In this document: positions 1 to 64,000 of the stretch, piece after piece
Layout: every line of letters starts with the position of its first letter
Position numbering within the stretch: the first letter of the stretch is position 1
IMG/VR virus record: IMGVR_UViG_3300042935_001404
DNA from: a virus
Lineage: Duplodnaviria > Caudoviricetes
Length of the DNA stretch: 64,000 nt
Strand: one strand, 5' to 3'
The notes under the pieces: generated by a model
Database searches by the model: none
What the model saw: the letters and a program-made list of their open reading frames with translations, nothing else
What the model was told of the DNA's origin: nothing
Translations under genes and position numbers: made by a program

Positions 1-44
1 ACACAAAGACACACTGACAGCACAGGAAAAAAGACTTTTCCAAG

Positions 45-440
45 ATGTTGACAAAACAACAGACCGACACTCAAACGGTATTCCGCCTGCAGATGAATGA
101 AACAACTGAAAATTTTTGGCTGGCACTAGCAGAGCCTGCACCGGAACCTGTGCCTATCTTTTTTAGGTTATACTACAATGAGCGTGGTGAGCCAGTATCT
201 TACAGCATGGAAGATTTGCCAGGTAATTATATAGAGATTGATGCAGAAACATACCACCGCAGTTCTTTTAATGTTCGAGTTGTTGACGGCAAATTAGTGC
301 CGGTTGTGTACAAAAGACCCGTTAGCAAGTTAAAACCCAGCACAGCAGGAACCGCGTGTGCGCCTAACAATGTTTCTGTTGTTGTTGCAGAAGATCGCCC
401 ACATACTAAATGGAGTTTAAAATCAAATGAATCAAATTGA
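45..440 (+). CDS. hypothetical phage protein (true start may be ATG at 93)
   Basis: ORF in co-oriented gene run, overlaps next start. Confidence 0.6.
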   Translation: MLTKQQTDTQTVFRLQMNETTENFWLALAEPAPEPVPIFFRLYYNERGEPVSYSMEDLPGNYIEIDAETYHRSSFNVRVVDGKLVPVVYKRPVSKLKPSTAGTACAPNNVSVVVAEDRPHTKWSLKSNESN

Positions 441-1353
441 TGTAGCAGACCTAGACTGCATCTACTTAACCTACGACGAACCACAGAAGGAAGAATTCTG
501 GGTAAAGATTCGCAACATGGTGCCTTGGGCAAAACGTGTTGACGGAGTCAAAGGGTCAGATGCCGCACACAAAGCTGCCGCAGCCGCAAGTGACACAGAG
601 CGTTTTATCTTAATTGATGGCGACAACATGCCGTACCCAGAGTTCTTTAATCAAACCCTAACGTTCCCTACCGCTGACTATGAACGTGCAGTATTCCGTT
701 GGAGAGCATGTAACAACATCAACGGACTCATGTATGGCAATGGAGGTATGAGTTCTTGGACACGCACATTTGTCAACGAAATGAAAACACACGAGAACAC
801 AGATGGCACAGCCGCTACCGAAGTAGAGTTTTGTTTTGATCCTTTATACTGGGCCATGCATGATTGCTACAGCACAACCTATCCCAATGGTTCAGCGTTT
901 CATGCTTGGCGAGCCGGCTTCCGTGAAGGTGTTAAGATGTGCTTGAACAAGGGTGTGCGTCCCACTGTGGCAGAGTTCAAGAACCGTGTGCACCAACGCA
1001 ACCTAGACAACTTGACTGTGTGGCACAACGTAGGTCGTGATGCTGAACATGGAGTTTGGGCCATTGCTGGCGCAAGAATGGGCACATACATGACCATGCT
1101 GACCAACTGGGACTACAAACAAGTACAATGGTTTGATTCGTTAAATGAGTTGTGGGAAACAGTCAAAGATACCGAGCCTGAACTACTGTTGGGCCGTGTA
1201 GCCGAAGAACTAAGCACACAGTTAGACTTGCCAATGGTGTGGTATGAAGAAGAAGCCAGCAAGTTCTTTAAACATCATTATCGTAGCGGCTGGCATAACC
1301 AAGGTGTTATGATTCGCGAAATTGATGTAATTAGAAAGCAAGAAGGCTGGTAA
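427..1353 (+). CDS. glycosyltransferase-like protein (GT-A-like, DxD motif IDGD)
   Basis: CIYLTYDEP...RVDGVKGSDAAHKAAA...FILIDGD; resembles C-terminal domain of 20517-23348. Confidence 0.5.
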   Translation: MNQIDVADLDCIYLTYDEPQKEEFWVKIRNMVPWAKRVDGVKGSDAAHKAAAAASDTERFILIDGDNMPYPEFFNQTLTFPTADYERAVFRWRACNNINGLMYGNGGMSSWTRTFVNEMKTHENTDGTAATEVEFCFDPLYWAMHDCYSTTYPNGSAFHAWRAGFREGVKMCLNKGVRPTVAEFKNRVHQRNLDNLTVWHNVGRDAEHGVWAIAGARMGTYMTMLTNWDYKQVQWFDSLNELWETVKDTEPELLLGRVAEELSTQLDLPMVWYEEEASKFFKHHYRSGWHNQGVMIREIDVIRKQEGW

Positions 1354-1928
1354 TGCAAAAACGATTGCTTTTAGATGGGTGTAGTTTTACCTATGGACTT
1401 AATTTGCTACACAATCAAAAATTAGAGCAGCACTTTGTTGAATCAGGATACGAAGTAGTTAATTTGTCACGCCCAGGTAAAAGCAATTCGGCTATTTCGT
1501 TAGACCTGTACAACAATATGGATTCTTGCGACTTATTAGTAGTAGGATGGACCTTTAGTTCTCGGTGGCATTTAAAATACCACAATCTTGACATTGATTT
1601 ACTAGCCACTAGAGAACATGTAGAATTGCCCTACACGGTAGACAGTAGATTAATAGAACAAAGTTATCAAGAGTTGCATCGGTCTTTCTACAGTTTATTT
1701 GATGCAACACATTGGAATCAACAAAGTGATATGCTAATAGACAATACAGCGGCACTGGCAGCACATCGCGGCAAACAAGCAGTATTTTTCAGCTGGGAAT
1801 CTAGAAAAGTTGCATGTGATATGCATTACCCGCATGTGCCATCCTCGCATCGACTGCCTTGTGGACACTTAAATGCAGACGGCACAACCAATCTATATAA
1901 TACGTTAACACATCTAATAGAACAATGA
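1353..1928 (+). CDS. SGNH/GDSL-hydrolase-like protein
   Basis: N-terminal DGCSFTYG, NLSRPGKSN, C-terminal HLN. Confidence 0.5.
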   Translation: MQKRLLLDGCSFTYGLNLLHNQKLEQHFVESGYEVVNLSRPGKSNSAISLDLYNNMDSCDLLVVGWTFSSRWHLKYHNLDIDLLATREHVELPYTVDSRLIEQSYQELHRSFYSLFDATHWNQQSDMLIDNTAALAAHRGKQAVFFSWESRKVACDMHYPHVPSSHRLPCGHLNADGTTNLYNTLTHLIEQ

Positions 1929-3310
1929 GCACCGGCGATCAAAGTAAATTTATGAGTCTGGCAGAGCAGATGAAAGAGGATCTTGGTCCTGCATTGTGCC
2001 TGGCCAAGTGGAAGCAAGTAAGTCTACATCTACCCACCGGGCTTAATAATTCGTGTTACCATCCGCCATTACATCCAATCTCTGCCAACGATTTACAACG
2101 CCCAGGCGGCATACATAATACTGAGCATAAAAAACAACAACGCATGATGATGATTCGCGGCGAAAAGCCCACTGAGTGTCAGTACTGTTGGAACATGGAA
2201 AATCTAGGCAAACTTTCAGACAGACATTACCGGTCGGGCGAGGCCTGGGCCGCAGTGGACTTTGAAAAAATTAAAAACAGCGTAGGCAATGAAGATGATG
2301 TTGTTCCTTCCTATGTAGAAGTTAATTTTAATCATGCATGTAATCTAAAGTGTAGTTATTGCAGTCCACAGTTTAGCAGTAGTTGGGGCGAAGAAATAGA
2401 CCGATATGGTGCGTTCCCTACTAGCAAGCCGCACAATGCTCCGGAACATTTTGTAGGCAATCGTAAACCTATTCCTGTAAGAGAAGACAATCCTTATGTG
2501 GATGCATTTTGGGAATGGTGGCCCGCCCTGTACCCACAGTTAGAACATTTCCGTATGACCGGTGGCGAACCGCTAATGGATCGAAACACTTATCGAGTGT
2601 TTGATTATGTATTAGAGCATCCTAGTCCCAAACTACACTTAAATGTAACGTCAAACTTTAGTGTAGAAGATCAACTGTTTAAAAAGTACATGTCCTATGT
2701 AAAGCGGTTGTGTACACCCAACATCGAACACTTCATGCAATATGTTAGTTTGGACTCTGGCATAGCACCACAAGCAGAATATATACGTCACGGATTAGAT
2801 TATGATCGCATGTCCAAGAACGTTGTGGAGTTCCTACAAGACATTCCTTATCGCAACAGTTTGACATTTATTGTTACAATGAATAACTTAACAGTAACAG
2901 GACTACAACCTTTGTTAGAATGGATATTAAACCTACGCAAACTATATTCTAACACATATCAACGTGTGTGGTTTGATACTCCTGTGCTACGTGAACCTGC
3001 TTGGCAAAGTTTACAAATACTTCCAGAAAGTTATGCACAACAATTAGAACGTGCTAGAGATTACATGCTGGCTAACATGATTACAGAAGCTAACCCTTTA
3101 CACGGATTTAAAGATTACGAAGTGCAACGTATTGAACGTGATATTGCGTGGATGCGTGAAGGACAACACAAAGATAACTTGGTAGCAAAAGCAGATTTTT
3201 ATCGTTTCTTTAACGAGCACGATCGCCGACGCGGCACCGACTTTTTAACAGCTTTTCCTGAAATGCGATCATGGTGGGCAGAATGTGAGTACCATGCTCG
3301 GCAATCGTAA
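1925..3310 (+). CDS. radical SAM protein with N-terminal SPASM/Twitch-like Cys domain
   Basis: CNLKCSYC, TGGEP; N-terminal CLAKW..SCYH..CQYC. Confidence 0.9.
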   Translation: MSTGDQSKFMSLAEQMKEDLGPALCLAKWKQVSLHLPTGLNNSCYHPPLHPISANDLQRPGGIHNTEHKKQQRMMMIRGEKPTECQYCWNMENLGKLSDRHYRSGEAWAAVDFEKIKNSVGNEDDVVPSYVEVNFNHACNLKCSYCSPQFSSSWGEEIDRYGAFPTSKPHNAPEHFVGNRKPIPVREDNPYVDAFWEWWPALYPQLEHFRMTGGEPLMDRNTYRVFDYVLEHPSPKLHLNVTSNFSVEDQLFKKYMSYVKRLCTPNIEHFMQYVSLDSGIAPQAEYIRHGLDYDRMSKNVVEFLQDIPYRNSLTFIVTMNNLTVTGLQPLLEWILNLRKLYSNTYQRVWFDTPVLREPAWQSLQILPESYAQQLERARDYMLANMITEANPLHGFKDYEVQRIERDIAWMREGQHKDNLVAKADFYRFFNEHDRRRGTDFLTAFPEMRSWWAECEYHARQS

Positions 3311-4433
3311 ATTTATTATTGACACCATGAGCGAGGTTTACAGTATGATGAAACCTTACTCAGATGACGAGTTGTGGGATCTAGGCGCTCATGAAATTCA
3401 ACCCAACTCAATCTATCTGTTAGGCCGCAAGCAAATGGTAGAACACACAGATCGTGTTAGAGAAATGGCTGCTGACCCAACTATAACTGTGATATTTGGT
3501 AACAGTGCCGAAGGATCTAAAACGATTGTAGATCAATTGCGTGTGTTAAAAATAGAAGACTTAGTGCTGTCAGGGAAGATATTGCTGTTGAGTGGCGGCG
3601 AAATTGAACCTCAATATCCATATTTGTTGCATGAACATTTTATCACACACATACTAGATTATAAAGAAAACATTCAAGCACAACAACGCACTGATGAAAT
3701 TTTTAACAAAAAAATTAAACCTTATAAATTTTTATTTTTAAACGGGCGGGTACGTTCTCATAGAAAATATCTGCTTGAAAGATTGCGTCAACTGGGCATT
3801 TTAGACAGTGCAATCTGGACCATGTTAGATGGCCGAATTCCAACTAATCAATATTTTAGTCTACATGAAAACGGCATAGATGTAATTGGCCAAAATACTG
3901 CGATTAAACAGTTGCCTTCAGAATACGAATTTAAATTTTTTAAGAATAAATCTATTGTGTTGGATTACCCACATAAATTTGCCAAAAATGAATTGTTTGA
4001 TACTCACTGGGGTGAAATTTATTTAGAACCTGCTCCGTACATTGACACTTATTTTAGTTTGGTAACTGAAACTGTGTTTGAATATCCTTATAGTTTTAGA
4101 ACAGAAAAAATTGCCAAACCATTGGCAATGGGCCATCCGTGGATCTGTGCTGCCAGTGTGGGATTTTATCGAGACATGCACAAATTGGGATTTCAAACAT
4201 TTGGACATGTGATAGATGAAAGTTTTGATACAATCGACAATCATCAAGATCGAATGGAAAGAATAGCAATGATAGTCAAAGATTTATGTCAACAAGATCT
4301 TGCAAGTTTTCTAAATGAATGCTATAATGTATGTAAATACAATCAACAACACCTTGCAGAATTGCGCACACAGTGTCGCAAAGAGTTTCCTGACCGTTTC
4401 CAACAATTTATCAATGAACGATTTAGATTTTAA
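3294..4433 (+). CDS. putative glycosyltransferase-like protein (ET..TEK family)
   Basis: YFSLVTETVF..TEKIAKPL..GHPWI..GFQTF..IDESFD. Confidence 0.45.
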   Translation: MLGNRKFIIDTMSEVYSMMKPYSDDELWDLGAHEIQPNSIYLLGRKQMVEHTDRVREMAADPTITVIFGNSAEGSKTIVDQLRVLKIEDLVLSGKILLLSGGEIEPQYPYLLHEHFITHILDYKENIQAQQRTDEIFNKKIKPYKFLFLNGRVRSHRKYLLERLRQLGILDSAIWTMLDGRIPTNQYFSLHENGIDVIGQNTAIKQLPSEYEFKFFKNKSIVLDYPHKFAKNELFDTHWGEIYLEPAPYIDTYFSLVTETVFEYPYSFRTEKIAKPLAMGHPWICAASVGFYRDMHKLGFQTFGHVIDESFDTIDNHQDRMERIAMIVKDLCQQDLASFLNECYNVCKYNQQHLAELRTQCRKEFPDRFQQFINERFRF

Positions 4434-5772
4434 ACATGAAATTTTAGACACCAAGAGTGCAAGTTTTTGTGCGGCCAAATGGTACAATGCTACCATATGG
4501 TTGGGAAGTGGACAAACTACCAGTTGCCACCATCCACCGGCACACTCAATTGATCTGGATGCGTTGGCCGCCAATCCTTCTGCGCTACACAACACCGCAA
4601 AGAAAAAAGATGATCGGCGACTGATGTTAGCGGGCAAACGTCCCACAGGTTGTGAATACTGCTGGAAGATTGAAGACATGGGCAAAGATTCCGTATCTGA
4701 CCGTGTGTACAAAAGTAAAATTTACCCTATAGAGGCCTTAAATGATGCATACCAAACCCCCCACACAGAAGATGTCAATCTTCGCACACTTGAAATTGCG
4801 TTCGACCGCACTTGCCAATTTGCTTGTTCTTATTGTAACCCTGCTTTCAGTAGCACATGGGTTAATGACATTAAAAAGCACGGACCTTATGTCGGTCTGG
4901 TGTCAGATGGGCGTAATCACTTTACTCATGCTCATGCTAGCAGTCAACTATACCGATTTGGTGAAACAAATCCCTACGTTGAAGCGTTCTTTAAATGGTG
5001 GGAAACTGACCTACACCGAACGCTCCAAGAACTGAGAATAACCGGTGGCGAGCCGCTGATGAGTGCTGAGACATGGAAACTGATTGATTGGTTTAAAAAC
5101 AATCCAGGCAGATCAACCACTCGGTTAGCAATCAATTCTAATCTTGGCGCAGATGTTGATGTAGATAGACTTATTGAAAGCACACGTGGCCTGGATGTAG
5201 AAATTTACACATCTATGGAGGCTGTTGGTGCTCACGCAGAATACATTCGAGATGGACTAGATTATCACGCTTGGGAAAATAATGTAACTAAACTGTTAGA
5301 CAGTCACGTAGGTGCAGTACACGTAATGGCCACTATTAATGCATTGTGCTTGACAACATTGCCAATGCTTCTGCATTATGTAGTACAACTTAAATCAAAG
5401 TATGGTCGTAAACGTGTTAACTTTACATTAAATATACTGAGATTTCCTAGTTTTCAAAGTCCACTGGTACTGCCCCGGGCATTGCTTACACGTCATATGC
5501 TTGACTTATCTAATTTCTTAAAGCGTTGGAAAACGGTTCCAGACATACTGCACGAACACGAAATTAATCACCTACAGCGATTAATTGATTATTTAGATGT
5601 AGTAAAAACTCCGCATTCAGACGCATTTGACATGCCTAAGTTACACAATGACTTTAAGCAGTTTTACACACAGTATGACCAACGCCGCGGAAAAAGTTTT
5701 AAAGATACATTTAAAGACAGTTATCCAATAGACGTAACATTATCAACATGGTATGACTCAATACAAATATAA
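4414..5772 (+). CDS. radical SAM protein with N-terminal SPASM/Twitch-like domain
   Basis: CQFACSYC, TGGEP; CAAKW..SCHH..CEYC; start refined to MNDLDF. Confidence 0.9.
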   Translation: MNDLDFKHEILDTKSASFCAAKWYNATIWLGSGQTTSCHHPPAHSIDLDALAANPSALHNTAKKKDDRRLMLAGKRPTGCEYCWKIEDMGKDSVSDRVYKSKIYPIEALNDAYQTPHTEDVNLRTLEIAFDRTCQFACSYCNPAFSSTWVNDIKKHGPYVGLVSDGRNHFTHAHASSQLYRFGETNPYVEAFFKWWETDLHRTLQELRITGGEPLMSAETWKLIDWFKNNPGRSTTRLAINSNLGADVDVDRLIESTRGLDVEIYTSMEAVGAHAEYIRDGLDYHAWENNVTKLLDSHVGAVHVMATINALCLTTLPMLLHYVVQLKSKYGRKRVNFTLNILRFPSFQSPLVLPRALLTRHMLDLSNFLKRWKTVPDILHEHEINHLQRLIDYLDVVKTPHSDAFDMPKLHNDFKQFYTQYDQRRGKSFKDTFKDSYPIDVTLSTWYDSIQI

Positions 5773-7036
5773 TTCAACAGACCTGGTACGTCCAACAGAA
5801 CTTTCGGAACGTGAAGAATTTTTATTAAAAGATTCCAAAACATTCTGCATCTACCCTTGGATACACTTACACGCATATCCCACAGGCGAAGCATATCCTT
5901 GCTGTCATGCTGAAATGGGTGTGGGCCAAATTGGCAACTGCAGATCAAACACACTGGCAGAAATATGGAACAGTCCAGAACAAAAACAACTCAGAGTTGA
6001 CATGCTGTCAGAAACCCCCAACCCGGCCTGTGGTCGTTGCTACGAACAGGAAGAGTCGGGATTTTTCAGTGGCCGCAAAAGTGCCAACAAGCACCACGGG
6101 CATCATATCAATCGAGTAGGTAATACCAATGCTGCCGGGCAGGTTGATCAATTTGAAATGACCTATTGGGATCTGCGATTTAGTAATCTTTGCAATTTAA
6201 GTTGCCGTAGTTGTGGGCATATCTTTAGTAGCAGTTGGTATAAAGATCAATCCGAGTTGGCCGGGCCTGCTTGGGCCAGTCAAAACAAACCTCTTAACTA
6301 TGCTGGTCGTTATGCCACTGACTTGTGGGAACAACTGATCGAGCATATTGATCACGTGGAGCAGATTTACTTTGCCGGCGGCGAGCCCCTGATGATGGAA
6401 GAGCACTACCTGATTCTAGAAGAACTAGAACGTCGTGGTCGCTTTGATGTTAGACTAATATACAATACTAACTTTACACAAACACGACTTAAAGACCGTA
6501 CAGTATTTGATTACTGGCGCAAGTTTGACAGTGTAGCAGTTGGGGCAAGCCTTGATGCGTCTGGTCCACGCGGTGAGTACATACGCAAAGGCACAGACTG
6601 GGCTGTGGTAGAATCAAATCGCAGACAAATGATGGAAATATGCCCCAGAGTAGACTTTTACATCAGTCCCACACTTAGTATTATGAACGCATTACATCTT
6701 CCAGACTTTCATAGAGACTGGGTAGAGAAAGGTATGTTAACGCCTCAAGACCTTAATGTAAACATACTGCAAGACCCTGCATATTTAAGAATTGATATTG
6801 CGCCCAGCGAATACAAACAACGAATACAGTCTAAATATGAACAGCATTTAGAATGGTTACGACCGTTGGATCAACTGAATCGTGCCACTGTGGGATTTGA
6901 AAGCGCCATTACATTTATGAACAGCACTGACAACACACAGCTACTTGACACTTTTTGGCGTAAGACGCACGAGCTTGACAGCATTAGACGAGAACATGTA
7001 CTTGATGTGTTACCAGAATTAAGAGCAATTAAATGA
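5753..7036 (+). CDS. radical SAM protein with N-terminal SPASM/Twitch-like domain
   Basis: CNLSCRSC, AGGEP; CIYPW..PCC..CGRC. Confidence 0.9.
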   Translation: MTQYKYNSTDLVRPTELSEREEFLLKDSKTFCIYPWIHLHAYPTGEAYPCCHAEMGVGQIGNCRSNTLAEIWNSPEQKQLRVDMLSETPNPACGRCYEQEESGFFSGRKSANKHHGHHINRVGNTNAAGQVDQFEMTYWDLRFSNLCNLSCRSCGHIFSSSWYKDQSELAGPAWASQNKPLNYAGRYATDLWEQLIEHIDHVEQIYFAGGEPLMMEEHYLILEELERRGRFDVRLIYNTNFTQTRLKDRTVFDYWRKFDSVAVGASLDASGPRGEYIRKGTDWAVVESNRRQMMEICPRVDFYISPTLSIMNALHLPDFHRDWVEKGMLTPQDLNVNILQDPAYLRIDIAPSEYKQRIQSKYEQHLEWLRPLDQLNRATVGFESAITFMNSTDNTQLLDTFWRKTHELDSIRREHVLDVLPELRAIK

Positions 7037-8427
7037 GTACATGGAACGAATTTTACAATCAGATACGTGATCCGTTGTGGCCCGATTGTGAAAATGAATA
7101 CGAGTTTAAATCTCTTCCAGAAAACATACAAAAAGAGTGCATTGAAATTTTTGGATATGCGCCAGGCTCTTTTAAAAATAAATCTAAATTACTTAATAAG
7201 AAATTTCCTATTGTAACTGATACCGCATGTCAACTTAAATGGACGTGGAGTACTATATTTCTATCCACTGGCAAAACTGCCAGTTGTCACAGAACAAACC
7301 ATCATAAATTTAACACAGATACGTTTGAATTTCACAATACACCGAGCAAATTAGATGATCGTACTAACATGCTCAACGGGGAATGGCCCAACATTGGATG
7401 TGACTATTGTAAAAACATCGAAAAAGCAGGCGGACAAAGTGATAGGATTACCAACTTGGATTTTCCTGGGATTCATGCGCCACCAGAATTAGACCAAGAC
7501 CCAACAGCAATTCATGTCACTCCGAGAATACTTGAAGTTTATTTTGATAATACATGCAATTTAAAATGTCTTTATTGTGGCCCACATTTCAGTAGCTTGT
7601 GGGATGCAGAAAATATTAAATTTGGAGATGCTGCATTTCTTAAAGATGCAAACTTGGAACACAACAAGAAAAAGTTATTTGAATGGTTAAAAATCAACGG
7701 TCACAATCTTTCAGTATTTAATATACTAGGCGGTGAACCACTTTATCAAGAAGAATTAGAACAATGCTTGACATTATTTGAACAACATCCATCGCCTGAA
7801 TTAAAAATACAAATTTTTACCAATTTAAATATTAAACTGTCACGTTTGCAAAAAATTATTGATCGCATTAAACAATTAATTGATAATAACTGTATTAGAG
7901 AATTTGAAATTACTGCCAGTCTTGACTGCTGGGGACCGCAACAAGAGTATGTTAGGTATCCGTTAGATCTTCAGGAATGGGAAAAAAACTTTGAATACTT
8001 ACTAAGTAACTCCTGGATAAATTTAATTGTAAGTTCCACTGTTACTCCTCTAACTATTAAAACACTTCCAGATTTATTGATAAAAATTGCCCAATGGAAT
8101 AAAGTCAGAACAGTATATCATTATCAAAATTCAGTCAACGACCCAGGCTATATGTTTATTGATATATTTGGAGATATATTTAAAGATGATTTTGATCAAA
8201 TAATTAAATTAAAACCAGCAAACACACCGGAAGAAATATCTAGTAGAGATTACCTAATAGGCATAGCAAAACAAAGTCAGTCGGTTGCTCCTGACGTTTT
8301 TAAAATTGGTCAATTGTTTAATTTTTTAAATAAAATGGATCTACGAAGAAATACCAGTTGGAAGTTTACATTTCCTTGGTTAATTGATGAATTTAAAAAA
8401 TATGACCTACACACAGAAAGCAATTGA
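7033..8427 (+). CDS. radical SAM protein with N-terminal SPASM/Twitch-like domain
   Basis: CNLKCLYC, LGGEP; CQLKW..SCHR..CDYC. Confidence 0.9.
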   Translation: MSTWNEFYNQIRDPLWPDCENEYEFKSLPENIQKECIEIFGYAPGSFKNKSKLLNKKFPIVTDTACQLKWTWSTIFLSTGKTASCHRTNHHKFNTDTFEFHNTPSKLDDRTNMLNGEWPNIGCDYCKNIEKAGGQSDRITNLDFPGIHAPPELDQDPTAIHVTPRILEVYFDNTCNLKCLYCGPHFSSLWDAENIKFGDAAFLKDANLEHNKKKLFEWLKINGHNLSVFNILGGEPLYQEELEQCLTLFEQHPSPELKIQIFTNLNIKLSRLQKIIDRIKQLIDNNCIREFEITASLDCWGPQQEYVRYPLDLQEWEKNFEYLLSNSWINLIVSSTVTPLTIKTLPDLLIKIAQWNKVRTVYHYQNSVNDPGYMFIDIFGDIFKDDFDQIIKLKPANTPEEISSRDYLIGIAKQSQSVAPDVFKIGQLFNFLNKMDLRRNTSWKFTFPWLIDEFKKYDLHTESN

Positions 8428-9009
8428 ATGAAGGGACTAGCATTAGGATGTAGTCACACTGCAGGAGTAGGAGTATCGGCAACAGAATGTTATGTTTCTT
8501 TGTTGTCGACGCATTATAACTGCGAGATTATTAATACTGCTGTGCCAGGCGGAAATGCAGAAAACTGTTTAAAACACCTAGTAGCACAGTTACGTGCAAG
8601 AACTCCAGATTTTGTAATAGCACAATGGCCAAATCCCATTAGACGAACACTTTGGATTAATAACAAACCTCAGTGTGAAACTATACAAAGTTCTAGTACT
8701 ACGTTTCATTTGTTGTTAAAGTCAGGAATTGACAATTTTATTCAGCCTTGGTTGCAGTGTATTATTACTGCAGATACTTTATGTAAGTTTGCCAGAATTA
8801 AAATTGTGCATATTATGCTAGAAGATTTAGATTCTAAATATGTTGATGTTCTACATAACAATGATATAACATTACATAGAGATTTAAAAAAACCTGGGCA
8901 AACATGGTTATTTGATTCAGCCGGGTCAGACAACCTACATCACTCACCACGTTGTCACGCCCAATGGGCAGAACGATTAATTGGACTATTAAATGAACAT
9001 ACCACATGA
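8428..9009 (+). CDS. SGNH/GDSL-hydrolase-like protein
   Basis: LGCSHTAG, NTAVPGGN, DNLHHSP. Confidence 0.55.
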   Translation: MKGLALGCSHTAGVGVSATECYVSLLSTHYNCEIINTAVPGGNAENCLKHLVAQLRARTPDFVIAQWPNPIRRTLWINNKPQCETIQSSSTTFHLLLKSGIDNFIQPWLQCIITADTLCKFARIKIVHIMLEDLDSKYVDVLHNNDITLHRDLKKPGQTWLFDSAGSDNLHHSPRCHAQWAERLIGLLNEHTT

Positions 9010-10213
9010 CACTTTTTGCGTGTTGCCTTGGATCTCACTGGAGGCCAGTCCTGTTGGGACTGTACGTCCTTGCTGTCTGGCCATGGACGAAATCACTGAC
9101 AGCAACGGAGACAAATATAAACTAGCAACAACTGGATTGGGCGAAATACAAAATAGCCGAGCAATGAAAACTCTGCGAGAAGACTTTCTTGCTGGTAAAA
9201 AACCGCAGAACTGCCGTCGTTGCTGGAATGAAGAACGTGCCGGTCGTACCAGCAAACGTATGCACACACTGGACAGACTCAAGCACATGATCGATCGTGA
9301 TGTTGATTGGACCCAGGATGCAATGCCATTGATGTTCCTGGATCTTAAACTAGGCAACATTTGTAATTTAAAATGTCGTATTTGCGGCTCGTGGAGTAGT
9401 AGTCAGTTTGCCGCAGAAGAAATCAAATACAATCGTGCTGAAGATACTCGTGGTAGCTTTGCGTATCAGATGCTTCGAGACGGCGCCTGGCCCAGAGAAA
9501 GTGTAGAGTTTTGGACGGACCTGGACCAACACTTGGACAACATACGCTACATTGAGTTCACCGGTGGCGAGCCTTTTATGATTCAAGAGCATTTTCAACT
9601 GCTACAAAAATTAGTAGACACTGGCCGTGCAGCACAAGTTGAAATACACTACAACACCAATGGTACACAGTATCCAGAAGAAGGCGAAGCCATCTGGAAA
9701 CACTTCAAGAATGTTGAAATTGCCATCAGCATCGACGATGTAGCAGAACGGTTTGAATACCAGCGTACCAATGCTGTGTGGTACGAAGTGGTTGAGAATG
9801 TAGAGCGTTTTCGCCAACTACGCAGTCGTAACAGTAACATCACATTACAGGCCTGTTGCACTATCAACGTGTTCAATGTGTACTATCTTGAAACTGTGGC
9901 CAATTGGTTAATACAACAGGGATTTGATTTTATCTACTGGAACATGATGCACGATGCCTATTACTTTAGTATTAGTACATTGCCAGAATCAGCCAAAGCA
10001 GAAATCACTACAAAACTAACCTCTGCAACTGTTCCGCCTAAGATACTTAAAGAGTTTGTCAGTGCGGCCGAGTTTATGAATCGTGGCAACAGTCTAGATG
10101 GACATTTGTTACGTATGAATCTACGTGACCTTGACCATAAGAGAAAGCAAAACTTAGCACAAGTGGCACCAGAGTTTGCGGCATTGATCGACTATGACTA
10201 CAACAAAACCTGA
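8993..10213 (+). CDS. radical SAM protein with N-terminal SPASM/Twitch-like domain
   Basis: CNLKCRIC, TGGEP; CVLPW..PCC..CRRC. Confidence 0.9.
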   Translation: MNIPHDTFCVLPWISLEASPVGTVRPCCLAMDEITDSNGDKYKLATTGLGEIQNSRAMKTLREDFLAGKKPQNCRRCWNEERAGRTSKRMHTLDRLKHMIDRDVDWTQDAMPLMFLDLKLGNICNLKCRICGSWSSSQFAAEEIKYNRAEDTRGSFAYQMLRDGAWPRESVEFWTDLDQHLDNIRYIEFTGGEPFMIQEHFQLLQKLVDTGRAAQVEIHYNTNGTQYPEEGEAIWKHFKNVEIAISIDDVAERFEYQRTNAVWYEVVENVERFRQLRSRNSNITLQACCTINVFNVYYLETVANWLIQQGFDFIYWNMMHDAYYFSISTLPESAKAEITTKLTSATVPPKILKEFVSAAEFMNRGNSLDGHLLRMNLRDLDHKRKQNLAQVAPEFAALIDYDYNKT

Positions 10214-11492
10214 CATACTGTGCATGGCGCCATGGACACACACGTATCTAAGTCCACAAACAGAACGGCGTATGTGTTGTGCGTCGAGAGAACCTGCGCA
10301 GAGTTTTGAACAGTACATCGACACCGGTGCTGGAACAGGACGTTACACTCCTATTACTTTGGATCAACACTGGAACGGTGAGCACATGCGATCAGTGCGA
10401 CGTCGCATGATGTCTGGCGAAACATTGCCCGAATGCGATGTATGCAATAGCAAATTGCTAAACACCGACGTTTATCGTAGTTATTTTTGGCATTTGTTCC
10501 GACACAAGTATGACGATGTTGTTGCTTCAACAGATGACACCGGGTATACCACAATGAAACCTGTAAGCTGGGACTATCGTTTTAGTAATCTTTGTAACTT
10601 TAAATGCAGAACCTGTGGTGATATGCTATCCAGTGCCTGGGAAACAGAACAAAAAACACATGACATGATCAACTGGCACAATCCTAAAAACAATTGGATG
10701 CGATCAGATGTACGTCAAGAAATAACTAAGTTTCAGGATAAACAAATTGAGGCAGAATTTGCCGACGCAGTTGAACAACATCGTGTAGAAGAAGTATACT
10801 GGGTAGGCGGCGAACCATTGATGTATGAACAGCACTGGCGCTACATGAAAAGAATAGTAGAACTTGGAGATGGAGAAAGAGTATATGCTAGGTACAACAC
10901 CAATCTTAGTCGCATTGAGTATCGTGGCATTAATTTATATCGTGATATTTTATCTAATATACGCGACTGGCAGATTTGCGCTTCCTTGGACGGAACAGAA
11001 GATATCGGAGAATACATACGTACAGGTTTGGAGTATGTATCCTTTTTAAATAATTTTGAGCAAGGACTAGCTTATCAAAAGAACCGAAGACAAATGCGTC
11101 TAGACTTTACACTAACACTGCCCGGAATGTTTGAGATTATCAAAATGGAAAAGTTAGCGCAAAAGTATAATGTAGAGTTGCTGGCCAAAGTGATATTCAG
11201 TTTCGGTCCTGATATTGTTATGAGTCCATTATCATTGCCACGTGATTTACTAGAACCCTGGATTGACGAGTTATTGCCGCAATGTCACACACAAGTAATG
11301 CGAAACATGCTTGCTCAATTGCGCACTCGCCCTACGTTTGCTGAACAATGGCCAGATCAATATGCCGCAGGCATTGCAAAAGGCAAAGCTCGTGTGTTAA
11401 AATTAGAACAGATACGTACACAACCAGTCACAATGACAGACATACTGAGCACCCGGCCTGATGTATTAACGTGGTGGATGAATATACAATGA
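10194..11492 (+). CDS. radical SAM protein with N-terminal SPASM/Twitch-like domain
   Basis: CNFKCRTC, VGGEP; CMAPW..MCC..CDVC. Confidence 0.9.
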   Translation: MTTTKPDILCMAPWTHTYLSPQTERRMCCASREPAQSFEQYIDTGAGTGRYTPITLDQHWNGEHMRSVRRRMMSGETLPECDVCNSKLLNTDVYRSYFWHLFRHKYDDVVASTDDTGYTTMKPVSWDYRFSNLCNFKCRTCGDMLSSAWETEQKTHDMINWHNPKNNWMRSDVRQEITKFQDKQIEAEFADAVEQHRVEEVYWVGGEPLMYEQHWRYMKRIVELGDGERVYARYNTNLSRIEYRGINLYRDILSNIRDWQICASLDGTEDIGEYIRTGLEYVSFLNNFEQGLAYQKNRRQMRLDFTLTLPGMFEIIKMEKLAQKYNVELLAKVIFSFGPDIVMSPLSLPRDLLEPWIDELLPQCHTQVMRNMLAQLRTRPTFAEQWPDQYAAGIAKGKARVLKLEQIRTQPVTMTDILSTRPDVLTWWMNIQ

Positions 11493-12532
11493 TAGATCAA
11501 ATTGAAATTACTTTAAAAGGCAATGACAACAGCACTACGACAGTGTGGATTGATGTTGCAGATAACAGCTTGAGTCACAAATGGCTTGCCGCATTAAATA
11601 CCCTAATCCGTAACAATTATCATTTGGAAAAGAATTACTGTTTTTTTGGATTTGTGCAAAGTCAACGCAACGCAGAATACTTAACCGAACAAATGAACAG
11701 TAGTATTGCTGCCATTAATGCTGCCAACATTGGATATCATATTGACGATTATTTTTCAACTGCTAATACTATTGCGCCCGATGTAAAGTTAATACATGAT
11801 AAGTTAAACTATCTACATCGTTACTTTGAAGATTTGCAAGGTATATCGGGTGCAATGAGTCCTTTTTATACCAAAGCAGATCCCGTGACACGATGGCATA
11901 TAAGACAATTAAATTTGTTATGTCATGAATACGAAAGTCTTGTTCTCAGTATGCGCAAAGCACTTTATACACCTGAATGGCAACGACCTAGTCAACTCAT
12001 GTGTTGGTTACACGCACCGCGATTTGTGTTAGATGAACAAGATTATGAACTGTTTGGAGTTGAAACAATCAATAGGCCACTGGGTGGAGTTTTTGTAGGC
12101 GTAAATAAAGCTGTAGGCAAACACCATTGGGAAGTGTTCAATGATGAAGGACGAGACAGCCGTGTAGGAGAGTTAATAACTACAACGCTAAAACCACAAA
12201 CAGAAGCCGCCGGCGACTTTGACATTGAATGGGCCAACAATCCTGGCACATTTCCGTGGCAGCAAAAAACCTTGACAGATTTTAGAGTATGGTTAACAAA
12301 CAACGGGTTTGATCCAGAAGATAAAAGTCTAACCATTGGACATCCGCAGGTGGCACAGGTAGATTTAATCCGTAGTTTTGGAACAGATAACTATGTAGAT
12401 ATATGGAACACCTTAGGAAGTCATCTTAACGTGCATAAAATACGCACCAGTGATGCAACAGCTACATACAGTTATAATTGGACAGATGCAGATTATGCAG
12501 ATCAACAAATTAAAATAATACAAGGGACATGA
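11489..12532 (+). CDS. hypothetical protein
   Basis: long ORF overlapping upstream stop (ATGA). Confidence 0.75.
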   Translation: MIDQIEITLKGNDNSTTTVWIDVADNSLSHKWLAALNTLIRNNYHLEKNYCFFGFVQSQRNAEYLTEQMNSSIAAINAANIGYHIDDYFSTANTIAPDVKLIHDKLNYLHRYFEDLQGISGAMSPFYTKADPVTRWHIRQLNLLCHEYESLVLSMRKALYTPEWQRPSQLMCWLHAPRFVLDEQDYELFGVETINRPLGGVFVGVNKAVGKHHWEVFNDEGRDSRVGELITTTLKPQTEAAGDFDIEWANNPGTFPWQQKTLTDFRVWLTNNGFDPEDKSLTIGHPQVAQVDLIRSFGTDNYVDIWNTLGSHLNVHKIRTSDATATYSYNWTDADYADQQIKIIQGT

Positions 12533-12533
12533 T

Positions 12534-12635
12534 ATGAACTGGATTAAAAATTTATACAATCGTATTCGTTTAGAAATACGCTATCGTAAAAAACTAAAAG
12601 AACTACGTAAACGAGATCCTTTTATCTACAAATGA
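12534..12635 (+). CDS. 33-aa basic small protein MNWIKNLYNRIRLEIRYRKKLKELRKRDPFIYK
   Basis: fills gap exactly; stop overlaps next ATG (ATGA); translated by hand. Confidence 0.65.
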   Translation: MNWIKNLYNRIRLEIRYRKKLKELRKRDPFIYK

Positions 12636-14143
12636 AGTTGAAAACATATTTGGGTGTCAGTGCCGGGTTTCACGATGCCGCTGTGAGTGTAATTCAGTCT
12701 GACGGCAGTGTACTTTTTGCCGGGCATGCAGAACGCTACAGCAAAAACAAAAACGATGCACATCTAAATGATTCGATCATTGCAGAAGCAATGTCATACG
12801 CAACTCCGGATGTGATTGCATACTATGAACGTCCGTGGGTCAAAAAACTACAACAACTATATTCGGGACAATATGAGGAAGCCTTTGATTTTGGGAATTT
12901 TACTTTGGATCAGTATTTGCATAAACATCTATCTGATACTGTTCATCGGCAGCAACTACTACGATGCCCTAGAAAATATATGTCCCATCATCATAGTCAC
13001 GCCGCCGCAGGATTCCAATCCAGCCCCTATAACAGGGCCACAGTGGTTGTAATTGATGCCATTGGTGAATTAGACACCGTAACTATCTGGGGAGCAGAAT
13101 ATGATCGATCAGGCATGGCAACGTATAAAAAACTTTGGACACAGCGTTACCCACATTCAATTGGATTGTTCTACTCTGCGGCTACTGGCAGCGTTGGCCT
13201 ACGCCCACTAGACGAAGAATATATCTTGATGGGTATGGCCGCATATGGCAATGCTAGTCACGCTGTTAAAATGCAAGCATTGGTAGAAGATGTAGACACC
13301 ATACGCTTTTGTGAAAATCTACACACAGGAATAGACAGTCAATACCTGCAAGATTTAACTGAGTTTGATATTGCCGCAGGTGCACAAGCCATTGCGGAAC
13401 AATTGATCAACAGCGTGATGCGCAGAGCCAGAGACTTTGGCTGGAGCAACAACTTGGTCTACATGGGCGGTGTTGCTCTCAACTGTAGTGCTAACCGCAA
13501 CCTAGGAGAATACTTTGATAATATTTGGATTATGCCTTGTCCTGGTGACGCTGGCAGTAGTTTGGGCGCGGCAGCACTTGCATACGGAAAACAGATACAT
13601 TGGAAAAACGCCTATTTGGGTTGTGTTATTCCGGGTGCTTATCCTGTTGCTGATATTGTATCTTGCTTACTAAGCGATAAAATTGTTGGTGTTGCTAGTG
13701 GTCGTGCTGAGTTTGGCCCTAGGGCTCTCGGCAATAGGAGTTTATTAGCAGACCCGCGTGGTGCAGACATAAAGGATCGTGTAAATGATATTAAAAGACG
13801 ACAGCAATTCAGACCATTTGCGCCGGTTATTTTGGAGGAGCATGTTGATATGTATTTTGATATGCCTCATGGCTTCCATAACAGTAGGTATATGCAAGTC
13901 ATCGCTCGCTGTAGGCATCCTCACATATTTCCTGCTATCGTTCATAGGGACGGCACTAGTAGGGTACAGACTGTTCCTAAGGATGGCTCCGGAATAAGAC
14001 AACTGCTAGAAGAATGGTACAAGGCAACAGGTTGTCCTATGTTGCTTAACACAAGTCTTAACATACGTGGCGAACCCATGGTAAATGATCGTGCAGACGC
14101 AGATAGATTTGAACAATTATACGGAGTAAAAGTCTGCTCATGA
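12632..14143 (+). CDS. carbamoyltransferase (NodU/CmcH family)
   Basis: HDAA, HHHSHAA, GGVALNC, GDAG, EFGPRALGNRS, RPFAP, LLNTSLN. Confidence 0.92.
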   Translation: MKLKTYLGVSAGFHDAAVSVIQSDGSVLFAGHAERYSKNKNDAHLNDSIIAEAMSYATPDVIAYYERPWVKKLQQLYSGQYEEAFDFGNFTLDQYLHKHLSDTVHRQQLLRCPRKYMSHHHSHAAAGFQSSPYNRATVVVIDAIGELDTVTIWGAEYDRSGMATYKKLWTQRYPHSIGLFYSAATGSVGLRPLDEEYILMGMAAYGNASHAVKMQALVEDVDTIRFCENLHTGIDSQYLQDLTEFDIAAGAQAIAEQLINSVMRRARDFGWSNNLVYMGGVALNCSANRNLGEYFDNIWIMPCPGDAGSSLGAAALAYGKQIHWKNAYLGCVIPGAYPVADIVSCLLSDKIVGVASGRAEFGPRALGNRSLLADPRGADIKDRVNDIKRRQQFRPFAPVILEEHVDMYFDMPHGFHNSRYMQVIARCRHPHIFPAIVHRDGTSRVQTVPKDGSGIRQLLEEWYKATGCPMLLNTSLNIRGEPMVNDRADADRFEQLYGVKVCS

Positions 14144-15405
14144 CTGATAAACAAGTATTTCCAATCAAAACAGACACAGGATGCTTGCTCAAGTGGGCCT
14201 GGAGCACTGTGTACTTAAATCAAGGCACAAGTGCTAGTTGTCACCGTACAGACCAACAACCCATACCTCCAGACAACTTTGAAAGTTTTCATAATCTGCC
14301 AAACAAAATAGAAGCCAGGCAAATGATGTTGCGTGGCGAATGGCCACAGGGTGGTTGTCAGTACTGCGAAAAGATTGAAACAGCTGGCGGCATGAGCGAC
14401 AGACAATATCAATTACATGCTCGTCATGACCTGGATCGTACTCCGCACGAGTTGTTTAAAGATCCAACTACGTTGGAAGTTGTACCTACCATATTAGAAG
14501 TATATTTCAACAATGTATGCAACATGGCCTGCTTGTATTGCGGCAGTCACTTTAGTACAAAATGGGAAGAAGAGAACCGACGATTTGGTGTGTTTACACA
14601 AGGCAATGTAAACTTTGGGCACAACACACAATCTAATCCCAACTATGAGCGCATGCTGGCAGACTTTTGGCGCTACCTGGAAGAGAAAGATCGTTACAAA
14701 CACATACGCTACTATCAAATACTGGGTGGCGAGCCTTTCTTCCAGGATGAGTTTGACATCAGCATGGACTTCTGGGAAAGTCATCCCAATCCAGAACTTA
14801 CATTTAACATTATTACCAACCTAAAGGTACCACCTAAAAAGTTCCAAGCCTACATTGATCGCTTTGGCAAGATGGTTGAGTCTGGCGCACTAAAACGATT
14901 GCAAATCACAGGTAGTATAGATGCCTGGGGACCACAAGAAGAATATGTGCGGTGGGGATTAGACTTGGCCGAGTGGACAGAAAACTGGGAATATCTACTA
15001 GACAAAGACTGGGTTGTGATGTGCGTGAACAGTGCAGTGTCGGCATTGACAATTAAAACAGCACCTGAGCTAGTGGAAAAGATAAACGAGTGGAACGATC
15101 GTCGCAATCCGTGGAATCCTATTAGCTACAGTTTCATGAGTGTGATGACCCCGCCTGAAATGGTTCCAGACATATTTGGACCAGGCGTGTTTGAACAGGA
15201 CTTTGCACGTTTACTGGCCGCAATGCGAGAACGCAATCCCAGCGAAGTCAGTGCTAAAGAACACATGCGTGGCATTATGAAACAGATTGTAGCAGGACCT
15301 CGCAACGCAGAACGTATTGCTGATTTGAAAGTTTATCTGACTGAAATAGATCGACGTCGTGTCACTGATTGGAAACTGTTGTTTCCGTGGCTGATAGAAC
15401 TATAA
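14140..15405 (+). CDS. radical SAM protein with N-terminal SPASM/Twitch-like domain
   Basis: CNMACLYC, LGGEP; CLLKW..SCHR..CQYC. Confidence 0.9.
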   Translation: MTDKQVFPIKTDTGCLLKWAWSTVYLNQGTSASCHRTDQQPIPPDNFESFHNLPNKIEARQMMLRGEWPQGGCQYCEKIETAGGMSDRQYQLHARHDLDRTPHELFKDPTTLEVVPTILEVYFNNVCNMACLYCGSHFSTKWEEENRRFGVFTQGNVNFGHNTQSNPNYERMLADFWRYLEEKDRYKHIRYYQILGGEPFFQDEFDISMDFWESHPNPELTFNIITNLKVPPKKFQAYIDRFGKMVESGALKRLQITGSIDAWGPQEEYVRWGLDLAEWTENWEYLLDKDWVVMCVNSAVSALTIKTAPELVEKINEWNDRRNPWNPISYSFMSVMTPPEMVPDIFGPGVFEQDFARLLAAMRERNPSEVSAKEHMRGIMKQIVAGPRNAERIADLKVYLTEIDRRRVTDWKLLFPWLIEL

Positions 15406-16199
15406 TAGTCTAGGTTGCTGGGTGCGGACCGTTGGTTGTCCATCTGTTCAAGATCTAATGCTGCCAACACATCCTTACTAGTGGTTGGTTCACGCAATGC
15501 TCGGCCTTGTACATGAATCAAGTCCTGTGCTTGATTATAATGCCAACCCGGATCAATTAGTTCTAACCTATTATTTAATAATACGCCAATACTGGTAAAA
15601 ACACACTTAGGTGGAATTAACAAATTTTTAACGTTGTCAAATTGTTCCAAGGATATTGCGTTTATTAATGATGTCAGCCCAATAGGTCGATCCTGGAAGC
15701 ACAGTTCAAATGCTCCGCCGCATAGATATACATTTTCAACGTCAGGATACTGTGAATTGAGCAAATATACCACCTGGTCCAGAGTCCAGGCCGCAAACAT
15801 TTTCTGATCCTGTCTGAGAGGCATAGTTAACACAGCCGGATTAGTGACTGGTGTATCATGAAGTATAAATTGATTTACAACAGGTCCATGATGGTTGTCA
15901 GAGATTATCTGTGCATGTTCTTGTGCCAACCAGGCTGAACCTGTGTAGGCTGGAACAGCAGGATTGAGATCGGGATTGAACACCTGTCTACTGTTGTGCC
16001 AAATTGGCGATTCTATTGGCGTTGCTGATGTTCCGTGCAATTCGTATTCTGTGTAAGATGCAACCACTATGCACTTTACAAAATCTTGTTGAATAAACTC
16101 GGCTAAGTGTTTAAACATTTGATGCGGCCGATGGCCAACTGGATCTAGCCATGCATCAATGACAATAACCGCACTTGGAGTTCGAAACTTACTGGACAT
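15333..16199 (-). CDS. hypothetical protein (weak cysteine-hydrolase/isochorismatase-like N-terminus)
   Basis: AVIVIDAW N-terminus; convergent 73-nt overlap with previous gene. Confidence 0.5.
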   Translation of the reverse strand: MSSKFRTPSAVIVIDAWLDPVGHRPHQMFKHLAEFIQQDFVKCIVVASYTEYELHGTSATPIESPIWHNSRQVFNPDLNPAVPAYTGSAWLAQEHAQIISDNHHGPVVNQFILHDTPVTNPAVLTMPLRQDQKMFAAWTLDQVVYLLNSQYPDVENVYLCGGAFELCFQDRPIGLTSLINAISLEQFDNVKNLLIPPKCVFTSIGVLLNNRLELIDPGWHYNQAQDLIHVQGRALREPTTSKDVLAALDLEQMDNQRSAPSNLDYYSSISHGNNSFQSVTRRRSISVR

Positions 16200-17220
16200 G
16201 ACACAGTTCTACTAAACTGGGATTAAACTGTATGCGTCCTGCATATTCCGAATATGCTGTGCCTAAAAAGTACATGGCTGCTGAATGATCTGTATGAGAG
16301 ATGTTGCCAATCACATCATGTTCAGCATAATTGACCCATGTGCCCCAATCTTCTAAGCGGTTAATCACTCCGCTAAATCCCATATCAACACATAGTCGAC
16401 AGAAGTTCTGCATGTCTTGATAGTTGTCTTGCTGTAGCACAAACTTTAACAGTACTTCTGCACCTGTACGTTCTACAGTGCCCTGCAACCAAGTTAAGTT
16501 GGTAATCAACTGTGACCACTGTCCTCCTAGACGCACACGTTCATATACTGGAGCAGAGCCTGCATCTATGCTGATAAAATACTGTGTAATGTGATCAAGT
16601 ATAGGAGAATCATCCAGTTGTTTTTTCAATAACAAGCCATTGGTGAACAACCGAATAGTTTGATTGGGGCCTGGACAAAATTCTCGTATCAATGGTCGCA
16701 TAATAGCACTGGCCAACGGATCGCCGTTGCCACTCATTACAATGTGGCAAGGTTCTTTAAATTCTTCTAACAAACGACGTATGTGTTGTACCTGTGCTAG
16801 TTTGCGATCATACTCGTCGCCAGAGTTGATCATTATTGCCGCAGGCCTGCAACTTGGGCAACGTAGATTACAACTTTCGTCAACGTTGATGCTGACCACG
16901 TGTGTTGTATCTATTTTGCTAGAGTGTACCACACCACATCGATCAACAGCACAATGTGTATAAGCACCAGAATCAATGTCGGCTTGTAATGCCAATGCTG
17001 ACTTGCTGTTCCATACACTGGCCAATGAATCAAAGTCTGAAATTTGTCCTACACTGATTGGCAACCATGCTTCGCATCCACATACAAAACAATCACCTTT
17101 CCAGTCTATAACCAATTGGCGACTGGGTGCATTGCAGTGATTGTCAATTGTTAATTTTAAATCTGCATTGCGCGGTATTGAATTGTAGGAGTGCCGGTTA
17201 GCAATTGGAATGACAAACAT
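16189..17220 (-). CDS. radical SAM/SPASM-like protein
   Basis: CNLRCPSC, SGNGDP, FTNG; N-terminal Cys cluster CNAP..CFVCGC..CAVDRC. Confidence 0.85.
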   Translation of the reverse strand: MFVIPIANRHSYNSIPRNADLKLTIDNHCNAPSRQLVIDWKGDCFVCGCEAWLPISVGQISDFDSLASVWNSKSALALQADIDSGAYTHCAVDRCGVVHSSKIDTTHVVSINVDESCNLRCPSCRPAAIMINSGDEYDRKLAQVQHIRRLLEEFKEPCHIVMSGNGDPLASAIMRPLIREFCPGPNQTIRLFTNGLLLKKQLDDSPILDHITQYFISIDAGSAPVYERVRLGGQWSQLITNLTWLQGTVERTGAEVLLKFVLQQDNYQDMQNFCRLCVDMGFSGVINRLEDWGTWVNYAEHDVIGNISHTDHSAAMYFLGTAYSEYAGRIQFNPSLVELCHVQ

Positions 17221-18239
17221 TATAGATATGTTTCTAAGCCGCCTCGGCGTGTCAAGTCCTGTGTACAGCAACTGATGCCACCATCCCAGAAGTAACTATG
17301 ACGCAGTTCACTAATAATTGGATTGATACGATGCCGTTTACAGAAATCAAACACATCTCTGTTGTACGCACTGAAGATAACATTTTCTTCGTCCAGCACT
17401 AAACAATTGACATCAAACACTGTTTCGGCAACAAAGCCGGTCCATTTGTTCAAGTATGTGTCAACAAACTTTGTAAACTCCTGTGTGGGGGTTTGTCCTT
17501 GCACATACCATGCTCCAGGGCTTTGTTCGTACTTGAACTTGCCTATTTCCATGGCTGCCCAGATACTGCTATCCCAAATCTTTAGCACTTCCCATCCTGG
17601 AAAGTCCTTGGCAAGATCTAAGTTGACATCGTGCTTGCTAGACAAAATAACACCGGGCTTGAGAATAGCAAACACAGCATCGCCGTGGCCGTCTGTTACT
17701 GCTTCGTGTATACGATACTCTGGGCCCAAGCAGTTGTCCACAATCCAACGTGTTTGTTCTGGCTTTAGATAATCACTGTTGTCAAAGAATACGTCACGCC
17801 CTACACGCACAATACAACTAGCACTTGCTTGGTTAAGAATGCAGTCAGCATCCCACCGACCGTTATGTGGACTGATCACTTGGTCTGCATATTCTGCACA
17901 AATGTCGTCCAGTTCTTCCATTGGTAACACACGCAGTAACTTTTGTCCCAGACTAATTTGCCAATCACGTGGAGTCAACGGAGGCAAAGGTGCACCACCG
18001 TTTTCTGTTTGCCACCACACAAATTGATCCTTGGGTGGTAAGTTGGGACGACGTACACGAGCACCATAGGTTTCGATGGTCTTTTGCAGGTTGTTTAAAT
18101 CTTCCTCAGTCTCGGCTAGAATTTGTTGTAGTTGATTGCGCACCTGCGGATTGTCAATAAAGTCAAAATAATCTGGACTGTAAGCACGACCCACAATAAC
18201 TTCTTCTAAGGGTTGCCAACTGGTGTAGGAATTAATCAT
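17220..18239 (-). CDS. amidinotransferase family protein
   Basis: WQPLEEVIVGRA, PRD, GHGD, C-terminal GGISCCT with catalytic Cys. Confidence 0.85.
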   Translation of the reverse strand: MINSYTSWQPLEEVIVGRAYSPDYFDFIDNPQVRNQLQQILAETEEDLNNLQKTIETYGARVRRPNLPPKDQFVWWQTENGGAPLPPLTPRDWQISLGQKLLRVLPMEELDDICAEYADQVISPHNGRWDADCILNQASASCIVRVGRDVFFDNSDYLKPEQTRWIVDNCLGPEYRIHEAVTDGHGDAVFAILKPGVILSSKHDVNLDLAKDFPGWEVLKIWDSSIWAAMEIGKFKYEQSPGAWYVQGQTPTQEFTKFVDTYLNKWTGFVAETVFDVNCLVLDEENVIFSAYNRDVFDFCKRHRINPIISELRHSYFWDGGISCCTQDLTRRGGLETYL

Positions 18240-19419
18240 TGTGTATTCTTTCTAATAGAGTATTTAATCTGTGGGCTTTTGAGCTACAAAATAACTGTTG
18301 GTTGTGTTCAACATCTGATCGGCAAGATTCAAACCAGGTGTGCAAGTCTTGCGACTTTAGTTGTGCAATTGTTTTACGCACAGCAATCCAACGTTCAGTA
18401 TTATCTTGTATTGTATCGTAACTGTTGTCTACGACATGATCAAATGTACGATAACCTAGGTCTCGCAATGCAGACAAGGATCCAGGGCATCCTACTACAA
18501 CAAAAGGTTGTCCGTGTTTGATTGCTTTGAATGTTTTTTCAGTTAAAAACGCACCACCTGATCCGTCTGCATCAAAGTGTGTTTCTAATACTATATTACA
18601 GTAACTATCTGTAAAATGATTGGTTTCTATTAGGTGATGATCGTTGTGTTGTTCGTGTGTGAGTGCATCGCATGTGTATGGACCGTTGCTTAAAAACTGT
18701 TTGATGTCTTCTCGAATTTCAAGAGTATCAACCTCAATGGGATTGTCAGTTTCGGCTTCATCTGTCACAATGTCAGTTCCGTAACTCCAGTAACTGTTGT
18801 CTAGTAATCCCTCACGGTGTAGGTCTGTCATCACAGTGGCCCTCCACCATTTGTGTGTTCTGCTTAGTACTGTAAAGTCACGCAATCGTCGATTGGTGTG
18901 TACAGGTGTTGGGGGTATTTGTTGATTGCGATGCCAGTATAGAAGTTCGTGATCTGGAAAATACACAAAGCCTGGAATGCCATTGGCTGCTGTATTGCCA
19001 CTGACAAACCGGTAGCAGTTGGGTGGCAGCAAATGATTTTGACACAGTTCGTCTAGTCGATCTTTGATACGGAATGGATTGTCACCTTCGTGATAGTAAA
19101 ACAGCACAGTTAGTTCTTCTCGACGCAACTGACGTCGTACCACCTCAGTCATTAAAGCAAAGTAATCAACATCAAAGTTAAAAAAGCCTAGTCCTACTGT
19201 GTAGTAAGCACCACTTGTAAGATTGCTAAGATCAGATAACTTATACTTGATGCCGTGTGTGTTGAAATGTTCGTACAACTCAGCAGGAACTGTATTGGGC
19301 CAATGCTGTACAAATTCACGCCATTCTGCAGTGTAAGGTTGTGCCTGCCACCGTGCTAGTGCAGGATATGCTTTGTTACGAACTACGCGGTCAGCAACAA
19401 AGTTATTTGCGTAGTCCAT
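18232..19419 (-). CDS. putative glycosyltransferase-like protein (ET..TEK family)
   Basis: NIVLETHF..LTEKTFKAI..QPF..GYRTF..DNSYD. Confidence 0.45.
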   Translation of the reverse strand: MDYANNFVADRVVRNKAYPALARWQAQPYTAEWREFVQHWPNTVPAELYEHFNTHGIKYKLSDLSNLTSGAYYTVGLGFFNFDVDYFALMTEVVRRQLRREELTVLFYYHEGDNPFRIKDRLDELCQNHLLPPNCYRFVSGNTAANGIPGFVYFPDHELLYWHRNQQIPPTPVHTNRRLRDFTVLSRTHKWWRATVMTDLHREGLLDNSYWSYGTDIVTDEAETDNPIEVDTLEIREDIKQFLSNGPYTCDALTHEQHNDHHLIETNHFTDSYCNIVLETHFDADGSGGAFLTEKTFKAIKHGQPFVVVGCPGSLSALRDLGYRTFDHVVDNSYDTIQDNTERWIAVRKTIAQLKSQDLHTWFESCRSDVEHNQQLFCSSKAHRLNTLLERIHND

Positions 19420-20518
19420 GGAGCATGCTAGTTAGTTCTGGCCATAATACGTTTGTCAGGCCACCCCTGTAAAAATGGCGGAAGTTGTGTTCCACGAGAG
19501 GTAAACACGCACGATGTATTGATTGGCGCTCTCTTGCACTTTGATTGTCTAGATCTTTTAGTAATCGAGCGACCTTTTCCACACGTAGCACGTCGTCGGT
19601 TTCGGCATCATAGCTTTCATCAAATATGTCATCAAAAGTTTTAAATCCGTAACTGCGCATATACTCTAAGCTGTGGGCAGGTGCAACCAATACAAATGGC
19701 ATTTCTAATGCAATAGCTTTAAATGTTTTTTCTGTTATGTGTGTTCTGCGTCCAAAGTATACAGTTTCGGTAGGAACATATACCAAACTGTCTTGTGCTT
19801 CTGCATAGTTACCTAGCCAGCAACTGGTCATCTGTTGTGATTCTTCTCCTGCAAACAATCTTGGCAAGGCAGCATGTTCAAACACTTGCGAAATATCTGG
19901 ATATGTGTTACAATACTTGTTGGCCACAACACTTATATCAACATTTTCGTATTGGCATACTCGTGGCACACTGATATGATTGTGTTCTAAACCTTGTTTG
20001 AATACATTATACAAAAACAACACACGATGATCACGCTTGCCACCTACAATACGATTGGGACTCATAAAAGTCCGTGTGGGCGCACGATCTCTTGCTCGAG
20101 GAATTAAGAATGACTTGTCATAACCGCGGAACCAGTCTTGACAGGCCCAGCCGTGGTAAAAATAATAGTGACTTTTCCATCCGTATGTTTCACATAGACG
20201 TTCAACATACTCGCCATGTTCACTTACAACAACATGACCAAATTGGGTTGGCTTTACTTGATTATGTTGATGCCACCACAAATCTATATTCCGTCTTGCT
20301 ACATCATCAAACAATGGCCGATATTCTTCCGTCCAGCACGGCTCTTGATCGTGCATCCATACATAGTCAGTTTCTATAATGTCATCACTGCCCAAGTTAA
20401 ATAAAGCATCCGGGTCAGTTTGTCCTGGCGGATCACAAAAAAACAATCTCGTACCTGGTAGATTTTTTTCTATCCAAGGCCAAAAAGTATTATTATAAAT
20501 CTCGTCTATTCTTATCAT
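19403..20518 (-). CDS. putative glycosyltransferase-like protein (ET..TEK family)
   Basis: VPTETVYF..ITEKTFKAI..MPF..GFKTF..DESYD. Confidence 0.45.
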   Translation of the reverse strand: MIRIDEIYNNTFWPWIEKNLPGTRLFFCDPPGQTDPDALFNLGSDDIIETDYVWMHDQEPCWTEEYRPLFDDVARRNIDLWWHQHNQVKPTQFGHVVVSEHGEYVERLCETYGWKSHYYFYHGWACQDWFRGYDKSFLIPRARDRAPTRTFMSPNRIVGGKRDHRVLFLYNVFKQGLEHNHISVPRVCQYENVDISVVANKYCNTYPDISQVFEHAALPRLFAGEESQQMTSCWLGNYAEAQDSLVYVPTETVYFGRRTHITEKTFKAIALEMPFVLVAPAHSLEYMRSYGFKTFDDIFDESYDAETDDVLRVEKVARLLKDLDNQSARERQSIHRACLPLVEHNFRHFYRGGLTNVLWPELTSMLHGLRK

Positions 20519-23348
20519 GTTTGATGTATTTTATTCTGGAACAAAGCCCAATTTGTTTGCGCATGAGCAGGCAGTAGATACCATTGAACAGGCACAACAG
20601 CAGAGTCGCACTCGTTTCTTTTGGTTTGTAAATTACTTATCTGACTACACCGGCTTTGATTTTCTTTGGGAACCTGTGCCTTGGCAAGCACACCAGCGAC
20701 ATGCCTGGGCAAGTCAACACCAACCAGATTCGGGCACATATCTTGTGCCTACAGTAGGCTACACAGATACAAACTATCACACCGATGTAGTATTGCAAAG
20801 AATCAACAATGAAGATTCATGGAAAATACACGAAGCAATAGATCAAGAGTCATGGGATTGGTCCTGGCATCCTGATCCGGCAGAGCCTCCTTACATCTAC
20901 GTGTTTGGTAATCAGTGGAACTTTCCTGAATACAAGGCCAGTGTAGAGTATGTTGTACCTGGAGCGACTGAACGCAAGTACATGGATCTAAAAACAACTA
21001 GACTACCGCTGCCGCAGTTATTTGCACATAATCTAGCAGTGAGCAAGTTTGATTATTCGTGGGAACCTAATCCGTTTGATCCTCCTTATGTGTATGTGTT
21101 TGGCAATCAGTGGAACCCTGGTGTACTAGAGCCCACGATAATTTATACAGTACCCGGAGCAACAGAACACAAGTATGTAGATGACATTGTGGCCACTGTA
21201 GCATCCAGTCCTGCAGACTTTGATGTGTTGCACGATATTGCTGACTTTGATTATTCCTGGAGACCCAATCCTACAGATCCAGATTACATATATGTGTTCG
21301 GCAATGAATGGCACACAGCAGAGATCATGCCCACAGTGGAATATCAAGTGGGCAGTGCCACTGAACGCAAATATGTAGAATACCCTCGAGCTAAACTGCC
21401 ACAGCACCGCAATAATAAATGGCACACAGTAGAAGATTGTGATTGGAATTATTCCTGGATACCAGATCCAGGTGATCCTCCTTACACGTATGTGTTTGGC
21501 AATCAGCATTGGTCTGCTGAAATTATGCCTACTGTCACATACACAGTTCCTGGCGCAACTGAACGCAAGTACATGGATTATCCACGTGCTCAACTGTTAG
21601 AAACACACCTACACTGGGACACTATTACACATCATGACTATGAGTTTGATCGATCTTGGCGACCCGATCCTGGTGAGCCGCCTATGATATATGTGTTTGG
21701 CAACCAACACTGGCCTGCAGAGAAAATGCCCGTGTTGCGTTACTGTTCCGAGCCTGCGGATCAAGACTTGCCCATCAAGTACATGGACTACCCTCGAGCC
21801 ACACTACTGCCCAACAAAACAATGTGGGTGCTACCTGAGGGTGTGCGTGAAGAACACGTGGACTTCTCTTGGGTTCCTGATCCTGGTGAACCTGCCTACA
21901 TCTATCAGTTTGCTACACAGTGGCAAAAAACCGGCGGCCCACAGTATCATGTGCCTGGTGCAACTGAAATCAAGTACCTTGAGCATGTAGAAATCAAAAT
22001 TGAAACTACCACAGTTCCTATTGTGGAGATTGATCACTTGGATGGTAGTGCAGGTAACATTCCCGATACCGTCAAACGCATACGTTACTTTGACAACTAT
22101 AGGGATACACTTGTACGTTTAGCCAAAAGTCTAGTTGGTGAGCATGAGTTTGTATGGGTATGTAGCAGTATTTGTGACTACACTGACTTTGACTTTTCGT
22201 GGCACCCGGAAAAATGGCAAAGCACTATGCTACATGTATTTGCCTCCAATGAACAAAAGTTTGGAGATACATTCTACATGCACGTTCCTACATTTGCGGC
22301 TCGTGCAGAGAAGAAAGCCCTGTTGGAATGGTACAGCGTAAACTATGTGCCACGGATTCGTGTTTCACGCAGACCCATGCCTGTGATACAGCACACAGAA
22401 GACAGTCATGTAGATGCAGTCAAGAACGCAACATGGTCAGGTCCATTGGCCACATTTACCACAACTGATTGTGTGTCGGATAATGTAGTCACAGTTCCGC
22501 TGTGGCGCACTGAAACCAAAACTATTGTGCCATTGAGTAAAGGTGCTGCCAGTGTGATTGTTCCGCGAGTGGCAGTAGGTGATATTCGTACACAGTTATA
22601 TGATTACCCGTACATTAATAAAACACAACGCATGGGCAAAGAACATCCGTTGGACATTGTGTTTATAAGCAATGGCGAAAAGTATGCTGGTTTTCATGAA
22701 CAACAGTTATATCGATCAGTACAAAGAGACGGGCTTGACTGCAATCACATACATCATTCTACAGGCGTAAACGGTCGAGTGGCAGCATACCAAGCAGCCG
22801 CTAGGTCAAGTACAACACCTTGGTTCTTTGCTGTGTTTGCCAAGCTAGAAGTTGATCCCAAGTTTGACTGGACATGGCAACCTGATCGTATGCAACAGGC
22901 CAAGCACTACATCTTTCACGCATACAATCCTGTGAATGGATTGACATATGGTCACCAAGCTATGATTGCATACAATAAGAAAATGGTGTTGGAGAACGTT
23001 GGAGCAGGATTAGACTTTACACTGGATCAACCGCATGAAGTTGTGCCCGTGCTCAGTGGTGTAGCTAATTATAATGAAACACCTTGGACAGCTTGGCGCA
23101 CTGCATTCCGTGAAGTGCTTAAATTAAAGGCCAGTCTGCCAGATGTAGAAAGTGAATACCGACTCCGTATGTGGCTCAGTAATGCTGGCGAAGTTCCAAA
23201 TGCAGAATGGAGTCAGTGGGGCGCCGAAGATGCAGTAGAGTACTACGACGAAGTAGGCGGCGACTTTGCGGCTCTAAAGAAAAGTTACGAGTGGACTTGG
23301 TTGGCCAGTTATGCGTTTATGCGACGCAGTTTACAACCTGATCGCTGA
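20517..23348 (+). CDS. 943-aa repeat protein with C-terminal GT-like domain
   Basis: six ~62-aa repeats; C-terminal DIVFISNGE..GVNGRVAAYQAAA resembling 427-1353. Confidence 0.75.
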   Translation: MFDVFYSGTKPNLFAHEQAVDTIEQAQQQSRTRFFWFVNYLSDYTGFDFLWEPVPWQAHQRHAWASQHQPDSGTYLVPTVGYTDTNYHTDVVLQRINNEDSWKIHEAIDQESWDWSWHPDPAEPPYIYVFGNQWNFPEYKASVEYVVPGATERKYMDLKTTRLPLPQLFAHNLAVSKFDYSWEPNPFDPPYVYVFGNQWNPGVLEPTIIYTVPGATEHKYVDDIVATVASSPADFDVLHDIADFDYSWRPNPTDPDYIYVFGNEWHTAEIMPTVEYQVGSATERKYVEYPRAKLPQHRNNKWHTVEDCDWNYSWIPDPGDPPYTYVFGNQHWSAEIMPTVTYTVPGATERKYMDYPRAQLLETHLHWDTITHHDYEFDRSWRPDPGEPPMIYVFGNQHWPAEKMPVLRYCSEPADQDLPIKYMDYPRATLLPNKTMWVLPEGVREEHVDFSWVPDPGEPAYIYQFATQWQKTGGPQYHVPGATEIKYLEHVEIKIETTTVPIVEIDHLDGSAGNIPDTVKRIRYFDNYRDTLVRLAKSLVGEHEFVWVCSSICDYTDFDFSWHPEKWQSTMLHVFASNEQKFGDTFYMHVPTFAARAEKKALLEWYSVNYVPRIRVSRRPMPVIQHTEDSHVDAVKNATWSGPLATFTTTDCVSDNVVTVPLWRTETKTIVPLSKGAASVIVPRVAVGDIRTQLYDYPYINKTQRMGKEHPLDIVFISNGEKYAGFHEQQLYRSVQRDGLDCNHIHHSTGVNGRVAAYQAAARSSTTPWFFAVFAKLEVDPKFDWTWQPDRMQQAKHYIFHAYNPVNGLTYGHQAMIAYNKKMVLENVGAGLDFTLDQPHEVVPVLSGVANYNETPWTAWRTAFREVLKLKASLPDVESEYRLRMWLSNAGEVPNAEWSQWGAEDAVEYYDEVGGDFAALKKSYEWTWLASYAFMRRSLQPDR
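20815..21986 (+). repeat. six tandem protein-level repeats, consensus (F/W)DxSWxPDPxxPPYIYVFGNQW..P.v.Y.VPGATErKY
   Basis: visible in translation; DNA-level tgtgtttggcaatcag and gcaactgaacgcaagta recur. Confidence 0.85.
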
Positions 23349-24423
23349 TGTATTCAACTTCTAAGTCTGTTAGTTCGGGATAGATAGGCAGACTTAGTAC
23401 ACGACGAGCAAGACTAGAACTTGCGGCCAACATGTCTGGGCCAGGATATGCTCTATACAACGGTAGTTCGTGCAATGGGTTTATATAATGTACTCGTGTA
23501 TCAATCTTGCGCAGTGCAAGATTTGCTCGTAGCGTATCACGTCCATCAACATCTATAACAAACTTATGAACAGCATGATTGTGTGCATTGGTATCGTTAA
23601 TCAAACACCGTATGTCTGTATGTTTAAAACGATCACGCCAATGATCTGCAATCTTTTGTCTACGTGCTTGCCAATAATCAATATGTCGAGATTTAACCAA
23701 CATGTGCGCACAGTCCAGTTCGCTCATACGACTGTTGGTACCTGGATTTCGATGTGTAGGTTTACCATTGTCTCGCCATGCTCGGGCATATTCTGCTAGA
23801 TCCAAATTGTCTGTAACAACGGCACCACCATTGCCATAACAAGCCAAGTTTTTCATAGGATCAAAACTAATTGCCGCACCACCTTTGCCTATTCTTGTGC
23901 AGTCAGCCGATAACCAATGTTGTGCGGCATCTTCGATTATAAGAGTATCATGTTGTACCCATTGATGCCAGGCGCGAACATCACCGTGATGCGTAACTGC
24001 GGCACCGTACAATCCAACCATTACAATTGCCTGATAACTTAACCCTGTTGGTATTGAATTAGTGTTTAATAAACCCTGCGCATCTGTATCAATGATGTGT
24101 ATATCCCAGCCTGCACGTACGAATGCATTGGCAGTGGCCACATAGGTCATTGCAGGGATCAACACAGTGGGAGGATGCGGCACAGGAGATTCCATGGCCC
24201 AGTAATTGGCTAAGATTTCAAGTGCATGTGTGCCTGAATGGCAAGTTACAGCATAACGCACATGATTCTTTCGAGCAAGCCATGCTTCAAACTCCACAGT
24301 GTTGTTGCCGTTCATGAGTTGACCACTGCGAAGAACTTCGTCAGTCACATCTAGAATTTCTGTGCGGAGATTGTTATACTGTTTTTTTAAACCAGTAAAC
24401 GGGATTGTAAGTCCAGTATTCAT
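23317..24423 (-). CDS. DegT/DnrJ/EryC1/StrS family PLP aminotransferase
   Basis: SGTHAL, IIEDAAQ, SFDPMKNL..YGNGG, NSRM, LSLP. Confidence 0.93.
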   Translation of the reverse strand: MNTGLTIPFTGLKKQYNNLRTEILDVTDEVLRSGQLMNGNNTVEFEAWLARKNHVRYAVTCHSGTHALEILANYWAMESPVPHPPTVLIPAMTYVATANAFVRAGWDIHIIDTDAQGLLNTNSIPTGLSYQAIVMVGLYGAAVTHHGDVRAWHQWVQHDTLIIEDAAQHWLSADCTRIGKGGAAISFDPMKNLACYGNGGAVVTDNLDLAEYARAWRDNGKPTHRNPGTNSRMSELDCAHMLVKSRHIDYWQARRQKIADHWRDRFKHTDIRCLINDTNAHNHAVHKFVIDVDGRDTLRANLALRKIDTRVHYINPLHELPLYRAYPGPDMLAASSSLARRVLSLPIYPELTDLEVEYISDQVVNCVA

Positions 24424-24599
24424 GCATTCTTTGCCCAGGCAATATACCCACCATTGGCATTGCTCCACGGGCAATACTGTTCCCACAATACAGTTGCTTG
24501 CTCTGGATTCTCTTTCATCAAGAGGTCTAGACTATGCCTGGTCTTGTATCCATCAAGACTCCAGTCATGATTTTTCAATGCAGTTTCTAAGTCATTCAT
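24420..24599 (-). CDS. hypothetical protein
   Basis: MNDLETALKNHDWS..; stop overlaps next start. Confidence 0.55.
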   Translation of the reverse strand: MNDLETALKNHDWSLDGYKTRHSLDLLMKENPEQATVLWEQYCPWSNANGGYIAWAKNA

Positions 24600-24610
24600 T
24601 TTGTTTATCT

Positions 24611-25579
24611 TTAAAAAGTAGTTTGCCAGTAGGAAGATTCGCTCAGCCACTTGTAGTAATTTTGGAATCCCTCTTCTACATCTACTCGAGGATCATATCC
24701 AAGCACAGTCCTTGCCTTCGTGATATTTAATGCACCTCGACTGGGAAAGTCCGCATCCTTGTCACGACATTCTATTGTTCCTTTGCCAACAATTTTAACA
24801 ATCATTTCTGCGGCTTCTAACAAACTCACTGAATGTGATTTGGTGATGTTGTAGGTCATATTTTTACTCATGATACGAGTTGCGGCAGACACAATGCCGT
24901 CGGCCGCGTCATCTACATAGGTAAAGTCTAACGTCTCCCCTGCCCCATTAACTCGGAGAACGCTGCCTCGCATTGCTGTGAGCATAAATTTTGCAACAAC
25001 TCGGTCCTCCACATCCAAGGGGCCGTATACAGCACTAGGCCTAATAATAGCGTAATCAAAAGCGCCGCGACGATGGTAGTCTTTGACAATGTCTTCTCCT
25101 GTTAATTTTAAGATGCCGTATTGGCCAATGGGTCGGCAATTGTAGTCCTCTTCAACTTGATCTTCAAAGTCGCCATACACCATTGAACTTGAGATGTATA
25201 CCACACGTTCTACATTGTGAGTTTTGGCACTCTCACAAATGTTAATCAACCCCTCCATCATAACTCTAGCACCCCAAGCTGGATTGGCATTTACAACCTT
25301 TTGTCGGGGGAAACTTGCCATGTGTATTACTACTTCTGGCTTGTGCTCAGCCATAACAAAGTCCATGTCACTGGCATCGGTAATATCGTATGGATAAATT
25401 TTGGTGTCTGGCGCAAGTTTTTTCATACGCTCGTGCATTAAATAGTCAATTTCTGATTGTGGAATAATACCATAGTTGGTTTTTGTATCCACAATTACAA
25501 CATTGTCTCCTCGAGCTTGTAAACGTTGTACCACGTTGTGACCAATAAGACCCAGGCCGCCTGTTACTAATATCTTCAT
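24611..25579 (-). CDS. NAD-dependent epimerase/dehydratase
   Basis: GGLGLIG, SSSMVYG, YGILK, IIRPSAVYG. Confidence 0.93.
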   Translation of the reverse strand: MKILVTGGLGLIGHNVVQRLQARGDNVVIVDTKTNYGIIPQSEIDYLMHERMKKLAPDTKIYPYDITDASDMDFVMAEHKPEVVIHMASFPRQKVVNANPAWGARVMMEGLINICESAKTHNVERVVYISSSMVYGDFEDQVEEDYNCRPIGQYGILKLTGEDIVKDYHRRGAFDYAIIRPSAVYGPLDVEDRVVAKFMLTAMRGSVLRVNGAGETLDFTYVDDAADGIVSAATRIMSKNMTYNITKSHSVSLLEAAEMIVKIVGKGTIECRDKDADFPSRGALNITKARTVLGYDPRVDVEEGFQNYYKWLSESSYWQTTF

Positions 25580-25590
25580 TTCTTTCCTTA

Positions 25591-25941
25591 TTATATTAGA
25601 TGTTGTGCAAGTACCATGCAACTAATCCAGACCCAAATTGTATTAAACCCTACCAAAGTTGGCAATGCTTTTTTATTGCTAGCCCAAATAAGTGTTAGAC
25701 TTGTTGCTAGTGTAAAGAAATACAACCACCAAATAGTAATGCCAAAGATCAAGCCAGGAACAATAATGGTAGCTTTTGCCGCCCAACTTAAAAACTCTAC
25801 AGTATTATAGTCAGTCCAATATTCTTTTGTAAACCACATGCCATAACATTCTTTAATCTTGACAAATGTGATATGTTTGTAGCTGATTAATATCAATACT
25901 GCCCACACAACTGTGCCAGCTAACATTTGATTCTCACTCAT
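25591..25941 (-). CDS. membrane protein
   Basis: several hydrophobic segments. Confidence 0.65.
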   Translation of the reverse strand: MSENQMLAGTVVWAVLILISYKHITFVKIKECYGMWFTKEYWTDYNTVEFLSWAAKATIIVPGLIFGITIWWLYFFTLATSLTLIWASNKKALPTLVGFNTIWVWISCMVLAQHLI

Positions 25942-26497
25942 ATATTTTTCCTATTATAATTGATCCAATGAACATTCCTATAGCATACTCTGCCCATAGT
26001 AGTAAACTATCCGTCATATTATCCCATTGTGCGTAGCTAATCCAGTAACCGGCCATAATACAAGCAGGCAATAAGCTAGACATTCCTGCAATCATAACAA
26101 TGATGTTGATACGGGTTGCATGATCCCAAAAGTAATTTAATGCCATTCCAAGTCCAATGGCTATTATAAAATCTGTTGTTGATGGCACAAAATTTTTAGT
26201 GAGCTCTGTGGCCAACACAACCGGAAACTGATAAAAATACAACCATCCGACTACAATCAAAATTGACACGTATAGAATTAAATGTATTAAATTTTTTATG
26301 TTGTTTCTAACAGCACAAATTACAACTGCCATTGGAAATCCGACTTTGCTAGCAAATACCAACAGCAAGGTATTATTAACAAACCCCCAACAACATCCGA
26401 TACCACACAATATACACAGCAATATCTTGGAAGTCAACGACAAGTCGTCAAGTACCGTGAATTTCATGTTTTCTTTAAACTCCATTTTAGTGTCCAA
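25934..26497 (-). CDS. membrane protein, DUF389-like
   Basis: multiple TM segments; PSTTDFIIA..AGMSSLLPA..GY. Confidence 0.55.
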   Translation of the reverse strand: MDTKMEFKENMKFTVLDDLSLTSKILLCILCGIGCCWGFVNNTLLLVFASKVGFPMAVVICAVRNNIKNLIHLILYVSILIVVGWLYFYQFPVVLATELTKNFVPSTTDFIIAIGLGMALNYFWDHATRINIIVMIAGMSSLLPACIMAGYWISYAQWDNMTDSLLLWAEYAIGMFIGSIIIGKIYE

Positions 26498-26799
26498 AAA
26501 GTTTCGTGTTGTTCGCTAAGTCTGGCCATGATACGATACAGGTGTCCGTAACTAGACATATCTGCTTGGCGAGTCCAGTAAGGTTTCTCCACAGCATGTT
26601 CCATGATAAATTTACCAGCATCGCTTTGCTGCCATTTCCATATGGGATCGGCTACCATGATGTCAGGATCTTCTACATCACCCATGCGTATCTCATGAAC
26701 ACACACGTCACGAAACTTTACGGCCCGGTCATTGATAATTTTGACCTGTTCAGGTTGCCAGTGTTTGTATTCGTCTGGATAAGTGCTTGTTATTGCCAT
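26464..26799 (-). CDS. hypothetical phage protein
   Basis: ORF in operon. Confidence 0.7.
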   Translation of the reverse strand: MAITSTYPDEYKHWQPEQVKIINDRAVKFRDVCVHEIRMGDVEDPDIMVADPIWKWQQSDAGKFIMEHAVEKPYWTRQADMSSYGHLYRIMARLSEQHETFWTLKWSLKKT

Positions 26800-26819
26800 A
26801 CACTAGTATAGCATGAGGA

Positions 26820-27512
26820 TTAGTTTTTAGCAACCAAGTCGGCTGCCATTGGAAAGATTGCTGTAATGGCTAGAGCGCAAGCTCTTGCAATTTCCATGTG
26901 CTCTTTTTGTGTGCCATTGGCCGCACGTAGTTCAATGTAATGAATCCATGAACGTAGTGTACCATTCATGTACATACGGCTAATGGTAAGGCCTTCTGGT
27001 AGAACAGCACGGGCCTGTTCTTTGGCAATGCCATTTTTAATTGCCCAAGAGTATTCTTGTTTGACACTAAACAGCACACGCCGCTGAGCACGTTCCCATT
27101 CAAATGCAATTAACCGTTGCTGTTCATCTGACAGATCTAGTTCTACACTGTTCTGACGATTCCGTGTGTCTTGGAATCGTGCTTCACGCAGAACGAACGC
27201 TTCGTCGAGTTCTTGTGTAGGATCAGCATAACGCTGAGAGAACTCTTGAAAACTAAAACTACGATGACGTAAGATCTGTCTTGCAATATCACGTGTGGTT
27301 GTAATTTCCATACAGGCCGAAACCATTTCCAGTGGGCTCCAATGTTGGTGTCGAACTAGATACTTGATTAGTCGTTCGCTTGTTTCTGTGTTTAACTGAT
27401 TGGCAGGATTGCTGACACGGGCGCAATACGCAATTAGTTCTTGCGCATCTGCAACACCCTGGTCAGCAAACTCCGTAGTCGGCTGACTGTACGATACGAG
27501 TTGAATTTTCAT
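26820..27512 (-). CDS. thyX: FAD-dependent thymidylate synthase
   Basis: HWSPLE, RHRSFSFQEFSQRY signature. Confidence 0.97.
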   Translation of the reverse strand: MKIQLVSYSQPTTEFADQGVADAQELIAYCARVSNPANQLNTETSERLIKYLVRHQHWSPLEMVSACMEITTTRDIARQILRHRSFSFQEFSQRYADPTQELDEAFVLREARFQDTRNRQNSVELDLSDEQQRLIAFEWERAQRRVLFSVKQEYSWAIKNGIAKEQARAVLPEGLTISRMYMNGTLRSWIHYIELRAANGTQKEHMEIARACALAITAIFPMAADLVAKN

Positions 27513-28198
27513 TTTTGTTTTGGTAAAGTTGTCCAGGAAACAATGGCTCTTTTGTATTTAAGTCCATTGGCCAGAAAGTTGTCACTGGTGTGAAATTTTT
27601 TGCGGCTTGCGGCAAATAATGATCCCTTGGTCCAAGGAAAAATCTTTTCAATACTGAACCATTGGAAATCTCCCATTGGGATATGTGAAAAATATTTTTG
27701 TCGGGTTTCTTCAGTGATGTGATACTTGCCAGGTTGTTTCAATGGATGTGCATCCATGTAGTCTTGCGGAATATTGTTTTCGCTTTCCTGTTCAAACACA
27801 ATAGTATTGCTATCAAATGTATCCAATGGGATAATGAAAGTCCATGCAGGATCTGAATCAACTGGATTTGCTCTTAAATTTGAATGATCGTAATCAGTGT
27901 GTATGTTGTAAGGATTTACTGAATTGAATATGTGAATCTGTTGCATAAACAAATCAGCACCAAAGTGCTCGGCAAACTTTGGTGCTAAAATGTCATGAAT
28001 TATTTTGTTATCTTGATTGTAGAAATCAAAATTGTAATAATTAGCGTACAAATATTTTTCACCAGGTTTACCACGAGGATGATCGCCTTCGTGATAACTA
28101 TCGACCGGATCAACTGTAGTCATAACAAATTTTTCAATTGTTTCAACTTCTTTGTCAGACAGAAAATTATCAATAACTCTGGTATCAATATTTCGCAT
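27509..28198 (-). CDS. hypothetical protein (possible 2OG-Fe(II)/cupin-like fold)
   Basis: HTD motif, FIIPL, late FHTSD; TATAAATA just upstream. Confidence 0.5.
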   Translation of the reverse strand: MRNIDTRVIDNFLSDKEVETIEKFVMTTVDPVDSYHEGDHPRGKPGEKYLYANYYNFDFYNQDNKIIHDILAPKFAEHFGADLFMQQIHIFNSVNPYNIHTDYDHSNLRANPVDSDPAWTFIIPLDTFDSNTIVFEQESENNIPQDYMDAHPLKQPGKYHITEETRQKYFSHIPMGDFQWFSIEKIFPWTKGSLFAASRKKFHTSDNFLANGLKYKRAIVSWTTLPKQK

Positions 28199-28206
28199 AC
28201 AAATAT

Positions 28207-28509
28207 TTATAACCCATTTAGAATTTTATTAGTTTCGGGTTGAACAAGATTGGCCACAGCACCAACATCTACCACAAAGTCTATGTCGCGAATTTCGTCA
28301 TCTAATTCTGCAAGGGTACGAGTCAACATCACCTCAATCTCATCCACACTCATACCTTGCTTTTGCAGTGTAGACAAGTTAAACGTCTTCTGACGACCGC
28401 CGTGAAATTTAAGAATTACTTTCTTGATACATTCTAACGGTACATCAGTTTTGGATACGTCGGCAATAATGTGTTCCCAAGCAGTCAGGAAGTCTTTATT
28501 GTGTTCCAT
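28207..28509 (-). CDS. hypothetical phage protein
   Basis: ORF, start refined to MEHNKD. Confidence 0.7.
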   Translation of the reverse strand: MEHNKDFLTAWEHIIADVSKTDVPLECIKKVILKFHGGRQKTFNLSTLQKQGMSVDEIEVMLTRTLAELDDEIRDIDFVVDVGAVANLVQPETNKILNGL

Positions 28510-29245
28510 CGGCAACAGCAGTCTTAACTTTGTTAGGGCCACGTGTGCGTTTTGCAGGCACAGCCGGCTCGGTTGCTACTGGTTTGCTTTTGCTTGGGCG
28601 ACTAACTGTGGGATCCATGCGTTCAGCATCTTTCTTCATACGTGCCGCTTCTGCGATCATTGACTTGGCATTTGCTTCCATTACCTGTGCTTGTGACAAC
28701 ATGTTGGCAGCAATGTCGCGATCAGTCAACGCACCACCTTCACCGGCTCGCAGTACTGGAGGAGCAACATAACCAGGTGCTGACTTGGCAGCCTGTCCGG
28801 CTTTGTATTCTGCTTCTGCTTTGCGTTTGACTTCTGGCGCTACCATTCCGCGGCTGGCATCATTTTGTGCCATACGCTTGATGGCTTCTTCGCCTTGCTT
28901 CATTTCATTCAACATCTTGTTGAGTTCATCTAGGCGAATTCTTGCATCGCCGGAAGGTGTAACAATGATGTCACTAGAACGTACCTTCTTGATCATGCGC
29001 TCTTGGTGCAGAGTTTCCAAGATAGGACGACCATCTGGGAAGTAACTGCGATGTAGCGCATCGGCAAATTCTTCTGCTGATTGACCAATTGTACTTTCCA
29101 ATACCTTTTGCACAGAATCTTGCCAGTGTGCCTGTAGCGTTTCGGGATAGACAACTAGACTCATGTGATCTTCTCCGGGTACCTGACGGAACAAAATGCA
29201 GACCTTACGGTCACCGTGTTTACCAACGTGTTTCATAAATGCCAT
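28496..29245 (-). CDS. hypothetical phage protein
   Basis: long ORF with SD (AAGGAG). Confidence 0.8.
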   Translation of the reverse strand: MAFMKHVGKHGDRKVCILFRQVPGEDHMSLVVYPETLQAHWQDSVQKVLESTIGQSAEEFADALHRSYFPDGRPILETLHQERMIKKVRSSDIIVTPSGDARIRLDELNKMLNEMKQGEEAIKRMAQNDASRGMVAPEVKRKAEAEYKAGQAAKSAPGYVAPPVLRAGEGGALTDRDIAANMLSQAQVMEANAKSMIAEAARMKKDAERMDPTVSRPSKSKPVATEPAVPAKRTRGPNKVKTAVADGTQ

Positions 29246-29247
29246 TG

Positions 29248-29451
29248 TTACTCTCCTTGTGTGTTACTGGCCGCAGATTCTTCCTGGGCCTTGGCTTGTG
29301 CTACTACTGCTTCAAGGAAACTGGTTAGTTTGTTGTAAACTTCTCCAATCTCCTTCATTTCTGCGGCACGGAAGGCACCGCGTGTGCTTGCTAAGTCAAC
29401 GATATCTTTTAACAGATTTAAATCGGCGATAGTAATTTCTTTGTTTTCCAT
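29248..29451 (-). CDS. hypothetical phage protein
   Basis: ORF in operon. Confidence 0.75.
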   Translation of the reverse strand: MENKEITIADLNLLKDIVDLASTRGAFRAAEMKEIGEVYNKLTSFLEAVVAQAKAQEESAASNTQGE

Positions 29452-29549
29452 ATAGATATTTAATAAAAAAATGTGCAGTGCAAAAGTTTTTTACTGTGGA
29501 TTACACTCAAAACTGGTCACTTAGGACAAATTGATCATCCTAAACTAGA

Positions 29550-29783
29550 TTAAAATTCTACCAATTGCTTTACATCTTTTGTTGGAACCCACATGACATT
29601 GTGAATGTCTTGTTTGACTTTTACCGGAAGATCAGCATGCACCAACACACGTTTTTCCTGTTCTCTTACTACAGTACCGATAAATGGCACTCCAGCAAAA
29701 CGTCCAAATACTCTGGATCCAAGATCAAACTTTGACCCTGGAGCATCTTTGTTTTTGTTGGCAAAGTATTCGGCGTAGCCCAT
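29550..29783 (-). CDS. hypothetical protein
   Basis: ORF in operon. Confidence 0.65.
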   Translation of the reverse strand: MGYAEYFANKNKDAPGSKFDLGSRVFGRFAGVPFIGTVVREQEKRVLVHADLPVKVKQDIHNVMWVPTKDVKQLVEF

Positions 29784-30010
29784 TATTCAAAATGCTCTTT
29801 TAATGTTTTTACACTTTCACTAATTGTGCATTTAACAATGCCTTGTTGGAATGTGGTCATGGCACAATGCATAGGTGTTGCATCTACAACTTGAATGCAT
29901 TCTTCAATTAACAATTCTGCAAATTTTTCCAATGGAATATACACATCGTCGGGTAAGTTGTCTATTTTTAATCCTGCCTGCAATGCAAGATCGTGTAGTT
30001 TTTGTTTCAT
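29783..30010 (-). CDS. hypothetical protein
   Basis: ORF, TAATG coupling. Confidence 0.65.
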   Translation of the reverse strand: MKQKLHDLALQAGLKIDNLPDDVYIPLEKFAELLIEECIQVVDATPMHCAMTTFQQGIVKCTISESVKTLKEHFE

Positions 30011-30330
30011 TATTTAACTCCAAATTCTTGTTCCAGGTCTCCATCATTATAAAAGAAACCTTGTCCTTGATCGTATTTGTTCTGTGCCAGTTGTTCAAAT
30101 GTTTCTCCGTCGTAAAATTTCTCAATGACCATACGCCATCGTTCTTCAGGATAATCAATTAGTTCAAATTCGTCAACTCGGCCGTAGCCGTCATAGGTGC
30201 CACGTACACGATCGCCGTTCTTAAACAGCACAACAACACCCGAAGCAAATGCCCAAGGTGTGTTTCTTACTGCAACCTCTGCCATTACAGGCTTGTCTGA
30301 TTTGGCACAACGCCAACTGAAGAATCCCAT
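30010..30330 (-). CDS. hypothetical protein
   Basis: MGFFSWRC.. start refined. Confidence 0.7.
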   Translation of the reverse strand: MGFFSWRCAKSDKPVMAEVAVRNTPWAFASGVVVLFKNGDRVRGTYDGYGRVDEFELIDYPEERWRMVIEKFYDGETFEQLAQNKYDQGQGFFYNDGDLEQEFGVK

Positions 30331-30334
30331 TTTA

Positions 30335-31642
30335 TTATGCCTCTTCATCTTCACCATAGTAGGCATATTGCCCGAATGGTGGAACAATAGATCTGGTACC
30401 GTGCAAGATGAACACTGTTTCTGTATAGTTTTCGTCGCCCCAACTACCAAATGGGTATCCGTCTGTAAACATAACCAATCTCTTGGGCTCAATTTCGTTG
30501 TGTTTCAAGTACTGGTACACGCAATCGAAGTCTGTGCCGCCGCCACCTGCTGGCTCGTAGTCACAAATGGTATCCAAGTTGTCACTATCGTATTGCACAG
30601 GATTGTAAGTCTCTGTATCAAAGCTAACCACATGGATCTTGTATGCCGGGAACGATTCCATAATGCCTTGGATCTCACTTAAGAAGTCCTTTAACATGGC
30701 CTCGCCAATAGAACCCGATGTGTCGATTGCCACTGCAATATCGATCATGGGCTCCAGCTTCATACCAGGCATAATAGCATCCATGTCCCAACCTTTACGG
30801 CCGGTTCGCATCCAGGTGTAGTCACTCTTAATAGTGCTTTCTAACTGCATACGGAGCAGTTCGCGCCAGTTCATTTTGGGCTCAGTCAAGTCCTTTAAGA
30901 TACGACGAACACCTGCGGGCAAGTTACCTGCGCCATCTGCGTCTGCGGCCACAGCCGACAACATAGCTTCTTTAATCTCGTCTTTAATTTGCTGACGATC
31001 CTCGGCACTTAACTTGGGACGACCCTTGCCTTTTTTGTCGCCTTCTTCGCCTTCCTCACCAGAGCCGCCACTGTCGTCATCACCCTCACCATCCAAGTGC
31101 TCGTCAATCATCTGTTCCATCAATTTGCCAATGTCGATTTTGTCTGCTTTTTCATACAAGATATCGTACACTTCCTCGGCACATAGGCCTTCATACTTTT
31201 TGTCGTACAAGCAAGGAACACTGGTAATGAACTCGCCGACACCGTGCTTCTTCAAGTCCCCGTTCACACAATAGTCGTCTGCAATATTCCACAACATGGG
31301 ATCCCGCTCACCTCTGCGTCCAAAGTGGTCATACACACAATGCAACACCTCGTGCCCAAACAGGAACTCTACTTCTTTGGGCTTCAGCAGTTTAATAAAC
31401 TTGCAATTATAATAAAAATTACGGCCATCTGTTGCGGCAGTAGGGCACCATTCGTCTGCGTTGACAAGCTTCAACCGAGTTGCCAAGTTACCAAAGAAAC
31501 TGGCCTTAAGCAACAGGCCCACACGGGCAGTGGTCAAAATTTCTCGTACTTCTCGATCCAGTTTAGGATCCATTTTACCTACGAGATCTTTAAACTTGTC
31601 GTTTTCTTTAGAATCTGCGGTAGTACCTTTTTTGGCGCTCAT
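30335..31642 (-). CDS. DUF2201-like metallopeptidase (HExxH) + VWA-domain protein
   Basis: TAATDG, HEVLH, acidic linker, MIDAS IDTSGS, GGGTDF, FTDG. Confidence 0.88.
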   Translation of the reverse strand: MSAKKGTTADSKENDKFKDLVGKMDPKLDREVREILTTARVGLLLKASFFGNLATRLKLVNADEWCPTAATDGRNFYYNCKFIKLLKPKEVEFLFGHEVLHCVYDHFGRRGERDPMLWNIADDYCVNGDLKKHGVGEFITSVPCLYDKKYEGLCAEEVYDILYEKADKIDIGKLMEQMIDEHLDGEGDDDSGGSGEEGEEGDKKGKGRPKLSAEDRQQIKDEIKEAMLSAVAADADGAGNLPAGVRRILKDLTEPKMNWRELLRMQLESTIKSDYTWMRTGRKGWDMDAIMPGMKLEPMIDIAVAIDTSGSIGEAMLKDFLSEIQGIMESFPAYKIHVVSFDTETYNPVQYDSDNLDTICDYEPAGGGGTDFDCVYQYLKHNEIEPKRLVMFTDGYPFGSWGDENYTETVFILHGTRSIVPPFGQYAYYGEDEEA

Positions 31643-31669
31643 AACATTCCTTTTGTTGCTTATGTATGT

Positions 31670-31698
31670 ATTATAGCAGAATATGCATTATTCGTCAA
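31670..31698 (-). promoter_or_regulatory. sigma70-type (early) promoter TTGACG-17-TATAAT
   Basis: consensus boxes, 17-nt spacer, upstream of VWA gene. Confidence 0.8.
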
Positions 31699-31700
31699 GC

Positions 31701-32033
31701 TCAAACAGTGTTAGGATGACTCAACATAAACCAATTTAGTTCTTTGTCTGTGGCCACATAGATTCTATAATCATTGTACCGAGCACTGTATGCCCACAAA
31801 GGATTGACGTCATCCGGCTCAAACAGCAGGGGATTGGCACTACCGCTTTTGATCATGGCAACACGGGTTTCAACATCTTGGCTCCATCCGAATGTCTTAT
31901 TAAACCATTTCCGACCATGATCAAAATCTAACACACCTGTGCCTTTCCAGTGTGCCTTTGAGAATTCAATCATGTACTGAAAATATTCTTTTTGACTGTA
32001 CCGCTTGTCGAGTCTAGTAATTTTGTATTTCAT
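31701..32033 (-). CDS. hypothetical phage protein
   Basis: ORF. Confidence 0.7.
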   Translation of the reverse strand: MKYKITRLDKRYSQKEYFQYMIEFSKAHWKGTGVLDFDHGRKWFNKTFGWSQDVETRVAMIKSGSANPLLFEPDDVNPLWAYSARYNDYRIYVATDKELNWFMLSHPNTV

Positions 32034-32066
32034 AATAAAGAAGCGGTATCTCTACCGCTTCCTTGT

Positions 32067-33152
32067 TTACGCTCTAGCCTGCAAAATGTACTTGCCGTAC
32101 TTTTGGTGGAACTCGTCAAAGTTCTTTAGCTTGGTAGGTTGGAATGGCAAGTCGTATGTGGTAAGAGCAATACGAGCACCCATAACAACTAGTTCTGTCT
32201 CAAAGTTCTTCATCATGTAGCCAAGAAAGTTGTCGGACATGTTATGGAACTCTTTATCTGGCACTTTACGAGCCACTGCATCTTTGAGCTCGTAGCACAT
32301 GGAGATAACCAAACTGTACATGGCACTGACTTCTTTAACAGACAGGTCGGTTACCTTGCCGCTTAAGATATCCTCGGGCTTGGGCAGTTTAGAACTAATC
32401 TTACGATGAGCCATAAACTTAACAGCAAGGCCTTCGCCAATTGTACCAGCAATTAAGTTGGTCAAAGTATCGTTGTCTGTGTCCTCGTCATCCAACAACT
32501 GGCTCACAAAGGTCCATGAGCGTGGAGTAGCAAAGGCACGGCTGGCACTCTTAGCGTCAAAGTCGTACAGGTCCTGTTTGGCAAAACTCAAATAACCCAC
32601 AACATCTTTGTGGATGTTGTGTTGAACAGCCCAGGCCTGGTAACTGGCAAAGTCCACCTTCATCTCTTGGTGGATGAAACGATTGGCAAGCGGAGTAGGC
32701 ATACGATAGGTAACGCCTTTGTCGCTTTCTCTGTTGCCGGCGGCCACCATAACAACATTGTCCGGCAGTTTATACTTGCCTACACGACGATTCAAAATAA
32801 GTTGGTAAGCGGCTGCCTGTACGTTGCCTGCGGCACTGTTCATCTCGTCCAAGAACAGCACTACAATAGGATACTGGCTGGCAGTTTCCTCGTCGGGCAG
32901 GTCGATGGGCGGTGCCCAGTCCATCTTGCCAATTTCTTTATTGTAAAAAGGAATGCCTCGAATGTCTGTGGGCTCCATCTGTCCCAGTCGGCAGTCGTAC
33001 ATAATGCCACCTAGCTCGTTTGCAAGTTCCTCTACCAGTTCGGATTTACCGATACCGGGAGGACCCCAAAGGAACAGCGGGCGTTTAACTTTAAATGCTT
33101 TTAACAAACTCTTGCGAGCCTGCGTAGAGGTAACGGTACGGGTATCTGACAT
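32067..33152 (-). CDS. MoxR-like AAA+ ATPase
   Basis: Walker A GPPGIGKS, Walker B LFLDE, AAGNR, LANRF. Confidence 0.9.
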   Translation of the reverse strand: MSDTRTVTSTQARKSLLKAFKVKRPLFLWGPPGIGKSELVEELANELGGIMYDCRLGQMEPTDIRGIPFYNKEIGKMDWAPPIDLPDEETASQYPIVVLFLDEMNSAAGNVQAAAYQLILNRRVGKYKLPDNVVMVAAGNRESDKGVTYRMPTPLANRFIHQEMKVDFASYQAWAVQHNIHKDVVGYLSFAKQDLYDFDAKSASRAFATPRSWTFVSQLLDDEDTDNDTLTNLIAGTIGEGLAVKFMAHRKISSKLPKPEDILSGKVTDLSVKEVSAMYSLVISMCYELKDAVARKVPDKEFHNMSDNFLGYMMKNFETELVVMGARIALTTYDLPFQPTKLKNFDEFHQKYGKYILQARA

Positions 33153-33178
33153 AGTGCTTCCTTGTTGCTAATGTATGT

Positions 33179-33207
33179 ATTATACTGTTAAACTGTTTTT
33201 CCGTCAA
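33179..33207 (-). promoter_or_regulatory. sigma70-type promoter TTGACG-17-TATAAT
   Basis: consensus boxes; leader ACATACATTAGCAACAAGG. Confidence 0.8.
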
Positions 33208-33577
33208 CCAGCCTGCGGATGCGTACACCCATGTCTTCTTCTGTGTCGCCTTTGCCTGTGAGCATGTAGGCAGTGTACTCTACCATGTCTGCTTCTTTAA
33301 ACTCCAAAGCAATGCCCAAGTTCTTAAACACAAGGTTAACTTGTTTAAGAGTTTCTTCCACTGTTTTTTGCACAATGTCTACATGGCTGGAGTCTACCTC
33401 GTCATCATCGTAGCCCATCTCGTCTGTCAGCACTTTGTGGAAGGACATTTCGTCATCCATAATGCAGAACTTACCAAACGCCTTGTTTAGCGTTTCGTCG
33501 CCAAAGTCTTCAATGTGTTCACCAATGTCGTTAGTGTCGATATCGCTAAGGCGTTCTTGTTTTGTGTATGTATGCAT
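33188..33577 (-). CDS. hypothetical acidic protein
   Basis: ORF with SD AAGGAG. Confidence 0.75.
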   Translation of the reverse strand: MHTYTKQERLSDIDTNDIGEHIEDFGDETLNKAFGKFCIMDDEMSFHKVLTDEMGYDDDEVDSSHVDIVQKTVEETLKQVNLVFKNLGIALEFKEADMVEYTAYMLTGKGDTEEDMGVRIRRLVDGKTV

Positions 33578-33606
33578 AGTTGGCTCCTTTTAGTTACTAT
33601 ACAAGT

Positions 33607-33635
33607 ATTATAGCAAAATGGGAATTATGGGTCAA
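33607..33635 (-). promoter_or_regulatory. sigma70-type promoter TTGACC-17-TATAAT
   Basis: consensus boxes. Confidence 0.8.
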
Positions 33636-33690
33636 CCAGGCTAAAAGTGTCTATTTTTTAAGCAGAATGTAGTGTTGTTTTTACGCAACA

Positions 33691-34293
33691 CTACATTGTG
33701 GGTCCGTTGCCGTTTTTAAAGCCTACCGCACCGCCTTCTGCTTCTATGCGTTTGATAACGTCTTCAAACAAGATAGGGGCAAAGTCGGTCTGTTCCACGC
33801 AGACACAATGGTAACGAGGATCGATGTCATCACTATACAATACAGTACCAGTTTTAGCATCAACTCCGCGAGCTTTCTTCACACGACTGGCGTGCAAGTG
33901 TCCGTGAATGTTGGTACCAAAACGACCTAACGATGCTTCGTGCACCGGGATATGACTCAAGATCATTCCGTTCATCACATGGTATGCACGTAATTCTCGG
34001 AAGTATTCGCGGTATTCAACATCAGGAAAGATGTCATGGTTGCCGCGGATCAACACCTTGTCGCCATTCAATCTAGCCAATGTTTTTAAACTCTTGCGGT
34101 TAATAACAACATCGCCTAAATGGTACACCTTGTCGTTTGGCCGAACACGATCGTTCCAACGCTTTACCATTTCCTCATCCATTTCATCTGGATCAGTCCA
34201 TGGCCGAATCTTTGTGATCCCGTCTGCTTCTGTGAATCGGCACACGCCGGCATGACCAAAGTGTGTGTCGCTGGTTAAAAATACTGCTGGCAT
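33691..34293 (-). CDS. calcineurin-like metallophosphoesterase
   Basis: SDTHFGH, HLGD, GNHD, HIP, IHGHLH. Confidence 0.92.
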   Translation of the reverse strand: MPAVFLTSDTHFGHAGVCRFTEADGITKIRPWTDPDEMDEEMVKRWNDRVRPNDKVYHLGDVVINRKSLKTLARLNGDKVLIRGNHDIFPDVEYREYFRELRAYHVMNGMILSHIPVHEASLGRFGTNIHGHLHASRVKKARGVDAKTGTVLYSDDIDPRYHCVCVEQTDFAPILFEDVIKRIEAEGGAVGFKNGNGPTM

Positions 34294-34318
34294 TGTGTGC
34301 TCCTTTCTTTAATGTAAT

Positions 34319-34347
34319 ATTATAACATTTTGGGTATATTTGGTCAA
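34319..34347 (-). promoter_or_regulatory. sigma70-type promoter TTGACC-17-TATAAT
   Basis: consensus boxes. Confidence 0.8.
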
Positions 34348-34829
34348 TCAGCAGAAAGTATTACTTCTTGCCAGGTGTGATCACCCATGTACTTGACCTG
34401 CATTATGTACTGATAATCTTCTGGAGTACCGGTGCTCCAGTCCTTGGGACCATTGAGCACCAACAGATTTTTTTCATGCCGTCGGTGCCACACTAACCAA
34501 TAGCAGTTGCCCATGACAATTTGAAAATGGTACTCTGCGGCATACACAGCGTCGGTTACATCGAGCCGTCGTTTGATCGCTTGTGCTTGTTTTTCTAGTA
34601 CTGAGACCAGTTCCATGATACGATCATACTCTTGCTGAGCATACATCCTAGCATGATTGATCATTACATCCTTTTGCTTTTCAACTGGGATTAGATCAAA
34701 CTTGGGTCCACCGGATTCAGTGGCATAGGGAGTTACATTACGGTTAAAAAAATGAACCAGTGTGTTGCCGGTTGAAACATCAAAACTGTTTCTTCCTTTG
34801 GCGGAGTTTGTGTGATCTGAGTCATCCAT
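34344..34829 (-). CDS. DUF2452-like protein
   Basis: recalled resemblance to DUF2452 (helical segment then YWL..GPKDW). Confidence 0.5.
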   Translation of the reverse strand: MDDSDHTNSAKGRNSFDVSTGNTLVHFFNRNVTPYATESGGPKFDLIPVEKQKDVMINHARMYAQQEYDRIMELVSVLEKQAQAIKRRLDVTDAVYAAEYHFQIVMGNCYWLVWHRRHEKNLLVLNGPKDWSTGTPEDYQYIMQVKYMGDHTWQEVILSAD

Positions 34830-34834
34830 GCACG

Positions 34835-35056
34835 TCAGCACTCGATGTCAATGTGTCGACCCTTGTCAAGGTCTAGTCGGAGATTTCTGCTCACACGTTC
34901 TGCTATGATTTGATCAAGTCTTCGTTCTTCAATTTTTTTACTGTAATCTTGTTCTCGTTGTTTGTCCATACGAGTCTGATCTAGTCGATACTGTTCTAGA
35001 TTGTACTTTATAACGTTTTGTTCGGCTCTTGATATTTGCATTTTGATTAATCCCAA
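34835..35056 (-). CDS. hypothetical protein
   Basis: ORF. Confidence 0.55.
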   Translation of the reverse strand: MGLIKMQISRAEQNVIKYNLEQYRLDQTRMDKQREQDYSKKIEERRLDQIIAERVSRNLRLDLDKGRHIDIEC

Positions 35057-35394
35057 TACATTTGGTTATTTTTTTGAAAATAATAATCTTTTACTAAATC
35101 CGTCATGTCGCTGTGATCAACTCTGTACTGTTGATGATTAACTGATATTCTTACATAACTTGCTGGGGCACTTTCGGGCCTGGGCGTTGTGGTTTTGTAA
35201 TGAATAAACCAATGCTGATTAGGTGTCGTAAAAGAACAACCATTGTTGTCAAGCCAATTATCTAGTAGATATTCAAACTGTTCTGCAGACATTGCATACG
35301 TGTGTGCATGTGCATCTGTGACACGTATGGTGATGTCAACTGACTGCTTGTCTTTAAACAGGTATATTTTTAACGATTTTTTAAATGCAAGCAT
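35047..35394 (-). CDS. hypothetical protein
   Basis: ORF. Confidence 0.6.
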   Translation of the reverse strand: MLAFKKSLKIYLFKDKQSVDITIRVTDAHAHTYAMSAEQFEYLLDNWLDNNGCSFTTPNQHWFIHYKTTTPRPESAPASYVRISVNHQQYRVDHSDMTDLVKDYYFQKNNQMYWD

Positions 35395-35410
35395 GTAACA
35401 ATATTTTAAA

Positions 35411-35484
35411 TGGAGCGGAGTGAGAGAATCGAACTCTCGACCGAAGATTGGAAATCTGCTGTTTTGCCATTAAACTAACCCCGC
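35411..35484 (-). tRNA. tRNA-Gly(TCC)
   Basis: cloverleaf GCGGGGT..TTCCAA..GTTCGATTC..TCCA. Confidence 0.93.
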
Positions 35485-35493
35485 ATACTAACT

Positions 35494-35568
35494 TGGTACC
35501 TGGACACGGTTTCGAACCGCGGACCCTCTCCGTGTAAAGGAGACGCTCTACCCCTGAGCTATCCAGGC
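35494..35568 (-). tRNA. tRNA-Val(TAC)
   Basis: cloverleaf, TCTCC-TTTACAC-GGAGA, CCA. Confidence 0.93.
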
Positions 35569-35581
35569 TTCTATTCTACTT

Positions 35582-35655
35582 TGGTCTCGGTAGCAGGAAT
35601 CGAACCTACGCTCGAACGTCCCAAACGTTCAGTGATACCATTTCACCATACCGAG
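35582..35655 (-). tRNA. tRNA-Pro(TGG)
   Basis: cloverleaf, GAACG-TTTGGGA-CGTTC, CCA. Confidence 0.93.
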
Positions 35656-35661
35656 AAAAAC

Positions 35662-35814
35662 TTAACTGGGAATTATATGAGGCAAATACGGAACTGCTCT
35701 AGGACCGTGCAGTTGTTGCAACAACTTACGAGCCTCTTCTGCAGAGTCAGCACCCACACGAGCCTTAAACTCTCGACCATCTGGTCCTCTAACTGTTGCT
35801 TCGTATAATTTCAT
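35662..35814 (-). CDS. 50-aa small protein MKLYEATVRGPDGREFKARVGADSAEEARKLLQQLHGPRAVPYLPHIIPS
   Basis: hand-translated ORF between tRNAs. Confidence 0.6.
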   Translation of the reverse strand: MKLYEATVRGPDGREFKARVGADSAEEARKLLQQLHGPRAVPYLPHIIPS

Positions 35815-35829
35815 TTTGTAACTTTAAAA

Positions 35830-35904
35830 TGGTGCCCAATGTCTGATTCGAACAGACGACCTACCGCTTACAAGGCGGTTGCTCTACCCCTGAGCCAATC
35901 GGGC
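35830..35904 (-). tRNA. tRNA-Thr(TGT)
   Basis: cloverleaf, anticodon loop CTTGTAA, CCA. Confidence 0.93.
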
Positions 35905-35922
35905 GTGTTTCTATTTATAGAC

Positions 35923-36008
35923 TGGTGCGAGTGGCCGGAATCGAACCGGCACGCCATTACAGCGGCAGATTTTAAGTCTGCTGTGGCTACCGATTACACC
36001 ACACTCGC
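35923..36008 (-). tRNA. tRNA-Leu(TAA)
   Basis: long variable arm, GCAGA-CTTAAAA-TCTGC, CCA. Confidence 0.93.
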
Positions 36009-36025
36009 ATTTCTAACTTGTATAT

Positions 36026-36054
36026 ATTATACAATAAATCGAGTTAATTGTCAA
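36026..36054 (-). promoter_or_regulatory. sigma70 promoter TTGACA-17-TATAAT for tRNA sub-cluster
   Basis: perfect consensus just upstream of tRNA-Leu. Confidence 0.85.
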
Positions 36055-36064
36055 CCAGAAGAGA

Positions 36065-36571
36065 TTAACTGTTTAGGACTTTGGCAACCGAATTCATCAC
36101 TGCGGCAATACGTCCAATATCACGAAGCTGTTCTACTGTGTAGCCTTCTTGCTTGAGTGTTTCGTAATGTGCCTTAACACAGAAGTGGCACCGGCCAACA
36201 ATACTTGCGGCCAAACTAAATGCTTCAAAGTTTGATTTGGTAGTTCCACCATGTGATGCAATAGCGTTCATGCGTAACTGTGCTGGCAGTCCTTTTAGAG
36301 CAGGATCATCAGCCATTTCAATGTAAGGATACCACACATTGTTCTGTGCCATGATGCTGGCAGCAGTCATTGCTGACTCTGCGTGTACCGGAGCATCTGC
36401 TAAAATTACTGATAGGATCTTTCCGTTACCAGTTGCGGCCAATGCGGCCACGGCACAACCCATAGCCACATCTGCATCTAATGTACTACGCAAAAGTACT
36501 GCATCAAGATTTAACTTGGTGTCCTTTGCGTAGTCTGGCAATGCACCTTTGACGGCGTCGATGAAACTCAT
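36065..36571 (-). CDS. ahpD: alkylhydroperoxidase AhpD family
   Basis: YAKDTKLNL, CHFC redox motif with downstream His; near ahpC. Confidence 0.88.
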   Translation of the reverse strand: MSFIDAVKGALPDYAKDTKLNLDAVLLRSTLDADVAMGCAVAALAATGNGKILSVILADAPVHAESAMTAASIMAQNNVWYPYIEMADDPALKGLPAQLRMNAIASHGGTTKSNFEAFSLAASIVGRCHFCVKAHYETLKQEGYTVEQLRDIGRIAAVMNSVAKVLNS

Positions 36572-37260
36572 TATTTTCTATCTCCAAACAGTTGTAACAG
36601 ATTGATAAACAAGTTGATAAAGTCCATGTACAAAGTCAATGCTCCGCGAATTTCTGCCGAGTCACTGGTTTCTACTGACAGTTCTTCACGAATCTTCTGT
36701 GTGTCGTAAGCAGTTAATCCCAGAAAGATAATGATAGCCAGTGCGGAGATCACCATCTGCATCACGGTGCTGCCAATAAAGATGTTAACAATACTGGCAA
36801 TCACGATGGCAATTAAGCCAACAAACATGAACTTGCCCATGCTGTCTAGACTTTGTTTGGTAAAGTAGCCATAGCCACTCATTACTGCAAACAAGATGCC
36901 TGCACCCATAAATGCTGACACAATACTACCCATAGTGAACACAGCAAAGATCATGGAAAAACTCAAGCCCATTAAGGCCGCAAATCCATGCAAGCATAAC
37001 TGTGCTACGCCTTTGCTGGGATTATTACCTAGCACATAGCTGACACCAAAGATGGCCGCAAGTGGTGAAAAGATCACAATCCATTTTATCCAACCTGTAA
37101 AAAAGAATGCCAGTAACTCTGGACTAGATCCCACAAAGTAACTCACAAACATTGATACAATCACAGCAAGACTCATGTGTCCATACACACGGCCCATTGC
37201 TGAATTAATTTCGCTGGCAGAACGATATGCAATTCCACCTGTATAACTTGTTCCAAACAT
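36571..37260 (-). CDS. Bax inhibitor-1/YccA family membrane protein
   Basis: multiple TM segments, TAYDTQ, ALTLYMDFINLF. Confidence 0.92.
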   Translation of the reverse strand: MFGTSYTGGIAYRSASEINSAMGRVYGHMSLAVIVSMFVSYFVGSSPELLAFFFTGWIKWIVIFSPLAAIFGVSYVLGNNPSKGVAQLCLHGFAALMGLSFSMIFAVFTMGSIVSAFMGAGILFAVMSGYGYFTKQSLDSMGKFMFVGLIAIVIASIVNIFIGSTVMQMVISALAIIIFLGLTAYDTQKIREELSVETSDSAEIRGALTLYMDFINLFINLLQLFGDRK

Positions 37261-37270
37261 GATTTTCTCC

Positions 37271-37894
37271 TTAAAATTTACCTGATGCCAATACGATTTG
37301 ACAAATATGTTCTAATCGTTCAATGTGTTCAAATGCCCGCCACGGGCTTGTATCAATGGCCACAACTCCGTGACCTTTGATGCCTACGATGTCAAAACCA
37401 ATTGTGCCATCTTTTCTTAGCCAGAGATTTTCATGACAACGGTCTGCAAGCTCTTGACTGATAGGAGGTACATCTCCTACGTTCTTGGCCACTCGAGTAT
37501 ATCTACTTAGTTCTGGAAAGTCATCAACTATAGTGCTCAAGTCAATGCCGGCGTGCATAGCAGCCACACAGTATGTAGGATGTAAATGAACCACTACTCT
37601 AACATCAGTGCTGTGCTGACCCATTGCTCGTTGTAGGCCAAAATGTAGAGGAATTTCTCCGCTGGGCTTGAGATTGGCACTGATATCAGAGTAAGGCTCT
37701 TCTTTCCATGCCAAACTGCTTACAATCTTGATCTTCTTGAACTGGTCAGGTTGCATGGTCTGCTTACGAACGCCACTGGGTGTGATATAAAAGTGATCAC
37801 GGTCGTGATGACGAATGCTCACATTGCCATCACGACTGGTAATCCAGTTGCGTCTATATGCTTCAACCAGTGTGTCGCATATAGTTTCTAACAT
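37271..37894 (-). CDS. class II aldolase/adducin family protein
   Basis: GNVS, ITPSG, E..LH, VHLHP, GHGVV. Confidence 0.9.
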   Translation of the reverse strand: MLETICDTLVEAYRRNWITSRDGNVSIRHHDRDHFYITPSGVRKQTMQPDQFKKIKIVSSLAWKEEPYSDISANLKPSGEIPLHFGLQRAMGQHSTDVRVVVHLHPTYCVAAMHAGIDLSTIVDDFPELSRYTRVAKNVGDVPPISQELADRCHENLWLRKDGTIGFDIVGIKGHGVVAIDTSPWRAFEHIERLEHICQIVLASGKF

Positions 37895-38433
37895 TACAGT
37901 GTCTCGCCACCAACTGTACGGTTACAAGCACAAAGCTCGCCAGTTTGTAGTGCATCCAATACACGAAGTGTTTCTTCTGGGCTACGACCAACGTTCAAGT
38001 TGTTGACAGTAACGTGTTGGATAACGTTCTCTGGGTCAACAATGAATGTGGCACGAAGTGCGGCGCCTGCTGGAGCATAGAACACGCCCAACTGTTCAAT
38101 CAAACTCAACTCACCACGCTGTGTGTCAGCATACTGGTGATGGGTGATCTTCTTTAGATCTGCGTGTGCTGTTTGCCATGCTACTTTGCAGAACTCATTG
38201 TCTGTGCTACCAGTGAGCAGGACTGCATCACGGTCAGCAAAGTCTTGTGTTAGTTTGTCGTAGGCTACGATTTCTGTAGGGCAAACGAATGTAAAGTCTT
38301 TTGGATAGTAAACGATTACTTTCCACTTGCCTTCAAAACTTGTTTCAGTGATGGTATAGAAAGCGTCTTCTGGTTGTCCGGGCTTAACGCCTGTGACTGC
38401 AAATGGGGCTAATTTGTCGCCAACTGTTTTCAT
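37894..38433 (-). CDS. ahpC: peroxiredoxin AhpC
   Basis: YPKDFTFVCPTE, RATFIVD, GELC. Confidence 0.95.
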   Translation of the reverse strand: MKTVGDKLAPFAVTGVKPGQPEDAFYTITETSFEGKWKVIVYYPKDFTFVCPTEIVAYDKLTQDFADRDAVLLTGSTDNEFCKVAWQTAHADLKKITHHQYADTQRGELSLIEQLGVFYAPAGAALRATFIVDPENVIQHVTVNNLNVGRSPEETLRVLDALQTGELCACNRTVGGETL

Positions 38434-38488
38434 AATATCTCCTTTGTGTTGAATGAAAATGTTTGCAGAAGTTTTTCTGCATGTGTAT

Positions 38489-38574
38489 ATTGTACAGTTA
38501 TTTACATGAGAAATCGACCATCTCTCATGGTTTCTACTGAATATATTTCTATGGCAGCCATAGAAAAAATCAAT
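38489..38574 (-). promoter_or_regulatory. ahpC promoter (TCGATT-17-TACAAT) with upstream OxyR-like site
   Basis: ATTG-N7-CTAT-N7-ATAG-N7-TTCA at 38574-38538. Confidence 0.5.
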
Positions 38575-38600
38575 AAAGAAAACCCGCTAAAGCGGGTTTG
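38575..38600 (-). terminator. intrinsic terminator after porin
   Basis: AAACCCGC-TTTA-GCGGGTTT followed by TCTTT. Confidence 0.7.
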
Positions 38601-38619
38601 AAATCTACGTTGTGTTAAA

Positions 38620-39645
38620 TCAGAAACTATGTGACAATCCAATGTAACTAGCTGTACCTATGTTTGCAGTATCGGCTGCACCAGCGGCAGTTACAGCTTG
38701 CTTGGTATCTGATAAAAACGCTTCAAGTTTAGTACGCTTGCTGAAAGAATACACTGCGCGAACGCCTGTAACACCCTTCTTAGTGTTGGCAGCACCATTG
38801 GCACCAATGTTTACATTGTTAGACAACTTAGACAAAGACACATCTAACTTGGCATTAACTGGAACTTTAATGCCGTACTCAGTTGACTTATGAGCTGCCA
38901 TAGAAGTCAAATTGTCTTTTTGATTCATTTGGTTAACTGCAACTTCTGCAAATCCAAAATTGTAAGCGGCGTTGATAGTTTGCAACTTTTCAGCATTGAG
39001 ACCAGTGATATTAGCAACTTGAGCTTTTAATCCTCCTGCTGAATAGTTAACACCAATGACGTTCACATCATTCATCAACGTTGCTGTGGTTGTAGTGGCA
39101 AAACCATTGCCAGGGACCACTACATATTTGTTATGTCTGCCCTTGGCGTTTAATAAAAATACCTCTGCACCAGCAATCTTAGGCGAAGTGTATTGCACTT
39201 GTGCAGAATTGCGACCATAATTCAAGCCAGAATGGGTACCTTTAGACCAGTCTTGCATATAATGGCCGGCACCGTTTGTGCTGACCAACTGAGTAGAGAA
39301 ACGACCTAATTTAACATTGCCGAACTTGCTATCCACAAAAATATTAGACTGTTCCCACAATTGAGTGTTGGCGTCACCAGTTGATGAATTAGCATATGAC
39401 CCTTGTGCACCAGTTTCGGAACTAAAACGATTTTGTAAAAAAATACCAACTTTGGTACCACCGCCTAAGTCTTCAGCGGCACTAAAGTTTAAATAATTAC
39501 GGTCACCTTTGGCAGCGCCAACGGTAGTAACTCCGGCAGCAGACCTTGCTACACCATATTGAACCTGACCAGAAATTGTCACGGTTGATTGTGCAAGGAC
39601 AGCAGTAGATACAGTCAATGCTAAGATTGCGAAGATTTTCTTCAT
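38620..39645 (-). CDS. Gram-negative outer-membrane porin
   Basis: signal peptide; VTISG..YG, EDLGGG, YxFSKRT, C-terminal GLSHSF. Confidence 0.92.
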   Translation of the reverse strand: MKKIFAILALTVSTAVLAQSTVTISGQVQYGVARSAAGVTTVGAAKGDRNYLNFSAAEDLGGGTKVGIFLQNRFSSETGAQGSYANSSTGDANTQLWEQSNIFVDSKFGNVKLGRFSTQLVSTNGAGHYMQDWSKGTHSGLNYGRNSAQVQYTSPKIAGAEVFLLNAKGRHNKYVVVPGNGFATTTTATLMNDVNVIGVNYSAGGLKAQVANITGLNAEKLQTINAAYNFGFAEVAVNQMNQKDNLTSMAAHKSTEYGIKVPVNAKLDVSLSKLSNNVNIGANGAANTKKGVTGVRAVYSFSKRTKLEAFLSDTKQAVTAAGAADTANIGTASYIGLSHSF

Positions 39646-39778
39646 TAGTTTTTCCTTTAGATTAAATTAAAATCAACAGATTGTCGACTTTATCAACAGA
39701 CTGTCGATATAATATTTAGTCACGCAACATGATCCCTGACTTTTTGTCAACGAAATCCATCAAAAATAGAGGTTCTGC

Positions 39779-41098
39779 TTATTGAGATCTTAACCACTGA
39801 ATTAGTCGTCGATGTAAATTATAAAGTTTTTTACTAGATCCTGGATCTTGTTTTAATATTTTTTTTCGTATCGCTCTTCGAAATATGCCACGTGGTTTTT
39901 TGACGAGTCGAAATGCATCTATAAAATTTGTTTTTAATTCTTCAATTACCTGTTGTTGAAATGCATCGCTAAAAAAATGTTTTTTGTTAAAATCCGCTAT
40001 GCGTCTAATTTCTAGTAAAAATTGATCAAACTCCGGTGCGCCAAGAGAATTAATTTTATTCAGGCTGTTGATAATTTTTTCAAGTCTTAACAAACTATTT
40101 GTCTCTTGATCATAACTTTCGTCAATCCAAGGAGCAAATGTTCGAAATCCGTAACTTCTTAGATATTCTAAACTATGCGGGCCTGCTGCCAACACAAATG
40201 GATGTCCGCAGGCAATTGGTCTCAGTATCTTTTCTGTCAAGTGAATTCTTGAGTCGTCAAATATAGTTTCCAAAACTACACTTATTGCAGTTGAATTAAA
40301 ATCATCATGATTGTACTGTGCGCTTTCGTTGCTGTCACTGTGATTGTCTTCAAACAGATCTAGTACAGTGCTGTCTTTGAGCGCAAAATTAATATTTTTA
40401 AATTTGTGGTCCCGGTAATGATACCCTTGATCGCCTTCGGACCGTCTTGATATACTGATTTTACTTTGTTCATGCAATCCATGTTTGACCAACAACTCTA
40501 TAAACTTTAATCTGTATTCTCTAGTGTTGCCCCAGGCACGATTGTATATTAGGAATTTTTTACAAACTTGAGATTGCGTTGTTAGCCGAGTATCTATCTC
40601 GGCAAATCTATACCAGTCACGAGCAATAATTGCATGGCACCAATAATAAACTGGTAAAAAATTATTTTGAGAATACTGTTCTAAGTCAACAGAATTTTTT
40701 TCAGAATGCAGTAAAATTGCCTGTTCATAAAGAGATCCACACAACAATGGTATTGACAATAAATTTTTATCAACCGCCGCTTGACTACTTATTTTGGCCA
40801 CAGTGGGTTCGTTTAATGCAATGTGTAATGACACAGGATCAATATTTGTATAAAAATTATAATGCAATGGCTCTTGGTCGTGTGCAACAACTGGAATGTT
40901 AATAAAATATGTTAGGCCGTCAACACCATTGGCGCCAAGAGCAGTCAATGCATCAAGATCAGTTAATGTATCAATATCAGTCAATGGTCTGAGGTCAGAA
41001 ATATCTTTACTACCGTGAGGATAAAATCTGTAAAATGCTGTCGGAACAGGTATAATCGATTGCACCCAGTGGTACAAATTGTCTAAGGGAATGTTCAT
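39779..41098 (-). CDS. putative glycosyltransferase-like protein (ET..TEK family)
   Basis: VVLETIF..LTEKILRPI..GHPF..GFRTF..DESYD. Confidence 0.45.
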   Translation of the reverse strand: MNIPLDNLYHWVQSIIPVPTAFYRFYPHGSKDISDLRPLTDIDTLTDLDALTALGANGVDGLTYFINIPVVAHDQEPLHYNFYTNIDPVSLHIALNEPTVAKISSQAAVDKNLLSIPLLCGSLYEQAILLHSEKNSVDLEQYSQNNFLPVYYWCHAIIARDWYRFAEIDTRLTTQSQVCKKFLIYNRAWGNTREYRLKFIELLVKHGLHEQSKISISRRSEGDQGYHYRDHKFKNINFALKDSTVLDLFEDNHSDSNESAQYNHDDFNSTAISVVLETIFDDSRIHLTEKILRPIACGHPFVLAAGPHSLEYLRSYGFRTFAPWIDESYDQETNSLLRLEKIINSLNKINSLGAPEFDQFLLEIRRIADFNKKHFFSDAFQQQVIEELKTNFIDAFRLVKKPRGIFRRAIRKKILKQDPGSSKKLYNLHRRLIQWLRSQ

Positions 41099-41121
41099 GC
41101 CATTGGATTTTGTCTTTGAAT

Positions 41122-41435
41122 AAAAGGTAATTTAATTCTGTTACGAGGATAAATTACCAAAAACCCTAGGCAGTGTTTAGACTGCCAATGCTTCCTTGGC
41201 TGTACGAGCAGAGAACTTGACGTTCTTACCAGAAACAGTTACGGTTTTGTTTACGTTTGCATTTACGTTTTTTGCTTGATTAACGGTCATCGCCTACCGT
41301 GCTGTCCACTTGTTTACTTGTTGCCCTGTCGAATCTAGTGCTCCCCCACCTAAATATACTGAATACATTTAGGTGGAGGAGGGGGGATTCGCACCCCCGT
41401 CCAAGACACTTTTCTCTTTGCTTCATACAGCAATA
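41122..41435 (-). ncRNA. ssrA: circularly permuted (two-piece) tmRNA
   Basis: acceptor piece ..GGACGGGGGTGCGAATCCCCC CTCCTCC A (ends ~41374) precedes coding piece GGGGGAG CACTAGATTCGAC (starts 41347); 7-bp acceptor stem with G3:U70; tag ORF 41260-41177. Confidence 0.9.
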
Positions 41436-41440
41436 ACTCT

Positions 41441-41448
41441 TATTTATA
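41441..41448 (-). promoter_or_regulatory. T4-like late promoter TATAAATA upstream of tmRNA
   Basis: exact octamer; also seen at 28204-28211, 35912-35919, 51055-51062 (-) and 44887-44894 (+). Confidence 0.55.
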
Positions 41449-41450
41449 AT

Positions 41451-41525
41451 TGGTTGCGGGGGAAGGACTCGAACCTCCGGCTTCCAGGTTATGAGCCTGG
41501 CGGTCTACCACTGACGTACCCCGCG
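41451..41525 (-). tRNA. tRNA-fMet(CAT), initiator type
   Basis: C1:A72 mismatch, CCAGG-CTCATAA-CCTGG, CCA. Confidence 0.88.
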
Positions 41526-41531
41526 ATAAAT

Positions 41532-41621
41532 TGGCGGAAGCGGTGAGATTCGAACTCACGAGGGACGTTGATCCCTGCTGGGTTAGTAATCCAGTGCCAT
41601 CGGCCACTCGGCCACGCTTCC
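41532..41621 (-). tRNA. tRNA-Ser(ACT), rare A34 anticodon
   Basis: long variable arm, G73, loop TT-ACT-AA, CCA. Confidence 0.85.
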
Positions 41622-41631
41622 TGCAGTTGTT

Positions 41632-41865
41632 TTATGGCAAAATTTCGCTAGATACCACACCAGGTTGTGTGGCCGCCCAGTTCGTATATTCAGTTGCTTT
41701 CTCAAGTGTGGGCCATGTTCTTTCCCATATTGTATCACCGTTTTCGAGAGTTGTAAATGTTGGGAACTCACCCACGCCGTTTGGCCATGCTAAAGATATA
41801 AGAACATCTCTTGCCTCATTTGTCAATGAGGTTCCTGCTTCCACAACTATTTTTGTTTTAATCAT
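41632..41865 (-). CDS. hypothetical protein
   Basis: ORF with SD AGGA. Confidence 0.6.
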   Translation of the reverse strand: MIKTKIVVEAGTSLTNEARDVLISLAWPNGVGEFPTFTTLENGDTIWERTWPTLEKATEYTNWAATQPGVVSSEILP

Positions 41866-41894
41866 AATATTTTCCTATAAAAAATCAAAGTATG

Positions 41895-42395
41895 CTAGAA
41901 TTTTTCATTAACTTTAGCACGATAACTAGCAGTTGATAACCCTTTAAATCGATCTGCCGCATAACTGGCAGCAAATGCATTGGGTTTAACTGATGGCGTC
42001 ACATTACATGTTCCTTTAATGTAGCCAACAGCCTGTGATATCACACAGCTCGACCCGTATTTATCGTCAGGATTGATATCTAAGTGCACCTCAACATGAC
42101 GATTTTCCAACACTTCGCCCAATTTCAAATACAGTTCAGATACTTTGTAAACTTCATTCATCAGGCGCATGCTTGGACGCGATGTTTTTTGATCAAAGTC
42201 CCGTTCGCGGTGTACTTCTCCAAACAGTTTGCAACCGTTGTTGCCGTTGATATGCACCACAATGGCCACCACGTAGTCAGCATACCAAACACCGTTTACA
42301 CGATGACGTTCTGAGTCACACCCAAGATAAATCTTAGTCTCAGGAGTTTGTTCTTCAATGAACCTTTTTACTTTAACAAGATTTATCTTTTCCAT
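41895..42395 (-). CDS. RNase H-like YkuK/DUF458 family protein
   Basis: IYLGCDSE, RLMNEVYK, EVHLDIN, FAASYAADR. Confidence 0.8.
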   Translation of the reverse strand: MEKINLVKVKRFIEEQTPETKIYLGCDSERHRVNGVWYADYVVAIVVHINGNNGCKLFGEVHRERDFDQKTSRPSMRLMNEVYKVSELYLKLGEVLENRHVEVHLDINPDDKYGSSCVISQAVGYIKGTCNVTPSVKPNAFAASYAADRFKGLSTASYRAKVNEKF

Positions 42396-42407
42396 AATAT
42401 TTTACCT

Positions 42408-42492
42408 TGGTGCGGATGGAGAGATTCGAACTCTCACGATTTTACTCGCTGGAACCTAAATCCAGTGCGGCTACCAATTACGCCACATCCGC
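42408..42492 (-). tRNA. tRNA-Leu(TAG)
   Basis: CTGGA-TTTAGGT-TCCAG, long variable arm, CCA. Confidence 0.93.
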
Positions 42493-42503
42493 ATTGTTTT
42501 TAT

Positions 42504-43439
42504 TTATTGACCGAGTTTTGTTGCAAATGATTCAAACATATGGTCCATGGTTTTGATATTTTGCAAATCTAATTTGTAGTCACCAGACTTGCTGACCAGA
42601 TGTTTTTGAACCAAGTCAGGCATGGCCAGTTTGATTGCTTGATTCAGATCCTTGACAACTTGATCTCGCACTTCTCGGGGAGTGTCTTTTCTTATAAAGA
42701 AACTGTATCCTGCCACTAAGTTTTGGTAATCAGAGAATCCGGGACTTGTTAAATTAGGCAAATCTGGAAAGTCAGTTGACTTTTTGTTGTCAAACACAAA
42801 CAGCGGTGTTAGTGTTCCGGCAGTGATGTGTTGATTAACATTGCCGTAGCTGATAACAGCAAAGTCAAGTTGATTGTTTAAAATATCTACAATCACCTGA
42901 GGTATACTTTTGTAGTTGACCAAAATTCCGTTGACTTTCATCTTGTCTATGGCTAATGATCCGTAAATGTGAAGAGGACTTCCTGTTATAGTGCTACCAT
43001 ATGTTAGTCCTTTTTGTTTGCCTAGTTCTGCCAGATCATTGAGATTCTTGATGTTTCTTTTGCTGTTGGTAACCAATACCCATTGTGGAGAATAGAAATG
43101 TGATACCGGTTCGAAATGCCGTTCGTAATCAAATCCTGTTGACGGTTTTGCACTGGCATAGGCAGTTGATGCGTAGAACAAAATTGTATGGCCATCGGCC
43201 GGGGCCGACAAGACATGTTGAGACGCTATGGCAGCGGCCCCACCTGGTTTGTTCATTACCACGACACCGGATTTCCAGATCCCGTCTAGTTTTTCTGCCA
43301 CAGTTCTTGTGATAAGATCAAGTCCACCGCCTGCTCCTGTGGGAACAATTAGTTGTACAGGTTTCTCAGGAAACGCTGATACAGAGACACTAACACTCAT
43401 AACAAGTGCGGTTAATAATGTTGATACAATTTTCTTCAC
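42504..43439 (-). CDS. Bug/TctC tripartite tricarboxylate transporter substrate-binding protein
   Basis: signal peptide; FPEKPVQLIVP..GGG.D..R, NKPGG.., ADGHT, YK. Confidence 0.9.
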   Translation of the reverse strand: MKKIVSTLLTALVMSVSVSVSAFPEKPVQLIVPTGAGGGLDLITRTVAEKLDGIWKSGVVVMNKPGGAAAIASQHVLSAPADGHTILFYASTAYASAKPSTGFDYERHFEPVSHFYSPQWVLVTNSKRNIKNLNDLAELGKQKGLTYGSTITGSPLHIYGSLAIDKMKVNGILVNYKSIPQVIVDILNNQLDFAVISYGNVNQHITAGTLTPLFVFDNKKSTDFPDLPNLTSPGFSDYQNLVAGYSFFIRKDTPREVRDQVVKDLNQAIKLAMPDLVQKHLVSKSGDYKLDLQNIKTMDHMFESFATKLGQ

Positions 43440-43460
43440 GGTTGCTTTCTTTAAAATTAA

Positions 43461-44594
43461 TCACGATCCAATGTCGTATTCCTTGCTCCAAATAAACGGC
43501 AAGTCATATAACATATTTTGCCGTTTAGTTCGAAATAGATTGTTATGCTTAAAATGATTTACTAGTGTTGTTTGGGTGTATAGATTATATACGCCTTTTA
43601 AGAAGTTTGCGGCCTCAGGTCGTCCAGATCTTAGATCTTCAACCAGAAATCTACTCTCCGGTGATGCTGTCTCGATGTCTTGCCAAGAACCGGTTAGATT
43701 TACATTTGAAATTCCTGCTAAACGTTCACTTAGCACTTTCTGCGATCGACTCACTCCATAGTTTAATTCCTGGTGTCGCCCGCAATCTAAACTCATTTGT
43801 TCAAATCCTTTGGTGGTTTTTTTATAATTGGCCTCGGCTAGCCCGCCATTGTGTAACTTTAGTTGATTTTGTTGAATGTACTTTTTAACATTGTTCTTGA
43901 ACACATGACTTTGTTTAACAGCCAGCACTGTATCTAAAAAGAACGCTTCGATATGTGGCCTATTAAACCCTTGATCTAAAACCATTGCCAGTTGTCTACT
44001 AAACCATCGACCGTTTCTATAAACAAGTCTGGGTTTTTCGTACCCTGTGATGCATTTGAAAGTGTGCCCGCTGTACTTTTGGTATACCGCATCTTCTGTT
44101 GTGGTAAATGGAAGATTAAAATATCTAACTAACTCTGTTCTCTTGCTATTAAAAATCCAGTCTTCGCTGTTGACAAATGGATTGTGTTTGTTAGGTGCTC
44201 GGGCATCCAGCAACGTTATTTCGGTATGCGGATCCCAGTGATTCTTTTTTACCCATTCATACGCACTGGTAGGGAACCATGCAAATTCTTCTGCGGCAGC
44301 AACAATTATCTCATCTAGGTGTATTTTATGTTTGGCAAACACATTGTAAATGGTTTGGCTGTCAAACCCACCACTGTAGTATAGCACTAATTTTTCGTAT
44401 TTGTTCCTGAGCTCAAAGGCTCGATACGCCATTAAATTATCAAATGAATCAGTTGATTCTGTAGTCCAGTCAACCTTATCGTATTGATCTTCGTTTAGAT
44501 AGAACTTGACTGGATGACCAGTTTCAGTAGAGTTTATCCAAGCAAGATATACATTGTTATAAGGTTGGTTGTTTACAGTGTAAAAAGCGTTCAT
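43461..44594 (-). CDS. PP-loop (SGGxDS) adenine-nucleotide alpha-hydrolase-like protein
   Basis: LYYSGGFDSQTI. Confidence 0.5.
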   Translation of the reverse strand: MNAFYTVNNQPYNNVYLAWINSTETGHPVKFYLNEDQYDKVDWTTESTDSFDNLMAYRAFELRNKYEKLVLYYSGGFDSQTIYNVFAKHKIHLDEIIVAAAEEFAWFPTSAYEWVKKNHWDPHTEITLLDARAPNKHNPFVNSEDWIFNSKRTELVRYFNLPFTTTEDAVYQKYSGHTFKCITGYEKPRLVYRNGRWFSRQLAMVLDQGFNRPHIEAFFLDTVLAVKQSHVFKNNVKKYIQQNQLKLHNGGLAEANYKKTTKGFEQMSLDCGRHQELNYGVSRSQKVLSERLAGISNVNLTGSWQDIETASPESRFLVEDLRSGRPEAANFLKGVYNLYTQTTLVNHFKHNNLFRTKRQNMLYDLPFIWSKEYDIGS

Positions 44595-44610
44595 TTATTT
44601 TTAATTAAAT

Positions 44611-44686
44611 TGGCTCCCCAACGTGGGCTCGAACCACGGACCAACAGATTAACAGTCTGCTACTCTACCGACTGAGCTATTGGGGA
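44611..44686 (-). tRNA. tRNA-Asn(GTT)
   Basis: cloverleaf, CTGTTAA loop, CCA. Confidence 0.94.
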
Positions 44687-44692
44687 ATACTC

Positions 44693-44848
44693 TTACTTGC
44701 GTTCTTTAGACGAGAATGATGCAGGTGTTGCCTGTGCGTCAATCATGGCTCTTTTAAATCCGTTGCGATCGTGTTGATCTTTAAACTTTAACAATGCCAT
44801 CAATGTTTTTGTTCGTTTGCTGAGTTTAAATGTAGATGTTGTTTTCAT
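44693..44848 (-). CDS. 51-aa basic small protein MKTTSTFKLSKRTKTLMALL..
   Basis: hand-translated; SD AAGGA upstream. Confidence 0.6.
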   Translation of the reverse strand: MKTTSTFKLSKRTKTLMALLKFKDQHDRNGFKRAMIDAQATPASFSSKERK

Positions 44849-44899
44849 TTGTTTCCTTTGGGGTATTTATTTGGGTTAAATTGCGATATAAATATCTGT

Positions 44900-45085
44900 A
44901 TGCAAACGCAAACACAAGATTTTATTTCAGTTAGTGGACATCTACAAGTGCATCTGTCACTCAGTGAGTATAACACATCTTATATTTTTGTCAATGATAT
45001 TTTCAATGATCGGCTAATTATGCGTTACTTTGGTGATCATGAATCTGCAGTCAACTGGATCAAGACTCTTAAAGACCACTATTGA
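44900..45085 (+). CDS. hypothetical protein antisense to tRNA operon
   Basis: TATAAATA at 44887-44894 directly upstream of ATG. Confidence 0.55.
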   Translation: MQTQTQDFISVSGHLQVHLSLSEYNTSYIFVNDIFNDRLIMRYFGDHESAVNWIKTLKDHY

Positions 45086-45093
45086 TCACATGC

Positions 45094-45169
45094 TGGGGAG
45101 AAGTATGGGAATTGAACCCATATTAACGGAATCACAATCCGTGGTGTTGACCTTTACACTAACTACTCC
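45094..45169 (-). tRNA. tRNA-His(GTG)
   Basis: G-1:C73, ACGGA-TTGTGAT-TCCGT. Confidence 0.92.
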
Positions 45170-45173
45170 GTGT

Positions 45174-45248
45174 TGGTCTCGCTTGCAAGAATCGAACTCA
45201 CATTCAAGAGGTAGAAGCTCTTTGTATTATCCATTATACTAAAGCGAG
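45174..45248 (-). tRNA. tRNA-Arg(TCT)
   Basis: AAGAG-CTTCTAC-CTCTT, CCA. Confidence 0.9.
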
Positions 45249-45250
45249 AA

Positions 45251-45328
45251 TGGCAGAGGGTACTGGATTCGAACCAGTGATCATGGAGTCAAAGTCCAAT
45301 GCTTTAGGCCAAACTAAGCTAACCCCCA
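45251..45328 (-). tRNA. tRNA-Gln(TTG)
   Basis: loop CTTTGAC, G73, CCA. Confidence 0.9.
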
Positions 45329-45339
45329 GTAATAATTGT

Positions 45340-45413
45340 TGGAGCGGGATAGGAGAATCGAACTCCTGACTAAACCTTGGCAAGGTTTCGTTTGACCATT
45401 AAACTAATCCCGC
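45340..45413 (-). tRNA. tRNA-Gly(GCC)
   Basis: AAACC-TTGCCAA-GGTTT, U73, CCA. Confidence 0.93.
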
Positions 45414-45416
45414 ATG

Positions 45417-45491
45417 TGGTGGTGATGAGTAGAGTCGAACTACCACCGGACTCCGTATGAAGGAGGCGCACTACCGTTATGCTACATCACC
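45417..45491 (-). tRNA. tRNA-CAT (elongator Met or Ile2, not resolved)
   Basis: fully paired acceptor GGTGATG, loop TTCATAC, CCA. Confidence 0.85.
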
Positions 45492-45493
45492 GA

Positions 45494-46228
45494 TCAGTCG
45501 AAGTAGTATTCGAGATCAGAGAGACCGACCACGTTAGAATAATCTAAGCCGTGTATGTAAGACTCGCGACGCAAGTCATTTCCGGGCACCAAGTCTCGGC
45601 GAATGTGTGTCAGTTCCATACATCCAAAAACGCCATCAGTGTCATAGCTCACGTGATTGTTGCCGTGTACGTGTACAATGGCATAGTGCTCTTGCCACCG
45701 CTCCACAGCCTGGTGCCATTGTTTGCTACGATTGGCACAGTTGTGCCATTCCATTGCAACGCCTACAATGCGATCGCGATGTTGTACGATGCTTTCAATC
45801 AAACTGTATTCACCACCTTCGATGTCCATCTTGATGAACACCTGGTCTACGCCCATTCTGTCTAGGGCCCGAACAAAATTTTCTGGCCCAATAAACTCTG
45901 GCCAATGTTTTACGTTATCTTGAAAGAATTCATCGTACATGGCTCGAATATCCAAGTGTCCACGAACCGGCGTATTGATGCTGATACGCATGGTATCTCT
46001 AGTGACACTGGCATCATACATCTGAATCGGATCTGTAGGTTTGAGATTATGCCAGTCTTGATCAAATGTAAAATCGTCACCTAGTCCAAAACTTAACAGA
46101 CCCTGTGCTTGGTCCACTGCTGAACGTGGCAAAATGTAGCCGCCGTCCATTTTTCCACCTAATCTAATTAGGTCAGGCACTGCAACAGGGCAGAGCCAAT
46201 GTAGTTCTTGGGGTAGTTTAATTTTCAT
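45494..46228 (-). CDS. FkbM-like SAM-dependent methyltransferase
   Basis: RLGGKMDGGY, SFGLGDDFTF, FIKMDIEGGE. Confidence 0.7.
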   Translation of the reverse strand: MKIKLPQELHWLCPVAVPDLIRLGGKMDGGYILPRSAVDQAQGLLSFGLGDDFTFDQDWHNLKPTDPIQMYDASVTRDTMRISINTPVRGHLDIRAMYDEFFQDNVKHWPEFIGPENFVRALDRMGVDQVFIKMDIEGGEYSLIESIVQHRDRIVGVAMEWHNCANRSKQWHQAVERWQEHYAIVHVHGNNHVSYDTDGVFGCMELTHIRRDLVPGNDLRRESYIHGLDYSNVVGLSDLEYYFD

Positions 46229-46346
46229 AATTTTATTTATTAACTGGTTTTACACACCATATAAAAGCACACTATATGCGCCCTGGTTGTTAAGCGCCAC
46301 TAACAGCCTGCAACCACGCAGGGTAGCCGTGTAATGTGCTTTTATA

Positions 46347-46420
46347 TGGTAGGGGTGCAGGGGAACGATCCCTGTTTTACGGATTAAAAGTCCGTTACTT
46401 CACCTTAAAGTTTCACCCCC
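46347..46420 (-). tRNA. tRNA-Lys(TTT)
   Basis: ACGGA-CTTTTAA-TCCGT; atypical T-loop ATCGTTC; CCA. Confidence 0.88.
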
Positions 46421-46543
46421 TAATGGGCTTTGTTTTTGTGCTCGACGCAGAGCCTTGTTGCTCTTACGATGCGAACCTGCTTTGCGGAACAGTGCAAGAC
46501 GAACGAAGCAGTTACGTTCGCGCACGATCGATTTACGTTTCAT
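46400..46543 (-). CDS. 47-aa highly basic small protein whose stop codon lies inside tRNA-Lys (ArfA/BrfA-like candidate)
   Basis: SD AAGGA; MKRKSIVRERNCFVRLALFRKAGSHRKSNKALRRAQKQSPL then GGETLR* from tRNA sequence. Confidence 0.6.
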   Translation of the reverse strand: MKRKSIVRERNCFVRLALFRKAGSHRKSNKALRRAQKQSPLGGETLR

Positions 46544-46562
46544 ACAGTTTCCTTTTATAAAA

Positions 46563-46638
46563 TGGTGGAGGATAACGGATTCGAACCGTTTGCTCCTGGT
46601 TGCAAACCAGGTGTGTTAGCCAAGTATACCAATCCCCC
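46563..46638 (-). tRNA. tRNA-Ala(TGC)
   Basis: G3:U70, CCTGG-TTTGCAA-CCAGG, CCA. Confidence 0.93.
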
Positions 46639-46639
46639 A

Positions 46640-46875
46640 ATATGCTCTGCATCCCCCGGCGGTAATTATAGAGTATCAACATAGATTAATCCGGAATCTA
46701 ACTCAACTAAGGTTAGCGATTCTATGCATCACACACTCCTTCCACCCGCTTCCCGACAGGGACCGTTATCGCATTGCTAGCGGCCTTTTGGTAAGAAGAC
46801 TACCACCCTTGAGTAACGAACTCACTTCTCTCGTACGGGTCATACTAGCCAGGCGTTACCCCGACGGGTTCTTCT
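46640..46875 (-). ncRNA. unidentified multi-helix structured RNA
   Basis: nested helices incl. GAGTGT/ATACTC, GCATAGA/TCTATGT, GGTGG/TTACC, CCTGGC/GCCGGG with G.U pairs on minus strand; no ORF in track. Confidence 0.55.
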
Positions 46876-46907
46876 CTCAAATAAGCATAAGCATAGTATT
46901 CTTTCAT
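46845..46907 (-). pseudogene. N-terminal remnant resembling a GIY-YIG (Seg-like) homing endonuclease
   Basis: MKEYYAYAYLREE then 7 unrelated residues and stop. Confidence 0.45.
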
Positions 46908-46923
46908 ACCTTGACGAGAATCT

Positions 46924-47685
46924 TTACAACCTAGATTCTATCATAGGAGCAATAAAATCAGCAATCTGAATATGAGCTTTTTCTGTAGGATGATGTGATA
47001 TTGGATTTAACAATCCAATATCAACTAAAAACGCTACTCTATTGGAGTCTACAACCCAATTTGAATAATGATAGTTGTTATCAACATTTTTCATGTTATT
47101 TCTCAAACACAATTGTGACATTAAATCTCTATCAGGTATATCAATCATATTGTCGATGGGTTGATGATACAGATGATGATTAAATGTATCAACCCATATA
47201 TTTTTGACCCCCATTGACTTATAAAAAACATTCCAAAAATTCATCTCAACTTCTAATTGTTGTACTTCGTGATTATGATCATATGAATGTTTAACCATAA
47301 ACTCGCTAAATTTATTTGGCATATTATATTTGCAATGTAACACAGACATTGTGTCTAAATCAAAAAATACATTTCGAGCAGTTGATGTGATTGCATGCAA
47401 TACAATAATTTTATCATATGTTTCTTGATCACATTTGAAATCAATTTTACTAAAATATCTTTTAGCATAATTAAATTGAGCTTGATTACTGCTTCCACCA
47501 TGTGCAAAATTTTTGTTATCTAATGCAAAATTTTTAGACAAAACACCACGAAATGATTTTGTCCCACAAATGTCTGAATTCCATGCAATAGAATTATACA
47601 CAGCAGTGGATTGCTCAATTTGATATCCTACACCAACTCCATAGGTCCAACTGCACCCAAACGTGATAAGCAAATTTTTATTCAT
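46924..47685 (-). CDS. SGNH/GDSL-hydrolase-like protein
   Basis: FGCSWTYG, NFAHGGSSN, SHHPTE. Confidence 0.55.
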   Translation of the reverse strand: MNKNLLITFGCSWTYGVGVGYQIEQSTAVYNSIAWNSDICGTKSFRGVLSKNFALDNKNFAHGGSSNQAQFNYAKRYFSKIDFKCDQETYDKIIVLHAITSTARNVFFDLDTMSVLHCKYNMPNKFSEFMVKHSYDHNHEVQQLEVEMNFWNVFYKSMGVKNIWVDTFNHHLYHQPIDNMIDIPDRDLMSQLCLRNNMKNVDNNYHYSNWVVDSNRVAFLVDIGLLNPISHHPTEKAHIQIADFIAPMIESRL

Positions 47686-48334
47686 GTTTTTGTAGTACCA
47701 TTCTTAATGTTCCCTCGGCCATGTTAGATCCAATATGAGTATCATCAAGTTCAAAACACAAAATCTCATCTCTAAAAATTTCAATTTGATCACGTATGTA
47801 TGTTGATGCAGTATTTTTTATTTCTGTAGTCTCTGCACCTATCATATGACACACATTCATCATGATAAAAATTTTACCACCTGGTTTGGTCATTTGTAAG
47901 ACTTGATTGATCCTGTTAGAAAATTGCGACAATGGAATAAAATGCAAAGCATTCATACTCATGATATTTTCAAATTTTTCTGTATTTTCCTTGACAAACG
48001 CATCATCTACAAACCCAACCTGGTCAGCATAAAAATTTAATGATTTTGAATCAATGCCGATTATGTTTGGAATATATTTTTTATATATGTTCCACCCACA
48101 TCCAATATCATAAATTTTAGAGCTTGATGCTAATTGTAAAATATAGTAAAAAGGAACCATTGAAAATATTCTTTTGCCACGATATTCGCGCGGCGTCATT
48201 CCCATAAAGCCCAAAGTTGGTATATTAGTTTCCCAAGTCAACAAATCAAAATCTTGTTTTACGTTACGTGCCAAATCAGTTGATTCAAAGCTTTTTCGAA
48301 AATTTTCTAAGTTATATGCGTTTAAATTGTTCAT
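47678..48334 (-). CDS. class I SAM-dependent methyltransferase-like protein
   Basis: IYDIGCG, IGIDS, SMNALHF, KPGG. Confidence 0.7.
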   Translation of the reverse strand: MNNLNAYNLENFRKSFESTDLARNVKQDFDLLTWETNIPTLGFMGMTPREYRGKRIFSMVPFYYILQLASSSKIYDIGCGWNIYKKYIPNIIGIDSKSLNFYADQVGFVDDAFVKENTEKFENIMSMNALHFIPLSQFSNRINQVLQMTKPGGKIFIMMNVCHMIGAETTEIKNTASTYIRDQIEIFRDEILCFELDDTHIGSNMAEGTLRMVLQKHE

Positions 48335-48353
48335 ACATTATATATGATAGATA

Positions 48354-48438
48354 TGGTGGAGATGATAGGGATCGAACCTATTGTGACCGAAGTCGGAAGA
48401 TTTACAGTCTCCTGCCATACCATTACGGCGGCATCTCC
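48354..48438 (-). tRNA. tRNA-Tyr(GTA)
   Basis: long variable arm, CTGTAAA loop, CCA. Confidence 0.93.
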
Positions 48439-48443
48439 ATGTC

Positions 48444-48518
48444 TGGTACTCGATAGCGGAGTCGAACCGCTCTTGCCTGGATGAAAACCAGATGTCCTAA
48501 CCGATAGACGAATCGAGC
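48444..48518 (-). tRNA. tRNA-Glu(TTC)
   Basis: TCTGG-TTTTCAT-CCAGG, CCA. Confidence 0.92.
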
Positions 48519-48597
48519 AAAAAGAGGAGAGCCACGGTTGCAGGACCTAGTGTCTCGTTGCCGAGAGAAGTGTCCAGGCGATGTGGCTCTCAAAACT

Positions 48598-48672
48598 TGG
48601 CGGTCTGTGGGGGAATCGAACCCCCGTAAGTGGATAGACAATCCACAGTAATAACCTCTATACGAACAGACC
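48598..48672 (-). tRNA. tRNA-Asp(GTC)
   Basis: GTGGA-TTGTCTA-TCCAC, G73, CCA. Confidence 0.92.
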
Positions 48673-48680
48673 AAAATCTA

Positions 48681-48895
48681 CTATTTTAAAACATACTAAA
48701 GGAACCATTGTGCATCTATGTCTACCTATAGGACCGTCTCCTATAGACCTGCACGGTCATTACTGCCTACATGCTCCGCCGCTTTTCTGGACATTTCTGC
48801 CCGGTTTCATGGACCTAGCTTGAGCGTGGGCGGCCCCACAGTCCTCGCCTTAGATCCCTAACGGTGTAGGTAACCTTTAATACGTTTTAAAATAG
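48681..48895 (-). ncRNA. unidentified 215-nt structured RNA with 22-bp closing stem
   Basis: 48895-48874 pairs 48702-48681 (two G.U on minus strand); inner hairpins GTGGG/CCCAC, GGGCA-GAAA-TGTCC, CTATAGGA/TCCTATAG. Confidence 0.6.
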
Positions 48896-48926
48896 CAACC
48901 CTTACGGGTTACCAAAAACAACAACT

Positions 48927-48959
48927 TTTTAAAGAACGTCTAGTTAATTTCCTAACTAG
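48927..48959 (-). promoter_or_regulatory. rrn-type boxB-boxA antitermination signal
   Basis: CTAGTTAG-GAAA-TTAACTAG hairpin followed by CGTTCTTTAAAA. Confidence 0.65.
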
Positions 48960-48964
48960 TCTCT

Positions 48965-48993
48965 AGTATAACACAATGGCTATATCTAGTCAA
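48965..48993 (-). promoter_or_regulatory. sigma70 promoter TTGACT-17-TATACT
   Basis: consensus boxes, TG upstream of -10. Confidence 0.8.
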
Positions 48994-49062
48994 TTTGTTT
49001 TGCAAAGTCCCTACACTGTGTAGGGTTATTTGCAGATCCAGCTAATTTCTTAACTTGTTTCT

Positions 49063-49091
49063 ATTGTAGCAAAATGGCGTTTAATTGTCAA
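49063..49091 (-). promoter_or_regulatory. sigma70 promoter TTGACA-17-TACAAT (tandem upstream)
   Basis: consensus boxes. Confidence 0.8.
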
Positions 49092-49132
49092 CTTAGTACT
49101 TTAGTATACCCTACGCACTGTAGGGTTATTAT

Positions 49133-49206
49133 TGGCGTACCTCCAAGGACTCGAACCTTGACTGACGGTTTTGGAGACCGCGGTGCTGCCATTACACCAG
49201 AGATAC
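49133..49206 (-). tRNA. tRNA-Trp(CCA)
   Basis: GCGGT-CTCCAAA-ACCGT, G73, CCA. Confidence 0.92.
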
Positions 49207-49213
49207 ATTAAAT

Positions 49214-49287
49214 TGGTAGCCTGTCAAGGTAACGATCCTTGGTCGCTCGATTATCAGTCGAGTGCTCTACCTTTGAGCTAACGGGCT
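49214..49287 (-). tRNA. tRNA-Ile(GAT)
   Basis: CTCGA-CTGATAA-TCGAG; atypical T-loop ATCGTTA. Confidence 0.88.
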
Positions 49288-49292
49288 ATGAT

Positions 49293-49367
49293 TGGCGGGT
49301 CCTGCAGGAATCGAACCCACACCGCTTGGTTCGAAGCCAAGCATGATATCCATTTCACCAAGGACCC
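49293..49367 (-). tRNA. tRNA-Arg(TCG)
   Basis: CTTGG-CTTCGAA-CCAAG, CCA. Confidence 0.92.
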
Positions 49368-49372
49368 TTAAC

Positions 49373-49462
49373 TGGCGGTGCGACTCGGATTCGAACCGAG
49401 AACCCGGATTACGCCGAGCGACAGATTAGCAATCTGCTCTAATACCATTATAGGACCACACC
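49373..49462 (-). tRNA. tRNA-Ser(GCT)
   Basis: long variable arm, TTGCTAA loop, G73. Confidence 0.92.
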
Positions 49463-49468
49463 GTTGTT

Positions 49469-49560
49469 TGGCGGAAGACGGAGGAGTCGAACCCCATCCC
49501 TGTTAAGAGAACCTGGTTTTCAAGGCCAGTCGCAGGACCGGTCCCGCTGCATCATCTTCC
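49469..49560 (-). tRNA. tRNA-Ser(TGA) with 8/4 acceptor/T-stem architecture
   Basis: acceptor GGAAGATG/CGTCTTCC (8 bp), T-stem GGGG/CCTC (4 bp), loop CTTGAAA, G73. Confidence 0.82.
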
Positions 49561-49569
49561 TAAAATGTG

Positions 49570-50331
49570 TTAAAGATTTTTAAAAACTTTTTTTATAATT
49601 GCACTGCGATCCAGTTTGGAACTGGCACCCAGCACAATGACTGCGTACTGTTGTTTGTTGTGTTCTACCAGCATGGCCACACACCATCCAGCAAGATTAG
49701 TAAATCCAGTCTTGCTCACGTCCACACGGGTAAACTCTGCCAACAGTGGACGGGATGTGTGAACCAGGTTCACAGAGCTGCCGCCTATTTTGTCAAGTTT
49801 TTTCAACAGCACAGTTGACTGCCCACTGGCTTCTTGTATAAACCAATAGTTGGCAGCAATCTGTACCATTTCTATTAGATCCCGTGCAGTGGACACATTG
49901 AACACACCCAGGCCTGACGGATCTACAAATTTAGTATTTCGAAGATTCCACATCCGGGCATGTCGATTCATTTCAGCTACAAAGGCAGATCGGCCTCCGG
50001 GGTAGTTCTGTGCAATGGTTTCGGCTGCTCCGTTGTCACTGCTGACCAGCATGGCCAGCAACAACTGTTCTCTGGTGTACCTGCCGGGCGGCAATCGACT
50101 GCCGGTGTTTTTTCTCAGCACCAACTGCTGTTGAAGATCTCTGTTGTGATCCAATGCAACCATGGCAGTCATCAACTTGGTCACACTGGCCATTGATCTG
50201 ATTTGATCACTATTTTGACTCAGTTCCGTGCGCTGTGCATTGATGTTGTAGACCAACACTGTGGGCTCACGTGCGTGGGCCGTTGCATTGGATAAAACTG
50301 TACAAAAAAGTACTGCGGCAAATAATTTCAT
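49570..50331 (-). CDS. D-alanyl-D-alanine carboxypeptidase/endopeptidase (peptidase S11)
   Basis: signal peptide; ASVTKLMTA (SxxK), SDN, KTG. Confidence 0.92.
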   Translation of the reverse strand: MKLFAAVLFCTVLSNATAHAREPTVLVYNINAQRTELSQNSDQIRSMASVTKLMTAMVALDHNRDLQQQLVLRKNTGSRLPPGRYTREQLLLAMLVSSDNGAAETIAQNYPGGRSAFVAEMNRHARMWNLRNTKFVDPSGLGVFNVSTARDLIEMVQIAANYWFIQEASGQSTVLLKKLDKIGGSSVNLVHTSRPLLAEFTRVDVSKTGFTNLAGWCVAMLVEHNKQQYAVIVLGASSKLDRSAIIKKVFKNL

Positions 50332-50349
50332 ATCTTTATTTTGTAAAAT

Positions 50350-50424
50350 TGGAACACAGGACAGGACTCAAACCTGCATGATACGGATTTGCAATCCGTT
50401 GCGTAATCATTCCGCCACCTGTGC
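50350..50424 (-). tRNA. tRNA-Cys(GCA)
   Basis: ACGGA-TTGCAAA-TCCGT, U73, CCA; atypical D/T loops. Confidence 0.85.
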
Positions 50425-50575
50425 ATATACGTCGAACACACTGTTTCCAATGTGTGTATTAAAGCACTCTAAAATACTTAGGCTGCCTGTTCTTAAAGAA
50501 TGCTTTAATACGAACTAATTTTTCCTCCCACACAAGGGATTCCATCCTAGTCGCCGCCCGTTCGTGCTTGTTTAT

Positions 50576-50605
50576 AGTGTAGCACAGGACCTCGTTTCCT
50601 GTCAA
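50576..50605 (-). promoter_or_regulatory. possible sigma70 promoter TTGACA-18-TACACT
   Basis: boxes upstream of tRNA-Cys. Confidence 0.5.
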
Positions 50606-50616
50606 CACTTTAGGAT

Positions 50617-50778
50617 TTATGTCCAAAGTTGATTCTTGACTCGCATGCGAGTTTCGAGTTCCAACCTAGCACGTTCCAACTTTTCCCGAATCAACTTTTC
50701 ACGTTGTTCCGGTGTCAGTGTGTGCTCTGTTGTGTACTTTACTTCACGCATTCGTTGTTTTAAATCTAATTTCTTCAT
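50617..50778 (-). CDS. 53-aa charged small protein MKKLDLKQRMREVKYTTEHTL..
   Basis: hand-translated; SD AAGGA just after terminator. Confidence 0.6.
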   Translation of the reverse strand: MKKLDLKQRMREVKYTTEHTLTPEQREKLIREKLERARLELETRMRVKNQLWT

Positions 50779-50790
50779 TTTTCCTTTTCT

Positions 50791-50828
50791 AAAAACAAAA
50801 AACCCTAGGGTTTTTAATCCTAGGGTCC
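50791..50828 (-). terminator. intrinsic terminator (attenuator-type)
   Basis: ACCCTAGG/CCTAGGGT stem followed by TTTTTGTTTTT. Confidence 0.8.
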
Positions 50829-50853
50829 TTGGAGTTTGTGTGTAAACTTTTAT

Positions 50854-50994
50854 TTACGACATGGTCTCCTGGACCCTGGTACCCTCTGGTGTGCGATCAT
50901 ATGACATGCTATTGATTGCCGACCAAATAGAGGGCGCGAAGCCGGCCTGTTTGGCTAAACAATTTGATATAGAATGTAATACGTTTGTTTGCAT
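50854..50994 (-). CDS. 46-aa putative leader peptide MQTNVLHSIS..SYDRTPEGTRVQETMS
   Basis: between promoter and terminator; contains anti-terminator strand AGGGTCC. Confidence 0.55.
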   Translation of the reverse strand: MQTNVLHSISNCLAKQAGFAPSIWSAINSMSYDRTPEGTRVQETMS

Positions 50995-51042
50995 TTTTGT
51001 TTCTTTAAATTTATATACACCTTTTTATTGGCGCATGTGTGT

Positions 51043-51071
51043 ATTGTATAGGTTTATTTATACAAGGTCAA
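51043..51071 (-). promoter_or_regulatory. sigma70 promoter TTGACC-17-TACAAT with nested TATAAATA
   Basis: boxes and late motif at 51055-51062. Confidence 0.7.
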
Positions 51072-51129
51072 CCACTTGGTTGTTCAAAATGCAAATTTTT
51101 TTCAAGATATTTGCCTTAATAAGTACACT

Positions 51130-52224
51130 ATGCAACAAGCATTCAACGGAGTACACAGCGGCGAGATTTGGAATCAAAGCCAATGTCTAGTACACGAATA
51201 CAACATCAATAACACAATATATCAAACACTACGCGATACCGGGTTTAGTGTAACTGACAATCCACGGATATGGAAAAAATCAAACCAAACAGTGATCGTT
51301 TGCCTGGTTGACGATATACGAAGTTGTAGTACAGACTATCACAGTGACTTGCCCTACTTGTTTGATGCCAATACCACAGTCATAACCGACAACTATATCA
51401 CTTGTCCCACGCAGTACCATGTGATAAGATTGCCCGCTAGTTTCTTGGGAATCTATCACTATGTGCCCAGCAACCAAACATGGCAGCCAGAACGAGATTT
51501 TTCTTTTGCAGTAAATCGAATTGACCAACGCAGATTTATGCTGATGTTGGAAATCGGACTCAGAGTACATTTGCACAAAGGCCATGTAAATTTCAACTGT
51601 TATCGTCCAGGAAATTCCGTAGTGTCAGACCCTGCTCTTATTTCCACAACCCGGGCATTAGAACATTGGAATAACCATTGGAACCAGACCAGCAACGAAG
51701 ACAAATCAAAATATCAAAAAAGTTATGAATTGCTAACAGCACAAATGCCTGTGCGCAATTATGAAATAGAACATGATGAAATTTTTAATCGGTCATATGT
51801 TAACATTGTGGCCGAAACCTACAGCAGTGACAACAACATATCACTGAGTGAAAAAATATTCAGAGCATTGGTAACACCTGCTCCGTGGACCGTATCGTCG
51901 GGTCGATACACAGTGGCCTATTTAACTAGCTTGGGATTTGATACTGTGTCAGATCTAATAGACCACAACCATTACGATAGACTAATAGAAGTGCAAGAGA
52001 AGCAACGCATATTTGTATGGAAAAGCCTTGAAACTATTAAATCATTGAAGTCTCAAGATCTAACTCTGCTACAAGACAGATGTCAACGTGCTGCCACACA
52101 CAATCAAACTGTATTGGCCGCAATGGCTGCTCGGTGGCCCAATGATTTTGCTCAGTGGATCAGCATACTTACACAAACGCTAACCAATCCACAGGCGATC
52201 GAACCCATTCAGTGTCAAATTTAA
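51130..52224 (+). CDS. putative glycosyltransferase-like protein (ET..SEK family)
   Basis: NIVAETYS..LSEKIFRAL..PW..GFDT. Confidence 0.45.
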   Translation: MQQAFNGVHSGEIWNQSQCLVHEYNINNTIYQTLRDTGFSVTDNPRIWKKSNQTVIVCLVDDIRSCSTDYHSDLPYLFDANTTVITDNYITCPTQYHVIRLPASFLGIYHYVPSNQTWQPERDFSFAVNRIDQRRFMLMLEIGLRVHLHKGHVNFNCYRPGNSVVSDPALISTTRALEHWNNHWNQTSNEDKSKYQKSYELLTAQMPVRNYEIEHDEIFNRSYVNIVAETYSSDNNISLSEKIFRALVTPAPWTVSSGRYTVAYLTSLGFDTVSDLIDHNHYDRLIEVQEKQRIFVWKSLETIKSLKSQDLTLLQDRCQRAATHNQTVLAAMAARWPNDFAQWISILTQTLTNPQAIEPIQCQI

Positions 52225-52822
52225 AATTCTTAACTTGACCGTCAAGATAATTTTGCATCATTGTCAATCTAAGATCAATGTTATGTAGATGATGTGTAGT
52301 GCTGTGATCGCCAATTTCCAGCCAATCAAGTCCATGGTCGGCACCAGGCTGGGAAGGTGTAACTAATATTGTTGTATGGTTAGTATCAAACTTGATCAAT
52401 CTTATCAAGTCTTGATCGTTGTTAATTTGCTGCCAAGTGTTGTATTGTACAGCGTTCGATGCTGTGCATGTTATAACAACACTGACTGTGGATATTTTGG
52501 GATTTAGTTGCAGTGTCATCAGTCGTGTGTCGCCACAATCAACTATGTACTGTTCATGTTGTTGGTGTATCAACAAGGGCTTTCGTATGGGCTCTTTGTG
52601 TAAATTTTGATAAAAATAGTTGACCCGCAGTAATTTTGCAATTTCGTTTTGCAGTCCTGCTGGCCAAGACAACAAATCAGTGCCATACAAATCTAATGCT
52701 TGATTTACCACAGAACAAGATCCTTCGAGTGTCTGTACCGGAGTTAGTTGTGCAATGGGAAATGCTGGATGGTAAAACATGCAGTATGTTGACCCAAGTG
52801 CTGTTTTTATTATATCTGTCAT
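52169..52822 (-). CDS. hypothetical protein
   Basis: start refined to MTDIIK; TAAATA upstream. Confidence 0.6.
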   Translation of the reverse strand: MTDIIKTALGSTYCMFYHPAFPIAQLTPVQTLEGSCSVVNQALDLYGTDLLSWPAGLQNEIAKLLRVNYFYQNLHKEPIRKPLLIHQQHEQYIVDCGDTRLMTLQLNPKISTVSVVITCTASNAVQYNTWQQINNDQDLIRLIKFDTNHTTILVTPSQPGADHGLDWLEIGDHSTTHHLHNIDLRLTMMQNYLDGQVKNFKFDTEWVRSPVDWLAFV

Positions 52823-52849
52823 ATTGGTATTTACTTGTAAATATAAACA

Positions 52850-53779
52850 ATGATTGAAATACACGGTCCTACTTACACCTACTCTGGCGAGATTCTGTCC
52901 AGCCCCGAAATTATTTTGGTTCGTGACCACCACTATAATCCCGACGAACATTGTTATCATGTGGAAAAATTATTGGAAAACAGTTCATGTGATCCGCAAC
53001 AGCATCTGTTGGTATTTGATCACGTCAATATGCAAGAAGGATTAACCCAATATCCGCATGTTTGTTTACCTATGTTTTTGGCCCGAGAAAATAAAGAATT
53101 TATACATCAAGACATACAACCAGATTGGAGTTGTAAAACAACTACATTCAACTTTATGATCAACAAACCCAGACCCAACAGACGTCGATTGTTGGCATTA
53201 ATCGAACAACATAAATTAACCAATTATTGTCATTCTCTTGCGTGGAAAACAAATGACATTAATACCATACCTGTAACCAACTATGTCTTTGGCCCCGAAG
53301 TTGCAATGGATCAAGGAGTTCGTAACGGTTCATTTAAAAATGCACACACCTATAATAAATTGTTGCAGAAAACAGTGTTTGAGCCTGCTTGTGTTTCTTT
53401 GATAACTGAACCTGCGTATTATGAAAAAGAAACTATAGTAACAGAAAAGACGTTGATGGCATTGTATGCAGGAACTATTCCAATTTGGGTTGGCGGTTGG
53501 CGCATAGCAGATTATATGGCCAGCATGGGATTTGATGTGTTTAATGACATTGTTGATCATAGTTACCAAAGCGAACCAGATCCTGAACTGCGATGCAACT
53601 ATGCTGTAGAACGCAATCTTGAACTGTTGACAAATTTTGATCTAGCTTTTGTCAGCATTGAGTTAACACGCCTACAGCACAATTATGATCTGTTACAACA
53701 AAATGTTTTTTTAAAAGATGTGCTAGAAAAAACTCAACGATCAGAGTTACAGTCAATAGTTGCGCAGGAACTTTTCTAG
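52850..53779 (+). CDS. putative glycosyltransferase-like protein (E..TEK family)
   Basis: SLITEPAY..VTEKTLMAL..TIPIW..GFDVF..DHSY. Confidence 0.45.
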   Translation: MIEIHGPTYTYSGEILSSPEIILVRDHHYNPDEHCYHVEKLLENSSCDPQQHLLVFDHVNMQEGLTQYPHVCLPMFLARENKEFIHQDIQPDWSCKTTTFNFMINKPRPNRRRLLALIEQHKLTNYCHSLAWKTNDINTIPVTNYVFGPEVAMDQGVRNGSFKNAHTYNKLLQKTVFEPACVSLITEPAYYEKETIVTEKTLMALYAGTIPIWVGGWRIADYMASMGFDVFNDIVDHSYQSEPDPELRCNYAVERNLELLTNFDLAFVSIELTRLQHNYDLLQQNVFLKDVLEKTQRSELQSIVAQELF

Positions 53780-54118
53780 ATCACCATACAGTTGTGACAT
53801 GACTGCTTCGCGACTACCAAACATATAAACACTGGTTGGTATGCGTTTGTCAATTCTAATATAATACGGACTTTGCAGTTTGCGATCAAGAGTTAACACA
53901 ATGCGTCGATTGCCCGGGGTTGGTTTGATCTCTAGTTCATAATGTGCTAAATCTAACACACGACTGAACACATAAAATCCATGTTCGGTAAGACGCAGGC
54001 CACCGGTCTTACGAATGTTTGCCCACCAAGTCTTGACAGCAACTTCAACGGGCTCGGCAAATTCTTCTGGCAGATTGGCCACCAGTGCTTGGGTTAATTT
54101 TAGTTTATCACGCACCAC
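53753..54118 (-). CDS. hypothetical phage protein
   Basis: ORF. Confidence 0.7.
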   Translation of the reverse strand: MVRDKLKLTQALVANLPEEFAEPVEVAVKTWWANIRKTGGLRLTEHGFYVFSRVLDLAHYELEIKPTPGNRRIVLTLDRKLQSPYYIRIDKRIPTSVYMFGSREAVMSQLYGDLEKFLRNY

Positions 54119-54404
54119 TGGGCTGAACTGTGTCGCCCTGGGTCAACAATACCACAGTGAACTTGTCGGTCTTGAACTGTGCGTTTAGTTTCTTTGAAAG
54201 ATTGTGTGCATGGCCGGGATTGGAGAAACTGACTTTCTTGTACTTGGGCCCAGGGTGTTGCACCAACATGTTGCTGGTTTTGAGATTAATAGGAGAGTTG
54301 TTGTAGAACACAGCCCACACCCCTGCTGACGATAAAACCTGTTCAGTTTTGTACGTGGTTTTATTTGTCAGTTCTAGAATAACTTTGGGTTTTGGTCTTG
54401 ACAT
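54108..54404 (-). CDS. hypothetical phage protein
   Basis: ORF with SD GGAG and ATAAATA upstream. Confidence 0.75.
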   Translation of the reverse strand: MSRPKPKVILELTNKTTYKTEQVLSSAGVWAVFYNNSPINLKTSNMLVQHPGPKYKKVSFSNPGHAHNLSKKLNAQFKTDKFTVVLLTQGDTVQPSGA

Positions 54405-54447
54405 TCATTAAACTCCTACATTTATTTATGACAAATATAGGGACTTT

Positions 54448-54654
54448 TTAAAATGCTCCACCCTTCATTTCCACTGTAATTTCGCTTTCTTGTGCGGCAT
54501 TTACAGCAGATTCTCTTGCGGCCTGTAGTGCGATCAACAGCCTTGTGAGGTCAGCATGGAGATCCTTGGCATCTTTGATGGGCATGGTAAAGTCTCTGGC
54601 ACCACGTGCTTCAAATCCTTGAAGACGTTCGATAAATCGTTGAATGTGTATCAT
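54448..54654 (-). CDS. hypothetical phage protein
   Basis: ORF, ATGA coupling. Confidence 0.65.
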   Translation of the reverse strand: MIHIQRFIERLQGFEARGARDFTMPIKDAKDLHADLTRLLIALQAARESAVNAAQESEITVEMKGGAF

Positions 54655-55019
54655 CTTGTCAAGTATCCTTTTAAGTCTGGCGGAGTCCATCCCTGAGGCT
54701 TGAGCACTTTGCCATCTTCGCGTTTACGCACCCGGCCTGTTTCGCGATCAACCTTGGCAAAGTTGGTTGCCATAACTTCTTTCCATGCACCTTCGCCATC
54801 AAAGCCTGCTGAATGAATGGCTCCAATTGTAACAACCAAGATGTCAATCAGTGCATCCAGTTGTTCAGTCAAGTCGTTGGCTTCGACGGCTTCTCGAAGT
54901 TCTCGATGCTCTTCGTCTATTAGATTCAAATACATCTTATATTGTGAAATAGAGTAGGCATCGACCTTTTGGTCACAGGCCTTCATGAACTTTTCTTGAT
55001 CTCGGAATGGATTTGTCAT
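54651..55019 (-). CDS. MazG-like NTP pyrophosphohydrolase (PRA-PH/DR2231-like)
   Basis: LIDEE..EL.EA..LDALIDI..NFAK..REDGKVLKP. Confidence 0.85.
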   Translation of the reverse strand: MTNPFRDQEKFMKACDQKVDAYSISQYKMYLNLIDEEHRELREAVEANDLTEQLDALIDILVVTIGAIHSAGFDGEGAWKEVMATNFAKVDRETGRVRKREDGKVLKPQGWTPPDLKGYLTR

Positions 55020-55453
55020 AGTGTCACTTGTTCTTTGTTCTTAAATGGGCCTTGGTAAGGATAGCGTTGTAGTGCAATCAGTTTGGGATCCTGAATGATC
55101 TTCCAATTTCGTCCACGCTTGATAGAATACCATCCTGCGGCAAACCAACTTTTGCTTTTGGCAGTCTTGGTGTAGATTGGCAAGTGATGCACCACGTCCC
55201 ACACAGGATTATAACAACGACCTGCTACCGGATATCCGTGTACAGAGGTATTGTCAGGTTTGGATGTTGTTTGTTCTTTGGCAAATACAATGTTTGATTC
55301 TTTGGCCGCAAGTTTGATTGTTTTAAATTGCTTGACTTGATTGTTGATACGAACTTGATATCCGCCATTCCATGCTTCGATGTTGCCAACTTTGCGATCA
55401 TCTTCTTGTAAGATCCAAAACTGTTTGTCTGCTACGACTTTAGCTACTAACAT
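55016..55453 (-). CDS. hypothetical phage protein
   Basis: ORF. Confidence 0.75.
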   Translation of the reverse strand: MLVAKVVADKQFWILQEDDRKVGNIEAWNGGYQVRINNQVKQFKTIKLAAKESNIVFAKEQTTSKPDNTSVHGYPVAGRCYNPVWDVVHHLPIYTKTAKSKSWFAAGWYSIKRGRNWKIIQDPKLIALQRYPYQGPFKNKEQVTL

Positions 55454-56447
55454 TTAAAACTCCTTTATATGTTTCATTCAACCAACGGCCAAACCCTTCG
55501 GCGTTTTCACTACATCGTACTAGATCATACTTGCCGCAAAATTGCATAAACCTTACGCCCACCTGTCCGATATCCTTGTGCGAGATCTGTTCAATGATAG
55601 CAAGATCCACTGTGTCTTTTACTGCCTGTGGTTGATGTGTAAGATCAATCAACTGACGATTGCGTTCATAGTCATCCAACACACGATGTTCTTCACCGTT
55701 ATGGTCTGTCCATCTTTGCAACATCATGTTGTTCCAGTTGTAGCCTTTGGTTGTACGGTCTGCAAATGCTTCTTGTAGACCCACCTTGTTCTTGGTGCCT
55801 TTTGTTCGCACACCAGGAAATGCAGAGAACACATTGTCGCTGGTATCGCCACGCATACATTTTTCGAACAACAACCATGCAGGATCAGGAATCTGTTTGG
55901 GTTCCTTGGTCTTCTTATCAACTACAGGTCTACCTTTGGCATCATAAATGCCTTCTGTGGTGATAAGTTCGTCTGTGATACCATTGTATTGTTTTACGTT
56001 TGCGGCCAGCAACTGCACAAAATCTGTGTCGCTACTGATCACAATGTGTTCGTCTTGGGGATGTAGGGTAATCCAACGGGCAATAATGTCATCGCCCTCT
56101 GCAGTGGGACATCGAATCACACTGCAATTGGTTCTTTCTGACAAGTATTTAGTCAAATTATCATACGTTTCCCAGAACATTTTATCTTCTTCTGCTTCTG
56201 TTTCTGTAAGAGCGGCACGGGCTACAGCACGGTTTGCTTTGTAGGGTTTGTAGTGATCTTTGCGCCAGCTACGTCCCTCCAGTGCAAAAACAACATGGTC
56301 TGCTTCAAAACGTTTAACAACCTTGTTAGCACTCATCAGCGTTGTGTGCAGTGCTACCCCAACTTTTTCCCATGGATCTGACGCACGAAATGCAGTGTGC
56401 CTTGCACGAAAAAACATATTAGCTGTGTCAATTAACACATAACGCAT
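55440..56447 (-). CDS. rnh: T4-type RNase H / 5'-3' flap exonuclease
   Basis: LID, YKANR, AEGDDII, SSDTDFVQL, GDTSDNV..FPG. Confidence 0.88.
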   Translation of the reverse strand: MRYVLIDTANMFFRARHTAFRASDPWEKVGVALHTTLMSANKVVKRFEADHVVFALEGRSWRKDHYKPYKANRAVARAALTETEAEEDKMFWETYDNLTKYLSERTNCSVIRCPTAEGDDIIARWITLHPQDEHIVISSDTDFVQLLAANVKQYNGITDELITTEGIYDAKGRPVVDKKTKEPKQIPDPAWLLFEKCMRGDTSDNVFSAFPGVRTKGTKNKVGLQEAFADRTTKGYNWNNMMLQRWTDHNGEEHRVLDDYERNRQLIDLTHQPQAVKDTVDLAIIEQISHKDIGQVGVRFMQFCGKYDLVRCSENAEGFGRWLNETYKGVLNVSS

Positions 56448-56455
56448 AGAGAACC

Positions 56456-57157
56456 TTAGACTTTGTTGTGGGTATTGATATATTGTAACATAAAACGATT
56501 CCAAAAGCTATGGCCATCCTTGCCAAAATGCCATGAATTGGGTGCAACTGTTTCTATTCCTGCGGCTCTGATTCGAGCATTATATGTGCCTTCTGAGTTA
56601 TACGGGTCAATGTAACTGTTGCCCCATTTTTTTGGTTTCTTAATACTACTAAAATCATTATTACCATTGAAGAAGATATGATTAACACCCAGTTTGTTTA
56701 GTTCGGTATGTAACTTCCAAATTTCATCGTGTGCTTGTTGAGTTTTTTGTTTCCAATCTACACTGACTACAAACTCTTTGTAGCGTTGTTTATGCTTGTC
56801 GGGAACATCATCCTGGCCACTGGCACCAATTTGGTAATATACTCCGTCAATCAACCATTCTTCTCGTTCCCAGGTGCTCCACTGTATTACCATCAGCACT
56901 TCTTCAACATGATGTATTTTTTTTAACCAATCTCTGGTTGTGCGTAAAATTCTAGTGTTACTGCTGGCACTTTCAGCATCACAGTGAAAACTGGCTCGTA
57001 GTGCATCGCTTAACCGCCTGCCCCAACTCACTGCTAAATTTTCTGGATGCGGAGCACGACCCATGTAAAACAACTGTCCATCGTCCATGGCAAATGCATG
57101 CGGATTAACTGCTTCGGCAGCCGCAGTGTGGCTATCACCGTTTACATAAAGAATCAT
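56456..57157 (-). CDS. SGNH/GDSL-hydrolase-like protein
   Basis: VNGDSHTAA, SASSN, SWHFGKDGH. Confidence 0.55.
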   Translation of the reverse strand: MILYVNGDSHTAAAEAVNPHAFAMDDGQLFYMGRAPHPENLAVSWGRRLSDALRASFHCDAESASSNTRILRTTRDWLKKIHHVEEVLMVIQWSTWEREEWLIDGVYYQIGASGQDDVPDKHKQRYKEFVVSVDWKQKTQQAHDEIWKLHTELNKLGVNHIFFNGNNDFSSIKKPKKWGNSYIDPYNSEGTYNARIRAAGIETVAPNSWHFGKDGHSFWNRFMLQYINTHNKV

Positions 57158-57840
57158 ACAATGTTGTGTTTTGTAATATGGTCATGCATGACATTTGCCC
57201 ATTGAGTGTGAGCCGCACTTTCGTAGTGTTGCCATCCTGGAGTTATTTCTTTATAACCTTGGCGCTGGCACCATTCAGTGTAGATTAATTCTTTAGAGTA
57301 AGGTGTTAAAAATGCATTGTTCCAGTCAAGTTGGTTTACTTCACTTGGCAAAATAAACTCATCAAACGCATTGAAAAACAAATGCGGAATTTTTTTGTAC
57401 TCTAACAACTTGTGTATGTTAAAAATTTTATTGTGCCAATAAGCACCTTGTACCAACCGCCAGTAACCATCAGGTTGCACATTTTCAACATAATGTTTGT
57501 ATCGATCTTTATATTCCTCAGGAACAGGAATACCTACTCCAATTTGGTTTATTTCCCAAAATCGTCCCTTGCCCCACTCGTCAACTAAAAACCATTGTAC
57601 GCGATTAAACTGTGTCCATCCAACCACTACTAGATCAGGTTTTGGACTGCTGGGATTGTTTAAAAAATCCAGTGTTTGTTCGTAAATTAAATCATTACTT
57701 GCACCCGGGGTTGCATCGTTGATAAATTTTGTTTTGTATTGCCCGTTGAATCTTTCGGCTAACTTAGGTGCCATTCCGTGAGTAGACTCCGGCAACTCTG
57801 TACCTGCTACGTTACTATCACCGTTGAAATATATCAGCAT
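57154..57840 (-). CDS. SGNH/GDSL-hydrolase-like protein
   Basis: FNGDSNVAG, ATPGASN, WQHYESAAH. Confidence 0.55.
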   Translation of the reverse strand: MLIYFNGDSNVAGTELPESTHGMAPKLAERFNGQYKTKFINDATPGASNDLIYEQTLDFLNNPSSPKPDLVVVGWTQFNRVQWFLVDEWGKGRFWEINQIGVGIPVPEEYKDRYKHYVENVQPDGYWRLVQGAYWHNKIFNIHKLLEYKKIPHLFFNAFDEFILPSEVNQLDWNNAFLTPYSKELIYTEWCQRQGYKEITPGWQHYESAAHTQWANVMHDHITKHNIV

Positions 57841-58223
57841 TATGACACTTCGGATCGGCCATCCCCTATGTCGCGACTTTTCACCACACGATTGGGATTG
57901 TTTGCCATTTCTTGTTCCCATGTTTCCATCACAACATGACGACAAACATTCTGGAACCAACGATCAACAATGTCTGAATCTTTGTCGTCGGGTTTGCCTT
58001 GATATCCAGCACGAATCAAATTGGCAACAAACTTGTCGTTCCAGTCCAGTTCAAATGCACCTTGATGCATGTTCTCGGGATCCACTTGCATGCTGAGAAT
58101 TGCCACATAGGGCTCGCCTTTTTCTGTGGCAATTTCTTTTTCAGTTTTTACTGGTACCTTGGGCTTGGGATCAGCCTTGGGTTTAGGTTCAGGTTTCTTT
58201 TTAAATCTATCAAAAAATCCCAT
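57840..58223 (-). CDS. hypothetical phage protein
   Basis: ORF. Confidence 0.75.
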   Translation of the reverse strand: MGFFDRFKKKPEPKPKADPKPKVPVKTEKEIATEKGEPYVAILSMQVDPENMHQGAFELDWNDKFVANLIRAGYQGKPDDKDSDIVDRWFQNVCRHVVMETWEQEMANNPNRVVKSRDIGDGRSEVS

Positions 58224-58232
58224 ATAGTTTCC

Positions 58233-59333
58233 TTAGAATAAATCCACAGTTTCCCAAGGCAAATAGTTTTTGCCAAAGTGTCCGTAGTTGGTTGTGCTAC
58301 TGTAGATAGGACGGAAGAGATCAAATCGTTCAATAATGCCTAGAGGTGTTAGATCAACGTTGTCTTGCACCCACTTGGTCAATTCACGACTTTGTGGTTT
58401 GTGGTCTGTTTCGACGTAAAAGCTCATGGGCTGTGCCATGCCAATAGCATAACTGATCTGTACAGTTGCCCAATCTGCTCGACCACTGGCCACAATGTTC
58501 TTGGCAATCCAACGTGTCAAGTAGGCAGCACTTCGATCAACCTTAGTGGGATCTTTTCCTGAGAAAGCCCCGCCACCATGAGGACTATACCCGCCGTATG
58601 TATCCACAATAATCTTGCGACCAGTAAGCCCAGTGTCACCATCAGGACCACCAACGACAAATCTACCAGTGGGGTTAATATAAAATTCGGTTTGATTATC
58701 AACATAATTTTTAGGAAGAATATTACGGATAATTGATTCTACTTTGTTGCGGAGTAACGCTGTTTCAATATCATCGCTATGTTGCGTAGAACAAACAACT
58801 TTAGCAACACGTTTGGGTGTGCCAGCATCATTGTACTCAAATGTCACTTGGCTCTTGGCATCTGGGCCTAGCCATTCAATGCCCAGTTCCTTGCGTTGTC
58901 GTGCAAGTTCTTCCACAATACGATGGCTCCAATAAATGGCACTGGGCATGTGTGTATCGGTTTCGTTACAAGCATATCCAAACATCAGTCCTTGATCGCC
59001 TGCACCGAATGTATCTGTGCCCAGTGCAATGTCTGCACTTTGACCATGTAACAAATTGGTGATCTCAACAGTGCGCCAATCAAACCCAGACTGTTCATAC
59101 CCAACGTCTTTGATAACTCTGCGTACTGCTGATTCAACTTCTTCGGCATGTAAGATGCCTTTGTATTCGCCAGCAACCACAACACGATTGGTAGTCACTA
59201 GTGTTTCACAAGCACAGCGTAGTGCAGGATTTTCCTTGGACATTACCAAGTCCAGAACAGCATCGCTAATAGCATCTGCAATTTTATCCGGATGTCCTTC
59301 GGATACACTTTCACTTGTAAATAGATAACTCAT
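58233..59333 (-). CDS. metK: S-adenosylmethionine synthetase
   Basis: FTSESVSEGHPDK, GAGDQG, GGGAFSGKDPTKVDRS. Confidence 0.97.
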   Translation of the reverse strand: MSYLFTSESVSEGHPDKIADAISDAVLDLVMSKENPALRCACETLVTTNRVVVAGEYKGILHAEEVESAVRRVIKDVGYEQSGFDWRTVEITNLLHGQSADIALGTDTFGAGDQGLMFGYACNETDTHMPSAIYWSHRIVEELARQRKELGIEWLGPDAKSQVTFEYNDAGTPKRVAKVVCSTQHSDDIETALLRNKVESIIRNILPKNYVDNQTEFYINPTGRFVVGGPDGDTGLTGRKIIVDTYGGYSPHGGGAFSGKDPTKVDRSAAYLTRWIAKNIVASGRADWATVQISYAIGMAQPMSFYVETDHKPQSRELTKWVQDNVDLTPLGIIERFDLFRPIYSSTTNYGHFGKNYLPWETVDLF

Positions 59334-59343
59334 TAATTTCCTT

Positions 59344-60198
59344 TTATTTTCCCCATCCGTTACCCCACAGATCAACGTGCAATCTTGGAGTATAGTAGTA
59401 TCCACGCACAAGTGCCCAGTCTGCAACATTCACACGGTTCTCTGCATATGGAGCAACAACACCACCTTGTGGCATAACATATACCACGCCTTCAAATCCT
59501 GCGGCACGATAAGCGGCCACAGCACGATCTACTTCTTCAAAGTGTACTTCGCTGTCAATCACAAACTTAAGATACACAGTACCAAAGTTTTGATAGTCTG
59601 CCACAATCTCGGGTTTAATTGCCTCTGCCCATGCTTCTCCGCTGGCACTGAGTTTGGGACTTACAGAGAATGTAAGTTCATTGTGTCCTGCCAGCCATGT
59701 GTTAAGATATTCTCTAAACTTGGGCTGTAACTTTTGAGTACCATTGGTCTCAAATGTAACATTCTTAATGCCACGCATATCGTCATGATCAAACAAGTCT
59801 TGATATGTACGTTGCCATCCCAGCAATGGCTCACCGCCTGTGATCACAAGATGTGTGTCATTGCCTGTGCGATTGGTCCAACGACGGTCAGGAATCAAGT
59901 CTAGCATTTTGTTTACTAGTTCATCAATCTCATATGTAGGGCTAAGTTCTTTGAAGTCTGGATGCCAACTTGCATAACTGTCGCAACCGGTGTTCACAAG
60001 CGGCAGTTCTTCAAATGTTTTATACAAGTGTACACTCTTGGCAACTTCATCTGCTTCTGTGCTTTTCTCCCCAGGCCGGCACCCGAAACCTGCACAGGTA
60101 AAGTTACAGCCAAATGTGCGTAAAAACACACTGGGTACACCAATAAAGCGACCTTCGCCTTGTGCCGAATAGAATAGTTCTGATACTTTTAATTTCAT
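59344..60198 (-). CDS. queE: 7-carboxy-7-deazaguanine synthase (radical SAM), insertion-containing variant
   Basis: SELFYSAQGEG..PSVFLRTFGCNFTC..GCDS, ITGGEP, FETNGT, SPK, PRLHVDLWG. Confidence 0.88.
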   Translation of the reverse strand: MKLKVSELFYSAQGEGRFIGVPSVFLRTFGCNFTCAGFGCRPGEKSTEADEVAKSVHLYKTFEELPLVNTGCDSYASWHPDFKELSPTYEIDELVNKMLDLIPDRRWTNRTGNDTHLVITGGEPLLGWQRTYQDLFDHDDMRGIKNVTFETNGTQKLQPKFREYLNTWLAGHNELTFSVSPKLSASGEAWAEAIKPEIVADYQNFGTVYLKFVIDSEVHFEEVDRAVAAYRAAGFEGVVYVMPQGGVVAPYAENRVNVADWALVRGYYYTPRLHVDLWGNGWGK

Positions 60199-60219
60199 AT
60201 GCTATTATATACTAATCAG

Positions 60220-61131
60220 TTAAGACTTGTCAACTAAATTTTTAATAATTCGTTTGACACCTTGCTCGAATGACATTGGTTTATAATCGGACATGACCGA
60301 TCTCAGTTTGTCAATGTTGGGTCTACGTGTTGCAGTACTGCCGGCCTTGCCAGGAGAGGAAGTCCACTCAGGGTCAGTGTGACCCAGTTCTTCGGCAATG
60401 ACTTTTACTGCATCCCGAATGGTAATTTCTCTATCATTGCCTATGTTGAACAATTCACGTGTTTGTGTTTTGGCGCAGAATATGCTGGCTCGAACAGCAT
60501 CTTCTACATGACAAAAACTGCGTGTTTCTTCCGGGCCAACAACTTCAAATATACCATTTTGAATCTTGGCAATTTGATCTGCCAAGAAATGACCAGCCTT
60601 GCTGTTGTCACCATACACATTAAAGTACCGTATCATTACATAGGGCAACGGTGAGTTGGTCAAGTAGTTTTCTGCACAGATCTTGGGCAAACGATAACTC
60701 CATCTAGCATTGTGAATATTGTTGATCGTGATATCTGTATGCTCAGCCACAGGACTAACCGGATCGTCACTTACTACTTCACTGGAACTAGCGTACACTA
60801 GTTTTTTTAACTGTTTATTCATGCCGGCAAATTCAAATACATTGAAGTCGCCGACCATGTTGTTCCATAACACTTGGTTGGGACGCTCGTAAAAGTTCTT
60901 GGTTCCGTTGATTGCACCATAGTGATAGATGTAATCAAAGTCCACAGGCAAGTCTGCGTAGGCCACATCGCCTGCAGTCAAGTCCACATCGATAAACTTG
61001 TCACAGGGCGGTATGGTTGAGCTACGACTATGGTTGTCCATGGCCCATACTACATTTTTTTTATCGTGTTTGAGTTGGCGGCAGATTTCTGTGCCCAACA
61101 AGCCGCTGGCACCGGTTACTAATATTTTCAT
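60220..61131 (-). CDS. NAD-dependent epimerase/dehydratase
   Basis: GASGLLG, ASSSEV, YRLPK, RYFNVYG. Confidence 0.92.
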   Translation of the reverse strand: MKILVTGASGLLGTEICRQLKHDKKNVVWAMDNHSRSSTIPPCDKFIDVDLTAGDVAYADLPVDFDYIYHYGAINGTKNFYERPNQVLWNNMVGDFNVFEFAGMNKQLKKLVYASSSEVVSDDPVSPVAEHTDITINNIHNARWSYRLPKICAENYLTNSPLPYVMIRYFNVYGDNSKAGHFLADQIAKIQNGIFEVVGPEETRSFCHVEDAVRASIFCAKTQTRELFNIGNDREITIRDAVKVIAEELGHTDPEWTSSPGKAGSTATRRPNIDKLRSVMSDYKPMSFEQGVKRIIKNLVDKS

Positions 61132-61901
61132 TTGATAAATTTCTCGTTGTCGTCAATTACACTTTGAATCAGTTTGAAGTCAAGACCCAGTTTCTTGATC
61201 AAGTTATTCCACGCACTGGTGTCTTTGGGCAAGCAATGGCCTCCGTAACCACGTGTGTTTTTATTGGCCATCAAGTATGCAGGATTGATACAGTCACGTT
61301 GCGTGATGGCATTGTACACATTCATGTAGTTGGCGTCTAGTTTTTGACAAACTTCATAAGTGACGTTGGCAAAGGTCACCTGCATGGCATGGTGTACGTT
61401 GTTAAAATACTTGACAATTTCTGCTTCTGTAGGTTTAACGCAGGCCACATGCTTGGGATAGAAACCGTGAATCTTTTTAATCAACTCAAAGTCTTCTTCA
61501 CGATAGCTGCCAATGATCAACAGATCATGATTGTGAATAAAGTCTGCCAGTGCAGTCTTGGCACGTAGGAACTCTGGCACACTACAGATTTTCATACGTG
61601 GATACTCTGCACTGAGCCGTTCGCTTGTGCCCGGTACCACTGTGCTTTTAACTGCAATCAATCCTCGGTAGTTTAGTCCATCAAGGTCTTTGATTACATT
61701 TTCTACAATGCTGGTGTCACAGTCTCCGTTCGGTGCTTGATTGGTTGGCACACTGACAAAAACACAATCAGCGTCTATAACGTCCATGATAGATGATCCT
61801 TCGTATGCAGGATCAAAGAAGCACATGTTATGGCCCAGATACTCTAGTCCTTCGTACACTGCTTTGCCAACAGTACCTTTTCCAATTACACCCACGTTCA
61901 T
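61128..61901 (-). CDS. UDP-glucose/GDP-mannose dehydrogenase family
   Basis: GKGTVG, VSVPT, KSTVVPG, PEFL, KYFNN, GYGGHCLPKD. Confidence 0.93.
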   Translation of the reverse strand: MNVGVIGKGTVGKAVYEGLEYLGHNMCFFDPAYEGSSIMDVIDADCVFVSVPTNQAPNGDCDTSIVENVIKDLDGLNYRGLIAVKSTVVPGTSERLSAEYPRMKICSVPEFLRAKTALADFIHNHDLLIIGSYREEDFELIKKIHGFYPKHVACVKPTEAEIVKYFNNVHHAMQVTFANVTYEVCQKLDANYMNVYNAITQRDCINPAYLMANKNTRGYGGHCLPKDTSAWNNLIKKLGLDFKLIQSVIDDNEKFIK

Positions 61902-62314
61902 TTGTCATCTCCTGGAATGATTGAATCTACTCTGTACGTGTCAGTTTCGTAGTCTTCTCCGCCACGTGGACCTTCGGCAAAGGCAATAAATGTACAGCCA
62001 TCCACTGTGGTTTTCATGGCATGAATCTCATTGGGTGGGCTGATAATAAAGTCACCTTTTCTAGCCAAGAATTCTGTAGGTGTTACGTCACTGTCTACGG
62101 GTTTGCTGTAGTACACCATACTGCCTGTGAGCACATAGGTATATTGAGTAGTGTGTTTGTGATAGTGATTACCACGTACTGCACCGGCTGTGTTGGTAAT
62201 CAAGCAAGCGTGATTGATACCGGCCTTGTAAAAGATATCTGTAATTGTGCCACGGTCGTCGCTGAACGTTCCTAGCCCTGTTTCGTTGTTGTTGTAAATG
62301 TTGTATTGTTTCAT
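61898..62314 (-). CDS. cupin-fold sugar epimerase/isomerase (RmlC/WxcM-like)
   Basis: DDRG, RGNHYH, PPNEIH. Confidence 0.8.
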   Translation of the reverse strand: MKQYNIYNNNETGLGTFSDDRGTITDIFYKAGINHACLITNTAGAVRGNHYHKHTTQYTYVLTGSMVYYSKPVDSDVTPTEFLARKGDFIISPPNEIHAMKTTVDGCTFIAFAEGPRGGEDYETDTYRVDSIIPGDDK

Positions 62315-63543
62315 TGTGATATAAACCTTGTGTTGGGATTGATGCGTAATAATGCTTGCTTAAGACCTTCGCCAATGTTCCAACTTAAAATTAGAGCGTA
62401 TGGATTGGGATACTTTGCAAATTCATTATCATCTAAGATTGGTATACGGCTAAGAGGAGTATACTTACCTTGCTTGTGTTCACTAGCATCGGTAATACAA
62501 TGCAGGTGTGTTTTATTTAGGCCATGCCACGCAAGCCATGTATTTGCTTTGGCGGCAGCACCCACGCCAATGATCACAGCGTCAGGTTCGTCTTGTAGTA
62601 TTTGATAAAATTTAGCCAACCATGTGTTGCGTTGTTGTTCAAACTTCTTTTGAAGGCCCACGTAAAAGCCTGGATCAAATAGGCCAGCAGTGGTTTCTGT
62701 GTGGATAGCATTCGACACCTTTTCCGGCACTCCTGCACCTGTGCTTTTTCTTGCTACCACACGCAAACTACCACCATGATAATCAACCACATCAAAGTCC
62801 GCAATTTCTAATCCAGCCTCTGCCAACAAGTTGTGCAGGCTCTTGATAGTAAAGTAACTGATGTGTTCATGATACACCATGTCAGTGAAGCGTCCGCTAC
62901 GAACCATTTCCAGCCAGTATGGAACTTCAAACACAAATACACCATCCGTGTCTAGTAGAAAACTTACACCATGTGCAAACTCTGTAGGATCGTTAGCATG
63001 ATTGAATACATTGTTGGCAATGACAACTGAGGCACGACCATGTTTGGGAACAAGATCATAAGCAACATTGGGATGAAATAATGCCTGTACTGCATCAACT
63101 CCTTGTGATTTGGCCAACTCACACATTGCACTGCTGGAATCAATGCCCAACGTGGCGGTTGATTCATTGTTGAATTGTCGGATCAAGTATGCATCGTTGC
63201 TGCCAATTTCCACCACAAGACCCGCAGTGTTGTATTTTGATTTGATAGTTGTGGCAAACTCGTCCCAGTGATCTCTTGCTGTCTTTGAGTTGCTGGATGT
63301 GTAACTGTAACTGTACAAGTTGTATCTTGCTTCGGCATTGCTGACATACCCCAATTGCAACATGCCTGAGTTGGGATTCAAATGTACTTGCAATGGAAAC
63401 ACTGGCTCACTTAGATTCAACTGATCCCGGGACACAAACGTGTCTGCGTAGGCGTGTTGTCCAAAGTCCAATACCTTGGTCACTGATTCTGTAGTGATTA
63501 AACATGTGTCCAACTGTCTGCTGTGTGTTATGTCTGTTGTCAT
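62311..63543 (-). CDS. NDP-sugar C-methyltransferase (C-methyltransf N/C-terminal domains)
   Basis: VEIGSNDA, NNVFNH, YHEHISYF, HGGSLR, GAAAK, KQGKYTP, ILSWN. Confidence 0.9.
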   Translation of the reverse strand: MTTDITHSRQLDTCLITTESVTKVLDFGQHAYADTFVSRDQLNLSEPVFPLQVHLNPNSGMLQLGYVSNAEARYNLYSYSYTSSNSKTARDHWDEFATTIKSKYNTAGLVVEIGSNDAYLIRQFNNESTATLGIDSSSAMCELAKSQGVDAVQALFHPNVAYDLVPKHGRASVVIANNVFNHANDPTEFAHGVSFLLDTDGVFVFEVPYWLEMVRSGRFTDMVYHEHISYFTIKSLHNLLAEAGLEIADFDVVDYHGGSLRVVARKSTGAGVPEKVSNAIHTETTAGLFDPGFYVGLQKKFEQQRNTWLAKFYQILQDEPDAVIIGVGAAAKANTWLAWHGLNKTHLHCITDASEHKQGKYTPLSRIPILDDNEFAKYPNPYALILSWNIGEGLKQALLRINPNTRFISQ

Positions 63544-64000
63544 TTTGGAAGTTTAAATTGTGTTGTTTGATTGTTTGGATCGTTGGCCTTCATAAGTGCC
63601 CATGGATCAATTTTTCCTGCGGCTGCCGCATCCCAGTGGGCGGTGTCGATATTTTTAGATCGCATATACGCAGCCAGTTTACCAACATCCACAAGCCGAT
63701 TGTGTGTGACGTACTTGTTATGGAAGTCTTCGGGATTTTTTGGATTGCCTTCAAAGTACTTTTTCTTTTTGGCATTTTCATCTGCATTATTACCAGTTAA
63801 ATCATGACGGTCGTGTGTGACATCTACTTCAATGATTTTCATTATGTCCAGCAGATAAGCCATTTGACTAACTTCAGCATCAATCAATTGATGCTTGCTA
63901 AGATAACCTGTTAGCTCTGGCCACTCTGCTGGTATAATGGGAAATATACTGTATGGATGTTCATTGTGAGTGTGTACTTTTAACAACTTGAACTCTCCAG
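63540..64000 (-). CDS. partial gene, C-terminus of probable glycosyltransferase-like protein
   Basis: frame stays open to window edge (GEFKLLKVHTHNEHPYSIFP..); pathway context. Confidence 0.45.
   Translation of the reverse strand, partial: GEFKLLKVHTHNEHPYSIFPIIPAEWPELTGYLSKHQLIDAEVSQMAYLLDIMKIIEVDVTHDRHDLTGNNADENAKKKKYFEGNPKNPEDFHNKYVTHNRLVDVGKLAAYMRSKNIDTAHWDAAAAGKIDPWALMKANDPNNQTTQFKLPK

What the first reader, a model, noticed from the sequence alone, without database searches (positions are those of the whole stretch)
1925..17220. Array of eight radical-SAM paralogs with the auxiliary Cys domain placed N-terminally
Seen: eight ORFs (1925, 4414, 5753, 7033, 8993, 10194, 14140, 16189) carry CxxxCxxC. 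Seven also share an upstream C-x3-W..C(C/H)..CxxC cluster and GGEP; 16189 has variants of both. Established: SPASM/Twitch domains are normally C-terminal and bind auxiliary Fe-S clusters, as in the sugar dehydrogenase BtrN and peptide maturases. Inference: a paralog expansion performing serial radical tailoring of a glycan, virion protein or DNA adduct. No substrate is identifiable from sequence.
Basis: partly seen in the sequence, partly recalled or inferred. Interest (0 to 1): 0.7.

Follow-up and report, generated by a model that had tools for sequence, protein, structure and literature searches.

The report
Phage array of twitch-first radical-SAM enzymes
A giant lake-water phage keeps eight intact iron-sulfur "radical SAM" enzyme genes, seven from a catalogued but never-studied family whose extra iron-sulfur domain sits in front of the catalytic barrel, inside a widely conserved sugar-handling operon; they most likely edit a sugar decoration by chemistry nobody has tested.

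Summary
All eight ORFs carry CxxxCxxC and an upstream four-Cys cluster.

The "unusual" layout is already catalogued. Seven ORFs pass the curated cut-off of NCBIfam NF033640 (N_Twi_rSAM, 222-404 bits against 170). The eighth (16189-17271, minus strand) has the same layout but fails that model. I found no paper on this family and no solved full-length structure.

It is not a recent paralog burst. Five copies (1925, 4315, 5753, 8993, 10194) are old, separately conserved groups. They keep a fixed order with a GT2-like gene, an unknown gene and a carbamoyltransferase in 72-80 of the 80 best IMG/VR phage loci. The copies at 7033, 14140 and 16189 are accessory.

- **Conservation:** all seven Cys are invariant in 398 sequences.
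- **Selection:** dN/dS is 0.05-0.11.
- **Copy number:** a complete 347-kb relative holds 16 copies.

Context points to radical tailoring of a sugar on a soluble acceptor, perhaps a virion protein. The neighbours are glycosyltransferase-like genes, a carbamoyltransferase, an aminotransferase and an epimerase. A virion structural gene lies upstream, a phage SAM synthetase lies in the window, and no island protein has a membrane segment. The reaction and substrate are not shown.

This scan found the same module before in several other phage genomes.

The parts
427..1353 (+). o427: GT2-like (GT-A-type) putative glycosyltransferase, first gene of the conserved module
   Evidence: Present in 74 of 80 viral loci directly upstream of the 1925 group. 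Four of 18 orthologues give weak Pfam GT2 hits, E about 0.04. Its second-nearest ESM-atlas cluster (score 0.99, behind what may be its own cluster) is auto-named 'Glycosyltransferase 2-like'. It is paired with an rSAM in Ralstonia phage RsoM2USA too.
1353..1928 (+). o1353: small unknown protein, paralogous type to 8428-9009; variable cassette gene
   Evidence: No Pfam or PHROG hit. Found in 6 of 80 loci. A similar ORF sits beside a dispersed rSAM copy in G002.
1925..3310 (+). N_Twi radical SAM, core group 1
   Evidence: NF033640 308.6 bits. Own viral clade with 100% SH-aLRT support. Found in 77 of 80 loci. dN/dS 0.068.
3285..4433 (+). o3285: GT10-like ('TEK' motif) putative glycosyltransferase, paralog of 18232-19419 and 19403-20518
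   Evidence: Cross-hits among the three paralogs. It belongs to a virus-only ESM-atlas family; the nearest Pfam-bearing cluster is GT10 at score 0.79, which is a lead only. Found in 43 of 80 loci.
4315..5772 (+). N_Twi radical SAM, core group 2 (alternative start 4414)
   Evidence: NF033640 292.6 bits. Found in 79 of 80 loci. dN/dS 0.074.
5753..7036 (+). N_Twi radical SAM, core group 3, the most typical family member
   Evidence: NF033640 403.7 bits; Pfam SPASM at residues 32-97, 46 bits. AF2 model pLDDT 94.7. Radical SAM core closest to anSMEcpe, BlsE, SkfB and CteB, Z 12.5-13.2.
7033..8427 (+). N_Twi radical SAM, accessory copy (same clade as 14140)
   Evidence: NF033640 223.3 bits. Absent from the 90-99% identical record G001 together with 8428-9009. 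Found in 4 of 80 loci.
8428..9009 (+). o8428: small unknown protein travelling with the 7033 cassette
   Evidence: No family hit. Absent from G001.
8993..10213 (+). N_Twi radical SAM, core group 4
   Evidence: NF033640 350.3 bits; Pfam SPASM at residues 9-78. Found in 74 of 80 loci. dN/dS 0.070.
10194..11492 (+). N_Twi radical SAM, core group 5
   Evidence: NF033640 274.8 bits. Found in 72 of 80 loci. dN/dS 0.074.
11471..12532 (+). o11471: conserved module protein of unknown fold and function
   Evidence: Found in 57 of 80 loci. No Pfam, PHROG or PDB sequence hit. AF2 pLDDT 83 with no Foldseek match; VIA Z 7-8.4 to cyclophilin-like barrels only.
12632..14143 (+). NodU/CmcH-type carbamoyltransferase
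   Evidence: Pfam Carbam_trans_N 3.6e-31 and Carbam_trans_C 1.2e-48. Found in 60 of 80 loci at the end of the module.
14140..15405 (+). N_Twi radical SAM, accessory copy
   Evidence: NF033640 221.8 bits. Found in 5 of 80 loci. dN/dS 0.066.
16189..17271 (-). Divergent radical SAM with an N-terminal SPASM-like domain; not a member of NF033640
   Evidence: NF033640 only 34.3 bits against a cut-off of 170. Pfam SPASM at residues 46-112 (27.5 bits) precedes Radical_SAM at 132-267. Found in 10 of 80 loci. dN/dS 0.11.
17220..20518 (-). Convergent block: 17220-18239 (unknown; earlier notes call it an amidinotransferase) and two GT10-like paralogs (18232-19419, 19403-20518)
   Evidence: No Pfam hit at E 0.01. 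PHROG 25854, unknown function, for 17220. Paralogy to o3285. Found in 26-39 of 80 loci.
23317..25621 (-). Aminotransferase and nucleotide-sugar epimerase homologues (island context)
   Evidence: phrog_3139 aminotransferase 1.3e-19; phrog_540 nucleotide-sugar epimerase 3.6e-59.
58233..59429 (-). Phage S-adenosylmethionine synthetase (MetK) homologue, a possible SAM supply
   Evidence: tblastn gives 50-53% identity over more than 90% of the length to annotated SAM synthetases.

Best explanation
The stretch is the core of a conserved jumbo-phage operon of soluble enzymes. Its order is: a GT2-like transferase; five anciently diverged N_Twi radical SAM enzymes interleaved with GT10-like transferases; an unknown conserved protein; and a carbamoyltransferase. 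Strain-variable accessory radical SAM genes are added to this core. Each radical SAM enzyme should bind the SAM-cleaving [4Fe-4S] cluster at CxxxCxxC. It should bind one fully Cys-ligated auxiliary [4Fe-4S] cluster in the N-terminal twitch domain. Inference: each abstracts a hydrogen atom from a different position or residue of a sugar or glycoconjugate built by the co-encoded transferases. The auxiliary cluster would take the electron from the substrate radical, giving oxidation to a keto sugar, epimerisation, deoxygenation or C-C/C-X bond formation. These are the reactions known for the twitch sugar enzymes BtrN, HygY, SpeY and BlsE. The keto or modified sugars would then be aminated, carbamoylated or extended. 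The acceptor is probably cytoplasmic and soluble. A virion protein is the best guess, because the operon follows a giant virion structural gene. Shown: family membership, intactness, conservation, module structure and context. Inferred: sugar substrate, reaction type and acceptor.
For: - **Family and cofactor sites:** NF033640 scores of 222-404 bits for seven ORFs. All seven Cys and the GGE motif are invariant in 398 sequences. The AF2 model has pLDDT 94.7 with the element order Cys, beta-hairpin, Cys, helices, CxxC ahead of the barrel. The core is closest to SPASM/twitch enzymes: anSMEcpe Z 13.2, BlsE 12.8, SkfB 12.5, CteB 12.5.
- **Function retained:** dN/dS is 0.05-0.11 against a 90-99% identical relative. 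Each core paralog forms its own well-supported viral clade (SH-aLRT 95-100). Identity is 52-64% within groups and 18-32% between groups.
- **Module:** o427, r1925, (o3285), r4315, r5753, r8993, r10194, o11471 and the carbamoyltransferase keep this order in most of 80 IMG/VR loci, down to 47% identity. Starts and stops overlap along 427-15405.
- **Sugar context:** a carbamoyltransferase; aminotransferase and NDP-sugar epimerase homologues; GT2-like o427; GT10-like paralogs. Of 83 genes flanking bacterial homologues, up to 11 carry glycosyltransferase families (GT2 6, GT1 3, EryCIII-like 2; tallied per family, so they may overlap), 2 are carbamoyltransferases and 2 are GDSL.
- **Soluble acceptor and virion link:** none of the 21 island proteins has a convincing membrane segment. 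In the complete relative, a 3,411-aa protein matching phrog_10938 'virion structural protein' (E 4e-154) lies just upstream.
- **SAM supply:** a MetK homologue lies in the same window.
Against: - No member of NF033640 has a known reaction; I found no paper on it and no solved full-length relative.
- The glycosyltransferase assignments are weak: no Pfam hit at E 0.01 for the window's own proteins.
- Many bacterial homologues are fused to long TPR or Sel1 repeat arrays, which usually bind proteins.
- Four of the five best structural neighbours act on peptides (anSME, SkfB, CteB, SuiB).
- In the complete relative, ten further N_Twi copies lie among replication and packaging genes with no glycosyltransferase nearby. 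The family is therefore not tied to sugar genes everywhere.
- Gene neighbourhood cannot show serial action on one substrate.
Confidence: 0.5

Rival explanations
1. The enzymes modify amino-acid residues of a protein or peptide (for example a virion protein) rather than sugars. Possible reactions are formylglycine-type oxidation, thioether or C-C crosslinks, or epimerisation. The glycosyltransferases would act separately on the same protein.
For: Four of the five best structural matches are peptide- or protein-modifying SPASM/twitch enzymes: anSMEcpe, SkfB, CteB and SuiB. Bacterial family members are often fused to TPR or Sel1 protein-binding repeats. A giant virion structural gene lies upstream in the relative. 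Dispersed copies in G002 lack sugar genes nearby.
Against: No RRE or leader-binding domain was found by Pfam or NCBIfam. There is no small precursor-like ORF in the tightly packed operon. Glycosyltransferases, not peptidases or transporters, are enriched beside the bacterial homologues. BlsE, a sugar-nucleoside enzyme, ties with the peptide enzymes.
Confidence: 0.22
2. The substrates are small soluble molecules: nucleotide-sugars, or an aminoglycoside-like or cyclitol metabolite made during infection. In this reading, BtrN-type oxidation feeds the aminotransferase, the putative amidinotransferase and the carbamoyltransferase.
For: Twitch enzymes on sugars and aminocyclitols are the established precedent (BtrN, HygY, SpeY, BlsE; own knowledge, with BlsE at Z 12.8). 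A carbamoyltransferase, an aminotransferase and an epimerase are in the island. All island proteins are soluble.
Against: Three to five glycosyltransferase-like genes imply a polymer or a glycosylated acceptor. There is no export or resistance gene in the island. The amidinotransferase assignment was not reproduced by Pfam at E 0.01. BtrN itself matches only at E 0.17-0.6.
Confidence: 0.15
3. They take part in hypermodification of phage DNA or nucleotides, as radical SAM enzymes do in some thymidine and 7-deazaguanine pathways.
For: Radical SAM steps occur in phage DNA hypermodification (own knowledge). There are weak similarities to viperin and QueE cores. Dispersed copies in G002 sit among replication and nucleotide-metabolism genes. 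The phage has a SAM synthetase.
Against: The viperin and QueE similarities are generic core matches far below the family cut-offs. No hydroxymethylase, DNA kinase or base-transfer gene was seen in the island. The bacterial homologues sit in glycosyltransferase contexts.
Confidence: 0.08
4. The copies are redundant or decaying duplicates without distinct function.
For: Accessory copies come and go between strains: 7033 is absent from G001. One dispersed copy in G002 has an in-frame TAG.
Against: All eight frames are open. dN/dS is 0.05-0.11. Every cofactor ligand is invariant in 398 sequences. Five groups have been kept in order across phages that have diverged to 47% identity.
Confidence: 0.02

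Closest known systems
NCBIfam NF033640, N_Twi_rSAM (twitch domain-containing radical SAM protein)
   Same: Seven ORFs match the model end to end above its curated cut-off. They have the same domain order: twitch first, then the radical SAM barrel, then a helical C-terminal region.
   Different: The family entry gives no reaction. Here the members form a fixed five-gene set plus accessories in a phage operon, with up to 16 copies per genome. ORF 16189 has the layout but is not a member.
Twitch radical SAM sugar enzymes: BtrN (PDB 4M7T), BlsE (7VOB), HygY, SpeY
   Same: One auxiliary cluster held by four Cys with similar spacing. Sugar-tailoring gene context with an aminotransferase. BlsE is among the best structural matches to the core, Z 12.8.
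   Different: In these enzymes the twitch domain follows the barrel; here it precedes it. Sequence similarity to BtrN is not significant, E 0.17-0.6. Those pathways use one such enzyme, not five to eight.
anSMEcpe (PDB 4K36-4K39) and the RiPP maturases CteB, SkfB and SuiB
   Same: They are the best structural matches to the radical SAM core, Z 11.9-13.2. NCBIfam alignments place their C-terminal SPASM segments on the N-terminal domain of ORF 5753.
   Different: They have two auxiliary clusters (except SkfB), and the domain is C-terminal. They have peptide substrates with an RRE or a leader, neither of which is seen here.
Many-radical-SAM marine phage genomes (Nishimura et al. 2017, PMC5332604)
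   Same: A T4-like environmental genome with 12 radical SAM genes was reported, showing that large phages can hoard such genes.
   Different: That paper does not name the family, the domain order or a conserved module. Whether those 12 genes are N_Twi was not checked here.

Membership tests
NF033640 N_Twi_rSAM | Full-length score above the curated cut-off (170 bits) | tested here: met
   Scores of 308.6, 292.6, 403.7, 223.3, 350.3, 274.8 and 221.8 bits for ORFs 1925, 4315, 5753, 7033, 8993, 10194 and 14140, each covering about profile positions 2-397 of 398. ORF 16189 scores 34.3 bits and is not a member.
NF033640 N_Twi_rSAM | Twitch/SPASM-type Cys domain placed N-terminal to the radical SAM core | tested here: met
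   Pfam SPASM at residues 32-97 (ORF 5753), 9-78 (ORF 8993) and 46-112 (ORF 16189) precedes Radical_SAM at 143-280, 120-282 and 132-267. The predicted order Cys, hairpin, Cys, helices, CxxC lies before the barrel.
Radical SAM superfamily (PF04055) | CxxxCxxC cluster motif and GGE SAM-binding motif | tested here: met
   Invariant in the eight ORFs (16189 has GNGD in place of GGE) and in 398 viral sequences.
Radical SAM superfamily (PF04055) | Partial TIM-barrel core fold | tested here: met
   The AF2 model (pLDDT 94.7) aligns to more than 30 solved radical SAM enzymes at Z of 8 or more, with 204-231 residues aligned in the best ten.
Radical SAM superfamily (PF04055) | Reductive cleavage of SAM to the 5'-deoxyadenosyl radical | not testable with these tools
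   Needs anaerobic reconstitution and assay.
Twitch subclass (one auxiliary cluster) versus SPASM (two clusters) | Four Cys ligands for a single auxiliary [4Fe-4S] cluster, not the 7-8 Cys of SPASM | tested here: met
   Exactly four N-terminal Cys are invariant (C32, C51, C93, C96 of ORF 5753). A fifth (C50) is Cys in 229 and Ser in 169 of 398 sequences. Actual cluster content was not measured.
Canonical SPASM/twitch enzymes (TIGR04085, PF13186 architecture) | Auxiliary domain C-terminal to the barrel | tested here: not met
   The domain is N-terminal in all eight ORFs. The region after the barrel is helical and has no conserved Cys.
BtrN-type radical SAM dehydrogenases | Significant sequence relationship to BtrN and activity on an aminocyclitol or sugar hydroxyl | tested here: inconclusive
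   A profile of the eight ORFs hits BtrN only at E 0.17 (core) and 0.6 (query 19-96 against BtrN 164-244). Activity is not testable here.
RiPP radical SAM maturases | RRE or leader-recognition domain and a neighbouring precursor peptide | tested here: inconclusive
   No such domain was reported by Pfam or NCBIfam, and no small ORF is evident in the operon. A distant or non-canonical substrate protein cannot be excluded.

The most novel reading that the evidence does not exclude
The five fixed N_Twi enzymes, plus the accessory copies (16 genome-wide in a close relative), form an oxygen-independent 'radical glycan editing' pathway. It would make a heavily rearranged, aminated and carbamoylated sugar on the phage particle. 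Each paralog would catalyse a different C-H functionalisation. This would be several new radical SAM reactions at once and a new form of virion decoration in abundant lake and ocean phages.
Probability: 0.3. Interest if true: 0.8.

Novelty: new variant of a known kind. Interest (0 to 1): 0.55.

Why it matters
The family is very large. A search with ORF 5753 found 1,478 clusters (at 50% identity) with E of 1e-30 or better, yet no member has a known reaction or a solved structure.

Phages that recur in lake metagenomes of 24 studies, and in at least 579 IMG/VR stretches, keep five to sixteen copies. That cost implies a real benefit.

Working out the product would assign function to thousands of genes and probably add new radical SAM chemistry. 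It could also reveal how giant phages decorate their particles or some other target.

A cultured handle exists: Ralstonia phage RsoM2USA carries the GT2-like plus radical SAM pair.

Tried and rejected
- **No close relative in the phage collection:** megablast of the first 20 kb against the phage collection found no match.
- **Own assembly not held:** I worked through the nearest records, G001 and G002.
- **Literature:** searches for the family name, for N-terminal twitch, and for phage plus radical SAM plus glycosyltransferase found no study of this family.
- **PDB by sequence and Foldseek:** only the radical SAM core matches.
- **Neighbours:** o427, o1353, o3285, o8428, o11471, o15333, o18232, o19403 and o20517 have no Pfam hit at E 0.01 (o20517 was not scanned against Pfam) and no PHROG family.
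- **o11471:** no PDB sequence hit and no Foldseek match. VIA Z 7-9 to helical bundles and cyclophilin-like barrels is within the range the tool calls common, so its fold stays unassigned.
- **Amidinotransferase label for 17220-18239:** this label from earlier notes was not reproduced by Pfam.
- **First genome-contig scan:** it failed because the alignment was too diverse. It worked with a narrower alignment.
- **Expression:** no RNA holder was listed among the sequencing runs.
- **Bad dN/dS value:** the value for 19403-20518 (0.55) came from a mis-registered ungapped comparison and is discarded.


Full report
**1. What is there**

The window has a run of tightly packed, mostly overlapping genes on the + strand from 427 to 15405. 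A convergent block follows on the - strand from 15333 to 20518.

Eight of these genes are radical SAM proteins:
- 1925-3310
- 5753-7036
- 7033-8427
- 8993-10213
- 10194-11492
- 14140-15405
- 16189-17271 on the - strand

Their alignment shows an invariant CxxxCxxC. It also shows three invariant upstream Cys, a fourth present in seven of them, and GGEP in seven; 16189 has GNGDP.

**2. The layout is catalogued**

NCBIfam holds a model, NF033640 'N_Twi_rSAM, twitch domain-containing radical SAM protein'. Seven ORFs match it end to end at 222-404 bits against a curated cut-off of 170.

Pfam places its SPASM model at residues 32-97, 9-78 and 46-112 of ORFs 5753, 8993 and 16189, ahead of the Radical_SAM domain. 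Several NCBIfam models of classical enzymes (StsB, AhbD, NirJ, anSME) align their C-terminal SPASM segment to residues 37-103 of ORF 5753. The N-terminal domain is therefore homologous to the usual C-terminal one.

ORF 16189 has the same order of domains but scores only 34 bits, so it is a separate, divergent case.

I found no paper on the family and no solved structure that matches more than the catalytic core.

**3. Are the cysteines and the genes functional?**

I collected 391 family members from 80 IMG/VR loci and added seven from the window. The four N-terminal Cys (C32, C51, C93, C96 in ORF 5753 numbering), the three radical SAM Cys and the GGE motif are each present in all 398.

Against a syntenic record that is 90-99% identical (G001), the seven shared radical SAM genes have dN/dS of 0.05-0.11 and no stop codons.

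An AlphaFold2 model of ORF 5753 is confident (pLDDT 94.7, pTM 0.92). It shows Cys, beta-hairpin, Cys, helices and CxxC before the barrel, which is the twitch element order as I know it from BtrN.

The barrel is closest to SPASM/twitch enzymes: anSMEcpe Z 13.2, BlsE 12.8, SkfB 12.5, CteB 12.5 and SuiB 11.9. These values are near ties, and the aligned ranges cover only residues from about 111 to 398.

Four invariant Cys mean one fully ligated auxiliary cluster. In known enzymes such a cluster serves electron transfer rather than substrate binding (inference from established knowledge).

**4. Not a recent expansion but an old fixed set**

At least 579 stretches in IMG/VR encode relatives of ORF 5753. 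In the best 80 loci (47-96% identity) the same order recurs:

o427, r1925, (o3285), r4315, r5753, r8993, r10194, o11471, carbamoyltransferase.

| Gene | Loci with it (of 80) |
|---|---|
| Five core radical SAM genes | 72-80 |
| o427 | 74 |
| Carbamoyltransferase | 60 |
| o11471 | 57 |
| r14140 | 5 |
| r7033 | 4 |
| r16189 | 10 |

Many of the absences are contig ends.

In a tree, each core paralog forms its own viral clade (SH-aLRT 95-100). r7033 and r14140 share an accessory clade. Sequences from Bdellovibrionota MAGs sit next to the r1925 and r4315 clades.

Identity is 52-64% within groups and 18-32% between groups. Eight columns are conserved in each group but differ among groups. The copies therefore do different jobs.

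G001 lacks the 7033-9009 cassette and 15333-16199, so the accessory genes move as cassettes.

**5. Genome-wide picture**

The window's own assembly is not held. A complete relative is available: G002, 346,856 bp with terminal repeats, 96% identical in ORF 5753.

G002 has 16 ORFs over the NF033640 cut-off. Six are in the array and ten are dispersed between 191 and 341 kb. The dispersed copies sit among ribonucleotide reductase, DnaB, terminase, ClpP and RecA-like genes, without glycosyltransferases. Two other near-complete relatives have 9 and 7 copies.

Just upstream of the module in G002 lies a 3,411-aa protein that matches phrog_10938 'virion structural protein' (E 4e-154).

The window also encodes a SAM synthetase homologue at 58233-59429.

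**6. What the neighbours say**

In the window:
- 12632-14143 is a NodU/CmcH-type carbamoyltransferase.
- 23317-24486 and 24611-25621 are aminotransferase and nucleotide-sugar epimerase homologues.
- o427 is probably GT2-like. Four of 18 orthologues give weak Pfam hits, and its second-nearest ESM-atlas cluster (score 0.99, behind what may be its own cluster) is named 'Glycosyltransferase 2-like'.
- o3285, o18232 and o19403 are paralogs in a virus-only family. Its nearest annotated neighbour is GT10, at a score that is only a lead. Their shared ...ET...TEK...KP... segment resembles the GT10 motif as I recall it.
- None of the 21 island proteins has a convincing membrane segment. There is also no flippase, polymerase or lipid-carrier transferase.

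Beside bacterial homologues, which are mostly single-copy genes in Bacteroidota, Bdellovibrionota, Acidobacteriota and others:
- Up to 11 of 83 flanking genes carry glycosyltransferase families (GT2 6, GT1 3, EryCIII-like 2; tallied per family, so they may overlap).
- 9 are further radical SAM proteins.
- 2 are carbamoyltransferases and 2 are GDSL.

Against a purely sugar reading, many bacterial members are fused to long TPR or Sel1 arrays.

**7. Most likely mechanism**

Putting this together, the array most likely performs radical, oxygen-independent tailoring of a sugar or glycan. The sugar would be assembled by the co-encoded soluble transferases on a cytoplasmic acceptor. A virion protein is the leading candidate for that acceptor.

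Each paralog would attack a different C-H position. The auxiliary cluster would accept the electron, giving dehydrogenation, epimerisation, deoxygenation or bond formation. Amination and carbamoylation would follow.

I put this at about 0.5. The rivals are:
- residue-level modification of a protein (0.22)
- a soluble small-molecule or nucleotide-sugar pathway (0.15)
- DNA hypermodification (0.08)
- decay of redundant copies (0.02, contradicted)

**8. Comparison and novelty**

At the protein level, seven ORFs are plain members of NF033640. The domain order is therefore not a discovery.

What the family entry and the literature I could search do not describe is the phage module itself: a fixed five-paralog set with accessory copies, a GT2-like partner, a virus-only GT10-like family, an unknown conserved protein and a carbamoyltransferase. 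Nor do they describe up to 16 copies per genome, in phages that recur in lake metagenomes of 24 studies.

The only related published remark I found is a T4-like ocean phage genome with 12 radical SAM genes (PMC5332604).

Earlier notes of this scan report the same module in several other phage genomes, with the same family assignment. My tests agree with them. They are not independent evidence.

**9. Verdict**

The feature is real, intact and conserved. It uses a known architecture from an unstudied family, and its substrate is unknown. It is of moderate to high interest as a target for enzymology, and cultured handles exist: RsoM2USA, and Vibrio phages K566 and K567.

Noticed in passing
window 58233-59429 (-): The phage encodes an S-adenosylmethionine synthetase (MetK) homologue, 50-53% identical to annotated MetK over more than 90% of its length. 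It could supply SAM to the many radical SAM enzymes.
   Followed up: partly
G002 (IMGVR_UViG_3300027759_000045), 191-341 kb; loci L171-L178: The complete 347-kb relative has ten further N_Twi radical SAM genes dispersed singly among replication, nucleotide-metabolism and packaging genes. One (318146-319294) has an in-frame TAG.
   Followed up: partly
L179:8731-18966 (-) (G002, just upstream of the module): A giant 3,411-aa ORF matches phrog_10938 'virion structural protein' (E 4e-154). The sugar and radical SAM operon follows virion structural genes.
   Followed up: partly
L028, L031-L033, L035-L038, L043, L045, L050, L054, L055, L072 (Elusimicrobia MAG MJ-2014_bin-0981): Dozens of tandem genes of 700-1000 aa, each an N-terminal TPR array of 400-550 aa fused to an N_Twi radical SAM module, lie on more than a dozen contigs of one MAG. 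This expansion is extraordinary and unexplained.
   Followed up: partly
L012, L013 (RefSeq MAG 'Haliscomenobacter sp. EUL_031', contigs of 183 and 148 kb); L014 (Legionellales SP228); L015 (Rickettsiales MED606): These 'bacterial' MAG contigs carry the whole phage module in the same gene order, at 50-74% identity in ORF 5753. They are probably jumbo-phage contigs binned as bacteria.
   Followed up: partly
L009:9031-12090 (Ralstonia phage RsoM2USA_350/_349/_348); L008:11959-18701 (Vibrio phage K566): Cultured jumbo phages carry relatives. RsoM2USA has an o427-like gene, an r1925-like radical SAM (34% identity) and a second o427-like gene; all are annotated as hypothetical. K566 and K567 have four clustered copies.
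   Followed up: partly
window 11471-12532 (+): This conserved module protein has a confident AF2 model (pLDDT 83, pTM 0.83) but no Foldseek match in the PDB. It gives only middling VIA scores to cyclophilin-like barrels and four-helix bundles. It may be an undescribed domain arrangement.
   Followed up: partly
window 7033-9009 and 15333-16199: These are strain-variable cassettes. The radical SAM 7033 plus small ORF 8428, and ORF 15333, are absent from the otherwise 90-99% identical record G001. The region between o427 and r1925 also differs.
   Followed up: yes
window 3285-4433 (+), 18232-19419 (-), 19403-20518 (-): Three paralogs belong to a virus-only protein family with a shared ...ET...TEK...KP... 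segment reminiscent of GT10 fucosyltransferases. No Pfam or PHROG model covers them.
   Followed up: partly
P0122, P0123, P0125, P0134, P0137 (metagenome proteins of 790-1106 aa): Single polypeptides hold two complete N_Twi radical SAM modules in tandem. This hints that pairs of these enzymes work together.
   Followed up: no

Follow-up and report, generated by a model that had tools for sequence, protein, structure and literature searches.

Huge-phage sets of tRNAs and tmRNA, two-piece phage tmRNAs and 8/4-type phage tRNA-Ser are already known. Huge phages carrying many tRNAs together with tmRNA and SmpB were described by Al-Shayeb et al. (2020, PMC7162821), two-piece tmRNAs are common in aquatic phages such as the OM43 phage Melnitz (PMC9004378), and the occurrence of (8/4) tRNA-Ser within phage tRNA clusters has also been published (Mukai et al., PMC5389517). 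Here, we have examined positions 35411-51071 of a 64-kb stretch of viral DNA (the window), which we consider likely to be a hypervariable island of stable RNAs belonging to a lytic huge phage of fresh water, organised as a mosaic of short transcription units with separate promoters. It shares with the repertoires set out in those parts of the huge-phage report drawn on here (PMC7162821) a genome above 200 kb, tens of tRNAs plus tmRNA, and a proposed role in sustaining or redirecting host translation. It differs in having a small ORF fused to a tRNA, as well as RNAs without a name, of which the same parts of that report make no mention. In addition, neither SmpB nor a release factor nor any other protein of translation turned up here or in five complete relatives.

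Such an island would provide an almost complete tRNA set, with an initiator-type tRNA-Met and an 8/4-type tRNA-Ser(UGA) among its members, and a tmRNA that has an unusual 27-residue tag and would need the host for SmpB and for the addition of CCA. Two structured RNAs would be cut out together with the tRNAs and a conserved gene of 41 codons, fused to tRNA-Lys(UUU), would be among the products, with putatively host-derived cargo (peroxiredoxin, BI-1, porin, TctC, DD-carboxypeptidase) interspersed. Should the tRNAs of the host run short or be damaged, those of the phage may sustain phage translation, the tmRNA may free ribosomes stalled on broken messages and, at a leader ORF with its terminator, read-through would rise when ribosomes fail to reach the leader end.

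The tRNA complement and the genes between

The tRNAs, all on the minus strand, are as follows.

35411..36008 (-): tRNAs Gly(UCC), Val(UAC), Pro(UGG), Thr(UGU), Leu(UAA), a cluster (ARAGORN, Rfam)
41451-41525 (-): initiator-type tRNA-Met, with the C1/A72 mismatch typical of initiators
41532-41621 (-): tRNA-Ser, anticodon ACU; also in L007-L011 and the distant relative G008
42408-42492 (-): tRNA-Leu(UAG) (ARAGORN)
44611-44686 (-): tRNA-Asn (ARAGORN, Rfam)
45094-45491 (-): tRNAs His, Arg(UCU), Gln, Gly(GCC), Met(CAU) (ARAGORN, Rfam)
46347..46420 (-): tRNA-Lys(UUU), constant 3' partner of the small ORF
46563..46638 (-): tRNA-Ala(UGC) (ARAGORN)
48354..48672 (-): tRNAs Tyr, Glu, Asp (ARAGORN)
49133..49462 (-): tRNAs Trp, Ile, Arg(UCG), Ser(GCU) (ARAGORN)
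49469..49560 (-): (8/4) tRNA-Ser(UGA), Sec-like shape (Rfam tRNA-Sec score, stem anatomy)
50350..50424 (-): tRNA-Cys(GCA), with its own promoter-like site

The sequence-only reading had counted 25 tRNAs for 19 amino acids, with an initiator, CCA encoded throughout and no tRNA-Phe, and this count was borne out. ARAGORN called 24 (35411-50424) and found no tRNA-Phe anywhere in the 64-kb window; the set offers one or two isoacceptors for each amino acid, and CCA is encoded in 25/25. Rfam agreed with these calls except at tRNA-Met 41451-41525, where the missing call is attributable to clan competition with the beta_tmRNA match. The 25th tRNA, which ARAGORN misses, was recovered through an Rfam tRNA-Sec match of 35.2 bits, under the gathering score of 47. 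Its acceptor stem measures 8 bp, its D stem 6 bp and its T stem 4 bp; the variable arm is long and G73 is present, and its sequence, with anticodon UGA and encoded CCA, is almost unchanged across relatives. The 8-bp acceptor, 4-bp T stem, long D stem, long variable arm, G73, serine anticodon and position inside a phage tRNA cluster are all shared with the published (8/4) allo-type tRNA-Ser (PMC5389517), from which it differs in the phage lineage and in that it appears to be the sole decoder of UCN codons in its set.

Between and beside these tRNAs lie the following protein genes.

36065-36571 (-): CMD/AhpD-like, host-like cargo
36571-37260 (-): Bax1-I/BI-1, host-like cargo
37271-37894 (-): class II aldolase, host-like cargo
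37894-38433 (-): AhpC/TSA peroxiredoxin, host-like cargo
38620-39645 (-): Gram-negative porin, host-like cargo; absent from L007 and L009
39779..41098 (-): 439-aa protein conserved in huge-phage contigs; adjoins tmRNA only in close relatives
41895-42395 (-): PF04308 RNaseH-like protein (family match)
42504-43439 (-): TctC/Bug receptor; absent from L009, L010 and L011
43461-44594 (-): 377-aa protein; absent from L009, L010 and L011
46924..48334 (-): two genes (253 aa, and a 218-aa methyltransferase-like product), only in the window's lineage; absent from four relatives
49570..50331 (-): Peptidase S11 D-Ala-D-Ala carboxypeptidase, cargo

None of the cargo genes at 36065..39645 is translation-related. 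Among relatives that are 71-94% identical in the neighbouring 439-aa protein, insertions and deletions affect tRNA-Phe, tRNA-Thr(GGU), the porin, TctC with the 377-aa gene, and the two genes of the methyltransferase region. L007 and L011 carry a tRNA-Phe(GAA) between Ser and Arg tRNAs which has been lost from the window.

The two-piece tmRNA and two unnamed structured RNAs

41157..41432 (-): circularly permuted (two-piece) tmRNA (Rfam RF04321, RF01850)
41177..41260 (-): tmRNA tag frame, 27 codons, ANVNKTVTVSGKNVKFSARTAKEALAV followed by a stop (comparison of relatives)
46639..46872 (-): R1, an unnamed multi-branched structured RNA of ~205-235 nt (covariance model), ending at tRNA-Ala +1
48690..48915 (-): second unnamed structured RNA, between tandem promoters and tRNA-Asp

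The tmRNA, proposed earlier from the letters alone, is well supported, with a full-length match to RF04321 (129.9 bits; gathering score 47) and 96.5 bits to RF01850. An acceptor piece (41372-41432) is followed by an intervening hairpin (41348-41371) and a coding piece from 41347 that closes with a terminator-like hairpin (41157-41186). This order, together with G3:U70, the resume codon GCA and the full-length RF04321 match, is as in the two-piece tmRNAs of Melnitz (PMC9004378) and of Alpha-/Betaproteobacteria and cyanobacteria. Here, however, the 3' end reads ACC-T, so the CCA is not fully encoded, and no glutamine riboswitch was detected. The tag is also different, being basic, 27 residues long and ending in ALAV, whereas those of nine other phage two-piece tmRNAs have 10-14 residues and end in LAA or MAA. 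Relatives differ within the tag frame by 3-4 synonymous and 1-2 conservative changes, and the frame evolves in the manner of coding sequence.

The claim that unnamed structured RNAs accompany the tRNAs was also upheld, by different evidence for each. R1 is supported by covariation and by its depth in RNA libraries, despite an MFE z-score of +0.75. It has no Rfam match at E<=1, and other viral contigs hold seven more copies of full length, of which six are distinct. The RNA at 48690-48915, likewise with no Rfam match, has a z-score of -4.17 (0/200 shuffles fold as well), its diverged homologue in L010 reaches -3.19, and 11 pairs are kept despite changes on both sides. Stable non-tRNA RNAs, species 1 and 2, are also found in the tRNA region of phage T4; the RNAs described here similarly lie between tRNAs and are probably freed by the same processing, but no sequence or Rfam relation to the T4 species was detected and R1 is larger and multi-branched.

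Depth in four lake RNA libraries, a contig-based measure that sums related organisms and has no strand or RNA-end resolution, was ~0 in bins wholly inside the TctC gene and genes of unknown function, low (0-48) in the peroxiredoxin-to-BI-1 cargo bins and variable across the tRNA clusters. The tmRNA and R1 bins were deepest: summed contig depth for R1 reached ~19,600, and the tmRNA bin (41141-41671, which also holds two tRNAs) had 108-795 in three of the four runs and 15 in the fourth. R1 is abundant in lake RNA samples and belongs to no Rfam family.

A small gene running into tRNA-Lys(UUU)

46400..46543 (-): small basic ORF (P0001), with Shine-Dalgarno motif AAAGGA

This ORF runs for 41 codons (46421-46543) before tRNA-Lys +1 and has its sole stop, a TGA, inside the tRNA. 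RNA-library contigs over it are of low depth. The ORF is confirmed as a real gene. Variable sites fall 11/9/25 across the three codon positions, codon differences are 5603 synonymous against 2254 non-synonymous, Ser28 alternates between AGC and TCT, and leucine positions use 5-6 codons. Shine-Dalgarno-like motifs precede it in 43/45 loci, and the family comprises 1053 unannotated protein clusters, mostly of 43-48 aa. In 48/48 loci the ORF adjoins tRNA-Lys(UUU) with no stop before the tRNA and the first within it; these stops lie between tRNA positions 8 and 30 and form seven junction classes. At least six different tRNAs precede the module across loci. To our reading, this widespread stopless gene had not previously been annotated.

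The gene had been described as an ArfA-like non-stop ORF. Its reality and its stop inside tRNA-Lys stand, and the message would become non-stop after tRNA-Lys processing, but no homology to ArfA was detected: PF03889 was not matched, hhalign gave 0.14%, and no solved PDB chain is similar. What it shares with ArfA (E. coli) and BrfA (B. subtilis) is a small basic product, a message that RNA processing would make stopless and a genome that also has tmRNA. The truncation would differ, being tRNA 5' processing in the putative case here and RNase III cleavage or a terminator in theirs. If the same logic applied, RNase P would cut at tRNA-Lys +1 to leave an mRNA without a stop, and, for as long as trans-translation is working, the basic peptide of 41 residues would undergo tagging and removal, accumulating only at saturation and then acting on ribosomes or tRNA-Lys. 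The invariant junction, the strong coding signature, the ribosome-binding motifs and the size and narrow length range of the family all favour this. However, the peptide could also come from unprocessed precursor, terminating inside the tRNA sequence; one RNA-library contig bridges ORF and tRNA-Lys; in Acidovorax phage ACP17 a copy that is 62% identical is not followed by a tRNA; and tmRNA also occurs where the ORF is missing. We therefore hold the idea tentatively, as somewhat doubtful. A permuted tmRNA is present in 4/4 ORF-bearing genomes with a completeness of 93% or more, and the small ORF may therefore be functionally coupled to trans-translation to some degree.

Transcription, linkage and the nature of the phage

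36054-36026 (-): sigma-70-like promoter of the Gly-Leu tRNA cluster (12/12)
48927..49091 (-): region with tandem sigma-70-like promoters at 49091-49063 (11/12) and 48993-48965 (10/12) (consensus score)
48940-48959 (-): hairpin upstream of the boxA-like 12-mer
48927-48938 (-): boxA-like sequence CGTTCTTTAAAA (3-mismatch match)
50605-50576 (-): tRNA-Cys promoter-like site
50617-50778 (-): 53-aa ORF downstream of the attenuator
50791..51071 (-): candidate translation-dependent attenuator (folding energies)
51071-51043 (-): attenuator promoter (promoter-like site)
50854-50994 (-): leader ORF, 46 codons
50866-50879 and 50819-50834 (-): antiterminator strands
50791-50830 (-): terminator

The attenuator recognised by the sequence-only reading is plausible on folding energies. 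Its anatomy is present, the free leader RNA folds as the antiterminator, and the terminator forms only when the end of the leader ORF is masked; given this response, the element may really sense translation. As in trp-type leader-peptide attenuators, the 3' end of a short ORF forms an antiterminator strand that competes with an intrinsic terminator. It differs in lacking tandem regulatory codons and an upstream 1:2 pairing, so that read-through should result if translation is completely absent, and the amino-acid core of the leader peptide is conserved across three clades. A boxB-boxA signal had also been proposed, but such 3-mismatch boxA matches number 85 in the window against 83.9 expected by chance, and we do not retain it.

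All these parts had been read as one coordinated counter-defence system, in which an all-amino-acid leader senses stalling, the tRNAs replace cleaved ones and tmRNA plus an ArfA-like factor clear ribosomes, under selection by anticodon nucleases and mRNA-cleaving toxins. Translation-related stable RNAs are indeed concentrated here, with a near-complete tRNA set, a tmRNA with a coding-like tag, a switching leader and the small ORF, and in the window, as in four close relatives, the parts lie together and in one orientation. The masking-dependent leader fold, the stopless junction in every locus and the tmRNA of every complete ORF-bearing genome would fit such a system, and the anticodon nuclease PrrC has tRNA-Lys(UUU) as its classic target. 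The linkage nevertheless breaks in more distant relatives. The tmRNA adjoins tRNAs in G007, but is 20 kb off in G009 and ~110 kb from the tRNA island in G006 and G008, two of the three complete relatives that fall outside the subgroup of the window, and genomes with no more than 3-12 tRNAs still retain it. The small ORF is absent from G006 and G007, though both have tmRNA and tRNA-Lys(UUU); it and its tRNA-Lys, like R1, occur in other phage lineages with different neighbours, R1 lying upstream or downstream of the module in other contigs. Individual tRNA clusters have high-scoring promoter-like sites ahead of them on the minus strand, and the island thus shows several separate sites of this kind rather than one operon. 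A conserved leader peptide without regulatory-codon runs is unlike a pure codon sensor, the small ORF is not homologous to ArfA, and the interspersed genes are unrelated to translation. A single system thus seems unlikely to us, and we favour the mosaic island, in which phages probably gain, lose and move these modules independently rather than maintaining one obligate sensing-and-rescue machine.

The system had further been called integrated. Were the window a prophage or a bacterial chromosomal tRNA island, its RNAs would be host genes, and the porin, TctC, AhpC and DD-carboxypeptidase cargo does look bacterial. Against this, the relative G002 is a complete genome of 346,856 bp with direct terminal repeats and 27 tRNAs plus tmRNA in the window's order, the relatives (42 IMG/VR loci) are all viral contigs of up to 374 kb, and the larger predicted proteins scanned in the window included no integrase-like protein and matched no bacterial housekeeping family, nor were chromosomal flanks found there. 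We regard such an origin as extremely improbable; the window is probably part of a ~350 kb freshwater huge-phage genome with terminal repeats and a lytic lifestyle. Contigs near-identical to it are present in lake metagenomes, and the FEN-type nuclease has its nearest counterparts in PA5oct, Hallingskeid and fHe-Yen9, which are jumbo phages. A betaproteobacterial host from the Burkholderiales is probable, as hinted by the beta_tmRNA match, by TctC/Bug and a porin among the cargo, by ANDERFALAA-type tmRNA tags in the ORF-bearing phages G011 and G015 and ANDEQFALAA in the relative G008, and by ACP17 being the sole GenBank phage match to the small ORF.

The tRNA and tmRNA island of a free huge phage

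The window derives from a free huge phage and not from a prophage. In IMG/VR, 42 relatives of a 439-aa protein encoded here were recovered, on contigs that reach 374 kb in length, and the closest complete relative (G002) is a genome of 346,856 bp with direct terminal repeats, so that the description of the region as "integrated" by the sequence-only reading does not hold in the prophage sense. The FEN-type nuclease is nearest to those of the jumbo phages PA5oct, Hallingskeid and fHe-Yen9, and near-identical contigs come from lake metagenomes. Megablast of the island against GenBank phages returned tRNA-sized pieces only, tblastn with the 439-aa protein against the same phages found nothing, and the 439-, 377-, 253- and 244-aa proteins were left unexplained by PHROGs, Pfam and NCBIfam. 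PMC7162821 describes huge phages that carry many tRNAs along with a tmRNA and further translation genes, and the composite seen here, in which a tmRNA accompanies a near-complete tRNA set in a huge phage, is therefore not a new system. Its value lies in three unannotated elements, namely a module of a non-stop ORF and tRNA-Lys(UUU), an abundant RNA family (R1) and a tmRNA with a long, basic, non-LAA tag, all of which are concrete, testable and open to ordinary genetics in laboratory strains.

ARAGORN finds 24 tRNAs and one permuted tmRNA on the minus strand of the window (35411-50424), and Rfam agrees on 23 of the tRNAs. The initiator-type tRNA-Met (41451-41525), in which C1 stands opposite A72 as in bacterial initiators, was left unconfirmed by Rfam because clan competition masks it. 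When 34500-52500 was rescanned against Rfam at relaxed thresholds, the only credible addition was a tRNA-Sec-like match at 49473-49560. Its 35.2 bits fall short of the gathering score for tRNA-Sec, as is to be expected because this tRNA is not tRNA-Sec: its anticodon is UGA, whereas that of tRNA-Sec is UCA. Folding and alignment to the tRNA-Sec model gave an 8-bp acceptor, which with a 4-bp T stem makes up a 12-bp branch, a 6-bp D stem closed by a loop of 4 nt, a long variable arm and G73, and on this predicted structure, which is that of allo-tRNA-Ser, we assign it as an (8/4) tRNA-Ser. It is nearly invariant in four relatives, almost all changes falling in the D loop and T loop; the exceptions are in the variable arm, where one U.G pair becomes C-G, and in the D stem, where one residue next to the loop differs. 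Such tRNAs have already been described in phage tRNA clusters (PMC5389517). This is evidently the 25th tRNA of the sequence-only reading, whose count of 25 tRNAs serving 19 amino acids, initiator included, is recovered once it is added to the 24 from ARAGORN; CCA is encoded by all 25, and ARAGORN finds no tRNA-Phe anywhere in the 64-kb window.

Two further features of the set deserve comment. A tRNA-Ser with the anticodon ACU (A34) and an A31/C39 mismatch lies at 41532-41621 on the minus strand, a normal tRNA-Ser(GCU) also being present. It recurs in the related loci L007-L011 and at L126:4317, and its retention even in G008, a complete but distant relative, makes it probably functional; it may decode by way of inosine or in some other unusual manner. 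Atypical T loops, GATCGTT rather than the usual TTCGAAT type, occur in tRNA-Lys (46347-46420) and tRNA-Ile (49214-49287).

The tmRNA is laid out as follows.

Parts of the two-piece tmRNA
41372-41432, minus strand: acceptor piece
41348-41371, minus strand: intervening hairpin of 24 nt
from 41347, minus strand: start of the coding piece, with GGGGGAG at its start
41177-41260, minus strand: tag frame of 27 codons, resume codon GCA after UAAAU
41157-41186, minus strand: terminator-like hairpin

That this is a two-piece tmRNA, as had been claimed, is borne out by a full-length Rfam match to RF04321 (129.9 bits, the gathering score being 47, over model positions 1-213), alongside a beta_tmRNA match of 96.5 bits, and by the permuted call from ARAGORN, the acceptor piece preceding the coding piece. 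In the acceptor stem GGGGGAG pairs with CUCCUCC, the G.U at the third pair being the G3:U70 alanine determinant, and the T arm is GGGGG-UGCGAAU-CCCCC. The 3' end is ACC-T, which leaves addition of the terminal A as a post-transcriptional step. Two-piece tmRNAs are reported as typical of aquatic phages, a survey of 18,146 phage genomes having yielded 53 two-piece forms, of which 50 were aquatic (PMC9004378).

Among relatives the tag frame shows three to four synonymous third-position changes and one to two conservative replacements, and thus behaves as translated sequence. The tag is basic and ends in ALAV rather than in the LAA-like terminus expected for proteolysis, an expectation that concerns function and is no criterion of membership in RF04321. 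Since nine other phage two-piece tmRNAs have tags of 10-14 residues ending in LAA or MAA (for example ANDERFALAA, ANDEQFALAA, ANDSKFALAA and ANASNDEIFALAA), the long basic tag is special to the subgroup of the window, and proteins that carry it, lacking an LAA end, may escape delivery to ClpXP. SmpB (PF01668) was found in none of five complete related phage genomes, with 10 control bacteria positive, and the tmRNA would therefore depend on host SmpB. In two close relatives, insertions of about 385-600 nt adjoin the tmRNA, lying between it and the initiator tRNA-Met or inside the intervening segment (L009:9070-9621 and L011:9139-9739).

The small ORF fused to tRNA-Lys(UUU)

Two overlapping features make up this module.

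46400-46543, minus strand: small ORF, which reads MKRKSIVRERNCFVRLALFRKAGSHRKSNKALRRAQKQ...
46347-46420, minus strand: tRNA-Lys(UUU)

The ORF runs for 41 codons ahead of tRNA-Lys position +1 and reaches its TGA inside the tRNA. Its DNA is 96% identical among five close genomes, in which the flanking genes are less conserved. A scan of IMG/VR with an alignment query gave 45 loci, and tRNA-Lys(UUU) lies directly 3' of the ORF in all 44 that could be read and in the window, the first in-frame stop falling at tRNA position 8, 10, 13, 16, 21, 26 or 30. Upstream, the ORF has different neighbours in different loci (Ala, Arg(ACG), Gln, Gly, Met, Cys or Lys(CUU)). With three more divergent members from other assemblies, which share the layout, the stop lies within tRNA-Lys in 48 of 48 loci. 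Of 45 copies, 43 have a Shine-Dalgarno-like motif ahead of the ORF. Across 36 distinct cores, 11 sites vary at codon position 1, 9 at position 2 and 25 at position 3, codon differences are synonymous in 5603 cases against 2254 non-synonymous, Ser28 alternates between AGC and TCT, and Leu positions draw on five or six codons; on this substitution pattern, the ORF is under selection at the protein level. One stretch of 18 bases, GAACGTAACTGCTTCGTT, at codons 9-14 (46503-46520, minus strand), is near-invariant across the 36 distinct sequences, third positions included, and with the next base can form a 5-bp hairpin (GAACG/CGTTC), which suggests a constraint on the RNA added to that on the coding sequence.

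The ORF had been labelled an "ArfA-like non-stop ORF". The second half of that label stands, in that this is a real gene whose stop lies within a tRNA, but homology to ArfA does not. We ruled out an ArfA identity at the level of sequence: Pfam gave no match at E<=10, ArfA PF03889 included, neither phmmer nor a profile search matched the peptide to any PDB chain, and hhalign against E. coli ArfA returned a probability of 0.14%. A possible likeness to the ribosomal proteins L34 or S21 was dropped, there being no such Pfam match. Co-folding of the 41-aa peptide with RF2_ECOLI gave a score of 0.00 with a partner pLDDT below 30, a result that counts neither for nor against binding. The family comprises 1053 cluster representatives, mostly of 43-48 aa, all "hypothetical" and none with a Pfam domain, and lookup of the peptide in the ESM Atlas led to unnamed clusters only. 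An unannotated homologue was also seen in Acidovorax phage ACP17 (NC_041997.1, about 151742-151900; L101:2480-2640), with 62% identity over 34 residues; this copy lacks both an ATG start and a downstream tRNA, and overlaps the beginning of gp245.

What the module might do is a separate matter. Its layout fits the idea of a message that would be left non-stop after cleavage by RNase P, a putative step here. A possible, if rather doubtful, reading is that the 41-codon gene and tRNA-Lys(UUU) form a widespread and undescribed phage device, in which 5' processing of the tRNA would make the mRNA non-stop, the level of the basic peptide would reflect trans-translation capacity and be gated by it, and the peptide itself would target stalled ribosomes or tRNA-Lys. 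The gating capacity could be supplied by the tmRNA of the host or by that of the phage, and the logic would be of the ArfA/BrfA type, having arisen independently around a tRNA gene. Co-occurrence with the tmRNA is suggestive in this respect, in that all four ORF-bearing genomes of 93% completeness or more (G002, G011, G012 and G013) have a permuted tmRNA, but it is not discriminating, as two more distant relatives without the ORF (G006 and G007) also carry a tmRNA and tRNA-Lys(UUU). The full text searched described neither an ArfA-type factor encoded by a phage nor a fusion of an ORF to tRNA-Lys, which is weak evidence as most subscription journals lie outside it. If the peptide is gated by trans-translation, this would be a new way for a virus to read the ribosome-rescue state of its host; in any case, the family extends over more than 1000 protein clusters and is unannotated, strongly conserved and always stop-less into tRNA-Lys(UUU).

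Structured RNAs and candidate regulatory signals

Two unnamed structured RNAs of the window are supported, on different grounds. The RNA at 48690-48915 (minus strand) folds with z = -4.17 against shuffles, its diverged homologue in L010 with z = -3.19, and 11 pairs are kept through two-sided changes. The RNA at 46639-46872 (minus strand) was negative in the energy test (z = +0.75) and shows clear covariation among five relatives. Searching with its covariance model, R1, brought up seven additional full-length copies, scoring 154-216 bits, in other viral contigs; across these, 93.8% of cells pair and two-sided changes occur at 15 pairs, compared with 2-5 in slid controls; none of 500 shuffles reached the observed values. 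In a common variant, a 26-nt GAAA-capped hairpin replaces a 70-nt arm. In four lake metatranscriptome runs the bin containing R1 had summed contig depths of 531, 2724, 631 and 3, with a peak of up to about 19,600 at 46778, figures that sum related organisms and so give an apparent abundance. By comparison, the interiors of the unknown-function and TctC genes were at about 0, the peroxiredoxin-to-BI-1 cargo reached up to 48 and the tmRNA bin ranged over 15-795. The energy test alone would have wrongly dismissed R1, which covariation and RNA depth support. Beyond tRNA, tmRNA and chance-level hits, Rfam gave no match to either RNA at E<=1 within 34500-52500, and R1 represents an unannotated structured RNA family of phage tRNA islands with very high apparent abundance in lake RNA libraries.

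The candidate attenuator is laid out as follows.

Parts of the candidate attenuator
starting at 51071, minus strand: promoter-like site
50854-50994, minus strand: leader ORF of 46 codons
50791-50830, minus strand: terminator
50617-50778, minus strand: 53-aa ORF, coiled-coil-like, 3' of the attenuator

The arrangement is retained in more distant relatives. In folding predictions the free leader RNA forms an antiterminator (-27 kcal/mol for that part), one strand of which lies inside the leader ORF, and the terminator (-17.3) forms only after deletion of the sequence as far as the stop codon, behaviour that is identical in the diverged L118. A translation-dependent switch is plausible, and the attenuator of the sequence-only reading stays a candidate on these mutually exclusive folds. 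The leader ORF has no regulatory codon runs; the terminator has one compensatory pair, and the matching antiterminator position is A-U, G.U, G-C and one mismatch. The amino-acid core of the leader ORF is retained in the more distant relatives (C-x-AKQAGF-x-P-x-x-WS and DRTPE), which is unusual for a pure leader. The 53-aa ORF is found at 68-98% identity in 15 viral contigs.

The proposed boxB-boxA signal fared less well. The boxA-like 12-mer CGTTCTTTAAAA at 48927-48938 agrees with the consensus at 9 of 12 positions, and the window holds 85 such three-mismatch matches against 83.9 expected; the motif is kept in five relatives, where the flanking sequence is equally kept. With matches no commoner than chance, an rrn/lambda boxB-boxA antitermination site was rejected. 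Nearby, a hairpin element, AATAACCCTAC...GTAGGG, occurs in two copies (49108-49126 and 49009-49025), each just upstream of a tandem promoter, and its loop varies among relatives.

Arrangement of the parts among related phages, and cargo genes

Across five close genomes the tRNA backbone is conserved, with indels. tRNA-Phe is present in L007 and L011 and has been lost from the window, tRNA-Thr(GGU) occurs in L010 and L011 only, the porin is missing in L007 and L009, TctC and the 377-aa gene are missing in L009, L010 and L011, and two genes at 46924-48334 are restricted to the lineage of the window. More distant relatives differ in layout.

Positions of tRNAs and tmRNA in more distant relatives
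G006, complete: 33 tRNAs at 298-317 kb; tmRNA at 186 kb
G008, complete: 12 tRNAs at 184-202 kb; tmRNA at 72 kb
G007, fragment (44%): tRNA island; tmRNA 3 kb from the island
G009, 63% complete: 3 tRNAs; tmRNA 20 kb away

From these layouts it follows that the parts recur in the phage group yet move independently, and independent movement is the outcome that the sequence-only reading had itself offered as a refutation of its view of the region as one coordinated stall-sensing counter-measure. High-scoring promoter-like sites ahead of separate tRNA clusters also argue for several transcription units. What was observed in the region is thus largely right and the unifying interpretation only partly supported; tRNA supplementation, rescue, attenuation and gating by trans-translation are all functional steps that we infer.

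Interspersed with the tRNAs are genes for CMD/AhpD-like, BI-1, class II aldolase, AhpC, porin, PF04308 RNaseH-like, TctC and S11 DD-carboxypeptidase proteins, together with unknowns, and the rest of the window carries radical-SAM and sugar-modification genes, ThyX, the FEN-type nuclease, MetK and a MoxR/VWA pair. Positions 1-25600 constitute a glycan-tailoring island, with radical-SAM, carbamoyltransferase, aminotransferase and epimerase genes in long succession. The PF04308 RNaseH-like protein (41895-42395) and a calcineurin-type phosphoesterase (33691-34293) recur in or beside the tRNA islands of unrelated viral contigs (L122:4502-5095; L124:3794-4282 and 5639-6132), and might act in the processing or repair of tRNA or stable RNA. 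Finally, a host-like cassette sits inside the tRNA island at 36065-39645, with AhpD-like, BI-1, class II aldolase and AhpC genes followed by a Gram-negative porin, and this phage-borne porin and oxidative-stress set may be of separate interest.

What the first reader, a model, noticed from the sequence alone, without database searches (positions are those of the whole stretch)
41122..41448. Phage-encoded circularly permuted (two-piece) tmRNA
Seen: on the minus strand the tRNA-like 3' half (GGGGG-TGCGAAT-CCCCC, then CTCCTCC-A) lies upstream of the 5' half (GGGGGAG-CACTAGATTCGAC, starting 41347). The two form a 7-bp acceptor stem with the alanine G3:U70 determinant. The intervening segment is a hairpin, CCACCTAAAT..ATTTAGGTGG, and the 3' end reads CCT, so CCA must be completed after processing. 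A tag ORF follows, with its stop in the loop of a GGCAGT/ACTGCC hairpin. A TATAAATA late motif sits just upstream. Established: two-piece tmRNA is known in alphaproteobacteria, some cyanobacteria and a betaproteobacterial lineage. Inference: the phage carries its own permuted trans-translation RNA, expressed late and using host SmpB.
Basis: partly seen in the sequence, partly recalled or inferred. Interest (0 to 1): 0.9.

Follow-up and report, generated by a model that had tools for sequence, protein, structure and literature searches.

The report
Two-piece tmRNA gene in lake phage
This large freshwater phage carries a genuine back-to-front ("two-piece") copy of tmRNA, the bacterial ribosome-rescue RNA; such phage genes are already known, so it is a sound but fairly ordinary find whose one unusual trait is a long, altered peptide tag.

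Summary
ARAGORN calls a permuted tmRNA at 41086-41463(-). Rfam tmRNA_permuted scores 129.9 bits (cut-off 47) and beta_tmRNA 96.5 (cut-off 84).

Six IMG/VR relatives, one a complete 346,856-bp T4-like genome, keep the gene at the same place. RNAalifold on a 10-sequence alignment (4 phage-context, 6 bacterial) recovers the fold; 17 of 42 pairs show compensatory change.

That complete relative has no SmpB or PF01743 CCA-adding enzyme but does have a gp55-type late sigma factor, so host factors are needed and the late-promoter reading is plausible, not shown.

The kind is already known. Buchholz et al. 2022 counted 53 two-piece tmRNAs in phage isolates, and this scan has met phage two-piece tmRNAs many times on other DNA.

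Particular here:
- It is the betaproteobacterial type, in a freshwater jumbo-phage clade.
- The 27-residue tag ends ALAV; sister lake-phage contigs have 10-12-residue ...LAA tags.
- The T-loop is UGCGAAU, always paired with a D-loop AG.
- The tRNA-like module has been exchanged between relatives.

Verdict: new member of a known kind; interest about 0.3.

The parts
41441..41448 (-). TATAAATA box, a T4-type late-promoter-like motif. It predicts a transcript start near 41435, 3 nt before the first tmRNA helix.
   Evidence: Read. The ATAAATAAG core is invariant in 7 genomes, even where a cassette separates the tmRNA from tRNA-Met. The motif is mostly intergenic. The complete relative has a gp55-type sigma factor. 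The start position follows from the known T4 late-promoter geometry and is an inference.
41372..41435 (-). Acceptor piece. It holds the 5' strands of helix P2 (UGCUG 41432-41428; UGU-C-UUG 41408-41402), the T arm (41398-41382), the acceptor 3' strand (41381-41375), A73 and CC. The terminal A is not encoded.
   Evidence: Rfam alignment. RNAalifold pairs with compensatory changes. Motif extraction.
41348..41371 (-). Intervening segment that is removed on maturation. It is a hairpin, UAAAUGUAU / AUAUAUUUA.
   Evidence: It is homologous to the 24-nt spacer hairpin of the Dechloromonas/Azonexus genes, with compensatory changes.
41119..41347 (-). Coding piece. In order: acceptor 5' strand GGGGGAG (41347-41341), D-loop analogue CACUAGAUUCGA (41340-41329), P2 3' strands (41328-41322 and 41304-41300), hairpin CGGU/ACCG (41299-41284), the tag frame, the P5 hairpin and the terminal hairpin.
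41177..41260 (-). Tag reading frame of 27 codons plus TAA: ANVNKTVTVSGKNVKFSARTAKEALAV.
   Evidence: ARAGORN. The TAAATGC resume context is invariant in phage and bacterial genes. Among relatives there are 4 synonymous third-position and 3 conservative first-position changes, and none at second positions.
41169..41186 (-). P5 hairpin GGCAGU-CUAAAC-ACUGCC, with the stop codon in its loop.
   Evidence: The same hairpin occurs in the canonical-tag relatives as GGCAG/CUGCC.
41119..41158 (-). Terminal hairpin GGUAAUUUA / UAAAUUACC followed by UUUUAUU, the likely intrinsic terminator. Its loop CCUCGUAACAGAA is conserved.
   Evidence: Fold. Several relatives keep the loop, and one of them (L052) has a different stem, GGUUGGUU/AACCAACC.

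Best explanation
This is a functional ssrA gene of the circularly permuted, betaproteobacterial (two-piece) type. It is carried in the tRNA block of a freshwater T4-related jumbo phage.

Proposed mechanism (the gene identity and fold are shown; the steps below are inferred):
1. A precursor of about 315 nt is made. It comes either from the gene's own TATAAATA-type promoter, read by the phage's gp55-like sigma factor, or by read-through from the tRNA-Ser/tRNA-Met unit.
2. Host RNase P cuts 5' of G41347.
3. Host 3' nucleases trim the 24-nt hairpin spacer back to ...ACC.
4. The host CCA-adding enzyme supplies the missing A.
5. The two pieces stay joined through helix P2 and the acceptor stem.
6. 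Host AlaRS charges the RNA through G3:U70 and A73, and host SmpB delivers it to stalled ribosomes.
7. Translation resumes at GCA (41260) and adds a 27-residue tag ending ALAV.

The benefit to the phage is presumably more ribosome-rescue capacity while it translates heavily with its own 24 tRNAs.
For: Detection:
- ARAGORN calls a permuted tmRNA.
- RF04321 scores 129.9 bits against a cut-off of 47, and RF01850 scores 96.5 against 84. Both matches are full-length.

Conservation and structure:
- The gene sits at the same place in six IMG/VR relatives, scoring 96-122 bits.
- RNAalifold, run without the Rfam model, recovers P2, the T arm, the acceptor stem, the spacer hairpin and the P3 hairpin. Of 42 pairs, 17 show compensatory change, and G3:U70 is invariant.
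- Three different acceptor stems occur among close relatives and all pair perfectly.
- Tag substitutions are synonymous or conservative.

Phage context and dependence on the host:
- The complete relative G002 (346,856 bp, terminal repeats) has a gp23 capsid gene and a gp55-type sigma factor.
- G002 has no SmpB and no PF01743 nucleotidyltransferase.
- Phage-context sequences form one clade (support 99/98), apart from the bacterial beta-type genes sampled.

Transcription:
- Low-depth metatranscriptome contigs cover parts of the gene and none of the flanking ORF. This is weak evidence.
Against: - There is no direct evidence of transcription timing, processing, charging or tagging. The RNA-run contigs gave no end positions and could include DNA.
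- The beta_tmRNA score (96.5) is far below that of true bacterial genes (286-336).
- The T-loop reads UGCGAAU. G stands at the position of the near-universal U55, which could impair the tRNA elbow or its modification.
- The tag ends in Val, not Ala.
- The window's own genome could not be searched for SmpB.
Confidence: 0.85

Rival explanations
1. It is a decoy or competitor. The phage RNA binds host SmpB, AlaRS or ribosomes chiefly to divert or dampen host trans-translation, or to swap the host's strong degradation tag for a weaker one, rather than to add rescue capacity.
For: - A tRNA-like-domain-only tmRNA occurs in mycobacteriophage DS6A. A similar molecule (a tmRNA tRNA-like domain alone) has been shown to inhibit tmRNA strongly, perhaps by titrating SmpB (PMC4131195; read).
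- The elbow here is altered: T-loop G at position 55 together with D-loop AG.
- The tag's last residue is Val. Sister phage contigs keep ...LAA.
Against: - The full message domain is kept: the invariant resume context, an open 27-codon frame under coding-type constraint, and the stop in the P5 loop.
- A pure decoy would not need these features.
- Sister phages keep canonical degradation tags.
Confidence: 0.08
2. It is a passenger or relic: a captured host ssrA copy, or the remnant of an integration site, with no role in infection.
For: tmRNA genes are common integration sites, and fragments of them occur in prophages (PMC9004378; read).
Against: - The gene is complete, not a fragment.
- It is kept at one locus in at least 7 related genomes, with compensatory changes in every helix.
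- No bacterial gene closer than 74-77% identity was found.
- The complete relative has direct terminal repeats and T4-like replication and late-transcription genes.
- No integrase was noticed in the tRNA block, though not every ORF was scanned.
Confidence: 0.03
3. It is expressed with the tRNAs, early or middle in infection, from sigma-70-type promoters, rather than late. On this view the TATAAATA box is incidental or secondary.
For: - A 10-of-12 sigma-70-like site with an extended -10 lies at 41757-41729, upstream of tRNA-Ser.
- Two relatives have TTGACT-17-TAAAAT/TATAAT sites in the same position.
- In phage Melnitz the two-piece tmRNA follows an early promoter (PMC9004378).
Against: - The window's sigma-70-like site is not conserved in its closest relatives, L003 and L006.
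- The ATAAATAAG box stays attached to the tmRNA when a 412-577-nt cassette separates it from tRNA-Met.
- The box is placed so that a late transcript would start at the first helix.
Confidence: 0.3

Closest known systems
Betaproteobacterial two-piece tmRNA (Rfam RF01850; Dechloromonas/Azonexus and Alcaligenaceae genes seen here as L012-L032)
   Same: - Same gene order: acceptor piece, short hairpin spacer, coding piece.
- P2 helices, T arm, and a 7-bp acceptor stem with G3:U70 and A73.
- A genomic ACCT end with a 23-24-nt spacer hairpin.
- The CGNN-AGGCGA-NNCG hairpin and the invariant UAAAUGC resume context.
   Different: - Only 72-77% identical.
- beta_tmRNA score is 96.5 bits against 286-336 for the Azonexaceae-type genes and 147-169 for the Alcaligenaceae-type ones.
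- It is AT-rich.
- The 3' terminal part is different.
- The T-loop is UGCGAAU with a D-loop AG, not UUCGA with GG.
- The tag is 27 residues ending ALAV; the six bacterial genes whose tag region was read are all short (about 10 codons) and end in Ala-Ala.
Phage-borne two-piece tmRNAs of aquatic phages (OM43 phage Melnitz, pelagimyophages, cyanophages; Buchholz et al. 2022, PMC9004378)
   Same: - A permuted ssrA in aquatic phages (Melnitz itself is a myophage with T4-like replication and transcription genes).
- It is found by ARAGORN.
- It is thought to act with host factors.
   Different: - Those named marine examples are of the alphaproteobacterial or cyanobacterial type; the paper says phages share all three lineages.
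- Melnitz has a glutamine riboswitch and an early promoter.
- This gene is beta-type, from lake water, in a jumbo genome of about 350 kb, behind a late-type box.
- No word 'lake' or 'freshwater', and no ALAV tag, occurs in that paper's supplementary files, which include its phage table.
Unnamed lake-metagenome phage contigs with the same tmRNA backbone (L044-L058)
   Same: - The PK/resume region is identical over at least 43 nt.
- Most share the same T-loop UGCGAAU and D-loop AG.
- Most lie beside tRNA genes; the one locus scanned (L046) has T4-like neighbours: gp59, PhoH, CobS.
- They fall in the same clade in the tree.
   Different: - They carry canonical 10-12-residue tags: ANDEQFALAA, ANDSAYRLAA, ANDSVYSLAA, ANDNSYEYALAA.
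- Most have long spacers (78-284 nt) and an encoded CCA.
One-piece tmRNAs of mycobacteriophages (Bxz1 group) and Bacillus phage G (PMC4131195)
   Same: - A phage-encoded ssrA in a tRNA-rich large phage.
   Different: - Those genes have the standard, unpermuted order.

Membership tests
tmRNA, circularly permuted (two-piece) form | Covariance-model match above the curated cut-off over the whole model. | tested here: met
   RF04321 scores 129.9 bits (cut-off 47), positions 1-213 of 213. RF01850 scores 96.5 bits (cut-off 84), positions 1-331 of 331. ARAGORN calls tmRNA*.
tmRNA, circularly permuted (two-piece) form | A tRNA-Ala-like acceptor stem with G3:U70 and discriminator A73. | tested here: met
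   GGGGGAG pairs with CUCCUCC, followed by A. G3:U70 is invariant in all 35 phage and bacterial sequences extracted.
tmRNA, circularly permuted (two-piece) form | Permuted order: the T arm and acceptor 3' strand lie upstream of the acceptor 5' strand, separated by a removable spacer. | tested here: met
   The 3' half is at 41398-41372, the spacer at 41371-41348, and the 5' half starts at 41347.
tmRNA, circularly permuted (two-piece) form | A canonical T arm and T-loop (GUUCGA-type) with D-loop GG. | tested here: inconclusive
   The 5-bp T stem is intact, but the loop is UGCGAAU and the D-loop has AG. The two changes always occur together: 17 of 17 sequences, against UUCGA with GG in 18 of 18. 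That suggests a compensated elbow, but probably from a single evolutionary event.
tmRNA, circularly permuted (two-piece) form | A tag frame that starts at an Ala resume codon behind a conserved upstream context and ends in a hydrophobic C-terminus, with the stop in a hairpin. | tested here: met
   UAAAU-GCA is invariant. The frame has 27 codons and ends ALAV. The stop lies in the P5 loop. The substitution pattern is of the coding type.
tmRNA, circularly permuted (two-piece) form | Helices supported by covariation. | tested here: met
   17 of 42 RNAalifold pairs show changes on both sides.
tmRNA, circularly permuted (two-piece) form | Maturation into two base-paired RNAs with a CCA end, alanylation, and SmpB-dependent tagging. 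| not testable with these tools
   Only assembled contigs of metatranscriptomes were available, and they gave no read ends.
T4-type late promoter | A TATAAATA box at about -10, with no -35 element, in a phage that encodes a gp55-type sigma factor. | tested here: inconclusive
   - The box is present and conserved.
- The motif is concentrated in intergenic DNA.
- gp55 homologue in the complete relative: phrog_12791 at 246.7 bits, and T4 gp55 at E 3e-6.
- No gp45 clamp match was found with the T4 protein.
- The capsid gene of the relative showed no box directly upstream.
- Timing was not measured.

The most novel reading that the evidence does not exclude
In this jumbo-phage clade the tmRNA has been re-tooled rather than merely borrowed.

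- About 17 extra codons, Lys-rich, and a single C-to-T change (Ala to Val at the last residue) turned a canonical ...ALAA degradation tag into a 27-residue ...ALAV tag.
- On this reading the new tag changes the fate of tagged proteins during infection. They might be degraded more slowly, handled by a different protease or adaptor, or marked in a way that sets phage-rescued products apart from host-rescued ones.
- The A18/G55 elbow variant would give the phage RNA its own handling by host factors.
Probability: 0.15. Interest if true: 0.6.

Novelty: new member of a known kind. Interest (0 to 1): 0.3.

Why it matters
It adds a well-documented case to the evidence that large aquatic phages bring their own ribosome-rescue RNA. 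It extends that evidence to the betaproteobacterial gene type and to freshwater jumbo phages.

The set of sequences gathered here is a natural experiment:
- They share nearly identical backbones.
- Their tags are either canonical (...LAA) or long (...ALAV).
- They carry three interchangeable acceptor stems.
- They show a paired T-loop/D-loop variant.

This set could be used to ask what a phage gains from trans-translation and how tag sequence affects the fate of tagged proteins. By itself the gene does not change what is known.

Tried and rejected
- **RNA runs, 5-kb query:** none was listed.
- **RNA runs, gene-sized query:** the search found only metatranscriptome contigs holding 11-17% of the words. 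Laid on the window, they gave no molecule ends and no proof of transcription. The very deep contigs (word depth up to about 6500) match only 41254-41310 and then run on into canonical tags, so they belong to other tmRNAs.
- **Bacterial donor, pattern scans:** an exact 46-mer scan of 185,579 species genomes found nothing. A looser pattern found only Azonexaceae/Alcaligenaceae-type genes at 72-77% identity.
- **Bacterial donor, sampled genomes:** a BLAST of 401 genomes sampled from the same order found nothing closer than 74%. No donor or host can be named.
- **Prior listing of the tag:** neither the tag nor its relatives appear in the held supplements of the tmRNA database paper or of Buchholz et al.. 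This is not proof that the tag is unlisted.
- **Late-promoter box at the capsid gene:** a check upstream of the relative's major capsid gene was uninformative. There is no box directly upstream; one lies before the next gene.
- **T4 gp45 clamp:** the protein found no match in the relative. This is uninformative.
- **Origin of the extra tag codons:** a six-frame search of the window with the tag gave only non-significant hits. The best, at E 0.39, lies in the nearby porin gene.
- **Downstream ORF (39779-41098, 439 aa):** no PHROG, Pfam or phage tblastn match, so no functional link to the tmRNA can be proposed.
- **Sharkady and Williams 2004 (PMC516066):** the paper is not held. Statements about the beta lineage rest on the sequences fetched here and on citing papers.
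- **Pseudoknot upstream of the resume codon:** I tried by eye and could not settle one. Only the hairpin is supported.
- **The count of structure pairs:** I did not run it, to avoid typing a long structure string. The RNAalifold pair counts were used instead.

Full report
**What is in the sequence**

Read on the minus strand, the region from 41448 to 41119 holds these elements, in order:
- a TATAAATA box (41448-41441), which starts two bases after the encoded CCA end of tRNA-Met (41451);
- the 5' strands of a long helix (UGCUG 41432-41428; UGU-C-UUG 41408-41402);
- a T arm (GGGGG-UGCGAAU-CCCCC, 41398-41382);
- the acceptor 3' strand CUCCUCC (41381-41375), then A, CC and a U (41371);
- a hairpin spacer that runs to 41348;
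- the acceptor 5' strand GGGGGAG (41347-41341);
- a D-loop analogue, CACUAGAUUCGA;
- the 3' strands of the long helix;
- a small hairpin (CGGU/ACCG, 41299-41284);
- the context UAAAU followed by a frame from GCA (41260) to TAA (41179-41177);
- a hairpin with the stop codon in its loop (41186-41169);
- a final hairpin followed by UUUUAUU (41158-41119).

The two acceptor strands give seven pairs, with G3:U70 and discriminator A73.

**Is it more than chance?**

- ARAGORN calls a permuted tmRNA with the tag ANVNKTVTVSGKNVKFSARTAKEALAV.
- Rfam tmRNA_permuted matches end to end at 129.9 bits (cut-off 47, E 3.9e-25).
- The betaproteobacterial model matches end to end at 96.5 bits (cut-off 84). Two lower-scoring overlapping matches to other families of the same clan were dropped; the output does not name them.

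**What carries it**

- The gene lies in a block of 24 tRNA genes, all on the same strand.
- The window's own assembly is not held.
- The tag-coding sequence retrieved six IMG/VR contigs.
- All six keep a permuted tmRNA after the same tRNA-Ser(ACU)/tRNA-Met pair, scoring 96-122 bits.
- One contig is a complete genome of 346,856 bp with direct terminal repeats. It has a T4-type major capsid gene (325 bits) and a gp55-family late sigma factor (phrog_12791 at 246.7 bits; T4 gp55 at E 3e-6).
- Eighteen lake-water DNA metagenomes hold 67-94% of the gene's words.
- The carrier is therefore a freshwater jumbo phage related to T4.
- The window also encodes a Porin_4 porin and a TctC/Bug-family receptor. 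From general knowledge, these families are typical of Burkholderiales, which agrees with the beta-type tmRNA. No host was identified.

**Is the fold real?**

The relatives act as a natural mutagenesis series (alignment A2; extraction).
- Three acceptor stems occur: GGGGGAG/CUCCUCC in the window only, GGGGGUG/CACCUCC, and GGGCCUG/CAGGUCC. All pair perfectly and all keep G3:U70.
- The T stem is GGGGG/CCCCC or GCGGG/CCCGC.
- The inner P2 helices change from UUG/CAG and UGU/GCA to CAA/UUG and GAU/GUC.
- I aligned four phage-context and six bacterial genes with short spacers (A3). RNAalifold, run without the Rfam model, recovered P2, the T arm, the acceptor stem, the spacer hairpin and the small hairpin. 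Of 42 pairs, 17 keep pairing through changes on both sides.
- The spacer hairpin and the genomic ACCT end are shared with the Dechloromonas/Azonexus genes. The non-encoded terminal A is therefore inherited from the bacterial gene type, not a phage oddity.
- It does stand out locally: all 24 tRNA genes of the window encode CCA.

**Is the tag read?**

Among the six complete relatives, the 81 coding bases differ at seven distinct site-variants:
- four are third-position and synonymous;
- three are first-position and conservative (V to L or I; T to S);
- none is at a second position.

The sample is small, but this is the pattern expected of a translated frame.

**Dependence on host factors**

- Six-frame HMM searches of the complete relative found no SmpB and no PF01743 nucleotidyltransferase. 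Both searches rang in ten control genomes.
- The RNA would therefore need host SmpB, AlaRS, RNase P, 3' trimming enzymes and the host CCA-adding enzyme.
- This was shown for a relative and is inferred for the window's genome.

**Promoter**

- TATAAATA is not over-represented in the window as a whole: 5 copies against 3.2 expected.
- Four of those five, and 7 of 10 ATAAATA sites, fall in the 12% of the window that is intergenic. The expected numbers are 0.6 and 1.2.
- The string ATAAATAAG-N-GUUAUUGCUG is invariant in all seven genomes.
- It stays with the tmRNA in three relatives where a cassette of 412-577 nt separates the tmRNA from tRNA-Met.
- With T4 late-promoter geometry (established knowledge), the start would fall near 41435, three bases before the first helix. 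The acceptor piece would then need no 5' processing.
- Together with the gp55 homologue, this makes a late-type promoter plausible.
- It is not proven. A sigma-70-like site upstream of tRNA-Ser allows co-transcription with the tRNAs. The capsid-gene check was uninformative.

**Relation to known tmRNAs**

- Bacterial beta-type genes found by a pattern scan are 72-77% identical to the window's gene: Dechloromonas, Azonexus and Alcaligenaceae MAGs.
- Their beta_tmRNA scores are 286-336 bits for the Azonexaceae-type genes and 147-169 bits for the Alcaligenaceae-type ones.
- A sample of 401 genomes of the same order gave nothing closer.
- A scan of JGI metagenomes for the PK/resume region followed by GAC found 15 lake contigs.
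- Most lie in tRNA arrays. One that I examined has T4-type neighbours: gp59 helicase loader, PhoH and CobS.
- These contigs carry canonical tags: ANDEQFALAA, ANDSAYRLAA, ANDSVYSLAA and ANDNSYEYALAA.
- In a tree of the tRNA-like and PK regions, all 16 phage-context sequences form one clade (support 99/98), apart from the bacterial ones.
- The long-tag genes are not a single group within that clade.
- The window and contig L003 are 100% identical in the flanks and the tag, yet differ heavily in the tRNA-like domain. Both observations point to exchange of modules between co-circulating phages.

**What is particular here**

1. *The tag.* Its ends are homologous to the canonical phage tags: GCAAACG at the start and UUGGCAG-C/U-CUAAACACUGCC at the end. 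The middle is about 51 nt longer. The last codon is GUC (Val) where the sister contigs have GCC (Ala). That single change also adds one pair to the P5 hairpin. From memory of the literature, GFP tag variants ending AAV are still degraded but more slowly than LAA (Andersen et al. 1998). If that holds here, ALAV may be a weakened degradation signal. I did not test this.
2. *The elbow.* T-loop UGCGAAU (G where U55 normally stands) occurs in 17 of the 21 phage-context sequences extracted, always with AG in place of the D-loop GG. UUCGA with GG occurs in the other 18 sequences, which include all 14 bacterial ones. This looks like a compensated tertiary pair, but it is probably one event spread by recombination.

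**Novelty**

- Phage-borne two-piece tmRNAs are in print. Buchholz et al. 2022 found 53 unique two-piece tmRNAs among phage isolates, 50 of them aquatic (PMC9004378).
- The 2025 tmRNA database lists 79 bacteriophage sequences (PMC11915505).
- This scan has noted such genes many times on other DNA, and several follow-ups reached the same verdict.
- I found no description of this freshwater beta-type clade or of its long tag.
- It is therefore a new member of a known kind, with modest variant features.

**Verdict**

- The gene identity is essentially certain, and its function in trans-translation with host factors is likely (0.85).
- Late expression is plausible (about 0.5-0.6).
I put interest at about 0.3.

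Noticed in passing
window 41387-41393 and 41335-41337; loci L004, L005, L007, L044-L058: T-loop UGCGAAU (G at the U55 position) always occurs with D-loop AG instead of GG: 17 of 17 sequences. UUCGA always occurs with GG: 18 of 18. The first form was seen only in phage-context sequences. It may be a compensated G18:U55 tertiary pair.
   Followed up: partly
window 41130-41450 compared with L003:6245-6600: The flanks and the tag region are 100% identical while the tRNA-like domain differs at about a quarter of its positions. The long-tag genes are also not one group in a tree of that domain. Relatives appear to have exchanged the tRNA-like module.
   Followed up: partly
L008:5728-6310; L005 and L007 between tRNA-Met and the tmRNA: Cassettes of 412-577 nt are inserted between tRNA-Met and the tmRNA. 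In L008 the cassette is bracketed by two copies of AATTATAAATAA. In L005 and L007 an inserted ORF ends inside the AATAAATA box. The promoter boxes look like junctions for cassette exchange.
   Followed up: no
L004, L005, L007, L044-L058 (spacer between the CCA end and G1): Relatives have spacers of 78-284 nt where the window has 23-24 nt. I did not examine whether they hold small ORFs or structured RNAs.
   Followed up: no
window 41135-41149; the same loop in L044, L047, L049-L054, L056: The loop CCUCGUAACAGAA of the 3' terminal hairpin is conserved in several relatives, and L052 keeps it with a different stem. It is partly complementary to the 5' leader UUGCUGUAUGA, which the Rfam model already pairs elsewhere. 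Its role is unexplained.
   Followed up: no
window 41532-41621: A tRNA-Ser with anticodon ACU, which is unusual (A34), lies next to the tmRNA. ARAGORN finds it at the same place in all six relatives.
   Followed up: partly
L053:2781-2859 (from a 225,080-bp lake contig): ARAGORN calls a tRNA with anticodon CUA, an amber-suppressor type that it labels Pyl, inside the tRNA array of a sister phage contig.
   Followed up: no
window 41254-41310, in runs X20-X22: Metatranscriptome contigs of very high word depth (up to about 6500) share up to 57 identical bases with the phage gene and then continue into canonical tags. Their owners (bacteria or other phages) are unknown. An exact 46-mer from this stretch is absent from 185,579 species genomes.
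   Followed up: partly
window 38620-39645 and 42504-43439: The phage encodes a Porin_4 porin and a TctC/Bug-family periplasmic receptor. Both hint at a Burkholderiales host. The best, though non-significant (E 0.39), six-frame match of the tag peptide lies in the porin's C-terminal region.
   Followed up: partly
window 41895-42395: A DUF458/YkuK RNase H-like protein (PF04308, 65 bits) lies inside the tRNA block. Homologues occur in many tRNA-rich phages of Vibrio, Xanthomonas, Stenotrophomonas and roseobacters.
   Followed up: partly
window 1925-15405: A run of radical-SAM-like proteins plus a Nol-type carbamoyltransferase (phrog_1601, 309.7 bits), and a MetK S-adenosylmethionine synthetase at 58233-59429. 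Together they suggest a large tailoring island.
   Followed up: no
window 35912-35919: A second TATAAATA box ends 7 nt before the 5' end of tRNA-Thr. This is the same geometry as at the tmRNA.
   Followed up: no
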